A stretch of 64,000 nucleotides of DNA from an uncultured Bacteroidota bacterium (GTDB taxonomy: Bacteria > Bacteroidota > Bacteroidia > Chitinophagales > Chitinophagaceae). The notes under the pieces are model-generated. The model searched no databases. It was not told the DNA's origin and saw only the letters and a program-made list of their open reading frames with translations. Below are positions 1 to 64,000 of the stretch, piece by piece. The DNA lies in the NCBI GenBank assembly GCA_963735015.1, contig CAVTJH010000004.1:844419-908418 (forward strand), read 5' to 3'. Position 1 is the first letter of the stretch. Each line of letters opens with the position of its first letter. The position numbers and the translations under genes were made by a program.

Positions 1-237
1 AGCGCGGAATGCCTTAAGGCATTTAAACCAATGTGTTCACGCAGAAGGCGCAATGATCAATGATCTATGGAATAGAATATTGTTTAGTCTATGTCGGAAT
101 ACAGAGAAAAAAACAACATTGTTATAACTTGTGGTCATGCGGAGGAGAGGCAGCAACTCCGGCTCTCCCTGGTTTTCATTTTTGTGGCTGACCAGGGAAC
201 CGCAGAACCGATAAAGTCAATTTTTTACTGATCATTT

Positions 238-816
238 ATGAAAAAACAGGAAGCTGAGCGGATATCAAATGAAATTATTCATTTGTATTCCATTTACGGT
301 GGCGAAGAATATTCAGGAGAAAAAGTATCCCAACTGGAGCACATGGTCCAGTCGGCGCAGCTTGCGAGAGCGGAAGGATTTAATGATGAAGTAGTGCTGG
401 CTGCATTTCTGCACGATATCGGCCACATCGCAGAAAAAGTTACAGATGAAAACGCAATGAGCAGCTATGGTATAAAGAACCACGAAGCCATTGGAGCGTC
501 TTTTCTGGAGAATCATGGATTTTCCTTTCGTATTACAAGACTTGTTGCTTCACATGTGGCTGCAAAAAGATATCTTACTTTAAGGGAACCCGGTTACTAC
601 GATAAACTTTCAGAGGCAAGTAAACATACTCTGGAATTCCAGGGAGGGCCAATGTCTGATGAAGAAGCAGATTTACTGGAAGAAGACCCGCTGTTTCGGG
701 AAATTATACAGATGCGACGCTGGGATGAAGCAGCAAAACTTGAAAATCAGCCGATGCCTTCGCTGGATATTTTTAAGGAACTCATATCGCAGCATTTGGA
801 AGAACAGCCTGATTAG
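238..816 (+). CDS. phnZ: HD-domain diiron oxygenase, PhnZ/TmpB-like (phosphonate degradation)
   Basis: YSGEKVSQLEH, LHDIGH, HEAIGA, HVAAKRYL, QGGPM and RWDEAAK motifs; lies next to other phosphonate-cluster genes. Confidence 0.8.
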   Translation: MKKQEAERISNEIIHLYSIYGGEEYSGEKVSQLEHMVQSAQLARAEGFNDEVVLAAFLHDIGHIAEKVTDENAMSSYGIKNHEAIGASFLENHGFSFRITRLVASHVAAKRYLTLREPGYYDKLSEASKHTLEFQGGPMSDEEADLLEEDPLFREIIQMRRWDEAAKLENQPMPSLDIFKELISQHLEEQPD

Positions 817-873
817 TGATATTAATGGGCTAATCAAATTGAAATAACCGAAATCAAATCTTAAATAATTAAA

Positions 874-2166
874 TTGACCAGCCCTGCGACAGTAAAGAGT
901 CGAAATGATAAAGCAATTGCCCTTTCTGCTGCGATCATCAGCTTTCTGACTTATACTATGGTATATGGTTTTCGGAAAGGATTTACCGTTTGCAGTTTCG
1001 AGGGCATGCAATATGCGGGCATCAGTTATAAAGTATGGCTGGTTATCAGCCAGGTACTCGGTTATGCAAGTAGTAAGTTTTATGGTATTCGTTTTATATC
1101 TGAATTGAAAAAAATTGGAAGAGGTAAAATAATTTTATTGCTTGTAGGAATTTCCTGGACAGGACTTCTTTTGTTCGCGCTCGTTCCCGCTCCATGGAAT
1201 ATCTTCTTTATGTTTATTAATGGGTTTCCTTTAGGTATGATCTGGGGAATTATTTTCTCCTATGTTGAAGGAAGAAGGGCAACTGATTTTATTGGCGCAG
1301 CACTTTCTGTCAGTTTTATTTTTTCGTCAGGTTTTGTTAAAACGGTGGCAGGCTTTATCATGCAGCAATTCGGAACAAGCGAGTACTGGGTGCCTTTTGT
1401 TACCGGACTTGTCTTTGCAATACCATTACTCATCGCTGTTTTCCTGTTGGAAAAAATCCCGCCTCCATCAGCGGTTGACATGGAGGAGCGAAGCATTCGG
1501 CAACCCATGCCTGCGGCGCGCAGAAAGGAATTTGTAAAAATGTTTCTTCCCGGACTTATTGCATCTATTGGCATTTATGTTTTTGCAACTGTCTTTCGTG
1601 ACATACGAGATAATTTCATGGCCGACATGTTAAAAGAAAATGGCTATGGGATGCAACCGGCAATATTTACCCAAACAGAAACACCTATAACTGTAATCCT
1701 TCTTCTATTAATGGGCAGTATGATTCTCGTAAAAAATAACATAAAAGCATTAATTTATACTCATTTCATTATTATATCCGGTTTTATAATCACCGGGTTG
1801 ACGAGTATTCTTTTCTTGCAGGGATCAATAAATGCTTTTTGGTGGCTTACACTTACAGGCCTCGGATTGTACACAGTGTATATTCCATTCAATTGTATTT
1901 TTTTTGAAAGATTAATTGCCAGCTTCAGATTTCCAGGTAATGTGGGATTTCTTATATATGTCGCTGATTCTTTTGGATACCTGGGTAGCGTAGGGGTACT
2001 GATTACTAAAGAAGTCTTGAAAATAAAATTGCAGTGGACATCATTTTATTCACATGGTGCCGTTGCCCTTTCTACGCTCGGTATTGCGGGAGCTGTGCTT
2101 TCATTGGTTTATTTTTCATCAAAATATAAAAAACAGGAATTTATAAAAATAAATCCTGCTGTTTAA
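874..2166 (+). CDS. DUF5690-type multi-pass membrane protein (MFS-like putative transporter)
   Basis: About 11-12 hydrophobic segments; YGFRKGFT, SQVLGYASSKF, EGRRATD, FERLIASF, NVGFLIYVADSFGYLGS; TTG start. Confidence 0.75.
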   Translation: MTSPATVKSRNDKAIALSAAIISFLTYTMVYGFRKGFTVCSFEGMQYAGISYKVWLVISQVLGYASSKFYGIRFISELKKIGRGKIILLLVGISWTGLLLFALVPAPWNIFFMFINGFPLGMIWGIIFSYVEGRRATDFIGAALSVSFIFSSGFVKTVAGFIMQQFGTSEYWVPFVTGLVFAIPLLIAVFLLEKIPPPSAVDMEERSIRQPMPAARRKEFVKMFLPGLIASIGIYVFATVFRDIRDNFMADMLKENGYGMQPAIFTQTETPITVILLLLMGSMILVKNNIKALIYTHFIIISGFIITGLTSILFLQGSINAFWWLTLTGLGLYTVYIPFNCIFFERLIASFRFPGNVGFLIYVADSFGYLGSVGVLITKEVLKIKLQWTSFYSHGAVALSTLGIAGAVLSLVYFSSKYKKQEFIKINPAV

Positions 2167-2196
2167 GTCTGACTGTTCACCAGGGATAAATATATT

Positions 2197-3321
2197 TTAT
2201 AGAGAGTTTATCAGTTCTTCAGTAAGTCCGAATGATAATGTCATTCCCGCACCTCCGACGGCATTTATTATGAATATACCAGGTTCAGGTGAATGAAATA
2301 AATCGCTTTCGCCATTCGTAAGTTTTCCATAAACACCATTCCAGGTTTCAATCAGTTCAGGCTGGCGTAAGGATGCGAATTCTTTTAGATATTTCAGGAT
2401 CAGATCATTGATATATTTTCTATCGAAAGGATCAGGCTCTAATCCGTATTGGTGAGAATCACCTACCGTCAACTGGCCCGATTTATTTTGAGATACCATT
2501 ACATGTATTCCAAGATCCAGAAATTCAGACATTTCTTCTTTGTAACGTTTTTTTAATTTATCCAGGCTCGGTGCAGATTTAAAACTTGTATAATGTATCA
2601 GAGAAAGGCCACCGCACAATGCAGGGCCTATCCTCCGTGAGTTCTCTTCGACAAGTTTCATCATTTGCAGTTTGCATTTGGTCAGAGGGAATTTTGCAAA
2701 ATGGTCGGGAAACAATGTTTCAAAATCAGACCCGCTGCAAATAAAAACCAGATCGGCCTGCACAACTTCGGATCCGGCAATAATTCGCCCGCTTTGAACA
2801 GACGTTACAGTTTTACCCCAATTGAAATGAACATTAAGTTTTTCCTGGAAATAACCTGGCAATGTGGAAATGGCTTCTCTTGGGTCGATAATAATTTCTT
2901 CTTTGCTGTATAATCCACCTATGCAGTTTTTCTCATTTGCAATGCCGGATATATTTATTACCTGTTCTTTATTTAATAGAGACACATCTCTGCGTTCTTT
3001 TGAAAATATTTCAAATAATTCCTGTAACACCAGCCATTCATCTTCATGATAAGCCAGGTGCAGACTACCTACGGGATCATACCAAATCTTAGAGGCGTTT
3101 CCAATTTCTTTCCAGCAATCCCTGCTTCTTATAGCTCTTTCATATTGTTTTCCTGTAGGCTGTCCTATGGGCCAGATCATGCCAAAATTCCTTACTGAAG
3201 CCCCGGAAGCTTTAAGATTACGTTCAAATATTTTTACAGCATAACCCCTCATTGCTAAAGCACGCGCAGTGGCCAGCCCTACAATGCCGGCGCCAATAAC
3301 AATGGCTGATTTTTTTGACAT
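2197..3321 (-). CDS. FAD-dependent oxidoreductase, TIGR03364 (HpnW/PbfC-like) family
   Basis: VIGAGIVG Rossmann motif, GASVRNFG, KCKLQMM, GIHVMVSQ, GDSHQY, GGAGMTLSFG. Confidence 0.8.
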   Translation of the reverse strand: MSKKSAIVIGAGIVGLATARALAMRGYAVKIFERNLKASGASVRNFGMIWPIGQPTGKQYERAIRSRDCWKEIGNASKIWYDPVGSLHLAYHEDEWLVLQELFEIFSKERRDVSLLNKEQVINISGIANEKNCIGGLYSKEEIIIDPREAISTLPGYFQEKLNVHFNWGKTVTSVQSGRIIAGSEVVQADLVFICSGSDFETLFPDHFAKFPLTKCKLQMMKLVEENSRRIGPALCGGLSLIHYTSFKSAPSLDKLKKRYKEEMSEFLDLGIHVMVSQNKSGQLTVGDSHQYGLEPDPFDRKYINDLILKYLKEFASLRQPELIETWNGVYGKLTNGESDLFHSPEPGIFIINAVGGAGMTLSFGLTEELINSL

Positions 3322-3460
3322 ATTCTAAACTATTAATAAATCGATGACTCCAGGACATTTTGAATAAATTTAATGATTAGTTCATGCGGTAATACGACTG
3401 TTTATAAATGACCGGATTACATTTGGTAACTCTGTAATTTTTAAATCCTAAATAGTAAGT

Positions 3461-3501
3461 CCGGATAAACAGACTGAAAACGTTCAGTCTGTTTTATCTG
3501 G
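3461..3501. promoter_or_regulatory. Long near-perfect palindrome in the divergent intergenic region (operator or orphan terminator)
   Basis: CCGGATAAACAGACTGAA-aacg-TTCAGTCTGTTTTATCTGG. Confidence 0.5.
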
Positions 3502-3517
3502 CACTAATTGATCAAGT

Positions 3518-3671
3518 GTTGATACACGCAGAGAATTTATAAAAAATTATGGTCAATATGATTTTACGATAAAAATTGTCGGGCAGAATATCTACCCGGG
3601 AAGATATGCAGGCAGGGTGGAAACTGGTGAACAGAGTTATACTTACTCCTTATATGGGAAGAACAATCTGA
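3518..3671 (+). pseudogene. Internally deleted remnant of a Tat-exported phosphocholine-specific phospholipase C (PlcN/PlcH-type, DUF756 C-terminus)
   Basis: Frame from 3521 reads DTRREFIK joined directly to NYGQYDFTIKIVGQNIYPGRYAGRVETGEQSYT, then PYMGRTI* in the +1 frame; no ATG. Confidence 0.7.
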
Positions 3672-3684
3672 TAATAGATATTCA

Positions 3685-4371
3685 ATGATCAGGATGGTTG
3701 TTTTTGATATGGCAGGCACTACAGTCAACGAAGACAATGTTGTATATAAAACACTTCAGAAATCTATCAATTTAAGCGGATTTGATTTTTCACTATATCA
3801 GGTCATGGAGCAGGGCGCGGGAAGAGAAAAACTGCAGGCTGTCAAAAGTATTTTAAAAGCATATGCTCACATAGAAAACAACGAACTTGCGGATGAGATC
3901 TATCAGAATTTTATTGTTCTTTTAGCCGAAGCTTACAGAAATCTGCACGTACTTCCCCAACCGGACGCGGTTGATTTATTTCAGCATTTGAAGCGTGAGA
4001 ATATCCTGGTTGTTTTGAACACTGGATATAACAGGGAAACGGCACTTGGTCTCATCGAAAAACTTGGATGGGAGAAAGGTAAAGAATTTGATGAACTGGT
4101 TACTGCTACAGATGTAAAAGCGAACCGCCCGGAACCGGATATGATTTGGCTTGCAATGGAAAAGTTTGAAATTGCAGATCCTGGTGAAGTTCTAAAAGTC
4201 GGGGACTCAATTATTGACATTGAAGAAGGAAGAAATGCCGGCTGCCGTCTGAGTATAGGAATTACAACAGGTGCGCATACTTTCAAACAACTCCAAATGG
4301 CCAGCCCGGATTATATTATTAATAATCTGCTCGAACTTATACCAATTATTTCATCGACCGCTGGCCGTTAA
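3685..4371 (+). CDS. Phosphonatase-like HAD hydrolase (PhnX-like, TIGR03351)
   Basis: FDMAGTTV (PhnX-type DxAGT), GREK cap lysine, LNTGY, RPEPDMI, KVGDSIIDIEEG. Confidence 0.8.
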   Translation: MIRMVVFDMAGTTVNEDNVVYKTLQKSINLSGFDFSLYQVMEQGAGREKLQAVKSILKAYAHIENNELADEIYQNFIVLLAEAYRNLHVLPQPDAVDLFQHLKRENILVVLNTGYNRETALGLIEKLGWEKGKEFDELVTATDVKANRPEPDMIWLAMEKFEIADPGEVLKVGDSIIDIEEGRNAGCRLSIGITTGAHTFKQLQMASPDYIINNLLELIPIISSTAGR

Positions 4372-4416
4372 TCGTTAGCCGGATGACCGCAAACTGCCAA
4401 CCGTCAAAAGCCAACC
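4365..4416. repeat. Degenerate 7-mer arm (CCGCCAA family) between convergent stop codons
   Basis: ccgcaaa ctgccaa ccgtcaa aagccaa. Confidence 0.55.
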
Positions 4417-4421
4417 TTCAA

Positions 4422-5472
4422 TTAGTCTTTTCGTGACTCCAGTGTAAAACCAATGCTCGTTCCCACATCCGGAGTGCTGCGCACATGGATGGGTTGTCCG
4501 TGTGCTTCAATTATATGTTTGCATATTGCAAGACCGAGACCCGTTCCACCCTTATCACGACTCCTGGCGGAATCCGTGCGATAAAATCTTTCAAATATCC
4601 GCTGCAGGTGTTCTTCTTCTATACCAATTCCATCATCGGTAATTTCAACGAGTACGTGCTTACCGTCTGTAGAATAGACACTGGCAAGGATATTGCCAAA
4701 TTGCTTTCCATACTTTGATGCATTTTCTACAAGGTTGAGTAACACCATCCGGATCTTTTCTTTGTCAGCAAAAACAATCGTTGGATATTCGCAGCCTTTC
4801 TTAATTCCTGTACGCATGTTCTTATCCTGCATGTTTATGGAAAGAGATTCAAAAACTTCACGAATCAGATCCTGTATCACAAAATTTTGTTTGAGCAATA
4901 ATAATTCTCCCCTTTCCAGCTTCGATATTTCGTCAAGGTCGTTCACCAGATTTACCAGTCTCTCCACATTTCGTTCGGTATTTTCGAGAAAACGCTTTCT
5001 TACATTCAGGTCATCCATAGCACCGTTCAGAAGAGTGTCCACATAACCCTGAATAGCAAAAATGGGTGTTTTAATTCGTGGGAAAGATTCTGCAGGAATT
5101 CCTTTCGGAATGCTTCATTTTTACGCAGCAGTTCGATTTCTTCCATTTGCTTATTTCCCCATCTTTCCACGTCTTCGCCTACTTCATCGATACTTTTTTT
5201 GGGGAGGATATATTTGAAATAGACCTCTTCTTTCCTGGTAGCCTTTGTCTGGTGAATGAATTTATATATCAGCTTGATTTTTCGGTTGATGAACTTTTCG
5301 AAAGTCAAGCTGAATGAGCAGGTATGATCCGGCAAATACGATCAGGAGTGACCCAAGTCCGTTATTCCAGCTTGAAGTAAGTAAATAAATGCCTATTGCT
5401 ACTGAGGATGCAAGACACCGTAGCCGTGAAAGCGGATAATTGCTTAGGAGTAAGATTCTGCGTGTTGAGCAT
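4422..5472 (-). CDS. phoR: PhoR-like sensor histidine kinase (3 apparent frameshifts, near 5415, 5307 and 5072)
   Basis: Starts MLNTQNLTPKQLSAF right after the regulator stop; NLSHELK/TPIFAIQGYVDT H-box across a frameshift; NLVENASKY, DDGIGI, RIFERFYR, GGTGLGLAI. Confidence 0.75.
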
Positions 5473-6153
5473 TTAGTTGACAAACTTATATCCCACCCCT
5501 TTAACGGTAGTAATGCAGTCCAATCCGAGTTTCTGCCGGATCTTGCGGATATGCACATCTATGGTGCGGTCTCCAACAATAACATCATTACCCCATACCT
5601 GGTTTAGGATTTCATTGCGCAAAAATACTCTTCCCGGCCGGGAAGCCAACAGATAAAGCAGCTCGAATTCTTTTTTTGCCAGCGTGATCTGCCTGTCATC
5701 CACCTGTACTTCAAATTTTGTTGGATCAATACTAAGATTTCCTCTTTTGAGTACTTTTTCAGCCGATTCTTTATTAGAACGGCGCAGGAGCGCGCCTACC
5801 CGGCTTACAATTATTTTAGGACTGACCGGCTTGTTTACATAGTCGTCTGCACCGCTTTCCAGCCCTTTAATTTGAAAACCCTCATCATTTAATGCCGTGA
5901 GCATGAGGATGAGGGTGTCGTGAAAAACCGGCTGGGTTCGCAGGATCTCGCAAACCTCCACCCCGCTTTTCTTCGGCATCATAATATCCAGTATGATCAG
6001 GTCGGGCTGTGTTGATTTTGCCTTTAACAGTGCATCTTCGCCATCTTTCGCGGTTGTCACTTCATAACCTTCCCGGACAAGATTATATTGAAGAACTTCA
6101 AGGATGTCCGGCTCATCATCTGCGATTAGAATTTTCTTGCCTTTGGCATCCAT
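5473..6153 (-). CDS. phoB: OmpR/PhoB-family response regulator
   Basis: DDEPDI, LDIMMP, GADDYVNKP, KEFELL, DRTIDVHIRKIR, TVKGVGYK. Confidence 0.8.
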   Translation of the reverse strand: MDAKGKKILIADDEPDILEVLQYNLVREGYEVTTAKDGEDALLKAKSTQPDLIILDIMMPKKSGVEVCEILRTQPVFHDTLILMLTALNDEGFQIKGLESGADDYVNKPVSPKIIVSRVGALLRRSNKESAEKVLKRGNLSIDPTKFEVQVDDRQITLAKKEFELLYLLASRPGRVFLRNEILNQVWGNDVIVGDRTIDVHIRKIRQKLGLDCITTVKGVGYKFVN

Positions 6154-6169
6154 TAACAAAAAATTTACG

Positions 6170-6177
6170 CAAAACTA
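6170..6177 (-). promoter_or_regulatory. Bacteroidota -7 promoter element for the response regulator
   Basis: TAGTTTTG on the minus strand; TTTACA-N5-TTAATA 11-bp-phased repeat at 6215-6231 is a possible PhoB-type box. Confidence 0.5.
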
Positions 6178-6242
6178 ACCGAAAACAATCGTAGGGACGT
6201 GGAAAAGGATTGAGTTTACAATTTTTTAATACTGGAATTTCA

Positions 6243-6360
6243 GGCTAAAGGCCCAAAGCCAAAGCCTGAAGCTGTTAAACAGGAACAATTTCCTGATCGG
6301 GGCCTTAATAATTATCTTCCCCGCCAGCGGCATCCGTCATCGCCATCGGTCATCCGCCAT
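6243..6360. repeat. Two stacked degenerate 7-mer arms (AAGCCTA family and CGGTCAT family)
   Basis: ggctaaa ggcccaa agccaaa gcctgaa; gcggcat ccgtcat cgccat cggtcat ccgccat. Confidence 0.55.
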
Positions 6361-6420
6361 CTACTTGCGCATCCCGGAAATGGCTGTATTTTTGATACAT
6401 CGGGTTGGACCTGCTTAAAT

Positions 6421-8641
6421 ATGAAGATAATTATCCGTTTTCTCCTTTTTCCGTGTACCCTGGTATTGTCTTTGCCCCTCTGTGCGCAAACAGTAAATCC
6501 CGGTTTTAAAATTCAACAGGAGCGTAAATTGTGGCATGACAATATTGACAAAGAGCAAAAGAGACTTTTGGCCCTCGATGGAAAGGCAGACGACATCATT
6601 CAGGCCTCCAGGGACGAAAATGTCAATCTCGAGATAGCAGACGTCATGATCCGCCAGGTAGACCTTCTGCAGGAGAAAATCGAAATGGATTCCACACTTA
6701 GCGGGCAAATGAAGATTAAAAATCTTCGTTCCCTGGAATCAATGATCAGGGGGTATAACAACCATTTCAGGAGAAAAGATTTTCCTCCGTCCATGGCCCC
6801 TGCACTTTTTGATGCCTTTGTGAAAGCCATGGAAATAGACAGACTTAACAGTAGTATTGCACCTGTTATAGCCGAAAACAGTTATGGAATAGGAAATATT
6901 CTGGTGGAATGTTTTTTGTTACCCGTTGAAAACCCGGGAGTAAAGGAATCGCGTATTCTGTTGATCCGAAAATATTGCGATTTGCATCCAAATGAAATTT
7001 TCACAATTCTCAGTTCGAACCCGGGTCTTCCTTTCGCCGACAGCCTGATCGTATACGGGGGGAAAAAGAATATCCGAAAGTTGTACGATTATGCTTCCGG
7101 TAATACAATTCTTGCTAGTCGTATTCGCAACAGCAAGGACTCATTGATCAGTATGGTAGGAAAAATCGCCTCCAGTAAAAGCGGTCAGCTTTACCTGCCA
7201 TTTCTTGACAACCTGATCAACCACCGAATTACCATATCTGATATCAATAAAGTAAAAGATAATAATTTAGCTTACTACAAACTTCTGGTGCAAACGAGAA
7301 TGGACTACGCAGCCCGTATGCTTCCGCCACTGCTGGATACAGCTTTGGAAATGGAAGCCCTGACAACTATGCTGCAGAATAAAGGGAAAGATGTATTTGT
7401 GCGTGAAATCAATGCTCTTCACGATAAACCGGCTTCTGTACGGTTTAAGATACTTGATCCACTGAGCCCGGCAGAACTTTATTATCTAATCGTATTAAGT
7501 GAGGATGAAATATACACATCCAGTTATCTTGGTGTTTATGAGCGTATTTTTCAACGGATGTCCGTGCCGCGCGGAGACAGTCTGATTATCCAGATGCATG
7601 GTGATTATTTCAGGAAATTCATAAAAATGGCAGCGGCATACAACAAACTGGATTATTTCCTTGCAACGATGGATAAGGATAATGCGGCAACAATCATGAA
7701 AGCTTTTATTATAGGACTGGAAAGAGCCAATGAAGAAGACGCAGTCGATGTAGCCGATTCTTATAGCAGCATATTCGATAAAAACCCGCCACTTGCTGCA
7801 TTTGTTTTAAATGAAGTAAAATGGAATTATAAAAGAAATCTGCTAAACAGCGACAAGCGTGGCACAGTCATTTATCGCCTGATGGAATCCCTATTTGAAT
7901 CGGCCGATACAACCCAGGCATTTGATCTTTCATCTAAACTTGGTATTCCACCCGTGTATACAGTGAATTATGATTCACTGAAAGATGATAGTGGCCGGGT
8001 TATTCAACAGGTCTTTTTTTATGGGGACGAGGACAAGGACGGACAGAATTCATACCAGGATTTTCTGAAACTGTTTTTAAATAAACCCGAATGGAAAGTA
8101 ACCATGAATCCGACAAAGGAATGGATCTGGATACAATCCATAAGAGGAAAGCCAGTATGGATATTTGCTAATCGTCCTTTATATCGGAGAGGACGATCCG
8201 GATGATAAAGCGCAACACCATCTGGATGATTATCTGTATGACAACAAACTCGAGCCTACTATATATATTCATCGCGGACATAGTTATCATGTTCGTTATA
8301 CTCTCAAACAACTTCAGCCTTCAGCAAAGATTGTTATACTGGGCTCCTGCGGCGGGTATAATAATTTAAGCGAAGTGCTTAGCATTAGTCCGGATGCACA
8401 TATCATTTCTTCCAAACAAGTGGGGACGAAATCGGTGAATGAACCGATTTTGCAAGCCATCAACAACGACCTTTTGGATGGCAGCAATATTGACTGGCTA
8501 CCGATCTGGAAAACATTATCTGAAAAATTCAGGAAAGATCCCGTTGCACGCGAACGATTTGATGATTATATACCCCCATATAAAAATCTCGGCGTCATTT
8601 TTATAAAAGCGTATCGTAATGCCATGGGTGAGGAAGATTAA
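6421..8641 (+). CDS. Large exported hypothetical protein (one +1 frameshift near 8183)
   Basis: Signal peptide ending LCA-Q; ORFs 6421-8205 and 8165-8641 join at ANRPLY/GEDDPD; C-terminal HRGHSY and LGSCGG; TATTTTTG promoter at 6387-6394. Confidence 0.7.
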
Positions 8642-8644
8642 TTT

Positions 8645-8778
8645 AAAAGTAAAAAGTAAAAAAGTATTCGATTATTATGTTTTACTTCTCTATCAAGGAA
8701 TCAGATGAACAGACGGGAACTTAAGACGCCTTACCTTTGTTTTTTGAAATAACTTTTTACTTTTTACTGTTTACTTTA
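8645..8778. repeat. Inverted 7-mer cassette (AAAAGTA / TACTTTT)
   Basis: aaaagtaaaaagtaaaaaag after the stop; aactttttactttttactgtttacttt right before ATG 8779; TACCTTTG promoter (8732-8739) in the loop. Confidence 0.7.
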
Positions 8779-10587
8779 ATGTCTGAGTCCATTTCCAAAA
8801 AAAAAATATTCGATTTTAGTCAGTTAAGCAGGGTACTGCAATATACTGCTCCCTATAAGAAGTGGTTTTACGGATCGATCACACTGTCTATATTGCTGGC
8901 CGTTATTTCGCCACTCCGTCCCTTTCTTATTCAGTATACGGTGAATACCTATATCCGCGGGGGACTAAATGCAGATCTTTCGATCAGGGACCGTATGATA
9001 CAGATGATCATATATGTCACGATCCTTCAAATCGGGATCCTGCTCGTGGAAACAATTCTTCGTTTTTATTTTTCATTTATTACAGCATGGCTGGGTCAGA
9101 CAGTAGTAAAGGATCTGCGGATTGCAGTTTACGAAAAGGTATTATCATTGAATCTTTCACAATACGATAAAACGCCTATCGGAACTCTCACAACTCGAAC
9201 AATCAATGACATTGAGGCTATCAATGATATTTTTTCAGAAGGACTGATTCCCATAGTCTCAGATCTGCTATCCATTGTTTCTATTTTGCTTTTTATGTTC
9301 TATACCAACTGGCAACTCACGCTGATTTGTCTGATCCCCTTTCCAATCCTGATTCTGGCTACTTATTTTTTCAAGGAGTCTGTCAATAGATCATTTATAC
9401 GTGTGCGTAACGCAGTGGCAGCTCTCAATGCTTTTGTGCAGGAACATATAACAGGAATGCAGATTGTGCAGGCATTTGCTTCGGAAGAAAGAGAATATAA
9501 AAGTTTTAGGAACATAAACAGAGAGCACAGAAATGCGAACATCAGGGCAATATTCGCCTATTCTGTATTCTTTCCCATTGTGGAAATAGTACTTGCTTTT
9601 TCTACAGGTTTACTTGTCTGGTGGGGTGCGAGCCTCGTATTGCATCTTCCGGGAAAACAGGCGGCTTTGCTGACCGGTGAAATCATTGCATTCTTTTTAT
9701 ACCTTAATTTATTATTCAGACCACTGCGCCTGATAGCAGATAAATTCAATACACTGCAAATGGGAATGGTGGCCAGTGAACGTGTTTTCAGGGTGCTTGA
9801 TAACAAAGATATAATGACAGATGACGGTATATATGCACCTGTAAAACTCATTGGTAAAATATCTTTTGAACATGTTTATTTTGCGTATACAGATGAACGT
9901 TATGTTTTGAAGGATATTTCGTTCCTGATCGAGCCAGGAGAAACATTAGCGATAGTAGGGCATACGGGCAGTGGGAAGACCTCTATAATCAGCATCCTTA
10001 ATCGCTTATATCCCATTCAAAAGGGACATATCCAGATTGACGGGCGCAACATTGAATCCTATAAACTGAATGTTTTAAGGGCAAATATTGGTGTCGTTTT
10101 ACAGGATGTGTTTCTGTTTTCGGGATCCATTCTTGATAATATCACGATGCGTAACAGGGATATCTCTTTTGACCGCGTAGTAAATGCTGCCAGGCTTATT
10201 GGCATGCATGAATTTATTCTGCGGTTGCCCGGAGGATATGACTATGATGTAATGGAACGCGGCAATACACTTTCTATGGGTCAGCGCCAGTTGCTTTCAT
10301 TTATCAGGGCCTTATTATTTGATCCTTCTATTTTAATATTGGATGAAGCCACTTCCTCCGTAGACACAGAATCGGAAATGCTGATACAGAATGCTATCGG
10401 CAAGCTGATCGCAAACCGTACTTCCATTGTCATTGCACATAGGCTGTCTACAATCCGAAAAGCAAGTAAAATACTTGTGCTTGATAAGGGTGAAATAAAA
10501 GAAATAGGAACCCATGATCAGCTGATGGAGAAAGAAGGGTTTTATTTTAAACTTCATCAGATGCAATTTGAAAAGCTTAACGCTTAA
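8779..10587 (+). CDS. ABC exporter, fused permease/ATPase (MsbA/MdlB-like)
   Basis: TM domain plus GHTGSGKT, LSMGQRQ, LILDEATS, IAHRLST; the ORF-track extension to 8737 is only repeat sequence. Confidence 0.9.
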   Translation: MSESISKKKIFDFSQLSRVLQYTAPYKKWFYGSITLSILLAVISPLRPFLIQYTVNTYIRGGLNADLSIRDRMIQMIIYVTILQIGILLVETILRFYFSFITAWLGQTVVKDLRIAVYEKVLSLNLSQYDKTPIGTLTTRTINDIEAINDIFSEGLIPIVSDLLSIVSILLFMFYTNWQLTLICLIPFPILILATYFFKESVNRSFIRVRNAVAALNAFVQEHITGMQIVQAFASEEREYKSFRNINREHRNANIRAIFAYSVFFPIVEIVLAFSTGLLVWWGASLVLHLPGKQAALLTGEIIAFFLYLNLLFRPLRLIADKFNTLQMGMVASERVFRVLDNKDIMTDDGIYAPVKLIGKISFEHVYFAYTDERYVLKDISFLIEPGETLAIVGHTGSGKTSIISILNRLYPIQKGHIQIDGRNIESYKLNVLRANIGVVLQDVFLFSGSILDNITMRNRDISFDRVVNAARLIGMHEFILRLPGGYDYDVMERGNTLSMGQRQLLSFIRALLFDPSILILDEATSSVDTESEMLIQNAIGKLIANRTSIVIAHRLSTIRKASKILVLDKGEIKEIGTHDQLMEKEGFYFKLHQMQFEKLNA

Positions 10588-10716
10588 CGCTTAACGCTTA
10601 ACGCTGGTTTAGCTTCGCAAATTTAAGCGCATTTTTTTATTACTTTCAGCTCTTTTAAAAATCAAAAAAGTTAGTTTTAATAAAAAGCTATAGGCTTTTG
10701 GCGTTAAGCGGTAAGC
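10575..10716. repeat. Inverted 7-mer cassette (GCTTAAC x4 / degenerate GTTAAGC x4)
   Basis: GCTTAAC at 10575, 10582, 10589, 10596; tataggc ttttggc gttaagc ggtaagc at 10689-10716. Confidence 0.8.
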
Positions 10717-10749
10717 ATAAAAAGCTCTTGCTAATTACCCCCCGACCCT

Positions 10750-10757
10750 TATCTTTG
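10750..10757 (+). promoter_or_regulatory. atp operon promoter -7 element
   Basis: TATCTTTG with TTG 19 nt upstream. Confidence 0.7.
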
Positions 10758-10776
10758 CGGCAAAATCAGATACCGC

Positions 10777-12221
<1,445 letters not shown>

Positions 12222-12236
12222 ATCATTGCAAACGAC

Positions 12237-12278
12237 AAAACTGCATCTAAAGCAAAGGGCGGAGGGTGCAGTTTTTTT
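12237..12278 (+). terminator. Intra-operon hairpin with T-run after atpE
   Basis: AAAACTGCATCT...GGGTGCAGTTTTTTT. Confidence 0.55.
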
Positions 12279-12326
12279 CAAAACGAAGAAACATAAATAA
12301 AGAAGCCTTCAAAATTTGAATCAGCC

Positions 12327-12821
12327 ATGAAATTACTTCTCCCGGAATTTGGGTTATTGATATGGACCCTGGTGGCATTTCTGATTGTGCTTTTTATTCT
12401 TGGTAAGTTTGCGTGGCCGGCTATCGTTAAGGGTTTAAAAGACAGGGAAGCCGGCATAACTGATTCTCTGGCTACGGCTGAACGGGTCAGGGCTGAAATG
12501 GCACAGCTGAAAAGCGAGAACGAAGCATTACTCGCACAGGCGCGTGAAGAAAGGGCTGTCATATTAAAGGAGGCACGCGATGTAAAGGACAAAATTATCA
12601 ACGAAGCAAAGGAACAGGCTAAAACTGCAGCAGAAAAGATCATCAACGATGCACAGGACGCAATTGAACGTAAGAAAATGGCTGCTCTAATAGAAGTTAA
12701 GAATGAAATCGGCATGCTGGTCGTGGATATTTCTGAAAAGATCCTGCGTCGCGAATTGCAAAACAGATCCGAACAGGAAAAATATATTAAACAGCTGGCG
12801 GAAGAAGTTAAACTTAATTAA
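12327..12821 (+). CDS. atpF: ATP synthase subunit b
   Basis: GLLIWTLVAF, KFAWPAI followed by a coiled coil. Confidence 0.95.
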   Translation: MKLLLPEFGLLIWTLVAFLIVLFILGKFAWPAIVKGLKDREAGITDSLATAERVRAEMAQLKSENEALLAQAREERAVILKEARDVKDKIINEAKEQAKTAAEKIINDAQDAIERKKMAALIEVKNEIGMLVVDISEKILRRELQNRSEQEKYIKQLAEEVKLN

Positions 12822-12908
12822 TTTGAAAATTCCGGAATTTAGAAATAAGAGTGTTTAACAGGTTTTTTAAATTCCTATTTTCCGATTCTTCAAATTTCCA
12901 AATTTTTA
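12819..12908. repeat. Degenerate inverted 9-mer cassette (AATTTGAAA / TTTCAAATT)
   Basis: taatttgaaaattccggaatttagaaat ... ttccgattcttcaaatttccaaattttt. Confidence 0.5.
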
Positions 12909-12912
12909 AAAG

Positions 12913-13476
12913 ATGCCAAACCCCAGACTTGCCTCCAGATATGCAAAATCACTGATCGACCTCTCTATTGAACAGGGGCAGCTGGAGAAGGTATATAAAG
13001 ATATTCTCTATTTGAAAAGCGTTTTCCAGAACAGTAAGGAGTTAATTAATTTTTTGAACAATCCGGTAATTACATCCGACCAGAAATTGCAGGTTGTTAA
13101 GGTATTGGACTCGGAAAAAACTGGAGAAATCACCAAATCATTCAATCGCCTGCTGATCAGAAAGGGCCGGGAGAATTATCTGCCTGAAATCGCTGAGGCT
13201 TTCATTGAACAATACAAAGAACTTAAAGGAATATATACGGTTACATTGACTACGGCTATTCCTGCAAGTGATGATGTGAAAAACGCTATCATCAGCAGAA
13301 TAAAAAGGGACGGCCATATGAAGCAAGTAGATCTGGTATGCGTGGTACAGGAAAATATAATTGGTGGATTTATTCTGGAAAGTAACGGCAAGAGAATAGA
13401 TGCCAGCGTAGCCTATGATCTGACTAAAATCAAAAACCGGTTTTTAACAAACGAATTCATTTACAGATTCCGCTAA
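12913..13476 (+). CDS. atpH: ATP synthase subunit delta
   Basis: RLASRYAKSL, IIGGFIL, IDASV. Confidence 0.93.
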   Translation: MPNPRLASRYAKSLIDLSIEQGQLEKVYKDILYLKSVFQNSKELINFLNNPVITSDQKLQVVKVLDSEKTGEITKSFNRLLIRKGRENYLPEIAEAFIEQYKELKGIYTVTLTTAIPASDDVKNAIISRIKRDGHMKQVDLVCVVQENIIGGFILESNGKRIDASVAYDLTKIKNRFLTNEFIYRFR

Positions 13477-13504
13477 TGTTAAAGAACCACTCTAAAAAAA
13501 ATAT

Positions 13505-15082
13505 ATGGCAGAAATAAAACCAGACGAAATTTCGGCAATAATTCGCCAGCAGCTCAGTGTTTTTAATTTGACTACTGAAATGGAAGAAGTGGGTACCGTG
13601 CTTCAGGTGGGAGATGGTATTGCTCGAGTGTATGGTTTGAATAATGTGGGCAGTGGGGAATTGGTGGAATTTGAAAATGGAATTCGTGCCATCGCGTTGA
13701 ACCTGGAAGAAGATAACGTAGGTATCGTACTTATGGGAGATTCAGGAGAGATCAAAGAAGGTGCAAAAGTGCGACGTACAGGAAAAATCGCCTCCATTAA
13801 GGTTTATGAAAGTATGCTTGGCAGAGTGGTGAATACATTGGGCGAAACCATTGACGGGAAAGGACCCCTGACCGGAGAAAGTTATGAAATGCCAATTGAA
13901 CGTAAAGCACCAGGAGTTATTTTCCGTGAACCGGTTAAGGAGCCTCTGCAAACAGGAATTAAAGCAATTGATGCCATGATCCCGATCGGCAGGGGACAGC
14001 GAGAGTTGATCATTGGCGATCGCCAGACGGGTAAAACAGCAATAGCAATTGATACTATTATAAACCAGAAAGAATTTTATAAGGCAGGCAAACCTGTGTA
14101 TTGCATATATGTCGCGATAGGTCAGAAGGCATCTACTGTTGCAGGTATAATGCAGACCTTGAATGAAAGCGGAGCTATGGCATATACCGTTATTGTTGCT
14201 GCTTCTGCTTCAGATCCTGCGCCTTTACAGTTCTATGCACCATTTGCCGGGGCGGCCATCGGAGAATATTTCAGAGATACCGGTCGTCCGGCCCTGATCA
14301 TCTTTGATGATCTTTCCAAGCAGGCCGTTGCTTATCGGGAAGTATCTCTGCTTCTTCGCCGTCCTCCGGGACGTGAGGCATATCCTGGTGATGTTTTCTA
14401 CCTGCATAGCAGATTGTTGGAGCGTGCTGCCAAAATCATTAGTGACGATGGGGTAGCCAAAAATATGAATGATCTGCCCGAGTCGCTAAAGAATAAAGTA
14501 AAAGGCGGCGGTTCCCTGACAGCCCTGCCAATCATTGAAACCCAGGCTGGTGACGTTTCCGCATATATTCCGACGAACGTCATATCGATTACCGACGGTC
14601 AGATTTTCCTGGAAGGAAACCTGTTTAATGCCGGTATACGTCCGGCGATCAATGTTGGTATTTCAGTAAGCCGTGTAGGTGGAAATGCACAGATCAAATC
14701 CATGAAGAAAGTTGCCGGGACTTTGAAACTGGACCAGGCTCTTTACCGGGAAATGGAAGCCTTTTCCAAGTTCGGTGGGGATCTCGATGCCAGTACTAAA
14801 CTGGTCCTGGACAAGGGTGCGAGAAACGTTGAAATCCTTAAGCAGCCTCAATATGCACCAGTAGCTGTGGAGAAACAGGTTGCTATCATTTATCTTGGAA
14901 CTCAGGGTCTGCTGCGCCAAGTCCGCGTGAATAAGGTGAAAGCATTTGAAGAACATTTCCTTATGGAAATGGAAAACAAATTGCCCGAAGTGCTGGCAGA
15001 GTTCAAGAAAGGTCTTTTGTCTGACGAATCGATCCGGAAAACCGTGCAAATAGCCAATGAACTGATTCCTCAATACAAATAG
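13505..15082 (+). CDS. atpA: ATP synthase subunit alpha
   Basis: [38 protein letters not shown]. Confidence 0.98.
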
Positions 15083-15186
15083 TAATTGTCAATTGTTAAT
15101 GGTCAATGGTCATTGGCTGATGGTTGGGAATTTGTACATATCCATTCACTGGCAATCAAAAATTGATCATTAACAATTGACAATTA
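15083..15186. repeat. Inverted 7-mer cassette (AATTGTC family), 24/25-nt terminal inverted repeat
   Basis: TAATTGTCAATTGTTAATGGTCAAT (15083-15107) versus ATTGATCATTAACAATTGACAATTA (15162-15186). Confidence 0.85.
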
Positions 15187-15402
15187 TTTTATCAAACCCT
15201 TGCATTATTGGAAAACGCTTGCAATCTTTGTCTTGCAATCAAGCCGTACCAATCTCCAGATTAACTTCCTTCCAATTTTCCTTCCTGTTTTGAGCAGGAC
15301 TAATTTTTACGCATTGTAATTTAGGGTTTCCAATCCTTCAGAAGAATATGCTCTTGTTCCAATCACTATGGGTTTTCGGTACAATCCGGATTAAAACAAG
15401 TT

Positions 15403-16269
15403 ATGAAGCACTGGAACCCATTAGTTTTTGATTTTGCGAAACCTTCCTTGCTATGGAGACTAACTTCAGTTCTTTTTATAATTTTTATAGCAGCTACCAC
15501 TCAGGCACAATCGCTGATTCCTGAGCTCTCTTTTAAAAATCCTGTGCTTAAAACGGGGAAGGGATGCGCGGGGGATGGCCTGGATGGAGCTGTATATATT
15601 TTTGAAAACGTCGGATGGGGAGTGGATGCACTTGTAACCATACTGGGCCGGAGCAGTAGCGTAGTTACTTTGTCAGTTACCGATATTCAGGGACCCGAGC
15701 AGAATATTGTGAATGGCACAGGGTGGGACAATGCTTGGCAGCCACAGGTTAAGTATGGTGACGGAAACGCGCCGGCACATACAATGTGGTGGATGGAATT
15801 TAAAATTTCATTTGTAAAACATGCCGATCATAACAGGTTTATGCCGGTGAATCAGTTCTTTGTTTCAGGATTGGATATTGATGGCGACGGGAATCAGCTG
15901 CATGAATTTCAGTCATACTTTAGAATGCACTCATTTTCCCTGGTTCATGAAACTGCCATTTTTGCTTCCACTATTCAGGGTTCAGAATCCGACCCTCTTT
16001 TAAAGGGGAAAAGATTCGACGGCCCTGTAAAAAATTATCCTGGAATTTCGGTCAGAGCGGTAGACGCAATGGTAAGTAATTATTATAAGGGGTCCAGTTC
16101 CATGATTGTACGGCTTGGAGCTGTAACCGGATCTGCAGGATCCGTTTCGGCAAACAGGATGTATGGCCTTTTATTCAGGTCATTGACCTATGATGTGCCA
16201 GCGATAAGGAAATCGGAGGTTAAAATGGTTGCTTCGAACAATGGCAGTCGGATAAATGAAAAAGAATAA
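15403..16269 (+). CDS. Exported hypothetical beta-rich protein resembling the passenger domain of Chitinophagaceae T9SS substrates; no CTD
   Basis: Signal peptide ending TQA-Q; ELSFKNPVL, GVDALVTILGRSS, WWMEFKISFV, LDIDGDG. Confidence 0.6.
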   Translation: MKHWNPLVFDFAKPSLLWRLTSVLFIIFIAATTQAQSLIPELSFKNPVLKTGKGCAGDGLDGAVYIFENVGWGVDALVTILGRSSSVVTLSVTDIQGPEQNIVNGTGWDNAWQPQVKYGDGNAPAHTMWWMEFKISFVKHADHNRFMPVNQFFVSGLDIDGDGNQLHEFQSYFRMHSFSLVHETAIFASTIQGSESDPLLKGKRFDGPVKNYPGISVRAVDAMVSNYYKGSSSMIVRLGAVTGSAGSVSANRMYGLLFRSLTYDVPAIRKSEVKMVASNNGSRINEKE

Positions 16270-16321
16270 TTTAAAATAAACCGTATTTGAAGTTTTAGTT
16301 TTAAAGGGTACGATCAACAAC

Positions 16322-16351
16322 GGCCGGGCTTGTCTAAGCCTGGCCTTTATT
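16322..16351 (+). terminator. Intrinsic terminator
   Basis: GGCCGGGCTT-gtct-AAGCCTGGCC followed by TTTATT. Confidence 0.6.
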
Positions 16352-16399
16352 AAGTATATTTGGTTTATGTTGTAAACTAATTTACATTTGTAATGACTC

Positions 16400-18697
16400 T
16401 TGCATTATTACCTCCTTTTAACGATGTTTATTGTTGGATTCTACATATCAATAATCAAAAAAAAACTGACGTCGGTTTTATTCCTGCTTCTGATTTATAC
16501 AGGTGTTTTTTCGCAAACCCTGATTTCCGGCATAATAAAAGACACCAGGGGTCATCCTGTTCCGGGGGCAAGTATTTCCATCAAAAACAGTTTCGATGGA
16601 GCAACATCTGATTCCCTTGGCAAGTATTCATTTACCAGTTCTGATACCGGCCTGCAGACTTTAACGATAAGTTCTGTAGGATATCGATCCATTGAAGTAA
16701 CGATACAGATAACCGGCAAATCAATTCAAATGGATCTCCAGATAAAAGAAGAACCTAATGAACTGAAAGCAGTCACAATTTCGGCCGGTTCCTTTGCAGC
16801 TGGTGATTCAAAACGGGGCGCTGTCATGAGTTCTTTAGATATTGCTACAACAGCAGGCTCCAATGCCGATATTACGGCGGCTCTGAAAACCCTGCCTGGA
16901 ACCCAGCAGGTGGGAGAGCAGGAAGGTCTTTTTGTACGGGGAGGTACCGGTCAGGAAACAAAGCAATTTATCGACGGTAGTCTGGTAAATAATCCATATT
17001 ACTCCAGTGTCCCAGACATTTCCACCAGGGGCAGGTTTTCACCATTTCTATTTAAAGGAACCGTTTTTAGTACAGGAGGTTATTCAGCTCTTTACGGTCA
17101 GGCGCTATCTTCGGTATTATTACTTGAGTCGGTTGATTTGCCAGAAAAATCTGAGATTGATGCGTCCATTTCACCTATTGTGGCTGGTGTAGGCACACAA
17201 CAACTTTCAAATAATAAAAAATATTCCTGGGGCATGAGTTACAGCTACGTAAATGCTGCTGTTTACTTTGGACTGGTTAGTCAAAAGCCCGACTATTTCC
17301 GGCTTCCTGCATACCACAACGCAGATGCTAATTTCCGGATCAAAACTAAAAACGGGGGGATGATAAAATACTATACAACTTTTGCTTATAACGATCTGGG
17401 TCTAAGAACACCGGATGTCGACAGTCCTGGTCTTAAGAACGCTTTCGACCTGACGAATCATAACTGGTATAATAACCTCAGCTGGCGTCAGCCTCTGAAC
17501 CACGGCTGGAGAATGACATTGATGACGAGTTTCAGCACAAACCTTGATAATATTCAACAACAGGTTCAGGGATCAGATAACCAACCACATTTTTATCCTG
17601 ATACCGCCTTTATGCAATCTAAAAATTTCATACTGGCAAACAAGCAAAATCTTACAACCGGAAAAGCCGTATTTGAAAAGAAATTATCCGGCTTGAGCTC
17701 TTTCCGATTCGGTGCCGAATATTGGTATAATTTCAATCCACTCACGTATAATGATACACTGAAGGTTTTGCATGATCAGCTTATGGCAGGTTTTGCAGAA
17801 ACAAACATTTATCTGACAAACGAACTGGCAGCCCAGTTGGGAATCCGGTACGAGTATTCCAGCTTATTGAAACAATCAGATCTTGGACCCCGGGTTGCGC
17901 TGGCATATAAAACGGGAAAAGACGCACAGATTTCTGCCGCTTATGGAATTTTTTATGAAAAGCCGGATAATCAGCAGCTTTTTTATACAACAGATCTGAA
18001 GTTCACACAGGCTACTCATTACATATTGAATTTTCAGAAAATGAATAAAGATCAGATTTTCAGGATCGAAGCTTATTATAAATTATATAGTAGTCTGGTT
18101 GAGACAGAGCCTTTAAGTTATAATTATTTCGGATATAATAATAACGGCAGCGGATATGCTGACGGAATCGATTTTTTCTGGCGTGATAAAAAAACTTTCA
18201 AGGATTTTGATTATTGGATCAGTTACTCCTATATAGATACCAAAAGGCAGTTTATGAATTACCCAAGCAAGATTACACCCGATTTTGTTGCAACAAATAC
18301 TGCTTCCCTGGTCATGAAACGGTTTATCACGGATTGGAAAGCAGGAATCAACTTTACTTACACTTTTGCGACCGGACGACCCTACTACAATTTCATGATC
18401 AATAATGAAGGTAAATATTATGTAGCCGATGAAGGCCGCACAAAGGATTATCAAAGCCTCAATTTCAGTTGTGAATACATTCCCAGTCTGGGCAAAGTGA
18501 AACCAAAAACATTTATTGTTTTGTTTGCCAGTATGAGTAATGTGTTGGGATATAATCCGATTTACGGTTATCACTATTCATTTAACGGACAATTTAAACA
18601 ACCTATAACGCCACCGGCTAACCGCTTTTATTTCATTGGGTGCTTTTTAAGCTGGGGTGTTGACAGAACACAGGATGCTATCAACAATAATCTGTAA
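16400..18697 (+). CDS. TonB-dependent receptor with N-terminal CarboxypepD_reg-like domain (start codon uncertain)
   Basis: ISGIIKDTRGHPVPGASI, plug LKTLPG..GLFVRGG..FIDG, FSTGGYSALYGQALS; TACATTTG promoter at 16383-16390. Confidence 0.85.
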   Translation: MHYYLLLTMFIVGFYISIIKKKLTSVLFLLLIYTGVFSQTLISGIIKDTRGHPVPGASISIKNSFDGATSDSLGKYSFTSSDTGLQTLTISSVGYRSIEVTIQITGKSIQMDLQIKEEPNELKAVTISAGSFAAGDSKRGAVMSSLDIATTAGSNADITAALKTLPGTQQVGEQEGLFVRGGTGQETKQFIDGSLVNNPYYSSVPDISTRGRFSPFLFKGTVFSTGGYSALYGQALSSVLLLESVDLPEKSEIDASISPIVAGVGTQQLSNNKKYSWGMSYSYVNAAVYFGLVSQKPDYFRLPAYHNADANFRIKTKNGGMIKYYTTFAYNDLGLRTPDVDSPGLKNAFDLTNHNWYNNLSWRQPLNHGWRMTLMTSFSTNLDNIQQQVQGSDNQPHFYPDTAFMQSKNFILANKQNLTTGKAVFEKKLSGLSSFRFGAEYWYNFNPLTYNDTLKVLHDQLMAGFAETNIYLTNELAAQLGIRYEYSSLLKQSDLGPRVALAYKTGKDAQISAAYGIFYEKPDNQQLFYTTDLKFTQATHYILNFQKMNKDQIFRIEAYYKLYSSLVETEPLSYNYFGYNNNGSGYADGIDFFWRDKKTFKDFDYWISYSYIDTKRQFMNYPSKITPDFVATNTASLVMKRFITDWKAGINFTYTFATGRPYYNFMINNEGKYYVADEGRTKDYQSLNFSCEYIPSLGKVKPKTFIVLFASMSNVLGYNPIYGYHYSFNGQFKQPITPPANRFYFIGCFLSWGVDRTQDAINNNL

Positions 18698-18719
18698 TTT
18701 CTCATTTAATAAACATAAT

Positions 18720-19346
18720 ATGAAATCCATTTTTTTATCTTTCTTTATATTGGGTACCCTGTTTGTTTCTGCACAAAGTGACAAATACGAGTCCGCCATG
18801 AAAAAAAATCTTGCGCTTTTCGATTCTGCTAAAACAACAGCTCAATTTCAAACGGTGGCCAATACATTCGAACGAATAGGCGACGCAGAAAAAACCCAAT
18901 GGTTACCTTACTATTATGCTGGTCTGGCTTTATCCATACCCGCATGGGCAGATCCAAATATCGATAAAGACGCAAATTGCACACGCATCAATGCACTTTG
19001 CGACAAAGCAGAAGCGTTGGACACGAATTCGGAAATTTATGTACTCAGAAATATGTCAGCCACCCAACAGATGATGGTTGATCCGCAAACGCGTTGGCAA
19101 ACTTATGGCACAGAAGCTTCTAAAGACTTGCAAATTGCAACCAGGCTGAACCCTGACAATCCACGCATCTACTATTTGCAGGGACAAAGCATGTTTAACA
19201 CACCTCCGGCATTTGGCGGGGGGAAAGACAAGGCTAAACCATTATTTGAAAAGGCTGTAGCTTTATTCAAAAAGGATAAGCCAAAACCTCTCTGGCCAGA
19301 CTGGGGATTAGACGCGACTGAAGCCCAACTTGCCAAATGTCAATAA
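18720..19346 (+). CDS. Exported TPR-like helical protein
   Basis: Signal peptide; WLPYYYA, LNPDNPRIYYL, PPAFGGGKDKA, WPDWG. Confidence 0.7.
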   Translation: MKSIFLSFFILGTLFVSAQSDKYESAMKKNLALFDSAKTTAQFQTVANTFERIGDAEKTQWLPYYYAGLALSIPAWADPNIDKDANCTRINALCDKAEALDTNSEIYVLRNMSATQQMMVDPQTRWQTYGTEASKDLQIATRLNPDNPRIYYLQGQSMFNTPPAFGGGKDKAKPLFEKAVALFKKDKPKPLWPDWGLDATEAQLAKCQ

Positions 19347-19360
19347 CCAATAAAGACGGA

Positions 19361-19657
19361 ATGAATCAATTCAGGGATTTGGATCCAATGCTGCATTCGC
19401 AATTACGTCTCGCGATCATTTCTTTACTCTTGCGGGAAAAAGAATCGGATTTTTCATTATTAAAAGACAGGACGAAAGCCACAGCAGGAAATCTGAGTGT
19501 GCAAATAAACAAATTGCGGGATGCAGGATATATTGAAGTTATCAAAGATTATAAAGACAACTATCCACATACTATTTGCAGAATCACGGCATCAGGCTCA
19601 AAAGCTTTTGATCAATATGTAAAAAGTTTGCAATCCTATCTTAGCTTAAAACCCTGA
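19361..19657 (+). CDS. Winged-helix transcriptional regulator (HTH_34, MarR/ArsR-like)
   Basis: LHSQLRLAIISLL, TAGNLSVQINKL, ITASGSKAF. Confidence 0.8.
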   Translation: MNQFRDLDPMLHSQLRLAIISLLLREKESDFSLLKDRTKATAGNLSVQINKLRDAGYIEVIKDYKDNYPHTICRITASGSKAFDQYVKSLQSYLSLKP

Positions 19658-19658
19658 C

Positions 19659-19891
19659 TTCGTAATGTGGCAAATTCATAATTGTAGAAAATGAAAAAGG
19701 TGGAAACTAAATAGGGAAATGATAATGTGACGGGGTGAAAGTTTTCTGGTTATTTTTCCAACTCCGGCGTTTTTTTCGTCTGTTGTTTCGGGGACAAATA
19801 AAAAAGGTAACTATTACTTCCCCCATTATCATTAAACATTCCATCTCCTCATTCATTCATATTCGCAATTCCACATTTACCACATTATGAA
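19659..19891. repeat. About 233-bp MITE-like element with imperfect terminal inverted arms
   Basis: TTCGTAATGTGGCAAAT versus the reverse complement of ATTTACCACATTATGAA (15/17); left arm resembles 58793-58852. Confidence 0.55.
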
Positions 19892-19924
19892 AAAGCCCTC
19901 CGCGTTGTATTACGGGAGGGCTTT
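19891..19924. terminator. Bidirectional intrinsic terminator
   Basis: AAAAGCCCTCC...GGAGGGCTTT between convergent genes. Confidence 0.7.
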
Positions 19925-19966
19925 GCATTTCCGGCATTTCGGCTACCGGATATATTCTTGGAGTTT

Positions 19967-20675
19967 CTAACCTTTTAAAAGTTTCATTATCATTCTTTCC
20001 TTGCTGTTCACGGTGATTTCAAGGGTATAAGGTCCTGGATGCAGATCCATGAGTTCCTTCCAGCGTAAAAGTGTTAAGTCCGTTATCCGCCTTCTGACCC
20101 TCTCTCAGGATAAGGTTGCCCTGGTTATCACTTACTTTCATCATTACATAAGAATTTTCATTGAGTTGCACATTTACGAGAATATCATTTGCCAGCGGAT
20201 CAGGAGTTACACTGAGAGATGCGAGGCTTTTGGTATTAAACATTCTTGCAATCAGAACTTTGGAATAAATAATGTTCCCATTGACTTCGAATTCCTTTAA
20301 CCGGTAATAAAAATCATTATTTCTGGCAACGGATGAATGAAAATGATCACGGAATGCATAAAGCCCTTCAGTGGAAACCACATCTTTATTACATATTGTG
20401 CCTATGGTTTCATATGTCTGGCCGTCAAGACTCCGTTCAATTTCAAAGTGATCGAAATCTCCCGCTATAGTATTCCAGTTAAGTTCAAAATAATTCTTTC
20501 CATATGCCGCATTAAAGGCGGAAAGGCTTCCGCGAAGGATAAGGCTTTTTGAATTGCCTGTATTATAAGAACTGGTGTCGGTATTTCCTTCATTGCCAGA
20601 GTAATGCAGATTCGCAAATAGAGCCGCAGGCATTACCATCAGGAGGCAAAGAATGAACGTGATGATCCTTTTCAT
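19967..20675 (-). CDS. Small T9SS type A CTD-containing protein (+1 frameshift near 20045)
   Basis: Signal peptide; LNWNT..FEIERSLDG..YYRLK..YSKV Ig-like module; shifted frame ends LHPGPYTLEITVNSKERMIMKLLKG*. Confidence 0.75.
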
Positions 20676-20890
20676 TTTTTAAATTTCAGAAAGTGAACAA
20701 TTGATGATGCTCAGCTTAAAGGGAAAAACAGCAGGTCATTCAAAAGAAAAGGGATCGGAAATGTATTTGTTCACATAGCTATTGGAGAGCTTTCGCAGAT
20801 AGTCAGAAAACCACGATCAGGTGTAGATTAAAGGGGGATCTTTCAAAGATAGTTTTTGGATTTGGAATATGCAAGCAGAGAGGCGAAAAT

Positions 20891-21052
20891 AGTATGGGAG
20901 TATGGGAGTATGGGAGTATGGGAGTATGGGAGTATGGGAGTGTGAACCCAACCACTTGGATTAATTGATCTTGTTAAAAATATAAAAATGAGACTTGTTT
21001 GTTGGCGTTTGAATATAAACCCCTAATTCCCATACTCCCATACTCCCATACT
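20891..21052. repeat. Inverted 8-mer cassette (AGTATGGG x6 / CCCATACT x3)
   Basis: Perfect units at 20891-20938 and 21029-21052 with an AT-rich spacer. Confidence 0.9.
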
Positions 21053-21056
21053 TTCC

Positions 21057-22146
21057 TCAGCTTTCCTCAATCTTCTCATCCTCAGCACCTGCAAGCACCA
21101 CGGAACCCATTTTTTTCAGGGGATTTTTATGATTTTCATTGATATTCCCTCCTTTTTTCGACAATATCCAGGCATCCGTAAACGGCAGAAAGGAATGAGC
21201 CATTATCAGCCTTGTTCTTCCCTGCGATATCAAAGGCTGTACCATGGTCCGGGGAAGTCCTGATAACCGGCAATCCGGCCGTATAATTAAAACCTTCACC
21301 AAAAGCCATGGATTTGAACGGGATTAGTCCCTGATCGTGATACATCGCCAATACGGCATCAAATTTCTGTTGCTGATTTCGGGCAAAAAAAGCATCTGCA
21401 CTATAAGGGCCAAAAACCAGCATATTGTGTTTGGCATCTTTAATGGCTGGTTTAATTATATCCTCTTCCTCACGGCCGATAAGACCCTCATCGCCGGCAT
21501 GGGGATTAAGTCCAAGAACAGCAATACGTGGTTTATCGACTCCAAAATCACGCATAAGCGATTCTTTAAGGATATTCAATTTAGAAAGAATGGCTTCTCG
21601 GGTAATAAATTTAACAATCTCGCTAACGGGCACATGTTCCGTTACAAGGCCCACACGCATGTTCTCAGAACTCATGAGCATAAGAACATCTTTCGAGTCA
21701 AAAAACTGCCGGAGAAAGGGTGTGTGACCAGTATAAGAAAATCCTTCCGATTGAATATTTTTTTTATGAATAGGAGCCGTGACCAGGCCGTCAATTTTTC
21801 TGTCCTTCAGAGCTTCTGCCGCCGCTACTAGTGATTTGACTGCGTAAGCTCCGCCTGTATCTGTTAACTGACCGGGGTTAATAGCGACTTCTTCTTCCCA
21901 GCAATTAAAAAGATTCACCTGTTTATGAAAAGGTCGGGAAAGATCTTTAATATGCTGATAATTGAGCGTTGAATCCGGTATGGATTTTCGATAAAAATTT
22001 ATCAGCTTATTGGATGCAAAAAGTATAGGTGTACAGATTTCCAGGATTCTGTTATCCGAAAATGTTTTGATGGCCAGTTCGGCCCCGATACCGTTCAGGT
22101 CGCCGATAGAAATGCCGATGACAGGTCTTTGCTGTGGGGTACTCAT
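21057..22146 (-). CDS. pdxA: 4-hydroxythreonine-4-phosphate dehydrogenase (C-terminal +1 frameshift near 21141)
   Basis: GDLNGIG, VTAPIHK, GLNPHAG, AMYHDQGL, RTSPDHGTAFDIAG; the tail NENHKNPLKK continues in the next frame. Confidence 0.92.
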
Positions 22147-22208
22147 GTATTATTTTTCGATGGATAAAAATACGATTATTAGCCTGAAGGAAGGTTTATT
22201 TTTGCCTT

Positions 22209-22979
22209 ATGACATACTTGTCCGGGCCGCTCAATCTCAAAAAATCACTAGGTCAGCATTTTCTAAAAGATGAGTTGGTTTGCCAGCGTATATTAGATTC
22301 CTTGAATCAATATCCCTACAGACAATTGTTGGAAATTGGCCCCGGTGCCGGGGCATTAACAAAGAGTCTTCTTGATAAGGAAGGTATTGATTTTAAAGCG
22401 GTGGAGATTGACAGGGAAAAAGTGGCGTATCTAAAAAAAAAATACCCATTAATAGATAACCGGATTATCGAATTGGATTTTCTCCAGATGGGAAAGCCAT
22501 TTGAAGGTCCTTTTACTATAGTTGGAAATTTCCCATACAATATTTCCACGGAAATACTTTTTAAGGTACTGGACTGGCGAGAAGACGTGGAACGTGTAAT
22601 TGGAATGTTTCAGAAAGAAGTAGCCCAACGCATTGCCGCTTCCGAAGGAAATAGAATTTATGGCGTCACCAGTGTTTTGTTACAGACTTTTTTCAGAGTG
22701 GAATATTTGTTTGAGGTAAGCGAACAGGCATTCAATCCGCCTCCAAAAGTAAAAAGCGCCGTGATCCGGTTAACTCCGAGAGATGAACCAGCCCCAGTAC
22801 GAACAGAGAAGATGTTTTTTTTGCTTGTAAAAACGGCATTTAATCAACGAAGAAAAACCTTGAGAAATGCAGTGAAAGCTTTGTTTACTGAAGAGGTATT
22901 AAAAGATTCTTTATTTAATAAAAGGGCTGAGCAATTGACTGTTTCGCAATTTGCTGAGCTGACCTGGAGAATGAAATAA
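22209..22979 (+). CDS. rsmA: 16S rRNA adenine dimethyltransferase KsgA
   Basis: KKSLGQHFL, EIGPGAG, GNFPYNIS, PPPKVKS, FNQRRKTLRN. Confidence 0.95.
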   Translation: MTYLSGPLNLKKSLGQHFLKDELVCQRILDSLNQYPYRQLLEIGPGAGALTKSLLDKEGIDFKAVEIDREKVAYLKKKYPLIDNRIIELDFLQMGKPFEGPFTIVGNFPYNISTEILFKVLDWREDVERVIGMFQKEVAQRIAASEGNRIYGVTSVLLQTFFRVEYLFEVSEQAFNPPPKVKSAVIRLTPRDEPAPVRTEKMFFLLVKTAFNQRRKTLRNAVKALFTEEVLKDSLFNKRAEQLTVSQFAELTWRMK

Positions 22980-23011
22980 AAAGTTAAATCTTAACTGTAA
23001 AAAAAGTATCC

Positions 23012-23936
23012 ATGCAAAAAGTATTGGTAACGTCGAAAGTGCATGAGTATCTGATTGACAGGCTGCAGAAGAACGGATTCGAAGTGCTGTATGTTCCGCA
23101 ACTGAGTTATGAGGAATTAAAAGAACAAATCCGGGATGTGGCAGGCCTGATTATAACGACGCGTTTAAAAATAGACAGAAATATCCTGGAGAAAGCTGCT
23201 TCTCTGAAATGGATCGGCCGTTTGGGGAGTGGTATGGAACTGGTAGATGTTGACTATGCAAATCAAAAAGGTATCCGCTGCGTAAGCAGCCCGGAGGGAA
23301 ATCGCAATGCGGTTGCGGAACATGCACTGGGTTTGCTGCTTTCTCTTATGAATAATATTCCAAGAGCTTCACTGGAGGTAAGGCAAGGAAAATGGATTCG
23401 GGATCCCAACCGGGGAATTGAATTGACCGGGAAAAACGGTAGGAATTATCGGCTTTGGAAATACTGGATCAGCTTTTGCGAGATTACTGGCACCTTTCAA
23501 CGTCACGGTGCTCGCTTACGACAAATACAAATTCAACTTCGGATCGGGGTACATCAAGGAAGCAAATATGGACCAGTTAGGAAGATACGCTGATGTCATT
23601 AGCATACATGTGCCGCTGACCGATGAAACGTTCCATCTCGCTGGAGACGTCTTTTTTACCTCCTTGAGAAATAAACCATATTTTATCAATACCAGCCGGG
23701 GAAAGACCCAGGATACAACAGCCCTGATAAGGGCACTGGAAACCGGCAAAATTGCGGGGGCTGCCCTGGATGTGCTTGAAAATGAAAAACTTGAGAGCTA
23801 CACCCGGGATGAACAACTCCAGCTTGATCATTTGCTCGCATTTGATAATGTCTTGCTGACCCCGCATATTGCCGGGTACAGCAGGGAAGCTTTCTATTTG
23901 ATGGCAAAAGTAGTATTGGACAAACTGGGATTGTAA
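23012..23936 (+). CDS. D-isomer 2-hydroxyacid dehydrogenase (SerA-like; +1 frameshift in the A-run near 23436)
   Basis: [41 protein letters not shown]. Confidence 0.85.
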
Positions 23937-24053
23937 TCAGGTCGCTAAAACGGTTGTAAATCGCTGACCGGTATCATAGTTATTTGTCAGGGCTTGCAAG
24001 CTCATTCGGCAACCAAAAAAATCCTGAAAAATATCTATTGCAATTGGATTCCT

Positions 24054-24100
24054 TATCTTTGCAAAAATGCAACGCCTCCCGAGGGCGTTGTATTTTTTTT
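24054..24100 (+). promoter_or_regulatory. greA promoter followed immediately by a terminator-like hairpin
   Basis: TATCTTTG (24054-24061); ATGCAACGCC...GGCGTTGTAT followed by a T-run. Confidence 0.6.
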
Positions 24101-24129
24101 CTTTTTATAATAAACAATAAGGAGGATTT

Positions 24130-24603
24130 ATGAGTGGAATCACATATCTGACAAAGGAGGCACTCGAGAAACTGAGGGGTGAGCTGCAAAAAATGAAAAG
24201 TATTGACCGTCCTGCGGCTTCAAGGGCCATTGCTGAAGCGCGTGAAAAAGGAGATTTGAAAGAAAATGCGGAATATGATGCCGCTAAAGAATCACAGGGT
24301 ATTCTGGAAGCAAAGATTCAGCGCCTGGAAGCTGATCTGGCTAACGTGCGTATTCTGGAAGAAGGGAATATTGACACCAGTAAAGTATCAATTCTTACTA
24401 AAGTAACAGTTACGAATCTCTTAAATAAAAAACAATCGACATATCACCTGGTTTCTGAAAAGGAAGCCGATCTCAAGCAGGGTAAAATTTCTGTATCTTC
24501 TCCTATTGGAAAAGGACTGTTAGGTAAACAGGTTGGTGAAATCGCAGATGTTATTGTACCCGCGGGAAAACTGCAATTTAAGGTTGAAAGCATCACTGTA
24601 TGA
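24130..24603 (+). CDS. greA: Transcription elongation factor GreA
   Basis: GDLKENAEYDAAK, ISVSSPIGKGLLG. Confidence 0.96.
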   Translation: MSGITYLTKEALEKLRGELQKMKSIDRPAASRAIAEAREKGDLKENAEYDAAKESQGILEAKIQRLEADLANVRILEEGNIDTSKVSILTKVTVTNLLNKKQSTYHLVSEKEADLKQGKISVSSPIGKGLLGKQVGEIADVIVPAGKLQFKVESITV

Positions 24604-24679
24604 TTTGAAAAATTGTGAATGGATCATTTCATAACCGATTTTTTGAATTCCCCGGAATGTGTTTTTCATTCCCGAACGT

Positions 24680-25075
24680 TCATGTTCCCAAACGAGCGAT
24701 AATATTTTCCTGATCGTTCCTGAATTCTTCAGGGCTCAACTTCTTTTTTGGCTTTTTAAAATCCATGTCATTTAAATGATCTATGGGAATTAAATGCATG
24801 TGCGCGTGCGGCACCTCAAGTCCGAGCACAGTTATTCCACAACGGTTACAGGGAAAAGATTTTTCAATCGCTTTTGCGATTGGTTTCGCAAATAAGAGAA
24901 TCCTGGAAAGATAACTTTCATCAAGATCAAAAAAGTGATCCGTCTCTGTTTTAGGTATCACCAGGGTATGACCTCTGCGCAATGGATTAATATCGAGAAA
25001 GGCCAGAAAAAAATCGTCTTCGGCAATCCGGTAGGAGGGAATTTCACCTCTTATGATCCTTGTGAATATTGTCAT
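24680..25075 (-). CDS. HIT family protein
   Basis: IFTRII.GEIP, AFLDINP..GHTLVIPK, VPHAHMHLIP. Confidence 0.92.
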   Translation of the reverse strand: MTIFTRIIRGEIPSYRIAEDDFFLAFLDINPLRRGHTLVIPKTETDHFFDLDESYLSRILLFAKPIAKAIEKSFPCNRCGITVLGLEVPHAHMHLIPIDHLNDMDFKKPKKKLSPEEFRNDQENIIARLGT

Positions 25076-25089
25076 GGTAAATAGTTAAT

Positions 25090-25199
25090 AGTGTGAGAGT
25101 GTGAGACTGTATTTAATGGATGAATATTATTTTTATTCATTATGACAATATACTTTTTTATTTTGATGACTTAGACATTTCACTCTCACACTCTCAAAT
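25090..25199. repeat. Inverted 8-mer cassette (AGTGTGAG / CTCACACT), overlapping the ruvC stop
   Basis: agtgtgagagtgtgagactgt ... tttcactctcacactctcaaat. Confidence 0.65.
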
Positions 25200-25753
25200 C
25201 ACCCTCCCCGGATTCTTAGTCACAAACTCACCCCATCCGTTAAGTTTTTTCCGGATATTAACAGGAGAATGGAACTGATAGTGATGACAAAGTGCGACAG
25301 CAAGTGCATCAGATGCATCGAAGCGAGTCTATTTTCATCCGGATATCTAAAATCTGCTGAAGCATTTTCCAAACCTGTTCTTTCCCTGAATTTCCATTCC
25401 CCGTAATGGACTGTTTTATTTTCCTCGGCGCATATTCAGTAACGGGAATACCTGACTGCATGGCAGCAGCGATAGCTACACCTTGTGCCCGCCCAAGTTT
25501 GAGCATACTCTGTACATTCTTTCCAAAAAAAGGAGCTTCAATAGCGAAATCGTCTGGCTTGAATTTTAGAATAATTTGCTGTACCGTAAAATAAATCAGT
25601 TCGAGGCGCTGATATGTGTCCAAACGAACGGGCACATGCAGAACATCCATTTCCATGAATTTCGTCTGATGATCCTTCCACACATATCAGTCCCCAACCC
25701 ATCATCAGGGTGCCGGGATCAATACCCAGTATTATTTTAGAGTTCTTTTGCAG
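25194..25753 (-). CDS. ruvC: Holliday junction resolvase (two frameshifts; CTG start)
   Basis: ILGIDPGT (5' part), AIEAPFFGKNVQSMLKLGRAQG, FDASDALAVALCH (3' part). Confidence 0.88.
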
Positions 25754-25767
25754 AGGGAACGCTATTT

Positions 25768-26760
25768 TTGATTGTGGTGCTTAACAAAAATATCAAATTA
25801 ATAGTCAACTATGTAGTTGGACCACTCATTATGTTCTTTCTTTTTTATACAGTTGCGCGACAACTGCAGAAACAGCCACAATGGAAGGATTCTCTGCATC
25901 AGGTGCTGAGAGCAGCAATTGGTAAACAACAATGGAAGTTATATGTAATGATTGGCCTGATGTGCGTAAACTGGGCACTGGAAGCTTTTAAATGGCAGAT
26001 TACATTGAGGCCTGTTCAGTCTGTCAATTTTACGCGTGCATTTAAAGCGATTCTGGTTGGAACCTGTATCGCATCATTTACACCAAACCGGGTGGGCGAG
26101 TACCTTGGCAGAATGCTATTTGTTGATCCCGGAAATAGAATACTTTCCATCGCTCCTACCATTCTTTGCAGTATGTCTCAAATGTTAGTTACGCTGGTTG
26201 CAGGTACTCTGGGTATCTGGCTATTTTCATTTTTGCCATTCCATTTTGAAGCGGAATGGTTGTCGCCCGCTTTTTTCAGATCGTCGATGATAATAACCGC
26301 AGTTGCTGCATTAGGACTCGCCTTGGTCTATTTCAGATTTGATCCACTGGTCAGGACGGTAAACAGATGGCTGGAGAAAAGAAAAAAAAACTTCTCCGTT
26401 CCTCAAAATTTTAGTTTTACTGTTCTGGCAACCATACTGTTTCTTTCAACGATAAGGTACCTTGTTTTTATTTTGCAATATTTTCTGTTATTTTCTCTTT
26501 TTGGTATGTCATTAACGGAATTGCAGGTATTTACGGGCGTTAGTGTTATGTTTGTTTTAATGGCCTTTGTTCCAACGTTAACGTTTTTAACAGATCTCGG
26601 ATTTCGTTGGGCTGCAGGCATTCAGATTTTTCGGATATTCACTTTGAATAGTGCGGGCATTCTTGCGGTATCTCTGGGTATCTGGTTCATCAATTTAATA
26701 ATCCCTGCTTTGGTCGGGAGTTTATTAATTTTAAGGATAAAACTATTCAGGAGCAAATGA
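25768..26760 (+). CDS. Lysylphosphatidylglycerol synthase TM-domain (flippase-like) membrane protein
   Basis: NWALEAFKW, FTPNRVGEYLGR, INLIIPALVG. Confidence 0.75.
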   Translation: MIVVLNKNIKLIVNYVVGPLIMFFLFYTVARQLQKQPQWKDSLHQVLRAAIGKQQWKLYVMIGLMCVNWALEAFKWQITLRPVQSVNFTRAFKAILVGTCIASFTPNRVGEYLGRMLFVDPGNRILSIAPTILCSMSQMLVTLVAGTLGIWLFSFLPFHFEAEWLSPAFFRSSMIITAVAALGLALVYFRFDPLVRTVNRWLEKRKKNFSVPQNFSFTVLATILFLSTIRYLVFILQYFLLFSLFGMSLTELQVFTGVSVMFVLMAFVPTLTFLTDLGFRWAAGIQIFRIFTLNSAGILAVSLGIWFINLIIPALVGSLLILRIKLFRSK

Positions 26761-27554
26761 AATCGATCAGCGGAATAATTTGTGTATTATTGATAACCCT
26801 TTCCCTCCCCTTAAAAGCGGGTGACGATTTTTGCGGTATACCTAACCATGCATTTCAGGCAAATGAAAGTATCACATTCAGAGTTTACTATACATTGGCA
26901 GGCGTATATTTTGCTGCAGGAGAAGCCACGTTTTCAGTCCTGCTGGAGGATCTGAATGGCAAACCTGTTTATCATGTAACGGGTGCCGGTAAGAATTATC
27001 CCTTTATGGATAATTTTTTCAAAGTGAGGGACAAATACGAAAGCTTTATTGATACTTCCAGCCTGCAGCCTTTAAAATTCATTCGGAATGTGAGTGAAGG
27101 CAGTTTTAAAAAATATGAAAATATTAGTTTTAATAAAACAGCCCATACGGCGATTACGAATAACGGAGTTTTTAAAACACCCGATTGTATTCAGGACGTC
27201 TTAAGTACCATGTATTATGCCCGTAATATCAATTACGATAAAATGCAACCGGGCGATAAAATTCCTTTTTCCATGTTTCTCGACGATCAGGTATATAACC
27301 TCTATATTCGTTATGTCGGCAAGGAAATTATAAAAACCAGGTACGGTAAATTCCACGCTATTAAAATTAAACCTCTATTAATTAAAGGGACTCTCTTTCA
27401 GGGTGGTGAAAAAATGACCGTGTGGATAAGTGATGACGCAAACCATATTCCCGTTCGCGTTGAAAGCCCCATCAGTGTTGGCAGCGTCAAGGTTGACATG
27501 ATGGATTTTCAAAACAGGCGCACTCCGTTGAGCTCGCTGATCAGTATGCGATAA
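26757..27554 (+). CDS. DUF3108 domain exported protein
   Basis: FFKVRDKYESFID, VWISDDANHIPV, VGSVK. Confidence 0.7.
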   Translation: MKSISGIICVLLITLSLPLKAGDDFCGIPNHAFQANESITFRVYYTLAGVYFAAGEATFSVLLEDLNGKPVYHVTGAGKNYPFMDNFFKVRDKYESFIDTSSLQPLKFIRNVSEGSFKKYENISFNKTAHTAITNNGVFKTPDCIQDVLSTMYYARNINYDKMQPGDKIPFSMFLDDQVYNLYIRYVGKEIIKTRYGKFHAIKIKPLLIKGTLFQGGEKMTVWISDDANHIPVRVESPISVGSVKVDMMDFQNRRTPLSSLISMR

Positions 27555-27689
27555 TAATTTTTTGATTTCGCTATAACCCTCGACATGAAAAAGCTCCAAA
27601 CGCAGATTTGCAATAGGCCCTGAAGTCGGCAGCCGGGAAAATAAGTAACTCTTTATCCAAATCTGGTAAAATAGCATTTGACACATTTC

Positions 27690-29022
27690 TTATGGCTGTG
27701 TCAGGCATTTTATAGCCTTTTCCATTTGCATGCTCCGGGATCCTTTTACCAGAAAAGCGGTATTCTGAAACTTCCTGGTCGACAGCCACTTTGCTGCTTC
27801 TTCCGAATTCGAAAAACTTTTGTAAGGATGTTTGATTTTCAAAAAATCACCACCAACAAGCAATACATCTTTCCATTTATTTAATCCGATCTGTTGAAGG
27901 ATCAGTTCATGCTCCACTAAGCTATCTGTTCCAAGTTCCGCCATGCCACCCAACAGTAATATTTTATCTGCAACAGGGAAATGGGTGAAGTTTTCAATGG
28001 CAAGATTCATACTGGACGGATTGGCATTGTATGCATCCAGCAGAATAGTATTGCTTCCGGTTTTGATTAATTGTGAACGGCTGTTGGAAGGTTCATAATT
28101 CTCAATTCCTTTTTTTATAGCAGCTGGATCTACTTGGAAATAATTACCCAAACTGACAGCTGCCAGTACATTGGGCAGATTATAGTCTCCTGTTAGTCGC
28201 GTTTGTATGAATCCTGTCAAATTGCCTTTTGTCATCTTGATGCGCAGATAGGGAGTCGCCGTCTCTGTTATTCCCGTTGTCTCGGCATTTGCGGTCCCAT
28301 ATGAAATAATATTTTTTATGCCATTGCTCATCTGTCGCAAATAATCGTAGTCCCACATAACGAAGGCAGTTCCATCATGCAACCGGAGATAATCATACAA
28401 TTCCCCCTTTCCTTTTTTAACGCCTTCAATACTTCCGAATCCTTCGAGATGAGCTTTGCCACTATTGGTAATTAATCCATGGGTTGGCCGTGTATATAAG
28501 CAATAACCAGCAATTTCGCCAAGATGATTGGCGCCCATTTCCACAATAGCTATTTCCGCATCTTTTTTAATCTTCAGTATTGTAAGAGGAATGCCAATAT
28601 GATTATTCAGATTACCTTCAGTTGTGTAAGTTTTATATTTTTCAGATAATACGGCATGGACGAGCTCCTTGGTGGTCGTTTTACCGTTGCTTCCGGTGAT
28701 GCCAATAAAAGGAATTGAAAATTGATTTCGGTGATAAGCTGCGAGAGCCTGCAAAGTTGCCAGAGAATTATCAACCAGGATCAAACGATCATTTAATACC
28801 GCGGGTGCTTCATCAATAATCGCATATGCCGCACCGTTAGCAATCGCCTGACCGGCGAAAAGATTTCCATTAAAATTATCTCCTTTCAGAGCAGAAAAAA
28901 AGATCTCCTTTTTGAATCTTGCGTGTATCCGTACAAACAGAAGGATATTTTAGGTAAAGCTGATATAAATCTTCAGTAGAGAATGGGTAATTAATTTTTT
29001 GTTCTGAACCTGCTTTATCCAT
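27690..29022 (-). CDS. murF: UDP-MurNAc-tripeptide--D-Ala-D-Ala ligase (+1 frameshift near 28895)
   Basis: VCTDTRKI..LFF/ALKGDNFNGN, GITGSNGKTTTKE, DAYNANP, VKGSR. Confidence 0.93.
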
Positions 29023-29105
29023 ATTCGACTGTCATTAACATATTAGAAATTTACAATATTGCTTTAAGGTTTAGGCCTTTAGCCTGAAACGCAAATCTAG
29101 TAAAC

Positions 29106-29141
29106 AAAAAAGCCATCACGCCGCATGCGTGATGGCTTTTG
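29106..29141 (-). terminator. Terminator of gldJ
   Basis: AAAAAAGCCATCACGC-cgca-TGCGTGATGGCTTTT. Confidence 0.8.
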
Positions 29142-29163
29142 AAAAGTTATAAAATAAATTCAG

Positions 29164-30705
29164 TTATTGTTTACGTGCGTTTTGCTTTCTAGCTTTATAG
29201 CTGATACCGGTTTGTCTTCCGTTACCCGCAGCGCTGCCGACACGATCCATTGCACATCTGAAACCTACTGTTGAACTTGCCTGGTCTTCTTCCATGAAGC
29301 GACGTGTACCTGGTCCAAGCCAGTAAGCACGATCATTCCAGCTTCCTCCTTTAATGACCCTCGATTTATCGCTGATCAGGGTTGTTTTGCCATAACCATA
29401 AGCAATCCCGGAGATCAGGGAGTCACCATCCAGGTAGTTAATAACATTACCCTTCTGATAGTTTCTCCTGGATTCGCTTTCTCTGTCAGTTACATCACGA
29501 TATTTAATTCTGCCTAAACTATCTCTTTCTGGTTTTCCTTCTTTATTCAGATCCATGGTTTCAAATTTATTACCACGGAAAGGAGCAACATCGTTAACAT
29601 CCTGAGAAGAAAGAGGGCGATATACGTCCTCAACCCACTCACTTACGTTACCGGACATATTATATAATCCGAAACCATTGGGATAAAAAGAAGTTACATC
29701 TGCAGTGTACACGGCGTTATCATTCAATCCACCGGCAACGCCCATATTATCTCCGGCTCCTCTTTTGAAATTGGCGAGGAATGTTCCCTGCCATGTTCCA
29801 CGGCGGGAATCACGTAATCCATTTACATTCTGGCTCCACGAATAAACCTGTTTGTTTGCCACCAGTTCTTCCCCTCTCTTACTGTCTTTATTACTTGGGG
29901 CAGGGTTCTGATTAATATATCCGAGTGCTGCATATTCCCATTCTGCTTCAGTCGGCAGACGATAAGAAGGAAGCAGAATGCCATCTTCAAATGTTACCTG
30001 GGTACGCGGTGTACCATTTGGATTTCTTAATTCGTTCTTCTTAGATTTGGCAGCCGGACCAGGGGTAGCCTGATATTCACCTACCAGATAGGATTTGGTA
30101 TTAAAATTTTCCTGACCAAGTCCCTGTATATTTTTCAGGGAATTCTTATTGATATATCCGCGATCAACCAGCGCTTTTTCATTTACGCGATCGGTTCTCC
30201 ATAAACAAAAATCTTTCGCCTGTCTCCAGCTTACACCAACTACGGGATAATAGTTATAAGACGGGTGGCGGAAATAATATTCTACCAGTGGTTCATTATA
30301 GGCTAGTTCACTTCTCCAAACCAGTGTATCAGGAAGGGCATTATTGCGAACAGTCTGGTACTCATCACCTTCAAATACATTATTTATCCAGTACAGGTAC
30401 TCACGGTAATGTACATTGGCAACTTCGGTTCTGTCGATATAAAAGGAGTTTACGGTTACCCTGCGTGGAATATTATTCCAGTCGCTCATTACGTCTTCTT
30501 CAGTAGCACCCATGGTGAAAGTACCCCCCTGAATAAAGACAAGTCCGGGTCCGGTACGTTGTTCTTTTTCTTTGGATACCTGATATCCACCCATGTTCTT
30601 ATCGTTGTAATTCCAGCCAGTGACAGCAGAAGATTGCACTTTAGGTTTACACGAAGCCATTGCTGCGGCACAGGAAGCAAGAATAATGAGATTTTTGAAA
30701 TTCAT
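29164..30705 (-). CDS. gldJ: Gliding motility lipoprotein GldJ (FGE-sulfatase domain)
   Basis: Lipobox MASC, SAVTGWNYND, GPGLVFIQGGTFTMG, RLPTEAEWEYAA, GFRCAMDRVG; next to murF. Confidence 0.88.
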   Translation of the reverse strand: MNFKNLIILASCAAAMASCKPKVQSSAVTGWNYNDKNMGGYQVSKEKEQRTGPGLVFIQGGTFTMGATEEDVMSDWNNIPRRVTVNSFYIDRTEVANVHYREYLYWINNVFEGDEYQTVRNNALPDTLVWRSELAYNEPLVEYYFRHPSYNYYPVVGVSWRQAKDFCLWRTDRVNEKALVDRGYINKNSLKNIQGLGQENFNTKSYLVGEYQATPGPAAKSKKNELRNPNGTPRTQVTFEDGILLPSYRLPTEAEWEYAALGYINQNPAPSNKDSKRGEELVANKQVYSWSQNVNGLRDSRRGTWQGTFLANFKRGAGDNMGVAGGLNDNAVYTADVTSFYPNGFGLYNMSGNVSEWVEDVYRPLSSQDVNDVAPFRGNKFETMDLNKEGKPERDSLGRIKYRDVTDRESESRRNYQKGNVINYLDGDSLISGIAYGYGKTTLISDKSRVIKGGSWNDRAYWLGPGTRRFMEEDQASSTVGFRCAMDRVGSAAGNGRQTGISYKARKQNARKQ

Positions 30706-31147
30706 AGAAAACGAATTTAGCCGTGATATGTATAAGTGTAGAAACGTGGTTTTTAAACAAATATTGTAAAAATTGCCCTCTGAACATATAATACGCAGAG
30801 AGCACGAAAATAGTTTGTTTACCGGGAAAAATCCCGTTTTGGGAATGTTAAACCGTTATGAAAGTTGGCCGCCTTTTTGCTTAGCTTTGCTGATTCCTTG
30901 AAACCTTTAACTTGCGCAATATTCTGGTTGTGATTACGTTGGATTACCGGAAGAACAGTCCGGTTATGAATTGACTGCATCAAAAAGAAACTCTGAATGA
31001 CAACCAGAATTGGAACTCACTAAAAACCACATGATTAGCTATTGATAATTTCTACCCTCTAATTGCTAGAATGAGCCCGAAATTGTGATTTTTCACAGCC
31101 ATGTTCTCATTTTACAGTCAGTTCCTTTTAAAGCTAAATTAAATTAC

Positions 31148-32320
31148 ATGAAACGACTGTTTTACCAGCTAACTGCGATTCTGTGCAGCCTGTTCTCTTT
31201 TTATTTTGTGAATGCGCAAACGAACCCGATCAATGTGGTGACTACTGCGGTACCCTTTTTAAGAATTTCACCCGATGCCCGCGCAGGCGGAATGGGTGAA
31301 GAGGGCATTGCAACTTCTCCTGACGCAAACGCAGGATTCTATAATCTTTCCAAAACACCTTTTTCGGATTATAAAACCGGAATTGGACTCACATATACTC
31401 CCTGGCTTCAGGACCTGGGTTTAAATGATGTATACCTGCTGGCAGCTTCCGGATATCATAAAATTAATGATAATGAAGCCATAACAGCTGACTTAAGGTA
31501 TTTTAGTCTCGGTAGTATACAATTCTCTGATTATAACGGGAACAACTGGGGTGAAGGAAGACCACGGGAATTTGCTTTTGACCTGGGTTATTCACGCAAA
31601 CTTTCTGATAAACTTGGTATCGGACTGGCCCTTCGTTATATCAATTCCAATCTTACACTCGGTGCCGCGGCTGCTTCGGGTAGTATTTCCGCATATAAGG
31701 CAGGTCAGGCCTTCGCGGCCGATGTTTCTCTGACTTACAAGAATGTAAAGGCGAATCAGGAAGGCTGGACATTTGGATTTGTTTTATCTAATCTTGGCTC
31801 CAAAATAGGATACACAAACGATGCTACTCAGAAGGAATTTATTCCTGCGAATATGGGTCTCGGCGGAAACTATACTAAAGTATTTGATGAGCAAAACAAA
31901 ATCAGTTTTGGCCTTGACCTGAATAAACTCCTGGTACCGGCTCCTCCGGTCCCTGTCAGTGGAGATACCGTTACCACTGAAGCCCTGCAGGAATACTATA
32001 GTCAAAGCGTAGTTAGCAGCTGGTTCAAGTCCTTTAATGGCCAGTGGAACACGGTAAATGCCTCCATCGGTGCAGAATATACCTATATGGATCAATTTTC
32101 TTTTCGTCTTGGTTATTTTTATGAAAGTCAGGATCAGGGCGGCAGACAATATTTCACGATGGGGATCGGCTTAAAATATAATATGCTTGGTCTTAATTTC
32201 TCCTATCTGATTCCTTCAGGATCCGGTATCACGAGAAATCCGCTTTCCAACACAATTCGCTTCGGTTTGGTATTCGATCTGGATGGACCGGCTGTTGGAA
32301 CAAGCGGGGGGGATCAGTAA
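31148..32320 (+). CDS. porV: T9SS outer-membrane shuttle PorV
   Basis: TTAVPFLRISPDARAGGMG, YTPWL, NPLSNTIRF; followed by ispF. Confidence 0.9.
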   Translation: MKRLFYQLTAILCSLFSFYFVNAQTNPINVVTTAVPFLRISPDARAGGMGEEGIATSPDANAGFYNLSKTPFSDYKTGIGLTYTPWLQDLGLNDVYLLAASGYHKINDNEAITADLRYFSLGSIQFSDYNGNNWGEGRPREFAFDLGYSRKLSDKLGIGLALRYINSNLTLGAAAASGSISAYKAGQAFAADVSLTYKNVKANQEGWTFGFVLSNLGSKIGYTNDATQKEFIPANMGLGGNYTKVFDEQNKISFGLDLNKLLVPAPPVPVSGDTVTTEALQEYYSQSVVSSWFKSFNGQWNTVNASIGAEYTYMDQFSFRLGYFYESQDQGGRQYFTMGIGLKYNMLGLNFSYLIPSGSGITRNPLSNTIRFGLVFDLDGPAVGTSGGDQ

Positions 32321-32394
32321 TAAGTTTGAAAAATTGAAAGATTGAAAAAATATATTCGATTTTTCACATTCGCAATTTTTCAAATTTTTCATTT
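32321..32394. repeat. Inverted 8/9-mer cassette (TTGAAAAA / TTTTCAAA)
   Basis: gtttgaaaaattgaaagattgaaaaaat ... ttttcacattcgcaatttttcaaatttttcattt then ATG. Confidence 0.55.
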
Positions 32395-32877
32395 ATGTCT
32401 TATCGGATAGGCTTAGGAACAGATTTTCACCAACTCGTTGCAGGTAAAAAATTATGGCTGGGCGGGATCGAAATTCCCCACAGCAAAGGTGCGCTGGGTC
32501 ACAGCGACGCAGATGTACTTCTGCATGCTGTTTGTGATGCATTACTTGGCGCTCTATGCCTTGGTGACATTGGCACTCATTTCCCCGACTCAGACAATAG
32601 TCTGAAAGATATTGACAGTAAAATTCTCCTGAATAAAACCTTTCAGCTCGTCCGTCAAAAGGGATACCGGGTCGTCAATCTCGACACTGTTGTTTGCGTG
32701 GAGAAACCCAAAATCATGTCTTTTGCTCCAAAGATGCGCCTTGTCATTGCAGGCATCCTGGAGATTAATGTAAATGACGTTTCGATAAAAGCCACCACAA
32801 CGGAAAAACTTGGTTTTATTGGAAAGGAGGAAGGCATAATGGCCCAGGCAGCAGTATTGTTGAGGAAACTGGATTAA
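32395..32877 (+). CDS. ispF: MECDP synthase
   Basis: [29 protein letters not shown]. Confidence 0.95.
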
Positions 32878-32891
32878 TTACCTTTGCGCCC

Positions 32892-33332
32892 ATGTCCATT
32901 CCGATAAAAATCATTAATCAGTCAAGACATTCATTACCCGCTTACGCAACTCCTGATGCCGCCGGCATGGATCTGAAAGCAGATATCCCGAAGGCAATAT
33001 CACTTCGGCCCATGGAAAGGAAATTAATTCCAACCGGCATTTTCATTGAACTCCCACCCGGTTTTGAAGCTCAGGTGCGACCTCGAAGCGGACTGGCATT
33101 AAAACAGGGAATTACCTGCCTGAATTCTCCTGGAACGGTTGATGCGGATTATCGGGGAGAACTGAAAGTTATTCTTATCAATCTTTCTGATTCTGAACAG
33201 TTGATTCAGCCAGGCGACAGGATTGCACAATTGGTTGTAGGCAGGGTTGAAAAAGTGGACTGGTATCCCGTAACAGAATTGAACGAAACGATCAGAAACG
33301 ACGGAGGATTCGGACATACTGGTAACGCCTGA
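32892..33332 (+). CDS. dut: dUTPase
   Basis: [34 protein letters not shown]. Confidence 0.96.
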
Positions 33333-33377
33333 GGCTCAAAGCTGAAAGCTTTCAGCATTTAATTTCGAATTTAGAAT

Positions 33378-34238
33378 ATGAAAATTGTTTGCAGGGTTTT
33401 TTTGTTGAAGGGTGCTTTGGTTTTATTTCTTGGAATCTGTACAATAATTGCCGGATCTTCATGCCGCTCGGCGAAAAAGATTACAACTGCCATTAGCAAA
33501 AAAGATACAGTTCAGATCATAAAAGATACGGCTGCCGCCGAGGATCTGCATGCAGATTCCTTAAGATATATCCAGCAATTGTACAGTCATATAACATCCA
33601 ACACCGTTAATTGTAAAACTTTTTCTGCAAAATTAAAAGTGCATTATGAAGGAAGCGATGGAAAGGACTATGAATTTAATGCATTCATCCGATTGCAAAA
33701 AGATAAGATAATCTGGATTTCCATTAATACAACCCTTCTGGGGATCGAAGCTTTCCGCGCTGTAATCACACCCGACAGCGTTAAAGTTTTAAATAAATTA
33801 GATAAATTCTATCAGTTAAGATCCGTTAGCTACCTCAAAGAAATCACCCACCTCCCGTTTGATTTTAATGTGCTGCAGTCCATTATTCTGGGAAATCCAA
33901 TATATCTGGACAGCAATATTCTCTATTACAGGAAAGATATACAGGGCATATCGGTTCTCAGTATCGGCCCAGTTTTCAGAAATTATCTGACCCTGAATCC
34001 GGAAGATCTTACATTAAAACACAGTAAGCTGGATGATGTGGATCTGATGCGGGCACGCAACTGTGATATTACCTATGGCCTATATGAAAGAACCGACACT
34101 GTCCTTTTTTCAGCCTATCGCAAAATTGCTGTTGCGGAAAAAGCGAGGCTGGATGTGGAAATGAATTTCACAAAATATTCTTTTAACGAGAATTTAAACT
34201 TTCCATTTTCTATTCCCAAAAATTATAAACGCAACTAA
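33378..34238 (+). CDS. DUF4292 lipoprotein
   Basis: Lipobox-like SSC; DKIIWISI..GIE..R..ITPDSV; LNFPFSIP.NY; conserved dut-DUF4292-envC order. Confidence 0.75.
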   Translation: MKIVCRVFLLKGALVLFLGICTIIAGSSCRSAKKITTAISKKDTVQIIKDTAAAEDLHADSLRYIQQLYSHITSNTVNCKTFSAKLKVHYEGSDGKDYEFNAFIRLQKDKIIWISINTTLLGIEAFRAVITPDSVKVLNKLDKFYQLRSVSYLKEITHLPFDFNVLQSIILGNPIYLDSNILYYRKDIQGISVLSIGPVFRNYLTLNPEDLTLKHSKLDDVDLMRARNCDITYGLYERTDTVLFSAYRKIAVAEKARLDVEMNFTKYSFNENLNFPFSIPKNYKRN

Positions 34239-34275
34239 GCGTTATATATTAACTTCATCCCGAACGTCAAACGTA

Positions 34276-35595
34276 ATGCGCAAACCGGTATTCCTGCTAA
34301 TTATCATTTTTTGTTTTGTAAACACCTGCACGGCCCAGGCGCCGACCCAGAGCCGCAGTGATCTCGAGAAAGAACGGGCTTCCATTCAAAAAGAAATTGA
34401 GGATGTTAAGCATTCCCTGGATATTACACATAAAAACCGCAAGCAGACCCTCGGACAACTTGCTCTTTTACAAAAAAGACTTCGACTCCGGGAAGCCGCC
34501 ATTTCAAATATAAACCAGCAGTTGAATTTCATTCAGGCGGATATGAATAATTCCTGGTCAGAAATCATTAAACTTAAAAATGAACGGGATACCCTTCGTA
34601 AACAATATGCAGAAAGCGTTATTTACGCTTATGAAAACCGGACCAATTACGATTACCTGAATTTCATTTTTGCCGCCAGCAATTTTAACGATGCCATTAA
34701 ACGGGTAGAATATCTGAAGTCATACAGAACTTACCGCGAACAAAGAGCGGAAAATATTTTGAAAACCGAGGCCCTGCTGCAGAGTAAGATTGACGGGCTC
34801 AAAATGAAGCGCATCGAAAAGGATGAAGCACTTGTAAAACAGACAAAGGAGAGGCAGGTACTGGAAGTGGAAAAAAAGGAAAAGGACCAGGTAGTAGAAC
34901 AACTTCAGAGTCAGGAGCATGAATTGAAAAAGGAGATGAATGCAAAACAAAAGCAGGACCAGAAGCTGGGTAATGCGATCATGGCTGCTATTCGTCGTGC
35001 CCGTGAGGATGCCATACGGGACGCGAAGAAAAAAGCAGCTGCCGATGCGGCAAATAATACAGCAGGTTCCGTTCCGGTAAAAACAGATCTGACAAAAAAT
35101 CCTGCAAGTACATCTGCATCAGGATCCACACCATCAGCCGTTAAACCGGCGGTAAAGCCGTCTGCAGAGACCGTTTTCAAAACATCTGCAGATATTGCCC
35201 TGTCAGGAAATTTTGAAAAAGATAAAGGTCATTTACCCTGGCCGATTGCTTCCGGCACGATTGCAATGCGCTACGGCCCCCATGAATACATTAAAGGAAT
35301 CGTTCATAACAATCAGGGCATCACCATTGAGGCAGCTGCTAATTCTTCGATAACCGCCGTGTTTGATGGGCAGGTCCAAAATGTTTTCAATGTGGGGGAT
35401 GTGACAGCAGTAATGATTCGTCATGGTAAATATTTTACTACATATAGTAATCTTTCCACGGTTTCCGTAACGAAAGGAGAAGCTGTCAGAATGGGCCAGG
35501 TTATAGGCAAGCTCGCAGAAATCGGTCAACTCGAATTTGTCATTTCTGACGAAAAAGATCGTCTCTTTGATCCTGAAAAATGGCTAAGGCGTTAA
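34276..35595 (+). CDS. envC: Murein hydrolase activator EnvC family (coiled coil plus degenerate M23)
   Basis: Long coiled coil; KGHLPWP; IRHGKYFTTYSNL. Confidence 0.8.
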   Translation: MRKPVFLLIIIFCFVNTCTAQAPTQSRSDLEKERASIQKEIEDVKHSLDITHKNRKQTLGQLALLQKRLRLREAAISNINQQLNFIQADMNNSWSEIIKLKNERDTLRKQYAESVIYAYENRTNYDYLNFIFAASNFNDAIKRVEYLKSYRTYREQRAENILKTEALLQSKIDGLKMKRIEKDEALVKQTKERQVLEVEKKEKDQVVEQLQSQEHELKKEMNAKQKQDQKLGNAIMAAIRRAREDAIRDAKKKAAADAANNTAGSVPVKTDLTKNPASTSASGSTPSAVKPAVKPSAETVFKTSADIALSGNFEKDKGHLPWPIASGTIAMRYGPHEYIKGIVHNNQGITIEAAANSSITAVFDGQVQNVFNVGDVTAVMIRHGKYFTTYSNLSTVSVTKGEAVRMGQVIGKLAEIGQLEFVISDEKDRLFDPEKWLRR

Positions 35596-35609
35596 TAAGA
35601 CTCCTTGAA

Positions 35610-36770
35610 TCAGATTTTTTCCGGCGAGAATTTTTTTACGGGAATGGGGTGAATCAGAAAACGATCATATAAATTTTCATAGATCGGTACGATGCGGTGA
35701 ATGTCGAAATTCTTCGCCTGCTCAGCCGCATTAATCTTGAAAGTTTTTAATGTATCATTATTTTCAAGAATTTTTATGGCATTTCTACTCATCGAAGCCA
35801 CATCACCGACCGGACTCATATAACCCGTTTTCCCATTGATATTAATTTCCGGCAACCCGCCTGCATCCGATGAAATGAGTGGTACACCTGCGGCCATAGC
35901 TTCCAGGGCAGCCAATCCAAAACTTTCATATTCGGAAGGGAGAATGAAAAGATCAGATACGGCAAGTATTTCCTCTATTTGCTCCTGCTTTCCAATAAAA
36001 CGGATATCGTCGCAAATACCTAACTCCCTGGACAAATTTTCTGCATCATGGCGATCCGGACCATCTCCGACAAACAATAATTTGGAAGGAATCTGTTTGT
36101 TTATAGCGGCAAAAATTTTTACCACATCTAAGACTCTCTTAATCTTGCGGAAGTTGGAAGCATGTACTACGATACGCTCGTTGTTTGGAGCAATCACTTT
36201 GCGGAAAGGATCAATAGCCTTTTTGTGAAAGCGGCCGAGGTCCACGAAATTCGGGATCACTTCAATCTCTTTTTTGATATCAAATATTTCATAGGTTTCA
36301 TCCCGCAGATTTTCTGAAACCGCTGTTATTGCATCACTTTCATTGATAGAAAAAGCGACCACCGGTGCAAGGGTCTTGTCTCTGCCTACCAGTGTTATAT
36401 CAGTGCCATGCAAAGTAGTGATCACGGGAATGACTATACCCTGGGTGGCTACTATTTTTTTGGCCATATACGCCGCAGATGCGTGTGGAATAGCATAATG
36501 TACGTGCAGTAAATCGAGCTGGTGATTAATGATCACATCTACCATGGTGCTGGAAAGCGCCGTTTCGTAAGGAGCATAATCAAAAAGCGGATAGGTTGTC
36601 ACGCGCACTTCATGATAGAAAATATTTGAATTGTATTCTGTGAGCCGGACGGGCTGCTGGTAAGTAATAAAATGAACCTGGTGTCCTTTATCGGCAAGTG
36701 CCTTTCCAAGTTCAGTTGCCAGAACACCACTTCCTCCGAAGGTTGGATAACAAACAATTCCTATCCGCAT
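35610..36770 (-). CDS. bshA: N-acetyl-alpha-D-glucosaminyl L-malate synthase
   Basis: CYPTFGGSGVLATELG, HVHYAIPHA, TTLHGTDIT, ESFGLAALEAM. Confidence 0.9.
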   Translation of the reverse strand: MRIGIVCYPTFGGSGVLATELGKALADKGHQVHFITYQQPVRLTEYNSNIFYHEVRVTTYPLFDYAPYETALSSTMVDVIINHQLDLLHVHYAIPHASAAYMAKKIVATQGIVIPVITTLHGTDITLVGRDKTLAPVVAFSINESDAITAVSENLRDETYEIFDIKKEIEVIPNFVDLGRFHKKAIDPFRKVIAPNNERIVVHASNFRKIKRVLDVVKIFAAINKQIPSKLLFVGDGPDRHDAENLSRELGICDDIRFIGKQEQIEEILAVSDLFILPSEYESFGLAALEAMAAGVPLISSDAGGLPEININGKTGYMSPVGDVASMSRNAIKILENNDTLKTFKINAAEQAKNFDIHRIVPIYENLYDRFLIHPIPVKKFSPEKI

Positions 36771-36857
36771 GTGCTGATTTTAGTGATCAAAGTTAAACAG
36801 ATTTTCAAGAGCTTCATAAGATATGCCTTATACTTATCTTAGCGTAAATAAACAGTT

Positions 36858-38222
36858 ATGCGCTGGTTTTTGTTTAGTTTGTTGTTTTTTTTATTTAGTG
36901 GTTTTGTAAGAGCTCAGTCAGATTCAGTTTTTATCAGAAGAATTGCAGACGAAATATTTCAACATGAAACAGCTTACAGTAATCTGCACACATTGACCAA
37001 GAGTATTGGTCCGCGTCTGTCAGGATCTCCTCAAACATATACTGCTGAAAAATGGGGACAGGAAGCTTTAAAAAGAGCCGGGGCTGATCGTGTTTATTTA
37101 GAAAAAGCGATGATTCCGCATTGGGTGAGAGGAGGCAGGGACCAGGCTGCTGTAGTCTCCGGAAAAAACCGGCAAAATCTGTCTGTTATTGCACTCGGGA
37201 ATTCCGTGTCTACAAAAGCAGGCGGTATCACCGCGCCGATGATTCTTATTCATGATTTTGACGAATTGGAAAGAAGAAAAAATGAAATAAAAGGAAAGAT
37301 TGTTTTTTATAATCATCCTTTCAATGTGGATTTTGTCTGGACCTTCAAAGCCTATGAAGAAGCCGTCCCATATCGTGTATTTGGCGCAAGCAGAGCCGCC
37401 AAATATGGTGCCCTGGGAGTCCTTGTCCGGTCCATGAGCAGTTCAACTGACAATTTCCCTCATACCGGAGCAATGATATATAATGATTCATTTCCGAAAA
37501 TTCCCGCCCTCGCAGTAGGACTCCAGGACGCTGATAAACTGGTAGCAGAGGCAGCTGCCACAAAAGATTTACAACTTTATATTTCTACTAATGCACATGC
37601 TTTACCCGATACAGTTGGATATAATGTAATAGGTGAATGGAAGGGATCTGAATTTCCGGATCAGTTTATTGTCGTGGGAGGTCACCTGGATTCCTGGGAT
37701 CCCGCCGAAGGTGCACATGATGATGGCGCCGGATGTGTTCATTCTATCGAAGTATTACGTTCACTTAAAGCAATTGGTTACAAACCGAAACATACAATAA
37801 GGGTTATTTTATTTACGGATGAAGAAAACGGCGGCAGAGGGGCCATGGCTTATAGTGTTGAAGCAAAACAAAAAGGTGAGAAACATATATTTGCACTGGA
37901 AAGCGATGCAGGTGGTTTTACTCCCAGGGAATTCAGTTTCAAAGGAAATGAATCCCAGCTGGCACCAATTCGATCCACCCTGCCTTTGTTCGCACCCTAT
38001 GGCGTAACATCTTTTCTGATGAACGGTGCAGGTGCTGATGTGGATCCGCTGAACGATTCTACCGGTGCACTGGCAGCAGAACTGATCCCTGATTCACAGC
38101 GCTATTTTGATTATCATCATGCTGGCAGCGATATATTTGAAAACGTGAATAAAAGAGAGCTGGAACTGGGTGCTATCAATATGGCAGCCATAATTTACCT
38201 GGTCGATAAATACGGATTGTAA
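36858..38222 (+). CDS. M28 family peptidase (carboxypeptidase Q-like)
   Basis: GGHLDSWD, GAHDDGAG, EENG, ESDAG, YFDYHH. Confidence 0.88.
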   Translation: MRWFLFSLLFFLFSGFVRAQSDSVFIRRIADEIFQHETAYSNLHTLTKSIGPRLSGSPQTYTAEKWGQEALKRAGADRVYLEKAMIPHWVRGGRDQAAVVSGKNRQNLSVIALGNSVSTKAGGITAPMILIHDFDELERRKNEIKGKIVFYNHPFNVDFVWTFKAYEEAVPYRVFGASRAAKYGALGVLVRSMSSSTDNFPHTGAMIYNDSFPKIPALAVGLQDADKLVAEAAATKDLQLYISTNAHALPDTVGYNVIGEWKGSEFPDQFIVVGGHLDSWDPAEGAHDDGAGCVHSIEVLRSLKAIGYKPKHTIRVILFTDEENGGRGAMAYSVEAKQKGEKHIFALESDAGGFTPREFSFKGNESQLAPIRSTLPLFAPYGVTSFLMNGAGADVDPLNDSTGALAAELIPDSQRYFDYHHAGSDIFENVNKRELELGAINMAAIIYLVDKYGL

Positions 38223-38233
38223 AATTTACAAAC

Positions 38234-38632
38234 ATGAAAAAATTTCTGACCCGTTTATTGCTTGTCATTATAGTTGTCGGAGTTATTTGGTTTTTCTGGC
38301 ACTTTTACTGGGTATTCGGAGAAGGCGTGAAAGCTGGTCAGTTAAATAATTTCACGAAAAAAGGATATATTTTTAAAACTTACGAGGGGAAATTAATTCA
38401 GGCCGGATTCCAGGGAGGAGCACCGGGTTCAGTTCAGTCAAATGAATTCCGTTTTTCCGTCCAGGATGAAACAGTAGCGGCCAAACTCATGGCAAACAGC
38501 GGGAAGGATTTTGAATTGCATTATAAAGAATATATGGGAGCACTTCCCTGGCGCGGAACATCGGTATTTATTGTAGACAGTATTCTTACTATGCGGGATT
38601 CGAAGGGATTGTCGACACCTTATACACCTTAG
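38234..38632 (+). CDS. Conserved single-TM hypothetical protein
   Basis: GVKAG..KKGYIFKTYEG, FRFSV, LHYKEY..LPWRG. Confidence 0.7.
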   Translation: MKKFLTRLLLVIIVVGVIWFFWHFYWVFGEGVKAGQLNNFTKKGYIFKTYEGKLIQAGFQGGAPGSVQSNEFRFSVQDETVAAKLMANSGKDFELHYKEYMGALPWRGTSVFIVDSILTMRDSKGLSTPYTP

Positions 38633-38634
38633 AA

Positions 38635-38740
38635 AAGTATGGGAGTATGGGAGTATGGGAGTGAGGACTCATTTTTCAAATCCTAATCATATAAATTTAA
38701 TTTTTATTTTTAATTCCCATACTCCCATACTCCCATACTT
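38635..38740. repeat. Inverted 8-mer cassette (AGTATGGG x3 / CCCATACT x3)
   Basis: Perfect 26-bp inverted repeat, 38635-38660 versus 38715-38740, filling the gap between convergent stops. Confidence 0.9.
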
Positions 38741-38743
38741 GTT

Positions 38744-39448
38744 TTATGCTTGCAAAATAAAAATCGCCGGCTTTTTATTTATATCAGGATGCATTTTCCT
38801 CCAATCGTCAATGGATTTAGTTTGAACAGATTCGGATTTTCCTGTCAAATTAACGGCAATACATAAACGCGTGCTACTGCTGCAGTTTTTTAGCAGACTC
38901 TCCAGCAGTGACGAGTTTCTATAGGGTGTTTCAATGAAAATTTGAGACGAGCCGTCTTTTCTGGAAACAGATTCCAGCTCCCGGATCTTTTTGTTTCTCT
39001 CAGCTGCTTCAATCGGGAGGTAGCCATGAAATTGAAATTGCTGTCCATTCATGCCACTAGCCATCAGGGCAAGCAGAATCGAACTCGGTCCGACCAGCGG
39101 TTTAACCAATGCGCCTGCATCCTGAGCCGCAGAAACCAGAATTTGGCCAGGATCTGCAATACCCGGACAGCCTGCTTCGCTAAGTATGGCGACTTGTTTG
39201 CCTAGTTTTATTTGTTGAAGGAATTCCTGTTTAACTGAATCTTCTGCCTTGTGAATGACGAACCACTGATATGTGTCAATATCCATTTCATTCCAAAGTT
39301 TTTTGAGGAAACGCCTGGCACTGCGTTCATTTTCCACAAAAAAAACTTCGGTGCTTTTTACTGCATTTAATATATAGGCAGGCAGTGCATCCATCCCTTC
39401 TTCATCAAGAAAAGTAGGAATCAGATATACGGTTGATGGGGTTTTCAT
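38744..39448 (-). CDS. Tetrapyrrole-methylase family SAM-dependent methyltransferase (RsmI-like)
   Basis: YLIPT, SEAGCPGIADPG, GPSSILLAL, FIETPYRN. Confidence 0.85.
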   Translation of the reverse strand: MKTPSTVYLIPTFLDEEGMDALPAYILNAVKSTEVFFVENERSARRFLKKLWNEMDIDTYQWFVIHKAEDSVKQEFLQQIKLGKQVAILSEAGCPGIADPGQILVSAAQDAGALVKPLVGPSSILLALMASGMNGQQFQFHGYLPIEAAERNKKIRELESVSRKDGSSQIFIETPYRNSSLLESLLKNCSSSTRLCIAVNLTGKSESVQTKSIDDWRKMHPDINKKPAIFILQA

Positions 39449-40206
39449 GAATCAATATTCTGATGATACAGACTGATGGTAGCCGCAATCAATGCGTAGG
39501 AAGGTGCCAGAACCCAGCCGACGAAGGGTATAAAATGCATCAGGTAAAATACGAGGCCATTACCAATGGCCAACCCCCGACGCTGGCCGATGAACTGGAT
39601 ACTCTCTGAAGGCGATAAATGATGCCTTTCACAACTGTAATCGAGCATGGAGAATCCATAAAAATAACATTCAACCAGGCCGGATATTACAGGAGAAATA
39701 GATCCGACGAGTGGAATTAAAGATAAAAGCAGGATAAAAACTGTATATATAGTCTGCCAGAAAAAATTCCGGAAAGCGAGTTTAATTCCACGCCTCATGT
39801 CGTGAAAAAAAACGGAAGAATTGAACATAAATTCTTTCCCCTCAATAATGGATTCTGTTTTTTCACTGAGATAGGCGAATACCGGACTTCCCAGGGTAAG
39901 GAATAAATATTTAAACAAGGAGAAATAAAAGAACATCATGATAAGCCGAACCATGATGCCCACCATTATGAGAATAAAACTCCATGCGGCGCTATGCTGG
40001 TGATGCAACCAGAGGTCAACTCCTGTAATCCTGCTGAGGTGTGAAACTGCTGTGTCAGCTGAGATCCAGAAAAAATAAAGGCCAATGGTAAACAGAATCA
40101 TATATGCCAGCCCCGGAATCAGGATCCATTTCCATAAACGGTGTTTCCCAATGAATAAATGCGCCTTCCGGTAGGCCTGGATAGCAATAACAATTTCTTT
40201 TAGCAA
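39445..40206 (-). CDS. EI24/CysZ-like membrane protein
   Basis: SPVFAYLSEKTE, GFSMLDY..ERH. Confidence 0.75.
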   Translation of the reverse strand: MLKEIVIAIQAYRKAHLFIGKHRLWKWILIPGLAYMILFTIGLYFFWISADTAVSHLSRITGVDLWLHHQHSAAWSFILIMVGIMVRLIMMFFYFSLFKYLFLTLGSPVFAYLSEKTESIIEGKEFMFNSSVFFHDMRRGIKLAFRNFFWQTIYTVFILLLSLIPLVGSISPVISGLVECYFYGFSMLDYSCERHHLSPSESIQFIGQRRGLAIGNGLVFYLMHFIPFVGWVLAPSYALIAATISLYHQNIDS

Positions 40207-40262
40207 AGCAATTTTTTAACGGCGTTCAATATAACACTAATTTAGATTTTAAGTATTTGTAT

Positions 40263-40880
40263 ATGTTGGGTAACCTGAAAATACTGGATCAGTCATTTTA
40301 TAGTCGTAAAAATGTTGTGCAGGTGGCCAGAGACCTGCTGGGGAAAATACTGATTTCAAATCTGGATGGTATTCGCAGTTCAGGTCGGATTGTAGAAACA
40401 GAAGCTTATGCGGGGGTTAAAGACAAAGCAAGCCATGCATTCGGAGGAAGGCGGACAACACGTTCCGAGCATTTATACGGAGAACCTGGAACCGTGTACA
40501 TTTATATTTGTTATGGGATGCATCATCTCTTCAATGTAATTACGAATAAAAAAAATATCCCGCATGGCGTGCTGATCCGTGCACTCGAACCGATGGTAGG
40601 AATTGAAGAAATGTTGAAGCGGACGGGCAAACATACCGTTGATTACACGCTGACAAAGGGTCCCGGTAATCTCTCACGTGCGATGGGTTTGAACAAGCTT
40701 CATTCCGGAGGTAATGTATTTTCTGAAGAAATTTTTATTGCTGATGATGGGCTGCGTTATAAAAAGGATGAAATAGTCACTACTAAGAGAATAGGAGTGG
40801 ACGGGGCTGCCGAGGATGCAAATCTGCCTTACAGGTTTATCGTAAGGGGAAACCCTTATGTGAGTGCAAAAAAATCCTAG
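40263..40880 (+). CDS. mpg: DNA-3-methyladenine glycosylase
   Basis: IVETEAY, D.ASH, YIYICYGMH, VLIRALEP, GPGNL, RIGV. Confidence 0.92.
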   Translation: MLGNLKILDQSFYSRKNVVQVARDLLGKILISNLDGIRSSGRIVETEAYAGVKDKASHAFGGRRTTRSEHLYGEPGTVYIYICYGMHHLFNVITNKKNIPHGVLIRALEPMVGIEEMLKRTGKHTVDYTLTKGPGNLSRAMGLNKLHSGGNVFSEEIFIADDGLRYKKDEIVTTKRIGVDGAAEDANLPYRFIVRGNPYVSAKKS

Positions 40881-41917
40881 AATTTCGGACAAGGAATTGT
40901 TTTTCTTTCTTCAGCGGCCTTCTTGATGTAGATGAGAGAAATTTCAAAGCCACCCTGACTTTCCGAAGCAGACTTCAGCGAAGAGACATTCACATCGTAA
41001 GTCATACCGACGGTGAATGACCCCACGTCCAGGCCGATATAAGGAATAATCGCATCTGTCAGATTGCTGAAACGGGACCAGAGACCCAGATACAGATTGA
41101 TGGGACTGGAAGTTTCTTCATTATTTAAATTGTATGACCAGGCACCCCCAAGCATCGCATCCACTGCATTCGCCTGCCTGCTGTATAAACCACTAAAATG
41201 AATAAAATTGGTATTATTCGCACTGGATAACGGGAATGAGTAACCGCCATGCAGTGTAAACCGGGGATGCAAAGTATATAAATTGTTACCTGAAAAGGAT
41301 TCGGTAGGTTGCAGAATGTGATAAGCCGATGCGCCAAAATAATAGTTGTTATTGCCATCGGTAGATCCGTTATACAAAATACCCAGATTGAGATCGAAGT
41401 AACTGAGATTAACCTCGTGACCGCTAACCAGTTCAGAACTGGGTAAGGTCCAGCCACCCTGCTGGTCCAGCTGATCTTCAAAATTCAGCCTTGTTCCGTC
41501 GAGTCTTTTGGTAGCATAAGATCCCTGGAACCCGATGCCGATCTGGTTCCATCCGTTTTCATCTAGCGCTTTCTGATAAGAAGTTGAAACAGCGACATAA
41601 TTGCTCGTCAAAATGCCATCGGCAGTTTTGTCGGTCATAGTCATCAATCCGACTCCCCAGGCATCGCCATTGGTGATTTTATTTGCCATGATGTTTCCAT
41701 CCACCGAAATGGTGGAAGTTATATAAGCGTTGTTAATCTGGGGCCATTGATTTCGGTAGTTCCCTGCTACCCGAAGGGCACCATTGAATTTTCCGGTAAG
41801 CGCCGGATTCAATGTGAGCGGAGAAGCAAAGAATTGGGAAAATTCGGGATCCTGCGCCTTGGAAATTCCGGGGACCAGGCTACAAACACAAATCAGCACG
41901 TGAATAATTCTTCTCAT
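40877..41917 (-). CDS. PorP/SprF family T9SS membrane protein
   Basis: QDPEFSQFFASPLTLNPALTG, NYRNQW, YDVNVS..GGFEIS, CPKF. Confidence 0.88.
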   Translation of the reverse strand: MRRIIHVLICVCSLVPGISKAQDPEFSQFFASPLTLNPALTGKFNGALRVAGNYRNQWPQINNAYITSTISVDGNIMANKITNGDAWGVGLMTMTDKTADGILTSNYVAVSTSYQKALDENGWNQIGIGFQGSYATKRLDGTRLNFEDQLDQQGGWTLPSSELVSGHEVNLSYFDLNLGILYNGSTDGNNNYYFGASAYHILQPTESFSGNNLYTLHPRFTLHGGYSFPLSSANNTNFIHFSGLYSRQANAVDAMLGGAWSYNLNNEETSSPINLYLGLWSRFSNLTDAIIPYIGLDVGSFTVGMTYDVNVSSLKSASESQGGFEISLIYIKKAAEERKTIPCPKF

Positions 41918-42092
41918 AAGCACCATCCTTTGATTACGGCCGGTTCGTAGGTCTGAATTGACCGGACATTATTCTCAGCAATAACCTGGTGGTTGTTCCG
42001 GATTAGGAAAATGGATTCATAGGAAGTAATTCCCTGGACGAGCGATGAAAATAAACAAAATTCCTGATACAAGGAAGCGCCCATACCTGATC

Positions 42093-42743
42093 TTAAAGCT
42101 GGGTTTTATTTCCAAAAGACAGGTCTCCTGCATCTCCAAGACCCGGCACTATATATCCTTTCGCGGTCAGCTCGTCATCAATGGCGCCACACCATATTTT
42201 GCAGACCGGCAGGGCCCTTCGCACATACTCTATTCCAACCGTACAGGCAATAGCTGTAACGATATGAATCTCAGCGGGGTTGCCTTCAGCTCGCAATTGT
42301 TGAATGGTCTTGACCATTGAAGACCCTGTCGCCAGCATGGGATCAGAAATAATTAATACGCGGTTTTCGAGTTCAGGACTTGTGATATAACTCATACTGA
42401 TTTCAAAAGATCCATCCCTGTCGTGCTTCCTGTACGCAGAGATAAAGGCATTATCTGCTTTATCAAACACATTCAGCAGGCCCTGATGTAAAGGCAGCCC
42501 CGCACGGAGAATAGTTGCAAGCACAGGCTGACTTTTGAGCATCTTTGAGTTGGAAATACCTAATGGCGTCTGAATTTCCAATTCCTGATAAGTTAACTGA
42601 CGGCTGATTTCGTAGCCTGCTATTTCACCAATCCTTTCCAGGTTTCGTCGAAAACGCATTCGGTCTGTCTGCACTGATTGATCCCGAATTTCGGCGATCC
42701 AGTCGCAGAGAATCGAATAATTATGGCTTAGATTTATCACCAT
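42093..42743 (-). CDS. upp: Uracil phosphoribosyltransferase
   Basis: ILRAGL, DPMLATG, YIVPGLGDAGD. Confidence 0.95.
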   Translation of the reverse strand: MVINLSHNYSILCDWIAEIRDQSVQTDRMRFRRNLERIGEIAGYEISRQLTYQELEIQTPLGISNSKMLKSQPVLATILRAGLPLHQGLLNVFDKADNAFISAYRKHDRDGSFEISMSYITSPELENRVLIISDPMLATGSSMVKTIQQLRAEGNPAEIHIVTAIACTVGIEYVRRALPVCKIWCGAIDDELTAKGYIVPGLGDAGDLSFGNKTQL

Positions 42744-42826
42744 AGATAAAAATTAAATATCCGATATTCGGAATTCCGTCGGTGTTAAAACTAAAATTAA
42801 AAGATTGAACCAGAAAATCATTTCCT

Positions 42827-43915
42827 ATGCAGTATAATGTGATTGGATTGATGAGTGGAAGTTCGCTCGACGGTCTTGACATTGCCTTTGTCCATTTTGA
42901 TGAAACGGCCGGGAAATGGCAGTTTGAAATACTGGAGACTGCCTGCATTCCCTATTCAGAAGAATGGAGGAATAATCTTTCGTCTCCGGCCAAACTGTCG
43001 GCCAAGGATTATTTGCTACTGCACACAGCCTATGGCCACTATATCGGTGATTGTATAAATCATTTTCTGGAAGAAAAAAACATTGCTTACCGGGTTCAGT
43101 TGATTGCATCACATGGGCATACTGCTTTCCATATTCCGGCAAAGAAGATGACTGCCCAGATTGGAGATGGGGCAGCAATTGCTGCGGTTACCGGCGTCCG
43201 CACGATTACTGACCTTCGGAGTGTTGACATTGCGTTGGGTGGTCAGGGAGCGCCGATAGTTCCTATAGGAGAGAAACTGCTGTTTCCGGAATTCGATTTT
43301 TTTCTCAATATAGGAGGTATAGCCAACCTTTCTGTTAACAGGGAATCCTTTATTGGTTTTGATGTATGTCCGGCAAATCGTGTTCTGAATTTGCTTTCTG
43401 CCAGCGCTGAAAAAGGATATGATGAAAATGGAAACCTCGCCGCCACAGGCAATGTGGATGAAAATCTCCTCAACCGGTTAAATGACTTTCCATATTATAA
43501 ATTAAATTATCCAAAATCTCTTTCTAATGAATTCGGCCTGAATGAGATTTATCCAATGATAAAAGATGCAAATATTTCAACACAGGATGCTCTGCGCACC
43601 TTTGTCCAGCATATAGTAGTTCAGATTTCTAAATCACTGCTTCAACTGAAAAAAGGAATTTCTGGTAGTGAAAAGCTAAGATTACTGATAACCGGAGGGG
43701 GGGCACATAACCTTTTTCTTATTGAAAGACTCAGAAAGGAAATTTCACCCATGGGAATTGAGTCCGTAATTCCTGACAACAGATTGATTGACTTTAAGGA
43801 GGCTCTCGTTATGGCGCTGATGGGAGTGCTGCGCTGGCGGGAAGACATCAATGTGCTGCATTCAGTAACCGGCGCGTCGAAAGACAGTATTAACGGAGCG
43901 GTGTGGTCGGTTTAG
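42827..43915 (+). CDS. anmK: Anhydro-N-acetylmuramic acid kinase
   Basis: GLMSGSSLDGLD, SHGHT, GGQGAPIVP, NIGGIAN, GGGAHN, KEA. Confidence 0.93.
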   Translation: MQYNVIGLMSGSSLDGLDIAFVHFDETAGKWQFEILETACIPYSEEWRNNLSSPAKLSAKDYLLLHTAYGHYIGDCINHFLEEKNIAYRVQLIASHGHTAFHIPAKKMTAQIGDGAAIAAVTGVRTITDLRSVDIALGGQGAPIVPIGEKLLFPEFDFFLNIGGIANLSVNRESFIGFDVCPANRVLNLLSASAEKGYDENGNLAATGNVDENLLNRLNDFPYYKLNYPKSLSNEFGLNEIYPMIKDANISTQDALRTFVQHIVVQISKSLLQLKKGISGSEKLRLLITGGGAHNLFLIERLRKEISPMGIESVIPDNRLIDFKEALVMALMGVLRWREDINVLHSVTGASKDSINGAVWSV

Positions 43916-44020
43916 CGGTTACGGGTTATGGGTTATGAGATATGGGTTATGAGATAGTTATGAAACTTTTATAATTAATAAATAATAATCAACAACTCAT
44001 AGCCCATATCTCATAACCCA
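43914..44020. repeat. Inverted 7-mer cassette (GGTTATG/AGATATG family)
   Basis: 43929-43955 matches the reverse complement of 43994-44020 at 25/27; fills the gap between convergent stops. Confidence 0.85.
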
Positions 44021-44761
44021 TCAAAGTCCAAGTACTGTTTTCAATTTAACATATCCTGACTTGCTCACAGGCACACGGGCGCCAGATTTCAAAATGGCAA
44101 GGTGACCATCTTTTTCATAAGGATCAATACGCGTTATTTCTGTAATATTCACCATGAACGATCGATGGGTTCTTACAAATTGATTTATATTCAGCACTCT
44201 TTCAAAATGACCCATGGTCTTGTTTTTGAGGAAAGCGCCTTCCTTTGTATGAACTTTAACGTAATCATCAGCGGCTTCGAGAAAATGAATCTCTTCAATC
44301 GGGATAATGCGGATCTTTCCTGAAAGTTTTACGACAACCCGATGTAGTTCAGCCGGACTATTTGAAACAGTTTCAAGTAATGGAGCCAGTTGTTCTTTAA
44401 CTGGCATGGATCCTTCTGTTTGTTTCCATTTTGATATCGCTTTATCAAAACGATCCTGGCTAAAAGGCTTAAGAAGGTAATCTATCGCATGACTCTCAAA
44501 TGCTTTTATTGCAAACTCGTCAAAAGCCGTTGTAAAAATTACAGACGGTGGTTCCTCTATCAATTCCAGCATTTCGAAGCCATTTATTTTTGGCATCTGT
44601 ATATCAAGAAAAATAAGGTCGGGTTGCCATTGCTGAATGGCTTTAACACCTTCAAAACCATCGTTGCATTCCGCGATCAGTGTAAGTTCCGGATGATTTT
44701 GCAGGTATTCCCTGATAATGGATCTTGCCAGCGGTTCATCATCAATGATAATAATTTTCAT
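44021..44761 (-). CDS. LytTR-family response regulator
   Basis: DDEPLAR, FLDIQMP, DYLLKP, FVRTHRSFMVN, PVSKS. Confidence 0.92.
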   Translation of the reverse strand: MKIIIIDDEPLARSIIREYLQNHPELTLIAECNDGFEGVKAIQQWQPDLIFLDIQMPKINGFEMLELIEEPPSVIFTTAFDEFAIKAFESHAIDYLLKPFSQDRFDKAISKWKQTEGSMPVKEQLAPLLETVSNSPAELHRVVVKLSGKIRIIPIEEIHFLEAADDYVKVHTKEGAFLKNKTMGHFERVLNINQFVRTHRSFMVNITEITRIDPYEKDGHLAILKSGARVPVSKSGYVKLKTVLGL

Positions 44762-45800
44762 GCCTTGGAATATTAATGGTCGTCGTAAATACATGATCTT
44801 TTGCCGAAGTTTCTACGAGATCCGACCTTGCAAATAATAAGTATAGTCTTCGTTTTACAGAATTTAATCCAAATCCGGTTCCATGACGGGGACTGGCTGT
44901 TTCAGGATCGAAAGGATTCTGCACTACAACTTTCAGTGTCTCTTTTTCAGCGGATACAGAAATATTAATAGTTACTGCTTCAGTGGTATCATATAAACCG
45001 AATTTTATGGCATTTTCCACCACGGGTTGCAATAGCATTGGAGGAACCAGCATATGAAGGCTTTTTTCATCCTTCAAAATAGTGGCAGACAATCGATGCC
45101 CGAACCGTACTTTTTCTATCTCCAGGTATAGTTCCAGTGAATCAAGTTCTTCCTGCATTTTTATCCACAGTTCTTCTTCTTTTCTAAGTGTTGTGCGAAG
45201 GAAATCTGAAAGCTGGTGAATCATTTTCCTTGCCTGAGTAGGATCATTACCGATAAGTGCACTTATGGAATTAAGACTGTTGAATAAAAAATGTGGCTGT
45301 AACTGCTGACGCAGTTTAAATAACTCCGCTTCCTTGCTCAGTTTTTCCGCGTCATTTTTCCGCTGACGGTTTTCCTGTTCCTCTTCCTGTGTATACCAGA
45401 GAACACAAATAACAGCCATACATCCTATCAGAAGAAAAGCTACACCTAAACGGAGCCAGTATGCATTTGAAAGGAGTATTGAATAATCCGAATTTGCGGG
45501 ATCGCTCAGCATTAGATTCAGAATTAGTTTGCTAAGAGCGTTGACTACAAAACTGAAAATAATACAGATTATTAACACATACAGATAGCGGTCCTTATAA
45601 GGAAGATAGTATCTCAATATATTGCTGATGATCCAGCAGGCCCCGAATAATAAAGCATTGGTTACAAAACTATCAAGGATGGCATTATTCAGCGAACAGC
45701 CGTAGCTCCTGATCAGCAGTGTATGCAGGATTGCCCAGACAATCCACCATCCAAGAAAGCTGTTGCGAAATTTTCTAACGCTAAGAGGGGACCTGGCCAA
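44742..45800 (-). CDS. LytS-type sensor histidine kinase
   Basis: QLQPHFLFNSLNSI, YLEIEKVRF, LQPVVENAIK, GTGFGL. Confidence 0.92.
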   Translation of the reverse strand: MARSPLSVRKFRNSFLGWWIVWAILHTLLIRSYGCSLNNAILDSFVTNALLFGACWIISNILRYYLPYKDRYLYVLIICIIFSFVVNALSKLILNLMLSDPANSDYSILLSNAYWLRLGVAFLLIGCMAVICVLWYTQEEEQENRQRKNDAEKLSKEAELFKLRQQLQPHFLFNSLNSISALIGNDPTQARKMIHQLSDFLRTTLRKEEELWIKMQEELDSLELYLEIEKVRFGHRLSATILKDEKSLHMLVPPMLLQPVVENAIKFGLYDTTEAVTINISVSAEKETLKVVVQNPFDPETASPRHGTGFGLNSVKRRLYLLFARSDLVETSAKDHVFTTTINIPRHENYYH

Positions 45801-45809
45801 ATATTTCAG

Positions 45810-46169
45810 TTAAATAATTTCCAGAAATTGATGTTTGCTGTTGTGCAGAATATGAGCAGCTTTTCTATTTGTAAGCTCAATATACAATTCCGCATTATCC
45901 GTTTCCTGTATACGAGAATACAACTCAGCACCATCGAGTAAACCACTGAGTTTGTATAGTTCAGCCACATTAATAAATTTCCATTGTACCAGTTTCTGAT
46001 CTTCGTTAAAGAATTTGTCCTCTTCCCTGGCTCCAAGCTCAGCAGATTTTTCAAAAGCCTCCTGCGCGCTGTCTGCCTGGATTAACCTGAGTTGTTCGTC
46101 GAACTGGGCAGTATGATTTCCCTGACCGCAGATTATCCTGTAAACAATTTTAGTAAGATACCAGTTCAT
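45810..46169 (-). CDS. DUF4288 family protein
   Basis: WYL.K, FDEQLRLI.A, V.WKF, DGAELYS. Confidence 0.65.
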   Translation of the reverse strand: MNWYLTKIVYRIICGQGNHTAQFDEQLRLIQADSAQEAFEKSAELGAREEDKFFNEDQKLVQWKFINVAELYKLSGLLDGAELYSRIQETDNAELYIELTNRKAAHILHNSKHQFLEII

Positions 46170-46199
46170 AGTTTTGATTTAAAAATGATCGGATAAAGT

Positions 46200-47102
46200 T
46201 TAATAGTTTTTTATTTCAATACCCCCAAAAACAGAGGTTCCATCTATAATGAGTACTTTCTGATGATTTGTAATTCCAATATTCTGTCTCTTGTCTTCAA
46301 TATTGCCAAAAACAGATGTGAGCTGGGTTCTCACTTCCCAATTCGAAGGAACAATCAGTTTAGTCCCGCCCATTATCTGAGTGATATCAAGGGAAGCGGT
46401 TCCCTGAATATCTGCCTGGCTCAGATTTATTTCGGCTCCCCCCATAAATATGGTGATATCGCCTCCTTTAAAATTTTTAGAAATAATATTCTTGTTTATT
46501 CCTCCAAAAACAGCAGTTGCATCGATATAATCTTCAGAAGAGAAATTCCGGGAACCTGATCCTTCATCACGGGTGGAACCTGTATTCGCGTCGGTTTCAA
46601 CACCCGGATTGGGTGGCGTATTCATAAAGCCAGGATATCCTCGTCTCTGACGTCTTCTCTGCCACCTGTCCCAGTCTCTCCGGTGCCATCTGTCGTGCCA
46701 GTCATGATCTGCCCAGTATGGCCTTTTTGGTCGGATCAGCATAATAAGTCCTACCACAATGATAATAGCCGGCCAAATAAAACGATGAATATTGAGATCC
46801 GGAATCATCTGGTCCATAAAAAAGAAAGTTCCGATCAGAATCATGATCAACCAACCGGGTCCACGAAAAGCATGGGCCAAACCACTGAAAATACCGATTA
46901 CGATCAGCAATATTTGCCAGCTGAAAATCCAGTCAGGTAATCCAATGCCCATCTGTCGTAAAAGCAGCAAACCACCTACTACAACCAGTCCAAGCGGGAC
47001 CCAAACCCGACCACCACTATGCCTTCGCCTGATCCGGTCGTTTATATCACTCTTTATGTCTTCAGCCATATCTTTTCTTATATCGTCTCCCGAATTTTCC
47101 AT
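46200..47102 (-). CDS. LiaF-like cell-envelope stress membrane protein (DUF5668 plus DUF2154-like)
   Basis: 4 TMs (FSWQILLI.IG, WPAIII.VG) and a C-terminal FGG repeat domain. Confidence 0.78.
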   Translation of the reverse strand: MENSGDDIRKDMAEDIKSDINDRIRRRHSGGRVWVPLGLVVVGGLLLLRQMGIGLPDWIFSWQILLIVIGIFSGLAHAFRGPGWLIMILIGTFFFMDQMIPDLNIHRFIWPAIIIVVGLIMLIRPKRPYWADHDWHDRWHRRDWDRWQRRRQRRGYPGFMNTPPNPGVETDANTGSTRDEGSGSRNFSSEDYIDATAVFGGINKNIISKNFKGGDITIFMGGAEINLSQADIQGTASLDITQIMGGTKLIVPSNWEVRTQLTSVFGNIEDKRQNIGITNHQKVLIIDGTSVFGGIEIKNY

Positions 47103-47156
47103 TGTTTTTAAGTTGAAGTAAAACTAACGCAGTATGACCTTTTATTCAAGCATATA

Positions 47157-47206
47157 TAGGCCACTGTGCTCAGAAAACCGGTGAAGGCGGGTATTTTTCC
47201 GGTAAG
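47157..47206 (-). promoter_or_regulatory. Putative LytTR binding site upstream of the liaF-like operon
   Basis: taggccac/ccggtgaa/ccggtaag at 47157, 47178, 47199 (21-bp period); weak TAGTTTTA -7 element at 47119-47126. Confidence 0.45.
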
Positions 47207-47216
47207 AATGCCAAGA

Positions 47217-48851
47217 TCATAATAACTGGAATCGGTCACCATCAAATAGTCCCAGATCACTTATTTTGAGGTGGGGGATTACGAGGAGTGCCATGAAAGA
47301 AAGTGTCATAAAAGGAGCCTGTAGTCTCGAACCCATTTTTTTTGCACGGGCATCCAATGTTGTATAAGCTTCAGCCACCCGATACCCGTCCTCCGTGCTC
47401 ATCAGTCCTGCCACTGGAAGGGCCAGATTTATTACCATTTCGTCGTCAGCAATACTGATACCGCCTTTTCCAGCGATAACTGCATTGACCGCGCGACTAA
47501 GCGAATCATCACTGGTACCTACAGCTACTATATTATGGCTATCATGTGCAACCGAAGAAGCCAGTGCACCCGTTTTCAATCCAAAGCTTTTAATAAAAGC
47601 CTTTGAGACAGGCGCTTTCTTATAACGGTTCAGCACAACGATTTTTAATATATCGTTGCCGGGATCCGCCTTCCACATACCATCCACCGCTTTCATTTCA
47701 GTTTTATATTTTCCGGTGATAAGCTGGCCGTCAAGAGCTTCAATAACGGGATAAGAATATGAAGTATCCTGTTGGGGATATGCGGGAAATTTAAAGTCCC
47801 CGGGTTTCGTGAGAGCACATTCAAATTGGTTGGGTTCCGTTGAGCTTTTGACTGAATCCAGCTTTGTTTTTCCGTTTTCCGCAACCAGCTGACCTTTGAT
47901 ATAAGTTTGAAGGACCTGAAAATGATTCAGGTCCTTCAGCAGGATAAAATCAGCCGGATCATTGGGTCTGAGATAACCGACCTCAAGATTATAATGTTTT
48001 ATCGGGTTGATGCAGGCTACAGTAAGTACTTTGAACGGATCGATTTTTTTTGCGACGGCCCTGGCACAAAGCTGGTTTATATGTCCGCTCACGAGACTAT
48101 CGGGATGCTTGTCGTCGCTGCAGAACATCATATTTTCCCAATGATCGGACAGCAGATCTGCAAGAGCTTCAAAATTCCTGGCTGCACTTCCTTCCCTTAT
48201 CAGGATCTTCATGCCAAGTCCGAGCTTCTCCAATGCTTCATCTGCAGTGAAACATTCATGATCCGTGCTGATACCGGCGAGAACATAATTTCTCAATGCG
48301 TCACCACGCAACCCAGGCGCATGACCATCTATGGGTTTATGATATTTTTTTGCCAGTGATATCTTCTTCATTACTTCCGGATCTCCATGCAGTACGCCAG
48401 GAAAATTCATCATCTCGCTTAAATATCTGATATCGGGTCTCGATAAAAGTTGATCCGTTTCAGCCGCATGCAGTGCAGCGCCTGCTGTTTCAAATTCTGT
48501 AGCAGGCACACAGCTGGGAGAACCGAAGTAAAAATAGAAAGGTGTTTGCCTTCCGTTTTCAATCATAAAATCAACACCTGAAATACCAAGTACATTAGCG
48601 ATTTCATGGGGGTCACTCACGGTCGCAATCGTTCCATGAACTACAGCAAGCCTGGCAAATTCAGAAGGCAGCAGCATGGAACTTTCAATATGCACGTGTG
48701 CATCAATAAATCCAGGACAAATAAATACTTCTGGCACCGCTGAATCTGCCGATAATTCCTGAATTGAAAATATCTTTTTGTCCGCGATGGAGATTTCTGC
48801 AGGAAAAATTCGCTTAGCAGCAATATCAATCAGTTTTCCCTTGATCACCAT
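47217..48851 (-). CDS. ade: Adenine deaminase
   Basis: PGFIDAHVHIESS, SDPHEIAN, DGHAP, TDHE, REGSAA, VAHDSHN. Confidence 0.93.
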   Translation of the reverse strand: MVIKGKLIDIAAKRIFPAEISIADKKIFSIQELSADSAVPEVFICPGFIDAHVHIESSMLLPSEFARLAVVHGTIATVSDPHEIANVLGISGVDFMIENGRQTPFYFYFGSPSCVPATEFETAGAALHAAETDQLLSRPDIRYLSEMMNFPGVLHGDPEVMKKISLAKKYHKPIDGHAPGLRGDALRNYVLAGISTDHECFTADEALEKLGLGMKILIREGSAARNFEALADLLSDHWENMMFCSDDKHPDSLVSGHINQLCARAVAKKIDPFKVLTVACINPIKHYNLEVGYLRPNDPADFILLKDLNHFQVLQTYIKGQLVAENGKTKLDSVKSSTEPNQFECALTKPGDFKFPAYPQQDTSYSYPVIEALDGQLITGKYKTEMKAVDGMWKADPGNDILKIVVLNRYKKAPVSKAFIKSFGLKTGALASSVAHDSHNIVAVGTSDDSLSRAVNAVIAGKGGISIADDEMVINLALPVAGLMSTEDGYRVAEAYTTLDARAKKMGSRLQAPFMTLSFMALLVIPHLKISDLGLFDGDRFQLL

Positions 48852-48904
48852 GTAGCCTGAATAAATATCTTTTTTATTTTAATTTTAAAACTTCAGTCAT
48901 CCTG

Positions 48905-48930
48905 CTTTTAGCGTTGAGCTTTAAGCGTTA
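48905..48930. repeat. Orphan 7-mer arm overlapping the trmD stop
   Basis: Minus strand TAAcgct taaagct caacgct aaaagc. Confidence 0.55.
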
Positions 48931-49605
48931 AACGTCCAAAAGACCGGGCCTTTTCTCTGATGTTTTGCGCAGGGCCGCTTCATGCCGCCATTCTGCTATT
49001 TTAACAGGGTCCCCACTTAAAAGTATTTCAGGAACCTTCCACCCTCGAAATTCTGCCGGCCTTGTGTAAACCGGCGGAGCAAGCAGGTTGTCCTGAAAGG
49101 AATCGAAAAGGGCCGAAGTTTCATCATTTAATACCCCGGGCAGCAGGCGCCCAATGGCATCCGTTAAAACAGCAGCCGGTAATTCCCCGCCACTTAATAC
49201 ATAGTCGCCAATGGAAATTTCACGGGTTATAAAATGCTCGCGTATGCGTTCGTCAATTCCTTTGTAGTGGCCGGAAATGATCAATAAATTTTCATTCAGA
49301 GAAAGTGAATTGGCTATGGGTTGGGTAAGCAGCTCACCATCGGGACTCATGAAAATGATTTCATCATAAGTCCTTTCTTTTTTCAAAGATTCTATAGCAT
49401 TGGCCAGGGGTTCGCACATCATTACCATCCCTGCACCACCTCCATACTGATAATCATCCACCTGTCCATATTCATTGACTGCCCATTTTCTTAAAGGGTG
49501 GACAAAAATTTCAAGCAGCTTTTTTTCCTTTGCCCTTTTTAAGATAGAATGAGCGAAGGAACTTTCCAGTAATTCGGGTAATACACTGATGATGTCGATT
49601 CGCAA
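48928..49605 (-). CDS. trmD: tRNA (guanine37-N1)-methyltransferase (TTG start)
   Basis: [43 protein letters not shown]; TATTTTTG promoter at 49646-49653. Confidence 0.95.
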
Positions 49606-49723
49606 TTTGAAAATTTGATGGACTAAGGTAGGAGTTGTTGAAGGGCAAAAATATCTTTTACGCATCCTTTCTTAAGGTTTACGAGTTGATTTTTGGGATA
49701 AGGAAGCATGAGACAATATGTCA

Positions 49724-49891
49724 CTTCTCTTATATTCCTTCTATATTCATTCTGTGTTAATTCCGGGTTTTTTCGAGAGTTCTTCGAGAGTTCTTCGAGA
49801 GTTCTTTGGGAATCCTCGAAGGACTCTCGAAGGAATATAGAAGAAATATGGTAGCAATATCGAAGAAACCAGGTAGTAGCAAGGACGAAAC
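49724..49891. repeat. 11-mer periodic inverted array (TTCGAGAGTTC x3 plus degenerate units)
   Basis: Perfect units at 49772, 49783, 49794; complementary tcgaaggactc/tcgaaggaata/tagaagaaata units downstream. Confidence 0.7.
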
Positions 49892-49909
49892 CTGGAAAGA
49901 CACCTGACT

Positions 49910-50311
49910 TCATGGCAGTTCAGACTTCGAATTGCTCATATCATCCAGGTCACGTCTTTGCTTTTTTGTGGGTCTTCCTACTTTGCTTAATCTTTTACCG
50001 GTATGAAAGGAAGCGGCCTGGAATTGAATCCGTTCTACTTCTTCAGCAGGTGTTGTATCAAGATAGTTTTTTATAGCTTCTGAATAAGCGAGCCGGTGAT
50101 CCAGCAATCCTGTAACCTTAATGCGCCATCGCCTGGCTTCCGTTTTCACCTCATATTCATCTCCAATATGAACGTGTTTGGACGGCTTGACCTGTCCTGA
50201 TTCATTTTTCACTTTTCCTTTTTCACATGCCTCTGACGCAAGGCTCCTGGTTTTAAATAATCTTATGGCCCATAGATATTTATCTATTCGTAATTTTTCT
50301 GTCACTCCCAT
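49910..50311 (-). CDS. hslR: S4-domain RNA-binding protein Hsp15
   Basis: RIDKYLWAIRLFKTRSLA, GRPTKKQRR. Confidence 0.88.
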   Translation of the reverse strand: MGVTEKLRIDKYLWAIRLFKTRSLASEACEKGKVKNESGQVKPSKHVHIGDEYEVKTEARRWRIKVTGLLDHRLAYSEAIKNYLDTTPAEEVERIQFQAASFHTGKRLSKVGRPTKKQRRDLDDMSNSKSELP

Positions 50312-50316
50312 ATATT

Positions 50317-50465
50317 CGTTGGCGGTTGGCGGTTAGCGGTTGGCAGTTGGCGGATAGCGCTTGGCCCATCATCTCCCGACTCGGCGGGATTCGGCGGGCG
50401 ATGCAGCAGGCGGATGACCGTGTTTTGTTTTGCCTCACACTCCCATACTCCCATACTCTCATACT
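50317..50465. repeat. Chimeric cassette: GGTTGGC x5 arm, GC-rich core, CCCATACT arm
   Basis: 7-mers at 50317-50351; 8-mers at 50434-50465 supplying the dipeptidase TGA. Confidence 0.8.
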
Positions 50466-51838
50466 TTCTTCAGGCTCAATTCTGCGAAGTATTGATGGAA
50501 ATAAGGGATCGTTTCTATGCCCTTATAAAAATTTGCGATATTAAATTTTTCATTGGGTGAATGCAGGTTGTCACTGTCAAGACCAAAACCCATGAAAACA
50601 ATTTTAATTCCCAACTCTTTTTCCAATAATGAACAAATGGGAATACTACCGCCTCCACGTTGTGGCACCGGCTTTTTACCAAAACTGGATTCGATGGCTT
50701 TTTCTGCGGCGATATATGCAAGTGAATCCAATGGAGTCATATAGGGTTCGCCTCCATGCAATTCAAAACAATTTACACTTACACCGGCCGGGGCTATTTT
50801 TTTGAAATAATCCAACAGCAGTCTTGTGATTTTACCTGAAGTCTGGTTGGGAACAAGTCTCGCTGATATTTTAGCCGAAGCTTTGGAAGGAAGCACGGTT
50901 TTGGAACCTTCACCCTGGTATCCTCCCCATATTCCATTGAGTTCGAGCGTGGGCCGGATACCTGTGCGTTCGTTTGTACTAAATCCTTTTTCACCCCAAA
51001 GTGCCCTGACACCCAGATCCTTCATATATTCCTCTTCATTGAAAGGAGCAGCAGCCATTTTTTTTCTGTCTGCAGCAGAGGATTCCAGCACATCATTGTA
51101 AAAGCCGGGAATAGTAATATGGTTGTTTTCGTCGTGACAGCTAGCGATCATCCTGGCAAGCATCGTTATGGGGTTTGCAATAGCACCTCCATACACACCG
51201 CTGTGAAGATCGCGATTGGGTCCCGTTACCTCAACCTGGATATAAGCCAGCCCCCGGACGCCGATTTCTATAGAAGGAGTTTCAAGACTGATCATAGAAG
51301 TATCGCTGATCAGGATCACGTCAGCTTTCAATAACTCCTTATGAGATGCTACGAAGGCACCAAGACTTGGTGAGCCGATTTCTTCTTCCCCTTCAATGAT
51401 AAATTTAATATTACAGGAGAGCGAGCCGGTGCGGTTTAAAATTTCCATGGCTTTCACGTGCATAAAAAACTGTCCCTTATCATCTGCGGATCCGCGGGCA
51501 TAGATCATCCCGTTTTTTATAGTGGGTTCAAATGGCGGACTATCCCAGAGATTCAGAGGATCGGCTGGTTGCACGTCATAATGCCCATAAACTAGGATCG
51601 TGGGTTTTGCAGGGTCTACTATTTTTTCTGCATATACAACAGGATGCCCGGCGGTTTCATAAATCTCAGCTTTTTCAGCTCCTGACTGCAGAAGTGATTT
51701 TTTTACAGCCTCAGCGCATCTAAGCATATCAGGTTTGTGAATGCTATCGGCACTTACAGAAGGAATTCTGAGCATTGCGAGTAGCTCTTCCAAAAACCTG
51801 TCTTTGTTTTCTTCCTGATATTTCTTCCATGCGTCCAT
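50459..51838 (-). CDS. M20 family dipeptidase
   Basis: YGHYDVQP, ARGSADDKGQ, EGEEEIGS, DLHSG, HSPNE. Confidence 0.92.
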   Translation of the reverse strand: MDAWKKYQEENKDRFLEELLAMLRIPSVSADSIHKPDMLRCAEAVKKSLLQSGAEKAEIYETAGHPVVYAEKIVDPAKPTILVYGHYDVQPADPLNLWDSPPFEPTIKNGMIYARGSADDKGQFFMHVKAMEILNRTGSLSCNIKFIIEGEEEIGSPSLGAFVASHKELLKADVILISDTSMISLETPSIEIGVRGLAYIQVEVTGPNRDLHSGVYGGAIANPITMLARMIASCHDENNHITIPGFYNDVLESSAADRKKMAAAPFNEEEYMKDLGVRALWGEKGFSTNERTGIRPTLELNGIWGGYQGEGSKTVLPSKASAKISARLVPNQTSGKITRLLLDYFKKIAPAGVSVNCFELHGGEPYMTPLDSLAYIAAEKAIESSFGKKPVPQRGGGSIPICSLLEKELGIKIVFMGFGLDSDNLHSPNEKFNIANFYKGIETIPYFHQYFAELSLKKV

Positions 51839-51845
51839 AGAAATG

Positions 51846-51913
51846 ATGAGTTATGCGTTATGAACTATGAGTTCTGAATGGTCATCGGTCAACGGTCATC
51901 GGTCAACGGTAAC
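51846..51913. repeat. Stacked 7-mer arms (ATGAGTT x4 and CGGTCAW x5)
   Basis: atgagtt atgcgtt atgaact atgagtt; tggtcat cggtcaa cggtcat cggtcaa cggtaac. Confidence 0.8.
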
Positions 51914-51934
51914 CGCCCGGGGTCGCGAATTTAC

Positions 51935-52930
51935 CTAAAAAGGAGTGTTCACATCATGCTTTTTATTCGGAATGGCATTTTGCATTTCCCATTCGATTTT
52001 TTTAACAAAAGGATGTTCGCGCACTTTGCAGTCGTTTTTAATACAGACGGGACAGCAGGTAGGGATGCAACCATCTGAATGAACAAAAAATTCCATAACA
52101 GATCCAAATTCCGATTGAATGAGTTTGCGGAGCCTGTCAATTTCATCGTGCGCCTCGCGAACATTCAGAAACCATGGCACCGTCATATGACAATCCACAT
52201 GCAACACATTGCCGAATTTTATAACACGCAGATTATGGATATCAATCCAGTTCGGCAGACGGTTATTATTTAAAAGAGCAATTACTTTTCCCAGAATTTT
52301 TTCATCGGCTTCATCCATAATACCCGCAACCGACTTTCGGGCAATCCGATAACCGATGAACATGATCACGAGCGACATAATGATCGCTACAATACTATCC
52401 AGTTGATGTATATGCGTAAGATAAATCAGAACCAGTCCGACCATGATGGCGAGTGTTGCATAAGTGTCGGACTTCAGATGATGACCACTGGCCTGCAGGG
52501 CCTCTGAATCATTTATCTTTCCTTTTTTTACAGCATACAGGCCAACTATAAAATTTATAATAGCGGAAATGCCGATTAGTAAAATACCATAATTGAGTTG
52601 TTGCAATACCCTGGGGTGAATGAGTTGCATGATTGCCTCATAAATAATAAAAACTCCGGCCAGCATGATCAGCGTACCCTCGATGGCTGCGGAAAGAAAT
52701 TCTGCCTTGCCATGCCCATAGGGATGATTGATATCTCGCGGTTTATAGGCAATTGTCAGACTATATAATCCCACCAAACCTGCGATCACATTTACAATAC
52801 TTTCCAGTGCATCGGTAAGGATGGCAACAGAGTGAGTAAGCCACCACGCAATTATTTTTATCGAAAATAAAAGCACGGCTATGAATAGGATCCAGGACTG
52901 AATGCGGAGGGTCTCTTTGCTGTTATCCAC
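51935..52930 (-). CDS. Cation diffusion facilitator family transporter (probable GTG start)
   Basis: SVAILTDALES, HPYGHGKAE, HLKSD, DIHNLR, HVDCH. Confidence 0.9.
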   Translation of the reverse strand: MDNSKETLRIQSWILFIAVLLFSIKIIAWWLTHSVAILTDALESIVNVIAGLVGLYSLTIAYKPRDINHPYGHGKAEFLSAAIEGTLIMLAGVFIIYEAIMQLIHPRVLQQLNYGILLIGISAIINFIVGLYAVKKGKINDSEALQASGHHLKSDTYATLAIMVGLVLIYLTHIHQLDSIVAIIMSLVIMFIGYRIARKSVAGIMDEADEKILGKVIALLNNNRLPNWIDIHNLRVIKFGNVLHVDCHMTVPWFLNVREAHDEIDRLRKLIQSEFGSVMEFFVHSDGCIPTCCPVCIKNDCKVREHPFVKKIEWEMQNAIPNKKHDVNTPF

Positions 52931-53002
52931 GAAATAATTTGTCTGCAAATGTAAAAGGATTCGGCACGTAACGAGGTACCAGGTTCTATTTTTACGCGGG
53001 TT

Positions 53003-54436
53003 TTAAATTTTGCTTTTTTCGGTCTTTGGTCTGCGGAATTTCCTCAATAACCGGTTATAAAATTCCCTGTTGAAAAGCTGAGAGTCATTCATGGCTTTGT
53101 AAGTGAGGAAAATGCCGATGGGCAGGAGTACAAATGTCGCCATCCACATGCCGGAGATTGGCTGCATTACATCTTGCTTTACCAGCTTGCTCCCGAAATT
53201 ATTCAGTAGGAAAAAGATTACGAAAAAGATAACGGCAAAGATTAGCGGTAGACCAACGCCGCCCTTACGAATGATGGAGCCCAGGGGTGCACCGATCAGG
53301 AACAGCACAAGACAGGCAATGGACATGGTGATTTTTTCGTGCCATTTCATCAGGTGCATACGCAGGTTCTGTCGATCGTTTTCATAGTTAATAGCAGACA
53401 TATCTGTACTCGCCTTGATATTACTCATGACCGTATATGATCTCATCAACACAGTATGAAGTACTGAATCAGGTATAACTTGTCTAATGGAATCGATTTT
53501 TGCAACCGATGGCTGGGCTTTCCATGGACTATCCAGATATTTTAAAATCGGAATATTGGGTTTCAGCATATTTCCTGATTGTTTCTGATAGGATGCTGTG
53601 GTTCTTTCCAGAGAATCAATGGTGGTCGCGAGTTGCCGCATATTCAGCATCTGGTAATTATTCTTAAAAGTACTATCGTCTGTTTTATTTAGTTTGAACG
53701 AACTCAGGTCGAATACTTTTTTATATTCTTTGAAACCCATGCGGATGAGCTGGGTATTTGTTGAATAGCGAGGTCCCTTTTCCTGGTAGTTCCATCCGTT
53801 TTTCAGGTTGAACTCCAGGAATTTCTTATCCTTTGAGATTGTCATTTTCCCACTCTGGGCAACGATAGTATTATCCTGCAGCAGGTTGTAATTGTGCTGA
53901 TAGATCAGAATATCATGAATTGTGGAGCCATCTTTTTCCTTTCTTCCGATCTTAATAATATAGCCATCAATTTTATCATAAAATACACCCTCCTTGATAT
54001 CGAATGCCGGCTTGGAGACAATGATATCAAATTTGAGTGTCTGCATTTTTAACTGCGCCACAGGAATGATATAATTATTAAACATAAAAGCGATCCCACA
54101 AATGAACAGGGATGTAATGAAAAGAGGGCGCATGAAACGCAGAAGCGGAATGCCCGCAGATTTTATGGCCACCAATTCGAAAGTTTCACCCAGGTTTCCA
54201 AATGTCATTATGGAAGAAAGCAAAACCGCCAACGGCAATGCCAGCGGTACAAGTGTTGCGCAGACATATAATATAAATCTGCCGATGGTAAACAAATCAA
54301 GGCCCTTACCTACAATGTCGTCGATATAAAGCCAAAAGAATTGAAGAACCAGTACAAAGAGTGTAATAAAAAATGTGGCTATGAACGGACCCACGAATGC
54401 ACCAATAATTAGTTTATCTAATTTTTTTATCACCAC
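53003..54436 (-). CDS. LPS export permease LptF/LptG family
   Basis: IKKLDK, LPLAVLLSSIMTFGNLGE.FELVAIKSAGI, GAPLG.IIRKGG. Confidence 0.9.
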   Translation of the reverse strand: MVIKKLDKLIIGAFVGPFIATFFITLFVLVLQFFWLYIDDIVGKGLDLFTIGRFILYVCATLVPLALPLAVLLSSIMTFGNLGETFELVAIKSAGIPLLRFMRPLFITSLFICGIAFMFNNYIIPVAQLKMQTLKFDIIVSKPAFDIKEGVFYDKIDGYIIKIGRKEKDGSTIHDILIYQHNYNLLQDNTIVAQSGKMTISKDKKFLEFNLKNGWNYQEKGPRYSTNTQLIRMGFKEYKKVFDLSSFKLNKTDDSTFKNNYQMLNMRQLATTIDSLERTTASYQKQSGNMLKPNIPILKYLDSPWKAQPSVAKIDSIRQVIPDSVLHTVLMRSYTVMSNIKASTDMSAINYENDRQNLRMHLMKWHEKITMSIACLVLFLIGAPLGSIIRKGGVGLPLIFAVIFFVIFFLLNNFGSKLVKQDVMQPISGMWMATFVLLPIGIFLTYKAMNDSQLFNREFYNRLLRKFRRPKTEKSKI

Positions 54437-54444
54437 GCAAAATT

Positions 54445-54570
54445 AAGCCTAAAGCCTGAAGCTTAAAGCCTAAAGCAACTCTAAAAGTGTGAAAGTGTGG
54501 TAGTTCATTTTTCATTTACCGCCAACCGCCAACAGTCAACAGTTATCGGTCAACGGTAAACGGTCATCGA
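54445..54570. repeat. Four stacked arms (AAGCCTA, AAAGTGTG, CCGCCAA, CGGTCAA families)
   Basis: aagccta aagcctg aagctta aagccta; aaagtgtg aaagtgtg; ccgccaa ccgccaa cagtcaa cagttat cggtcaa cggtaaa cggtcat. Confidence 0.8.
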
Positions 54571-54572
54571 AT

Positions 54573-54953
54573 TCAATTCCCCAGTCTGTGAAATAAATCT
54601 TTCACCTGATAGCTCCAAAGCTGGGTCTGATCCTTAATATCCTTTTTATCTGCAAAATCTTTTATTAAAAGAATCGTCTGATTGGTAATATCTGATTTTT
54701 CGATCCGAAATTCGAAGAACTCTTCTACAGGAGAGTCGGACCAGTGAAAGCGAACAAATTTATCAAGTTCACTTTCCAAAACTTCGGCCTTGGTGGTCGA
54801 ACCGTTCCATGAAAAGCTAAATATATTATCGCGTTCATCTACCTTATCCGCAAACCATTCCTGAAGTCCGGCCGGGGTACTCAAAAACTCGTATAAAATG
54901 GAAGGAGGGCACTTTAACGAATATTCTAACGTAAACTGCTGTTTCTTGCTCAT
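54573..54953 (-). CDS. START-like domain protein (Bacteroidota START_2)
   Basis: F.LEY, STP.GLQEWFAD.V, FFEFRI, DFAD. Confidence 0.75.
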   Translation of the reverse strand: MSKKQQFTLEYSLKCPPSILYEFLSTPAGLQEWFADKVDERDNIFSFSWNGSTTKAEVLESELDKFVRFHWSDSPVEEFFEFRIEKSDITNQTILLIKDFADKKDIKDQTQLWSYQVKDLFHRLGN

Positions 54954-55262
54954 CTATGGTGCTATTGTTCGTGGGCTGCAATTATAGATAAATATTTGAT
55001 GAACTGAAATTTTTTTTAATTATGCGGAAAGTATTGATAATGAAGAAATCATCCCGACCCAAAATGGGAAACGCTTGTAAATCAGCTCTTTAACCGGTTT
55101 CTCATTTGGTATTTTGAACCTGAATCCTTATATTGACTGAGGTAAATGGAATCTTCTTAACCACATGACAAGAAAAGATTCATTTATACGTTTTTATTAA
55201 TATCCATATATCTGAATTTCAGAAGAACCCATTAACCTATAACCCTTTAAAATTACCTGCCC

Positions 55263-56139
55263 ATGAGTATGCGTCAACTCAAGATCACGAAGAGTATTAC
55301 AAATCGTGAGTCTCAGAGCTTGGAAAAATACCTGCAGGAGATCGGAAAAGTTGAATTGATCACACCGGAAGAAGAGGTAAAACTCGCCATCCGAATAAAG
55401 CAGGGTGATCAGAAGGCCCTTGACAAACTAACTAAAGCCAATCTTCGATTCGTAGTTTCCGTTGCCAAGCAATACCAGAATCAGGGTTTAACCCTGCCTG
55501 ACCTCATCAATGAGGGCAATCTGGGCCTGATAAAGGCAGCGCAGCGTTTCGATGAAACCCGCGGTTTTAAATTCATTTCTTACGCCGTTTGGTGGATTCG
55601 TCAGAGTATCCTGCAGGCACTGGCAGAACAGTCGCGTATCGTACGTCTTCCCTTAAATAAAGTAGGATTAACCAACCGGATAGCGAAAGCCTATTCCATG
55701 CTGGAACAACAGTTTGAAAGAGAACCATCAGCAGAAGAACTCGCCGAGTTACTGGAGCTGGATATTGAAGAAGTATCTTCAACACTTGGTATTGGGGGAA
55801 GGCATATCAGCGTGGATACACCCTTATCCGAAGGCGAGGATAACACCCTCATAGACGTAATGGAGAATCTGAATGCTGACAGGGCCGAAACAAATATTGA
55901 GCATACGGAATCCCTGAAGCTGGATATTGACAGGTCCCTTAAAACGCTTACTGAACGACAAAAGGAAGTTATTTGCTTTTTCTTTGGTATCGGGGTGGAT
56001 CATCCTATGAGCCTGGAAGATATCGGCGACCGGTTCAGTCTTACCCGCGAGCGCGTACGGCAGATAAAGGACAAGGCCATAACCAAACTCAGAAGTAATT
56101 CTGGAGCCAAATCTCTTACGGAATTACCTGGGTATTTAA
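55263..56139 (+). CDS. rpoD: RpoD/SigA-family sigma factor, Bacteroidota type without region 1.1 (C-terminal frameshift)
   Basis: [56 protein letters not shown]; shifted frame ends LLRNYLGI*; could be a paralog of the primary sigma. Confidence 0.85.
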
Positions 56140-56184
56140 TCACTAAACTATACGGATAGAAATAATATTACACTTCATTTTTCT

Positions 56185-56240
56185 TACATTTGCCTTTCTG
56201 AAAAACGTGGATAGAACAAAATGTTTATTCACGTTTTTTC
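56185..56240 (+). promoter_or_regulatory. ffh promoter -7 element and downstream hairpin
   Basis: TACATTTG at 56185-56192; GAAAAACGTGGATA...TATTCACGTTTTTTC. Confidence 0.55.
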
Positions 56241-56268
56241 ATTTCATTATTAATCGGCAGGAGATATT

Positions 56269-57589
56269 ATGTTTGAAAATCTTAGTGAGAAACTGGATTC
56301 GGCCTTTAAGCAGCTGAAAGGGCAGGGCAGAATTACGGAATTAAATGTAGCCGCTACCGTAAAGGATATACGGCGTGCACTGATCGATGCGGATGTGAAT
56401 TTCAAAATTGCCAAGGATTTTACCGATACGATTCGTACAGAAGGCCATGGGCCAGAAAGTGCTGAATGCCGTTAGCCCCGGTCAGTTAATGGTGAAAATT
56501 GTGCAGGACGAACTTACCCAGTTGATGGGTGGCAATGAGAGTTCGTTTAATGCTAAAGGTAATCCTGCTGTCGTCCTCGTTGCGGGTCTGCAGGGTAGTG
56601 GTAAAACCACCTTCAGCGGTAAACTGGCCAATTATCTCAAATCACAGAAAGGTTTTTCCCCATTGCTCGTGGCTGCCGATGTATACCGGCCGGCGGCAAT
56701 TGAACAACTGCGAATACTGGGCAACCAGATAGGCGTGGAGGTATTTACGGTAGAAGGAAGCCAGGACCCTGTTGGCATTGCCAGGCAGGCCGTTGCTGAA
56801 GCTAAAAGCCGGAATAAAAACGTGGTTATCGTTGATACGGCGGGTCGATTGGCTATTGATGAAGCCATGATGACCGAAGTGGCTAATATAAAAAAAGCAG
56901 TTGATCCGCAGGAAATCCTCTTTGTGGTAGATTCCATGACGGGTCAGGATGCCGTTAATACAGCCAGGGCTTTCAACGAAAGACTGGATTTTACGGGGGT
57001 CGTCCTGACCAAGCTCGATGGAGATACCCGCGGTGGAGCAGCACTTTCTATCAAATACACGGTCAATAAACCAATAAAGTTTGTGAGCAGCGGGGAAAAA
57101 ATGGATACTCTTGACGTATTCTACCCCGATCGTATGGCTCAGCGGATCCTTGGGATGGGTGATATCACGTCACTGGTGGAAAAAGCCCAGTCACAGTTCG
57201 ATGAAGAACAGACGCGTAAACTGGAAAAGAAGATCCGGAAAAATCAGTTCGATTTTGAGGATTTCAAACAGCAACTCGATCAGATACGCAAGATGGGTAA
57301 TATCAAGGACCTCCTGGGAATGATTCCAGGGGTCGGCAAGTCTATCAAAGATATTGACATCAGCAACGATTCATTTAAAGGTATCGAGGCCATGATTGGT
57401 TCTATGACGCCTTATGAACGTGCCAATCCGGACTCGATAGACCAGAACAGGAGAAAACGCATAGCTAAAGGAAGCGGAAAAGAAATTCAGGAAGTAAATG
57501 CATTCATGAAGCAGTTTGAACAGATGAAACATATGATGAAATCTATGAATAAAATGCCCATGGGCGGCATGGGCTTTGGTAAACGTTAA
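56269..57589 (+). CDS. ffh: Signal recognition particle protein (+1 frameshift near 56437)
   Basis: [42 protein letters not shown]. Confidence 0.95.
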
Positions 57590-57723
57590 ATTTACCCTTC
57601 ATCAAAAAATAGCACAAATCATTCGGCATTTTATCTTTCATGTATTACATTTGCATCAACGGATTGCTTCTTGCGATCTGTATTTAAACCTTATTAAATA
57701 ACGCATTTAAATTTTTATTTAAG

Positions 57724-58170
57724 ATGCCTGTAAAAATCAGACTCCAAAGACATGGGTCTAAGAAAAGACCATTCTATTTCATCGTCGTAGCCGACATCAG
57801 AGCTCCAAGAGACGGTAAATTCATCCAGAAAATCGGTACTTACAATCCTTTAACTGTTCCTGCTTCAGTTCAGCTTGACCGCCAGAAGGCGCTTGACTGG
57901 CTGCATAAGGGAGCACAGCCGACAGATACGGTTCGTCGCATTCTGAGCTATAAAGGCGTACTATACCTGAAACACCTCCTGCGAGGTGTTAAACTCGGTC
58001 TTTTTGATGAAGCAGCTGCCATGGAAAAGTTTTCCAAATGGCATAGCGAACATGAATTGCACGTAAAAAAACGTCAGGAAGATCATCGTAAAGCAAGACC
58101 TGGTGGAAGACGTAGTCCCGCTCCAACAAGAAGAGTAGAAAGAAAGCAGGAAAACGAAACACAGGGATAA
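57724..58170 (+). CDS. rpsP: 30S ribosomal protein S16
   Basis: VKIRLQR.G.KKRPFY.IVVAD.RAPRDG; TACATTTG promoter at 57646-57653. Confidence 0.96.
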
Positions 58171-58190
58171 ACGATGTAAAATATATTTCT

Positions 58191-58231
58191 AAGGGCTAAC
58201 CTCTGCCATCCGGTGGAAGGTTGGCCTTTTT
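58191..58231 (+). terminator. Terminator/attenuator hairpin between rpsP and rimM
   Basis: AAGGGCTAACCT...AGGTTGGCCTTTTT. Confidence 0.6.
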
Positions 58232-58245
58232 ATATTTATTGAAAG

Positions 58246-58767
58246 ATGGAAAGCAGTTACAGAAATATTGGCAAAATCGTTTCGGTCTTTGGCCTGAAGG
58301 GAGAAATGATTGTACAGCATCACCTGGGGAAAAAAATTGCGCTTAAAAAAATCAAAGTGATTTTTCTTGAACAAAAAAAAGAAGAGTTATTGCCCTGGTT
58401 CGTGGAAGCTGTCAGAAAAAAAGGTGAAGATGATTTGTATATGAAGCTTGAGGGAATTGACAGTAAGGAAGCCGCTGCAAAATTCCTCCGCCGCGAAGTC
58501 TGGATTAAGGAAGAAGAGATGCAGGAACATATCGGGAAAAATAATCCTATCGTGTGGGTTGGCTACCGGATATTGGATCAGGGGAAGGAACTAGGTCCCG
58601 TTCTCGAAGTCATCGAACAACCACACCAGGTGCTTTGCCGCCTTGCAATAGATAACAAAGAAGTATTGATTCCTGTTAACGAACAGACGCTGCAAAAGAT
58701 AGATCATAAAACCCGGGCACTTTTACTTACTCTTCCTGATGGGTTGCTGGAAGTATACCTGGGTTAA
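58246..58767 (+). CDS. rimM: Ribosome maturation factor RimM
   Basis: IGKIVSVFGLKGE, EVLIP, LPDGLL; follows rpsP. Confidence 0.9.
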   Translation: MESSYRNIGKIVSVFGLKGEMIVQHHLGKKIALKKIKVIFLEQKKEELLPWFVEAVRKKGEDDLYMKLEGIDSKEAAAKFLRREVWIKEEEMQEHIGKNNPIVWVGYRILDQGKELGPVLEVIEQPHQVLCRLAIDNKEVLIPVNEQTLQKIDHKTRALLLTLPDGLLEVYLG

Positions 58768-58774
58768 TGTAGTC

Positions 58775-58892
58775 CCGCCAATGGCGGGATGGAATTGTAG
58801 TAAATGAGGGAAAGTGAAAATTGAATGTGGAAATGATAATATGGTAACGTGGTATTTTTTCACGGCCAACTGCCAATCGCCAACCGCCAACG
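58775..58892. repeat. Composite: TCCCGCC palindrome, MITE-like left arm, GCCAACC x4 arm
   Basis: TCCCGCC-aat-GGCGGGA; aattgtag..ggaaatgataat as at 19680-19730; gccaact gccaatc gccaacc gccaacg. Confidence 0.65.
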
Positions 58893-58942
58893 AAATTAAC
58901 ATAATCTGCAAAATATAACCGATCCCTCCACGTTGACCTATT

Positions 58943-60058
58943 ATGAAAAACTATTTTTTTTTCATAAAATACCTTGGCGGCGCTTTCATTTTGATCGTCA
59001 TTTCAATGCAGGTGCAATCCCAGCCAATTACGGGAGTCTGGAGGGGAAAACTCGGTAATTCAAAAGTGGAGCTTAAGCTGGTTCGTAAGGGTGACAGCCT
59101 TATTGGCACTTCCTATTACTATGATTCCAAATCCATCTACAGGCGTTATTCGGTAAAAGGATATTTTGACGATAAAGAAAATGATGTCATCTGGTGGGAT
59201 GACGTTTTGATTGAAGATGGGGCGCGTCGGTTCAGCGGCACAGGTCCTCAGCCCTTGCTCGCGGTTGCAGATTTCAATTGTCCTGGAGAGGGAGTCATGA
59301 AACTGGATGGTAAATCCTCACCTAAAGATGATGTACTAAAAGATAAAAAAGACCTGCACCTGTTGAAAGGAAATTCATCTCCTGTTTTTCCCGATGAATG
59401 GGATTTTCTGATTGAAAATTATGCATACGGTGTGAACCATCCTGAGATCGTGGACAGTATTGAGCAAGTCGCTTTTAATCCTGAACCTGGTTCAACCGGA
59501 GTTGATATGTCAAAGCCATCTCCATCTCAACCAATCGTAAGTTCAGGTACAGTCATGTTGGAGCGTCCACAATCAGATAAAAGAGTCCCGGAAAGATCGG
59601 AGACAATCACTTCACCCCCGCCGGTTTCTTCCATGAACGAAAAATCCATACAGGAAAACAGGGAACCGACTCCTGTTTTGGTTCCTCCTTCCAAAGAAAC
59701 TAACGAAGAGAGGTATGCGAAAACGTCCAGGAAATTACAACAGGTAATTCCTCTGAAAGGCGATTCCATTGAACTCCGGTTCTATGATAACGCGGAGATT
59801 GACGGAGATTCCATTGCTGTCTTTCTGAACGGCCATTTATTAAAGGAGCATATATTACTTGCTGAGCAGGCTTACGTCATGAAACTTGCTGTGACTGACC
59901 TGCAACAGGATAATGAACTCGTGATGGTTGCCGAAAATCTCGGATCTATTCCCCCAAATACATCATTGATGGTAGCGGTGGTGGAGGATAAGAAATATGA
60001 AGCTCATTTGGAAAGTGATATGGGAAGCAGTGCTTTGGTGAGATTGGTGAAACCTTGA
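58943..60058 (+). CDS. Exported hypothetical protein with a Pro/Ser-rich linker
   Basis: Signal peptide; ITGVWRG; C-terminal YDNAEIDGD..NG and AENLGSIPPNT. Confidence 0.7.
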   Translation: MKNYFFFIKYLGGAFILIVISMQVQSQPITGVWRGKLGNSKVELKLVRKGDSLIGTSYYYDSKSIYRRYSVKGYFDDKENDVIWWDDVLIEDGARRFSGTGPQPLLAVADFNCPGEGVMKLDGKSSPKDDVLKDKKDLHLLKGNSSPVFPDEWDFLIENYAYGVNHPEIVDSIEQVAFNPEPGSTGVDMSKPSPSQPIVSSGTVMLERPQSDKRVPERSETITSPPPVSSMNEKSIQENREPTPVLVPPSKETNEERYAKTSRKLQQVIPLKGDSIELRFYDNAEIDGDSIAVFLNGHLLKEHILLAEQAYVMKLAVTDLQQDNELVMVAENLGSIPPNTSLMVAVVEDKKYEAHLESDMGSSALVRLVKP

Positions 60059-60061
60059 TAA

Positions 60062-60246
60062 AAGTCTAAAGCCTGAAGCTTAAGGCCTAAAGCTTAAAGC
60101 TTAAGACAGACAGGGTTAGGCTGAAGGCAAAAGGCGCAAGGCAAAAGGCTCAAGGTGTAATTTCAATATAAAGGTCCCAGTCTTTGTGAAGGCTTTGGAA
60201 TAGCTTTAGAATAGCTTTGGAATAGCATTGGAACAGGTTTGGAACA
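60062..60246. repeat. Three stacked arms (AAGCYTA x6, AGGCAAA x5, GCTTTGGAATA x5)
   Basis: 60062-60103, 60118-60155 and 60192-60246 between convergent stops. Confidence 0.85.
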
Positions 60247-60251
60247 GCCCG

Positions 60252-60728
60252 TCAAATCCAGCGCCTGACCTTCTTTTTATAATTGGTATATGCTTCACCG
60301 AATGCTCTGGTTAAATACTTTTCCTCCCTGCGAATAACCAGAAATGTAATAAACGCAACCAGGAATGGGGTCAGAATCAATGTCCACCAGTTCCCAAATT
60401 GGAGGGCTACGCCTAGATAAATAAATAACATCCCCAGGTACATGGGATTCCGGGTATAAGAATAAATTCCCGTTGTTTGCAGGGAATTAGCCGGTTTAGT
60501 TGGAATGATTGAATTTTTTGTTTTTATAAATTTAAACATAGCAGGAAATATGAAGAATACTCCGGCGAGGTATAATACATATCCAATGAAAAAAGCAGGT
60601 TGTTTATGAAAGAAAAATGCGCCTTTGATGGTAAGGTACCCTTGCAGTATCATAGAAAGAAGAAAAAAACCGGCGTAAAAAAGTGGCGGGGGGATGAATA
60701 CTCCGGGGCTGTCTTTGGCATTTTTCAT
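60252..60728 (-). CDS. Isoprenylcysteine carboxylmethyltransferase (ICMT/PEMT) family membrane protein
   Basis: IPPPL, TTGIYSYTRNPMYLG, REEKYL..FGEAY..Y..VRRW; the ORF-track N-terminal extension is repeat-derived. Confidence 0.85.
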   Translation of the reverse strand: MKNAKDSPGVFIPPPLFYAGFFLLSMILQGYLTIKGAFFFHKQPAFFIGYVLYLAGVFFIFPAMFKFIKTKNSIIPTKPANSLQTTGIYSYTRNPMYLGMLFIYLGVALQFGNWWTLILTPFLVAFITFLVIRREEKYLTRAFGEAYTNYKKKVRRWI

Positions 60729-60751
60729 GTAACGAGGTGTTGGTTTATGAA

Positions 60752-60828
60752 AGGTTAATGGTGTATGGTTAATGGTGTATGGAAATGGAGTTACCACACC
60801 CTCACACACTCACACTTGCTTTTGGCTT
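60752..60828. repeat. Stacked arms after the leuS stop (ATGGTTA/ATGGTGT 7-mers, CTCACAC, GCTTTTG)
   Basis: aggttaatggtgtatggttaatggtgtatggaaatgg; ccacaccctcacacactcacac; gcttttggctttt. Confidence 0.7.
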
Positions 60829-63695
60829 TTAAACAACAAGATTAATCATCTTATTCTGCACATAGATAATTTTCTTCGGTGTTGCACCATTCAACCATTT
60901 TCTGACTGTTTCATCAGCGAGTACCAATTCTTCGACCTGCCTCTGGTTTGCATCCAGACTAATATTCAGTTCAGTTCTTGTTTTTCCATTAATGGCTACC
61001 GGGTACAATTTGGAAGATTCAACCAGGAATTTTTCTTCATATTTCGGATAGTGTGCATCGAGAATGGAGGTTTCATTTCCCAGTTGATGCCACAGCTCTT
61101 CAGAAATATGCGGTGCATAAGGTGCGAGAATGATCAGAAGTTTCTCGAGCAGTTCCTTTTTATGCGACTTTAATTCTCCGAGTTCATTGACTGTTATCAT
61201 CAGCGCACTTACAGCGGTGTTAAAAGAAAAGCGTCCGGTATCGTCATCCAGTTTTTTTAAGGCTTTATGAATTACTTTCCATTCTTCTGTGGTAGGAGTA
61301 TCGCTGTTCCAAACCCGTCCTTTTGTTTCATCAAAAAACAATCTCCATAATTTACGCAGAAAGCGATGAACACCTTCAATGCCCTTCGTATCCCAGGGTT
61401 TACTCTGCTCAACCGGTCCCAGGAACATTTCATACATACGGAAAGTGTCGGCACCATATTTTTCAACGAGTTCATTTGGATTTACAGTATTGAATTTTGA
61501 CTTCGACATTTTTTCAACCTCAGAGCCACAAATATATTTGCCATTCTCAAGTATAAAACCTGCATGTGAATATTCAGGCCTCCAGGATTTAAATGAGGGG
61601 ATATCAAGTTCCATTCCGTCGACCAGGTTAACATCAACATGCAGACTGGAGATGGAAGTGATTTCTACATTTTCAGCATCTGCACCCCATCTTCCAATCA
61701 AAACTTCCTTTATGGATTCCTGCAAAGAAGAAAGACTATTATTTTTCAATCCTGCTGAAATGAAGACCGGTTTCTGTTTAGCAAGTGCTTCCATTTCATC
61801 GCTCCCTTTTATTTCGATCCTGTAAACAAACCTGCTGCTCCCCTGTATCATTCCCTGATTTACCAGTTTCTTATACGGTTCATCAAAACCAATAAGACCC
61901 ATATCAAACAGGAATTTGGTCCACATGCGGCTGTACAACAAATGACCCACTGCGTGTTCGGTACCACCAATATAGAGATCTACCTGTCCCCAGTAATCTG
62001 ATGCTTCCCGACTGCAGAAAGTTTTTCTATTTTCTGGGTCCATATACCGGAGAAAATACCAGCTGCTGCCTGCATAGCCGGGCATAGTGTTGGTTTCAAG
62101 GTGTTTTGATGTCCATTCTGTCAGATTGGCGAGGGGTCCTTCACCATCCGGACCTGCCTTATAAGAATCCACTTCAGGAAGTTCCAGTGGCAGTTCCTTT
62201 TCGTCCAGCGCGTATGCAATTCCATTTTTCCAAACAATTGGAAATGGTTCTCCCCAATAACGCTGACGGCTAAACGCAGCATCACGCATTTTGTAATTGA
62301 TACGACGGTTTCCGATGCCCATGGATTCCATTTTATCTATCACGAGCGAAATCGCATCGCGCATCGGAATGCCATTGAGAAAACCACTGTTTTCTAAGCA
62401 GGGCATCTTTGGTTGGATTGGCTTCTTTGCCATTAAAATACGAACCGATAATATTGGTTACCGGAATATTGAAATGTTGTGCAAATTTAAAATCACGTTC
62501 ATCTCCGCAGGGCACCGCCATGATCGCACCGGTACCATATCCCGCAAGTACATATTCAGAAATCCATACCGGAATTTTTCGACTGTTAAAAGGATTGAGC
62601 ACATAGGATCCGGTAAAACATCCGGAGATCTTTTTTTCCGACAGGCGTTCACGTTCGCTGCGACTTTTCACATAAATCGATATAGGCATCAACGTATTGT
62701 TTCTCTTCGACAGTCGTAAGTCCGGCAATCAATTCATGTTCGGGAGCCACTACCATAAAATCGACACCAAAAATGGTGTCGGGACGGGTAGTGTATACGC
62801 GTAATTTTTTCGATCCATCTTTTTCGAAAGCAAAATCCATTTCTGCACCGAAGCTTTTTCCGATCCAGTTAGACTGCATTTCCTTCATCGCCTCACTGAA
62901 ATCAACTTTGTCAAGGCCATCCAGTAAACGATCGGCGTATTCGGTGATACGCAGATACCACTGACGTAATTTTTTTTTCACGACAGGATGGCCTCCCCGT
63001 TCACTGAATCCATTGATGACTTCATCATTTGCCAGCACTGTTCCCAGTGCTTCACACCAGTTCACTTCTCCAAAGCCACAATATGCCAGACGAAATTCCA
63101 TGAGAATGTCCTGTTGTTGTTTTTCTGAATAAGATTTCCATTCTGAAGAAGTAAATGATGGTATTGTCCTGTATTCGGTCAATGACCCGGTTCCATGTTT
63201 TTCAAAAGTCGTCACCAGTTCGGAAATGGGTCTTGCCTGATTGGCGCTGCGATCATACCAGCTGTTAAATAACTGCAAAAAAATCCACTGGGTCCATTTG
63301 TAATACGAGGGTTCTGCCGTGTTGATCTGCCTGCTCCAGTCGAAGGAAAATCCGATACGGTCAAGCTGTTCCCTGAAATTTATGATGTTTTGTTTTGTGC
63401 TGACGGCGGGATGTATACCATGATCAATCGCATATTGTTCGGCCGGCAATCCGAAAGCATCATATCCCATCGGATGCAATACATTAAAGCCTTTGAGCCT
63501 TTTATAGCGTGCAAAAATATCACTGGCGATATAGCCCAGGGGATGACCCACGTGAAGACCCGCGCCGCTCGGATAAGGAAACATATCCAGCACATAACAC
63601 TTCGGTTTTTTGCTGTCATTGTATACCTTATAAACCTGATCTGCCTTCCACCTGTCCTGCCATTTTCTTTCAATGGCGTTGAATGAATACTCCAT
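60829..63695 (-). CDS. leuS: Leucine--tRNA ligase (two +1 frameshifts, near 62672 and 62396)
   Basis: [42 protein letters not shown]. Confidence 0.96.
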
Positions 63696-63780
63696 ATGAA
63701 CCAACAAAAATACGCATCGTGCGGGTAAATCTTTTATTTTTGCCACTACCCGTTAACTGATTAAACAGGATTGTTCAACT

Positions 63781-64000
63781 ATGGCACAAACAAGGAAAGG
63801 ATCAGGCAAACGTTCTACGCCTTCATATATAATGGCCATCGTGGGTGTTTCCCTGGTTCTTTTTCTATTGGGCATTTTAGGATGGATCATCATCAATGCA
63901 AATAAACTTGGTCAGTATTTCAAAGAAAATATTGCCATGAATGTGTATATCCGTGAAAATGTATCTCCCAAAGACAGTGCGTACCTGGTTAATTATATAG
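63781..64000 (+). CDS. ftsX: Cell division permease FtsX (5' part, runs off the window)
   Basis: PSYIMAIVGVSLVLFLLGILG...YFKENI; TATTTTTG promoter at 63735-63742. Confidence 0.7.
   Translation, partial: MAQTRKGSGKRSTPSYIMAIVGVSLVLFLLGILGWIIINANKLGQYFKENIAMNVYIRENVSPKDSAYLVNYI

Follow-up and report, generated by a model that had tools for sequence, protein, structure and literature searches.

Heptamer and octamer repeat hairpins behind stop codons in a Chitinophagaceae genome: a likely mobile family related to rRNA intervening sequences, with putative involvement of an Avd-like four-helix-bundle protein

Background

The intervening sequences (IVSs) of 23S rRNA genes, known from Coxiella (S23p) and Leptospira, carry an ORF for which a role in mobility has been hypothesised, and the stem of the Coxiella IVS is cut out by RNase III (both in the sections of PMC4990558 cited here). 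As in the elements described below, a PF05635 protein lies between terminal inverted repeats that form a stem (PMC4990558). On the other hand, the present elements lie between protein genes behind stop codons and not in an rRNA gene, and they occur as hundreds of mostly gene-less copies whose tandem 7- or 8-mer arms are specific to the protein clade.

A likeness is also seen to the REPIN/RAYT systems as presented in the cited parts of PMC3116915, where an inverted doublet and its spacer are copied as a unit, few protein genes accompany many non-autonomous hairpins, and singlets are remnants. However, the arms here are tandem arrays and not palindromic REPs, Y1 HUH transposases were detected neither in the own genome (88% complete) nor in 24 octamer-rich genomes, and REPIN doublets are placed at random in extragenic space (PMC3116915) whereas our hairpins are anchored at stops.

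Intergenic heptamer arrays like those found here have been described as G-rich heptamers in Xanthomonas and Nostoc (PMC4692102) and as TAACTGA repeats (PMC4679880). The Xanthomonas heptamers form 70-75 inverted pairs whose G-rich strand is found on the sense strand, at most 50 bp from stops (PMC4692102). In their main texts these two papers interpret the heptamers as G-quadruplex or regulatory repeats, a regulatory role being proposed for TAACTGA (PMC4679880), and a word search of the same main texts gave no link to four-helix-bundle (4HB) or IVS proteins. The Avd protein of diversity-generating retroelements is a basic, S23-like four-helix pentamer with an RNA stem-loop partner (cited part of bioRxiv 10.1101/2023.10.23.563531). 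The present system differs in that no reverse transcriptase was found here and the structural similarity is moderate (TM about 0.65).

Intergenic tandem heptamers far above chance, as in the cyanobacterial STRR or simple sequence repeats, are likewise found here, but STRR is a descriptive class which implies no mechanism. MITEs such as ERIC and Correia are short non-autonomous inverted-repeat elements, often located beside stop codons. They differ from the present hairpins, for which no target duplication was seen at 42 octamer pairs and no cognate transposase was identified.

Results and discussion

The window is the whole stretch of DNA analysed, 64,000 nt in length; the host of the repeat hairpins is a soil bacterium. 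Genome-wide, 665 intergenic arrays with a period of 7-11 were detected, as compared to about one per shuffle. Period 7 accounts for 393 of these, period 8 for 237 and period 11 for 29, while coding DNA holds only 40 arrays of period 7 or 8. About one in eight intergenic regions (452 of 3748) carries an array, array pairs are inverted in 110 cases and direct in 28, and the arms have a median length of 4.1 units.

In the window, the arrays named by an earlier sequence-only reading were recovered in about 19-20 intergenic regions, in accordance with the roughly 20 it reported. Its count of at least ten unrelated families was too high, as the 7/8-mers can be sorted into about five groups, which go with five groups of 4HB proteins, and its 9-mer unit AATTTGAAA is in fact the 8-mer AATTTGAA. 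The AAAAGTA unit of 8645..8777 was not assigned to any 4HB clade. Contigs assembled from run X1, which may be the source sample, are identical to the window over 49576-50463, 51080-52630 and 9808-10601. Arrays inside these three stretches are therefore unlikely to be long-read errors. The 11-mers had been thought to share the common architecture; of the 18 that have a stop-side boundary, only one is 10 nt or less away from it, hence we rejected them as part of the 7/8-mer system.

Table 1. Repeat sites in the window; z values refer to folding compared with shuffles.
Feature	Position	Strand	Remarks
Degenerate GGTTGAC/GGTTGGC-group arms	4372..4421		Fill convergent junction; seen in sequence; z -0.07 (4370-4425), no better than shuffles
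Empty cassette, AAAAGTA/ACTTTTT arms	8645..8777		3 nt past stop, ends just before next ATG; z -1.4
Empty cassette, AACGCTT/AAGCCTA group	10575..10721		Ends about 55 nt before atpB; z -2.6
Empty cassette, AATTGTC group	15083..15186		Directly behind atpA stop; 216 nt to next start; z -7.8
Empty AGTATGGG cassette, 13-copy shared-spacer family	20891..21052		4 nt behind true pdxA stop (minus strand)
Empty AGTGTGAG cassette	25090..25196		Abuts true ruvC stop (minus strand); z -4.3
Empty AATTTGAA-type octamer cassette	32326..32391		Between porV stop and ispF start; z -4.2
Degenerate AAGCCTA-group arm	33333..33360	+	Directly behind dUTPase stop
Empty AGTATGGG cassette	38636..38739		3-4 nt from both stops of convergent pair; z -8.7
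Empty GGTTATG cassette	43917..44021		Fills convergent anmK/LytTR junction; z -8.7
Single AACGCTT/AAGCCTA-group arm	48900..48927	-	Directly behind trmD stop
11-mer arrays, TTCGAGAGTTC and partner	49731..49876		Separate family, not stop-anchored
Mixed: GTTGGCG left arm, octamer right arm, REP-like palindrome between	50318..50465		z +1.3 (50315-50464), no better than shuffles
Mixed: ATGAGTT left arm, CGGTCAA right arm	51846..51910		X1 contig identical
Mixed: AAGCCTA and AGTGTG-type left arms, CCGCCAA/CGGTCAA right arm	54445..54566		At START-domain gene stop
Mixed: degenerate octamer left arm, GCCAACC right arm	58795..58891		Behind rimM; from sequence
AAGCCTA-group left arms	60067..60155	+	Behind stop at 60058
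11-mer array GCTTTGGAATA	60192..60248		Separate family; sole 11-mer of 18 near a stop
Mixed: GGTTAAT/ATGGTGT left arm, CACACACT right arm	60753..60815		Near leuS stop

Arms lie closer to stop codons than expected by chance: of 794 array-boundary pairs, 262 had an arm no more than 10 nt from a stop, as against 90 expected. Start codons on the other hand showed no enrichment (35/510, 36 expected). The proposed architecture, with one arm starting near a stop and its reverse complement ending at the next gene boundary, thus stands in its first half only, and the targeting of gene ends applies to stops but not to starts; the arm ending at 15186 is far from the next start (Table 1). A stop is at most 10 nt away for 244 of 377 outer arm ends, compared to 10 of 382 inner ends, and the stop-anchored outer ends have a fixed polarity. 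Short junctions are a genuine contributor to stop adjacency at convergent junctions. As an explanation at tandem junctions they were rejected, as 21 of the 31 that retained 60 nt or more of other intergenic DNA were stop-anchored (4.1 expected). A stop-like triplet precedes 18 of the 45 octamer arms facing no stop (background 11.7%), the octamer family alone being positive in this test at the offsets tried. Some arms encode the last codons of host genes; in 10575..10721 the left arm covers the final four codons of an ABC-transporter gene together with its stop. The right arm of 50318..50465 overlaps an M20-peptidase stop, and the X1 contig is identical up to 50463.

Intact inverted pairs are present at eight sites of the window (starting at 8645, 10575, 15083, 20891, 25090, 32326, 38636 and 43917). 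At five sites the arms belong to two or three families and do not match, and another three sites show a single arm or a degenerate one. Folding was better than in shuffled sequences for seven of the eight intact pairs (z between -2.6 and -8.7), the exception being the 8645 pair (8640-8780, z -1.4). The earlier reading suggested a long hairpin folding out of the mRNA. We found no sign of selection at the mRNA level, since 59 tandem empties showed no G-U bias on the RNA strand (G-U 99, A-C 100). In filled cassettes the bias is weak (164 versus 130, p 0.054). No Rfam match was obtained in the window, and within 32001-51900 no intact cassette scored as an intrinsic terminator; the only repeat site scored terminator-like there was 33333..33360.

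The 7/8-mer arms match arms found around TIGR02436/PF05635 4HB genes. The own genome has eight TIGR02436 matches, none of them inside the window, and PF05635 matched all seven intact 4HB proteins. All eight loci, and all window sites, sit between protein genes. Arms were present at 8/8 of these loci by eye and at 6/8 by the strict detector, and in the genus strict inverted arrays were detected at 47 of 98 4HB loci versus 3 among 739 small controls, of which two were 4HB genes themselves. The earlier statement that such arms flank TIGR02436 genes is thereby supported. An inverted-repeat score above the control 99th percentile was reached by 73 of the 98 genus loci (11% of cross-locus pairs), and by 67 of the 79 scorable loci among the 80 best matches in the genome collection (30% cross-locus); in these best 80 loci 108 of 118 arrays have period 8. 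The repeat unit tracks the 4HB clade in 8/9, 10/11, 5/6, 20/30 and 25/32 loci, with 4-13 sites per group, in a quick version of the 4HB tree where group C is not a clade.

Near-identical filled copies exist at unrelated sites, as loci L006 and L008 share 95% identity in leader and gene and 45% in the flank. One truncated 4HB copy (C3:2618609) consists of arms, 43 N-terminal codons and a deletion. In relatives 21 4HB loci occupy one common site with drifting units, and many 4HB genes stay put. The best structure matches of the 4HB fold were 2RLD and 2GSC, with Avd at a TM of about 0.65. The resemblance to Avd is weak, with a Pfam bAvd E of 0.013 in one of seven proteins and Foldseek E values of 0.07-0.13, ranked below an unrelated plant four-helix bundle. 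To our knowledge the 4HB protein has no catalytic site. We found no report of an activity or binding for it, nor a paper linking repeat arms to TIGR02436/PF05635 genes, in a literature search covering the main texts of mostly non-subscription papers.

The earlier reading also placed such arms around GxxExxY genes. This is seen in relatives, with inverted flanks in 21 of 29 loci, but the units are other than the 4HB ones, and GxxExxY was rejected as cargo in the own genome, where no match was found. Other cargo was rejected as well, as the non-4HB genes that lay between matching arms, or ranked among the 40 highest of 1924 by flank score, looked by eye like ordinary genes between separate elements.

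Among 104 genus genomes, 24 of them octamer-rich, an L006-like protein (at least 58% identity) was present in 22/24 octamer-rich genomes versus 0/80 others, a Y1 HUH transposase in 0/24 versus 54/80 and RVT_1 in 1/24 versus 32/80; it should be noted that these counts are not independent, since genomes and proteins are kin, and that the genomes in the sample which lack 4HB form a lineage richer in GC. Array density was at background in 5 of 10 distant 4HB-positive genomes. In the own genome (88% complete) a search of four enzyme families detected neither PF01797 (Y1 HUH) nor PF00078 (RVT_1), and gave four IS110 and two DDE_Tnp_1 matches. No arms of the 7/8-mer families were present at the three IS110 and ten Y1 loci examined, while a GGTTATG pair lies near one of the two DDE loci. 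Target duplication was not detected at the 42 octamer pairs (longest word shared by the flanks 2.79 versus 2.85 permuted, p 0.71), although the cassette ends are fuzzy enough for 2-nt duplications to escape.

The gene-less cassettes had been read as empty or scarred landing sites, and indeed, of 77 sites that hold the gene in relatives, about 20 have arms but no gene in this genome; at the window junctions themselves no filled allele was found in 15 relatives (two only partly covered). However, the gene-less cassettes are not only scars, because they are copied as units with shared spacers. Thirteen dispersed copies, including 20891-21052 (87% over 75 nt to C4:206540), have homologous spacers and occur in both orientations relative to the adjacent gene. 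Their spacer matched no filled cassette retrieved, i.e. the parent is unseen. Of 84 usable empty spacers 18 cluster above the shuffle maximum (12, 2, 2, 2), and one pair of empties is 95% identical over 62 nt. Junctions change unit or lose the element among relatives: that of 38636..38739 shows at least seven unit types, or none, across 15 relatives, the 25090..25196 cassette is absent in the closest relative G107, and the junctions of 8645..8777, 32326..32391 and 60067..60155 measure 11-26 nt in 6 of 13 relatives, 10-16 nt in G102, G014 and G021, and 0 nt in G103, G110 and G114, respectively. Neither a transposition intermediate nor a clean empty/filled strain pair was seen in the contigs examined, from which contig joints with short sides, possibly from other repeat copies, were left out.

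On balance we favour the reading that the 7/8-mer hairpins represent gene-less copies of a small DNA element, which in its complete form carries these same inverted arms around a TIGR02436/PF05635 4HB gene, and that both forms likely copy to new sites behind stops, probably helped in trans by the Avd-like 4HB protein. The hairpins are likely a mobile family related to rRNA intervening sequences, and the 4HB protein is a likelier candidate mover than a known transposing enzyme. Empties would originate through internal deletion and thereafter spread on their own; slippage would alter the unit copy number, and later insertions and partial deletions would produce mixed and single arms. As the most likely mechanism we propose that a basic 4HB pentamer would read its cognate arm, some 4 units long, where single-stranded DNA is extruded as a hairpin, and that host repair or recombination enzymes would place the copy at a short TAA/TAG/TGA-like target; we give this recognition and insertion mechanism about an even chance. 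Targeting and selection would then keep the elements at stop codons, and effects on the mRNA would be secondary.

The hairpins might instead be moved in trans by another enzyme, be it a transposase of the IS110 or DDE type or a nuclease that has escaped recognition. The genome holds such IS110 and DDE_Tnp_1 matches, the 4HB protein has no catalytic site known to us, and as the unrelated GxxExxY family is also found in inverted arms, 4HB may, like GxxExxY, be mere cargo. Nevertheless we find this rather unlikely given the missing target duplication, the lack of matching arms at the IS110 and Y1 loci examined, with a pair near just one DDE locus, in a search of four enzyme families, and a repeat unit that tracks the 4HB clade. 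The case that every empty is an immobile, in-place remnant of a once-filled insertion draws on the truncated copy and the sites filled in relatives, but 452 array-bearing regions against 8 4HB genes, the 13-copy spacer and the 95% identical pair make it barely credible.

Two explanations place the function in RNA. Stop anchoring and stable predicted folds, together with RNase III excision of the Coxiella stem (PMC4990558, in part) and the regulatory role suggested for TAACTGA repeats (PMC4679880, in part), would suit host-selected 3'-end elements acting as RNase III sites, stabilisers or terminators, with 4HB proteins as RNA-binding regulators and spread incidental. We judge this improbable, as the transcribed strand has no G-U excess, the 13-copy family takes both orientations, junctions swap unit or lose the element, dispersed homologous spacers require copying, and Rfam gave no match. 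In a retro-mobile variant RNase III would free the hairpin RNA, the Avd-like pentamer would hold it and a borrowed reverse transcriptase would insert it behind stops. The Avd-like fold and the IVS precedent agree with such a route, and in 89 of 94 loci the 4HB gene points the same way as the upstream gene, an arrangement that suits an RNA route as well and counts against our favoured reading. With RVT_1 absent from the own genome (88% complete) as well as from 23 of the 24 octamer-rich genomes, and empties without strand bias in pairing or orientation, the variant seems highly improbable.

Conclusions

The favoured reading, copying behind stops helped by the 4HB protein, joins two open questions, the function of S23p/4HB proteins (as posed in the cited sections of PMC4990558) and the heptamer excess between bacterial genes (likewise PMC4692102). 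The genome is a good test case: several protein clades occur with their cognate units, one gene-less family is young, and neither an HUH enzyme nor a reverse transcriptase was found. More tentatively, and with some doubt, we raise a mobile class that would move without any transposase, recombinase or reverse transcriptase from known families, in which an Avd-like pentamer would read a clade-specific 7-/8-base code, one unit per subunit, and copy its own cassette and hundreds of hairpins to stops. If true, this pentamer reading would supply a function for the S23p/IVP family and account for the heptamer excess in bacterial genomes.

Repeat arrays and their anchoring at stop codons

The array positions that the sequence-only reading gave for the window were correct, and arrays occur throughout the genome (4.97 Mb, 88% complete, the window being C4:844419-908418). 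Our detector found 393 intergenic arrays of period 7, 237 of period 8 and 29 of period 11, where a shuffle gave about one; they occupy 452 of the 3748 intergenic regions that exceed 20 nt. Where two arrays of one unit form a pair, they are inverted 110 times and direct 28 times. Arm polarity was fixed (AGTATGGG in 52/52), and median values for the spacer between paired arms were 71 nt and 72% A+T. The proposed hairpin folding held for seven of eight intact cassettes in the window, which beat shuffles, but not for the degenerate site at 4370 or the mixed site at 50315.

As had been claimed, one arm sits at the stop codon: 244 of the 377 outer arm ends that face a stop lay no more than 10 nt from it, and 30 of the 234 that face a start lay as close to the start. 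Inner ends lay this close to a boundary in 10/382 (stop-facing) and 2/229 (start-facing). The claim that the second arm ends at the next gene boundary was wrong for starts, with 35/510 against 36 expected. At tandem junctions where 60 nt or more of other DNA is left, 21 of 31 cassettes touched the stop against 4.1 expected, hence short junctions alone fail to account for the pattern. Octamer arms facing no stop were preceded by a stop-like triplet in 18/45 cases against a background of 11.7%, which suggests that targeting in the octamer family reflects a sequence motif and not ribosomes. Three heptamer families gave no such signal at the offsets tried, and 42 octamer pairs showed no sign of target duplication.

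Genes were called by a dicodon-based method. The window holds housekeeping genes typical of Bacteroidota, with closest named protein matches labelled Puia sp., uncultured Bacteroidetes or Chitinophagaceae. As several genes (pdxA, ruvC, ffh, leuS) are frameshifted, some true stops are unannotated. The frameshifts are probably assembly errors, since contigs of sequencing run X1 are one base short at window 8183, 20044 and 23438 and relatives read through pdxA and ruvC. Several window arrays are letter-for-letter identical in the contigs of this run, which may be the source sample.

Positions of individual features
Position	Feature	Relatives or neighbours
window 10575-10587	repeat arm coding the last four codons and stop of an ABC-transporter gene	same in relative G015, decayed in G018; stop supplied by an octamer arm in G014
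window 15083-15186	AATTGTC cassette, no terminator between arms	orthologous arms in G014 and G015 enclose an apparent intrinsic terminator hairpin and T-run (by eye)
window 20891-21052	empty cassette, one of the largest family (13 copies)	
window 27554-27690	junction; gene probably lost from own genome	about 1 kb longer in 11/14 relatives, no four-helix-bundle gene in the extra DNA
window 49731-49876	11-mer array	neither DUF6266 nor 188-aa partner alongside
window 60192-60248	11-mer array	neither DUF6266 nor 188-aa partner alongside
window 50370-50405 and 58772-58795	REP-like CCCGCC...GGCGGG palindromes; no Y1 transposase found in genome	adjoin repeat arms
C3:2797779-2799530 and C3:2848987-2850640	near-identical duplicated gene pair	adjacent to 11-mers
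C3:3001789-3002286 (locus L002)	four-helix-bundle gene	kept at same site across the genus (21 relative loci)

The 11-mers, earlier taken as part of the same architecture, are a separate family: only 1/18 was stop-anchored. About 11 of the genome's 29 11-mer arrays adjoin a paralogous gene pair, one member being DUF6266 (three of four proteins scanned) and its partner a 188-aa family with no Pfam match. In most relatives the trmD-S4 junction carries 11-mer arrays with differing units.

Cassettes around four-helix-bundle genes

The genome has eight TIGR02436 matches, none within the window. The proposal that such arms flank TIGR02436 or GxxExxY genes stood in our genome for the former, where all eight have, by eye, inverted arms belonging to the window's unit families (six of eight by the strict detector); GxxExxY had no match in the genome. 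Within the genus, 55 of the 104 genomes carry TIGR02436. We analysed 98 loci, our eight and 90 from the best 150 matches listed, 159 further matches being left out. Strict inverted arrays were found at 47 of these 98 loci against 3/739 control genes, and 73/98 passed the alignment threshold. Of the best 80 collection matches to clades A/B, 79 loci could be scored and 67 of them passed; 108 of 118 arrays there had period 8.

The repeat unit tracks the protein group, as taken from a quick tree. The matching group carried octamer units at 8/9 loci, GGTTATG at 10/11, AATTGTC at 5/6 (this group is not a clade), AAGCCTA/AACGCTT at 20/30 and GGTTGAC-like units at 25/32; as kin share labels, this is an association and not proven co-evolution. 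The proteins match PF05635, are four-helix and mostly basic (median pI 8.8), and have the pentamers 2RLD and 2GSC as nearest structures, with only moderate likeness to Avd.

At the L002 site both arms switch unit together (ATCGTTT, GGTTGAC, GGTTGGC, ATGGTGG, ACAGTTG), which suggests concerted arm evolution or repeated replacement. Among GxxExxY genes of other genus members (L358-L387), 29 loci could be scored and 21 had inverted flanks, with degenerate 9-10-nt units by eye; they are a parallel cassette type, absent from our genome.

Movement and turnover

Two four-helix-bundle loci, L006 and L008, are 95% identical over leader and gene at unrelated sites, and a copy at C3:2618609 has lost its middle but still has both arms and 43 N-terminal codons. 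For 77 of the 90 relative loci the corresponding junction of our genome was located: about 35 of these junctions show a gap of filled size, mostly at two long-held sites, about 20 have arms but no gene, and in 21 no arms were detected, some being just 14-57 nt. Empty cassettes are copied as units, since 18 of 84 usable spacers cluster; a profile of the largest family matched only its 13 source copies and none in the fetched loci. Across 15 relatives the junction at window 38632 carries at least seven unit types, or no arms, and at 43915, 25075, 32320 and 60058 the unit differs or the element is missing in some relatives. Filled alleles at the window's own junctions did not materialise, as no syntenic stretch of these 15 relatives holds a four-helix-bundle gene.

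What may move the hairpins

Of the 104 genomes, 24 are rich in the octamer pattern. A protein resembling that of L006 (at least 58% identity) occurs in 22 of these 24 and in none of the 80 others, which include 12 array-free close kin. None of the 24 has an HUH Y1 transposase, against 54 of the 80, and RVT_1 occurs in 1/24 against 32/80. Median array density per 100 kb was 0 in ten genomes negative for the four-helix-bundle gene, which form a separate lineage, 3.75 in ten distant positives and 20 in the 15 relatives with syntenic stretches, hence the gene is not sufficient. IS110 and DDE transposases are present in our genome, and none of its IS110 loci examined carried these arms.

The gene is co-oriented with its upstream gene at 89/94 loci, which could reflect expression or an RNA route. 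On the transcribed strand, G-U was not in excess among arm mismatches, and the 13-copy family occurs in both orientations; we therefore favour copying of the hairpins at the DNA level, in which a four-helix-bundle pentamer and host enzymes would assist.

Relation to known elements

ERIC and Correia elements are short non-autonomous inverted-repeat elements, often beside stop codons. For Xanthomonas, inverted pairs of heptamers close to stop codons have been published (PMC4692102), as have TAACTGA repeats in Beggiatoaceae and some Bacteroidetes (PMC4679880); the main texts of both hold no words for a four-helix-bundle link, and our literature search found no published link between repeat arms and these genes. 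Avd is described as a basic pentamer with an RNA stem-loop partner (bioRxiv 10.1101/2023.10.23.563531). The 7/8-mer hairpins resemble REPINs, as described in PMC3116915, in their way of working, but they do not belong there, having tandem arms and no HUH enzyme in the 88%-complete genome. With the rRNA intervening sequences of PMC4990558 they share protein family and stem, but they do not lie in rRNA. The stop-anchored mobile hairpins tied to four-helix-bundle genes are a real, genome-wide family, related to, yet distinct from, known intervening-sequence and REPIN elements, and with a mobilising mechanism that we infer.
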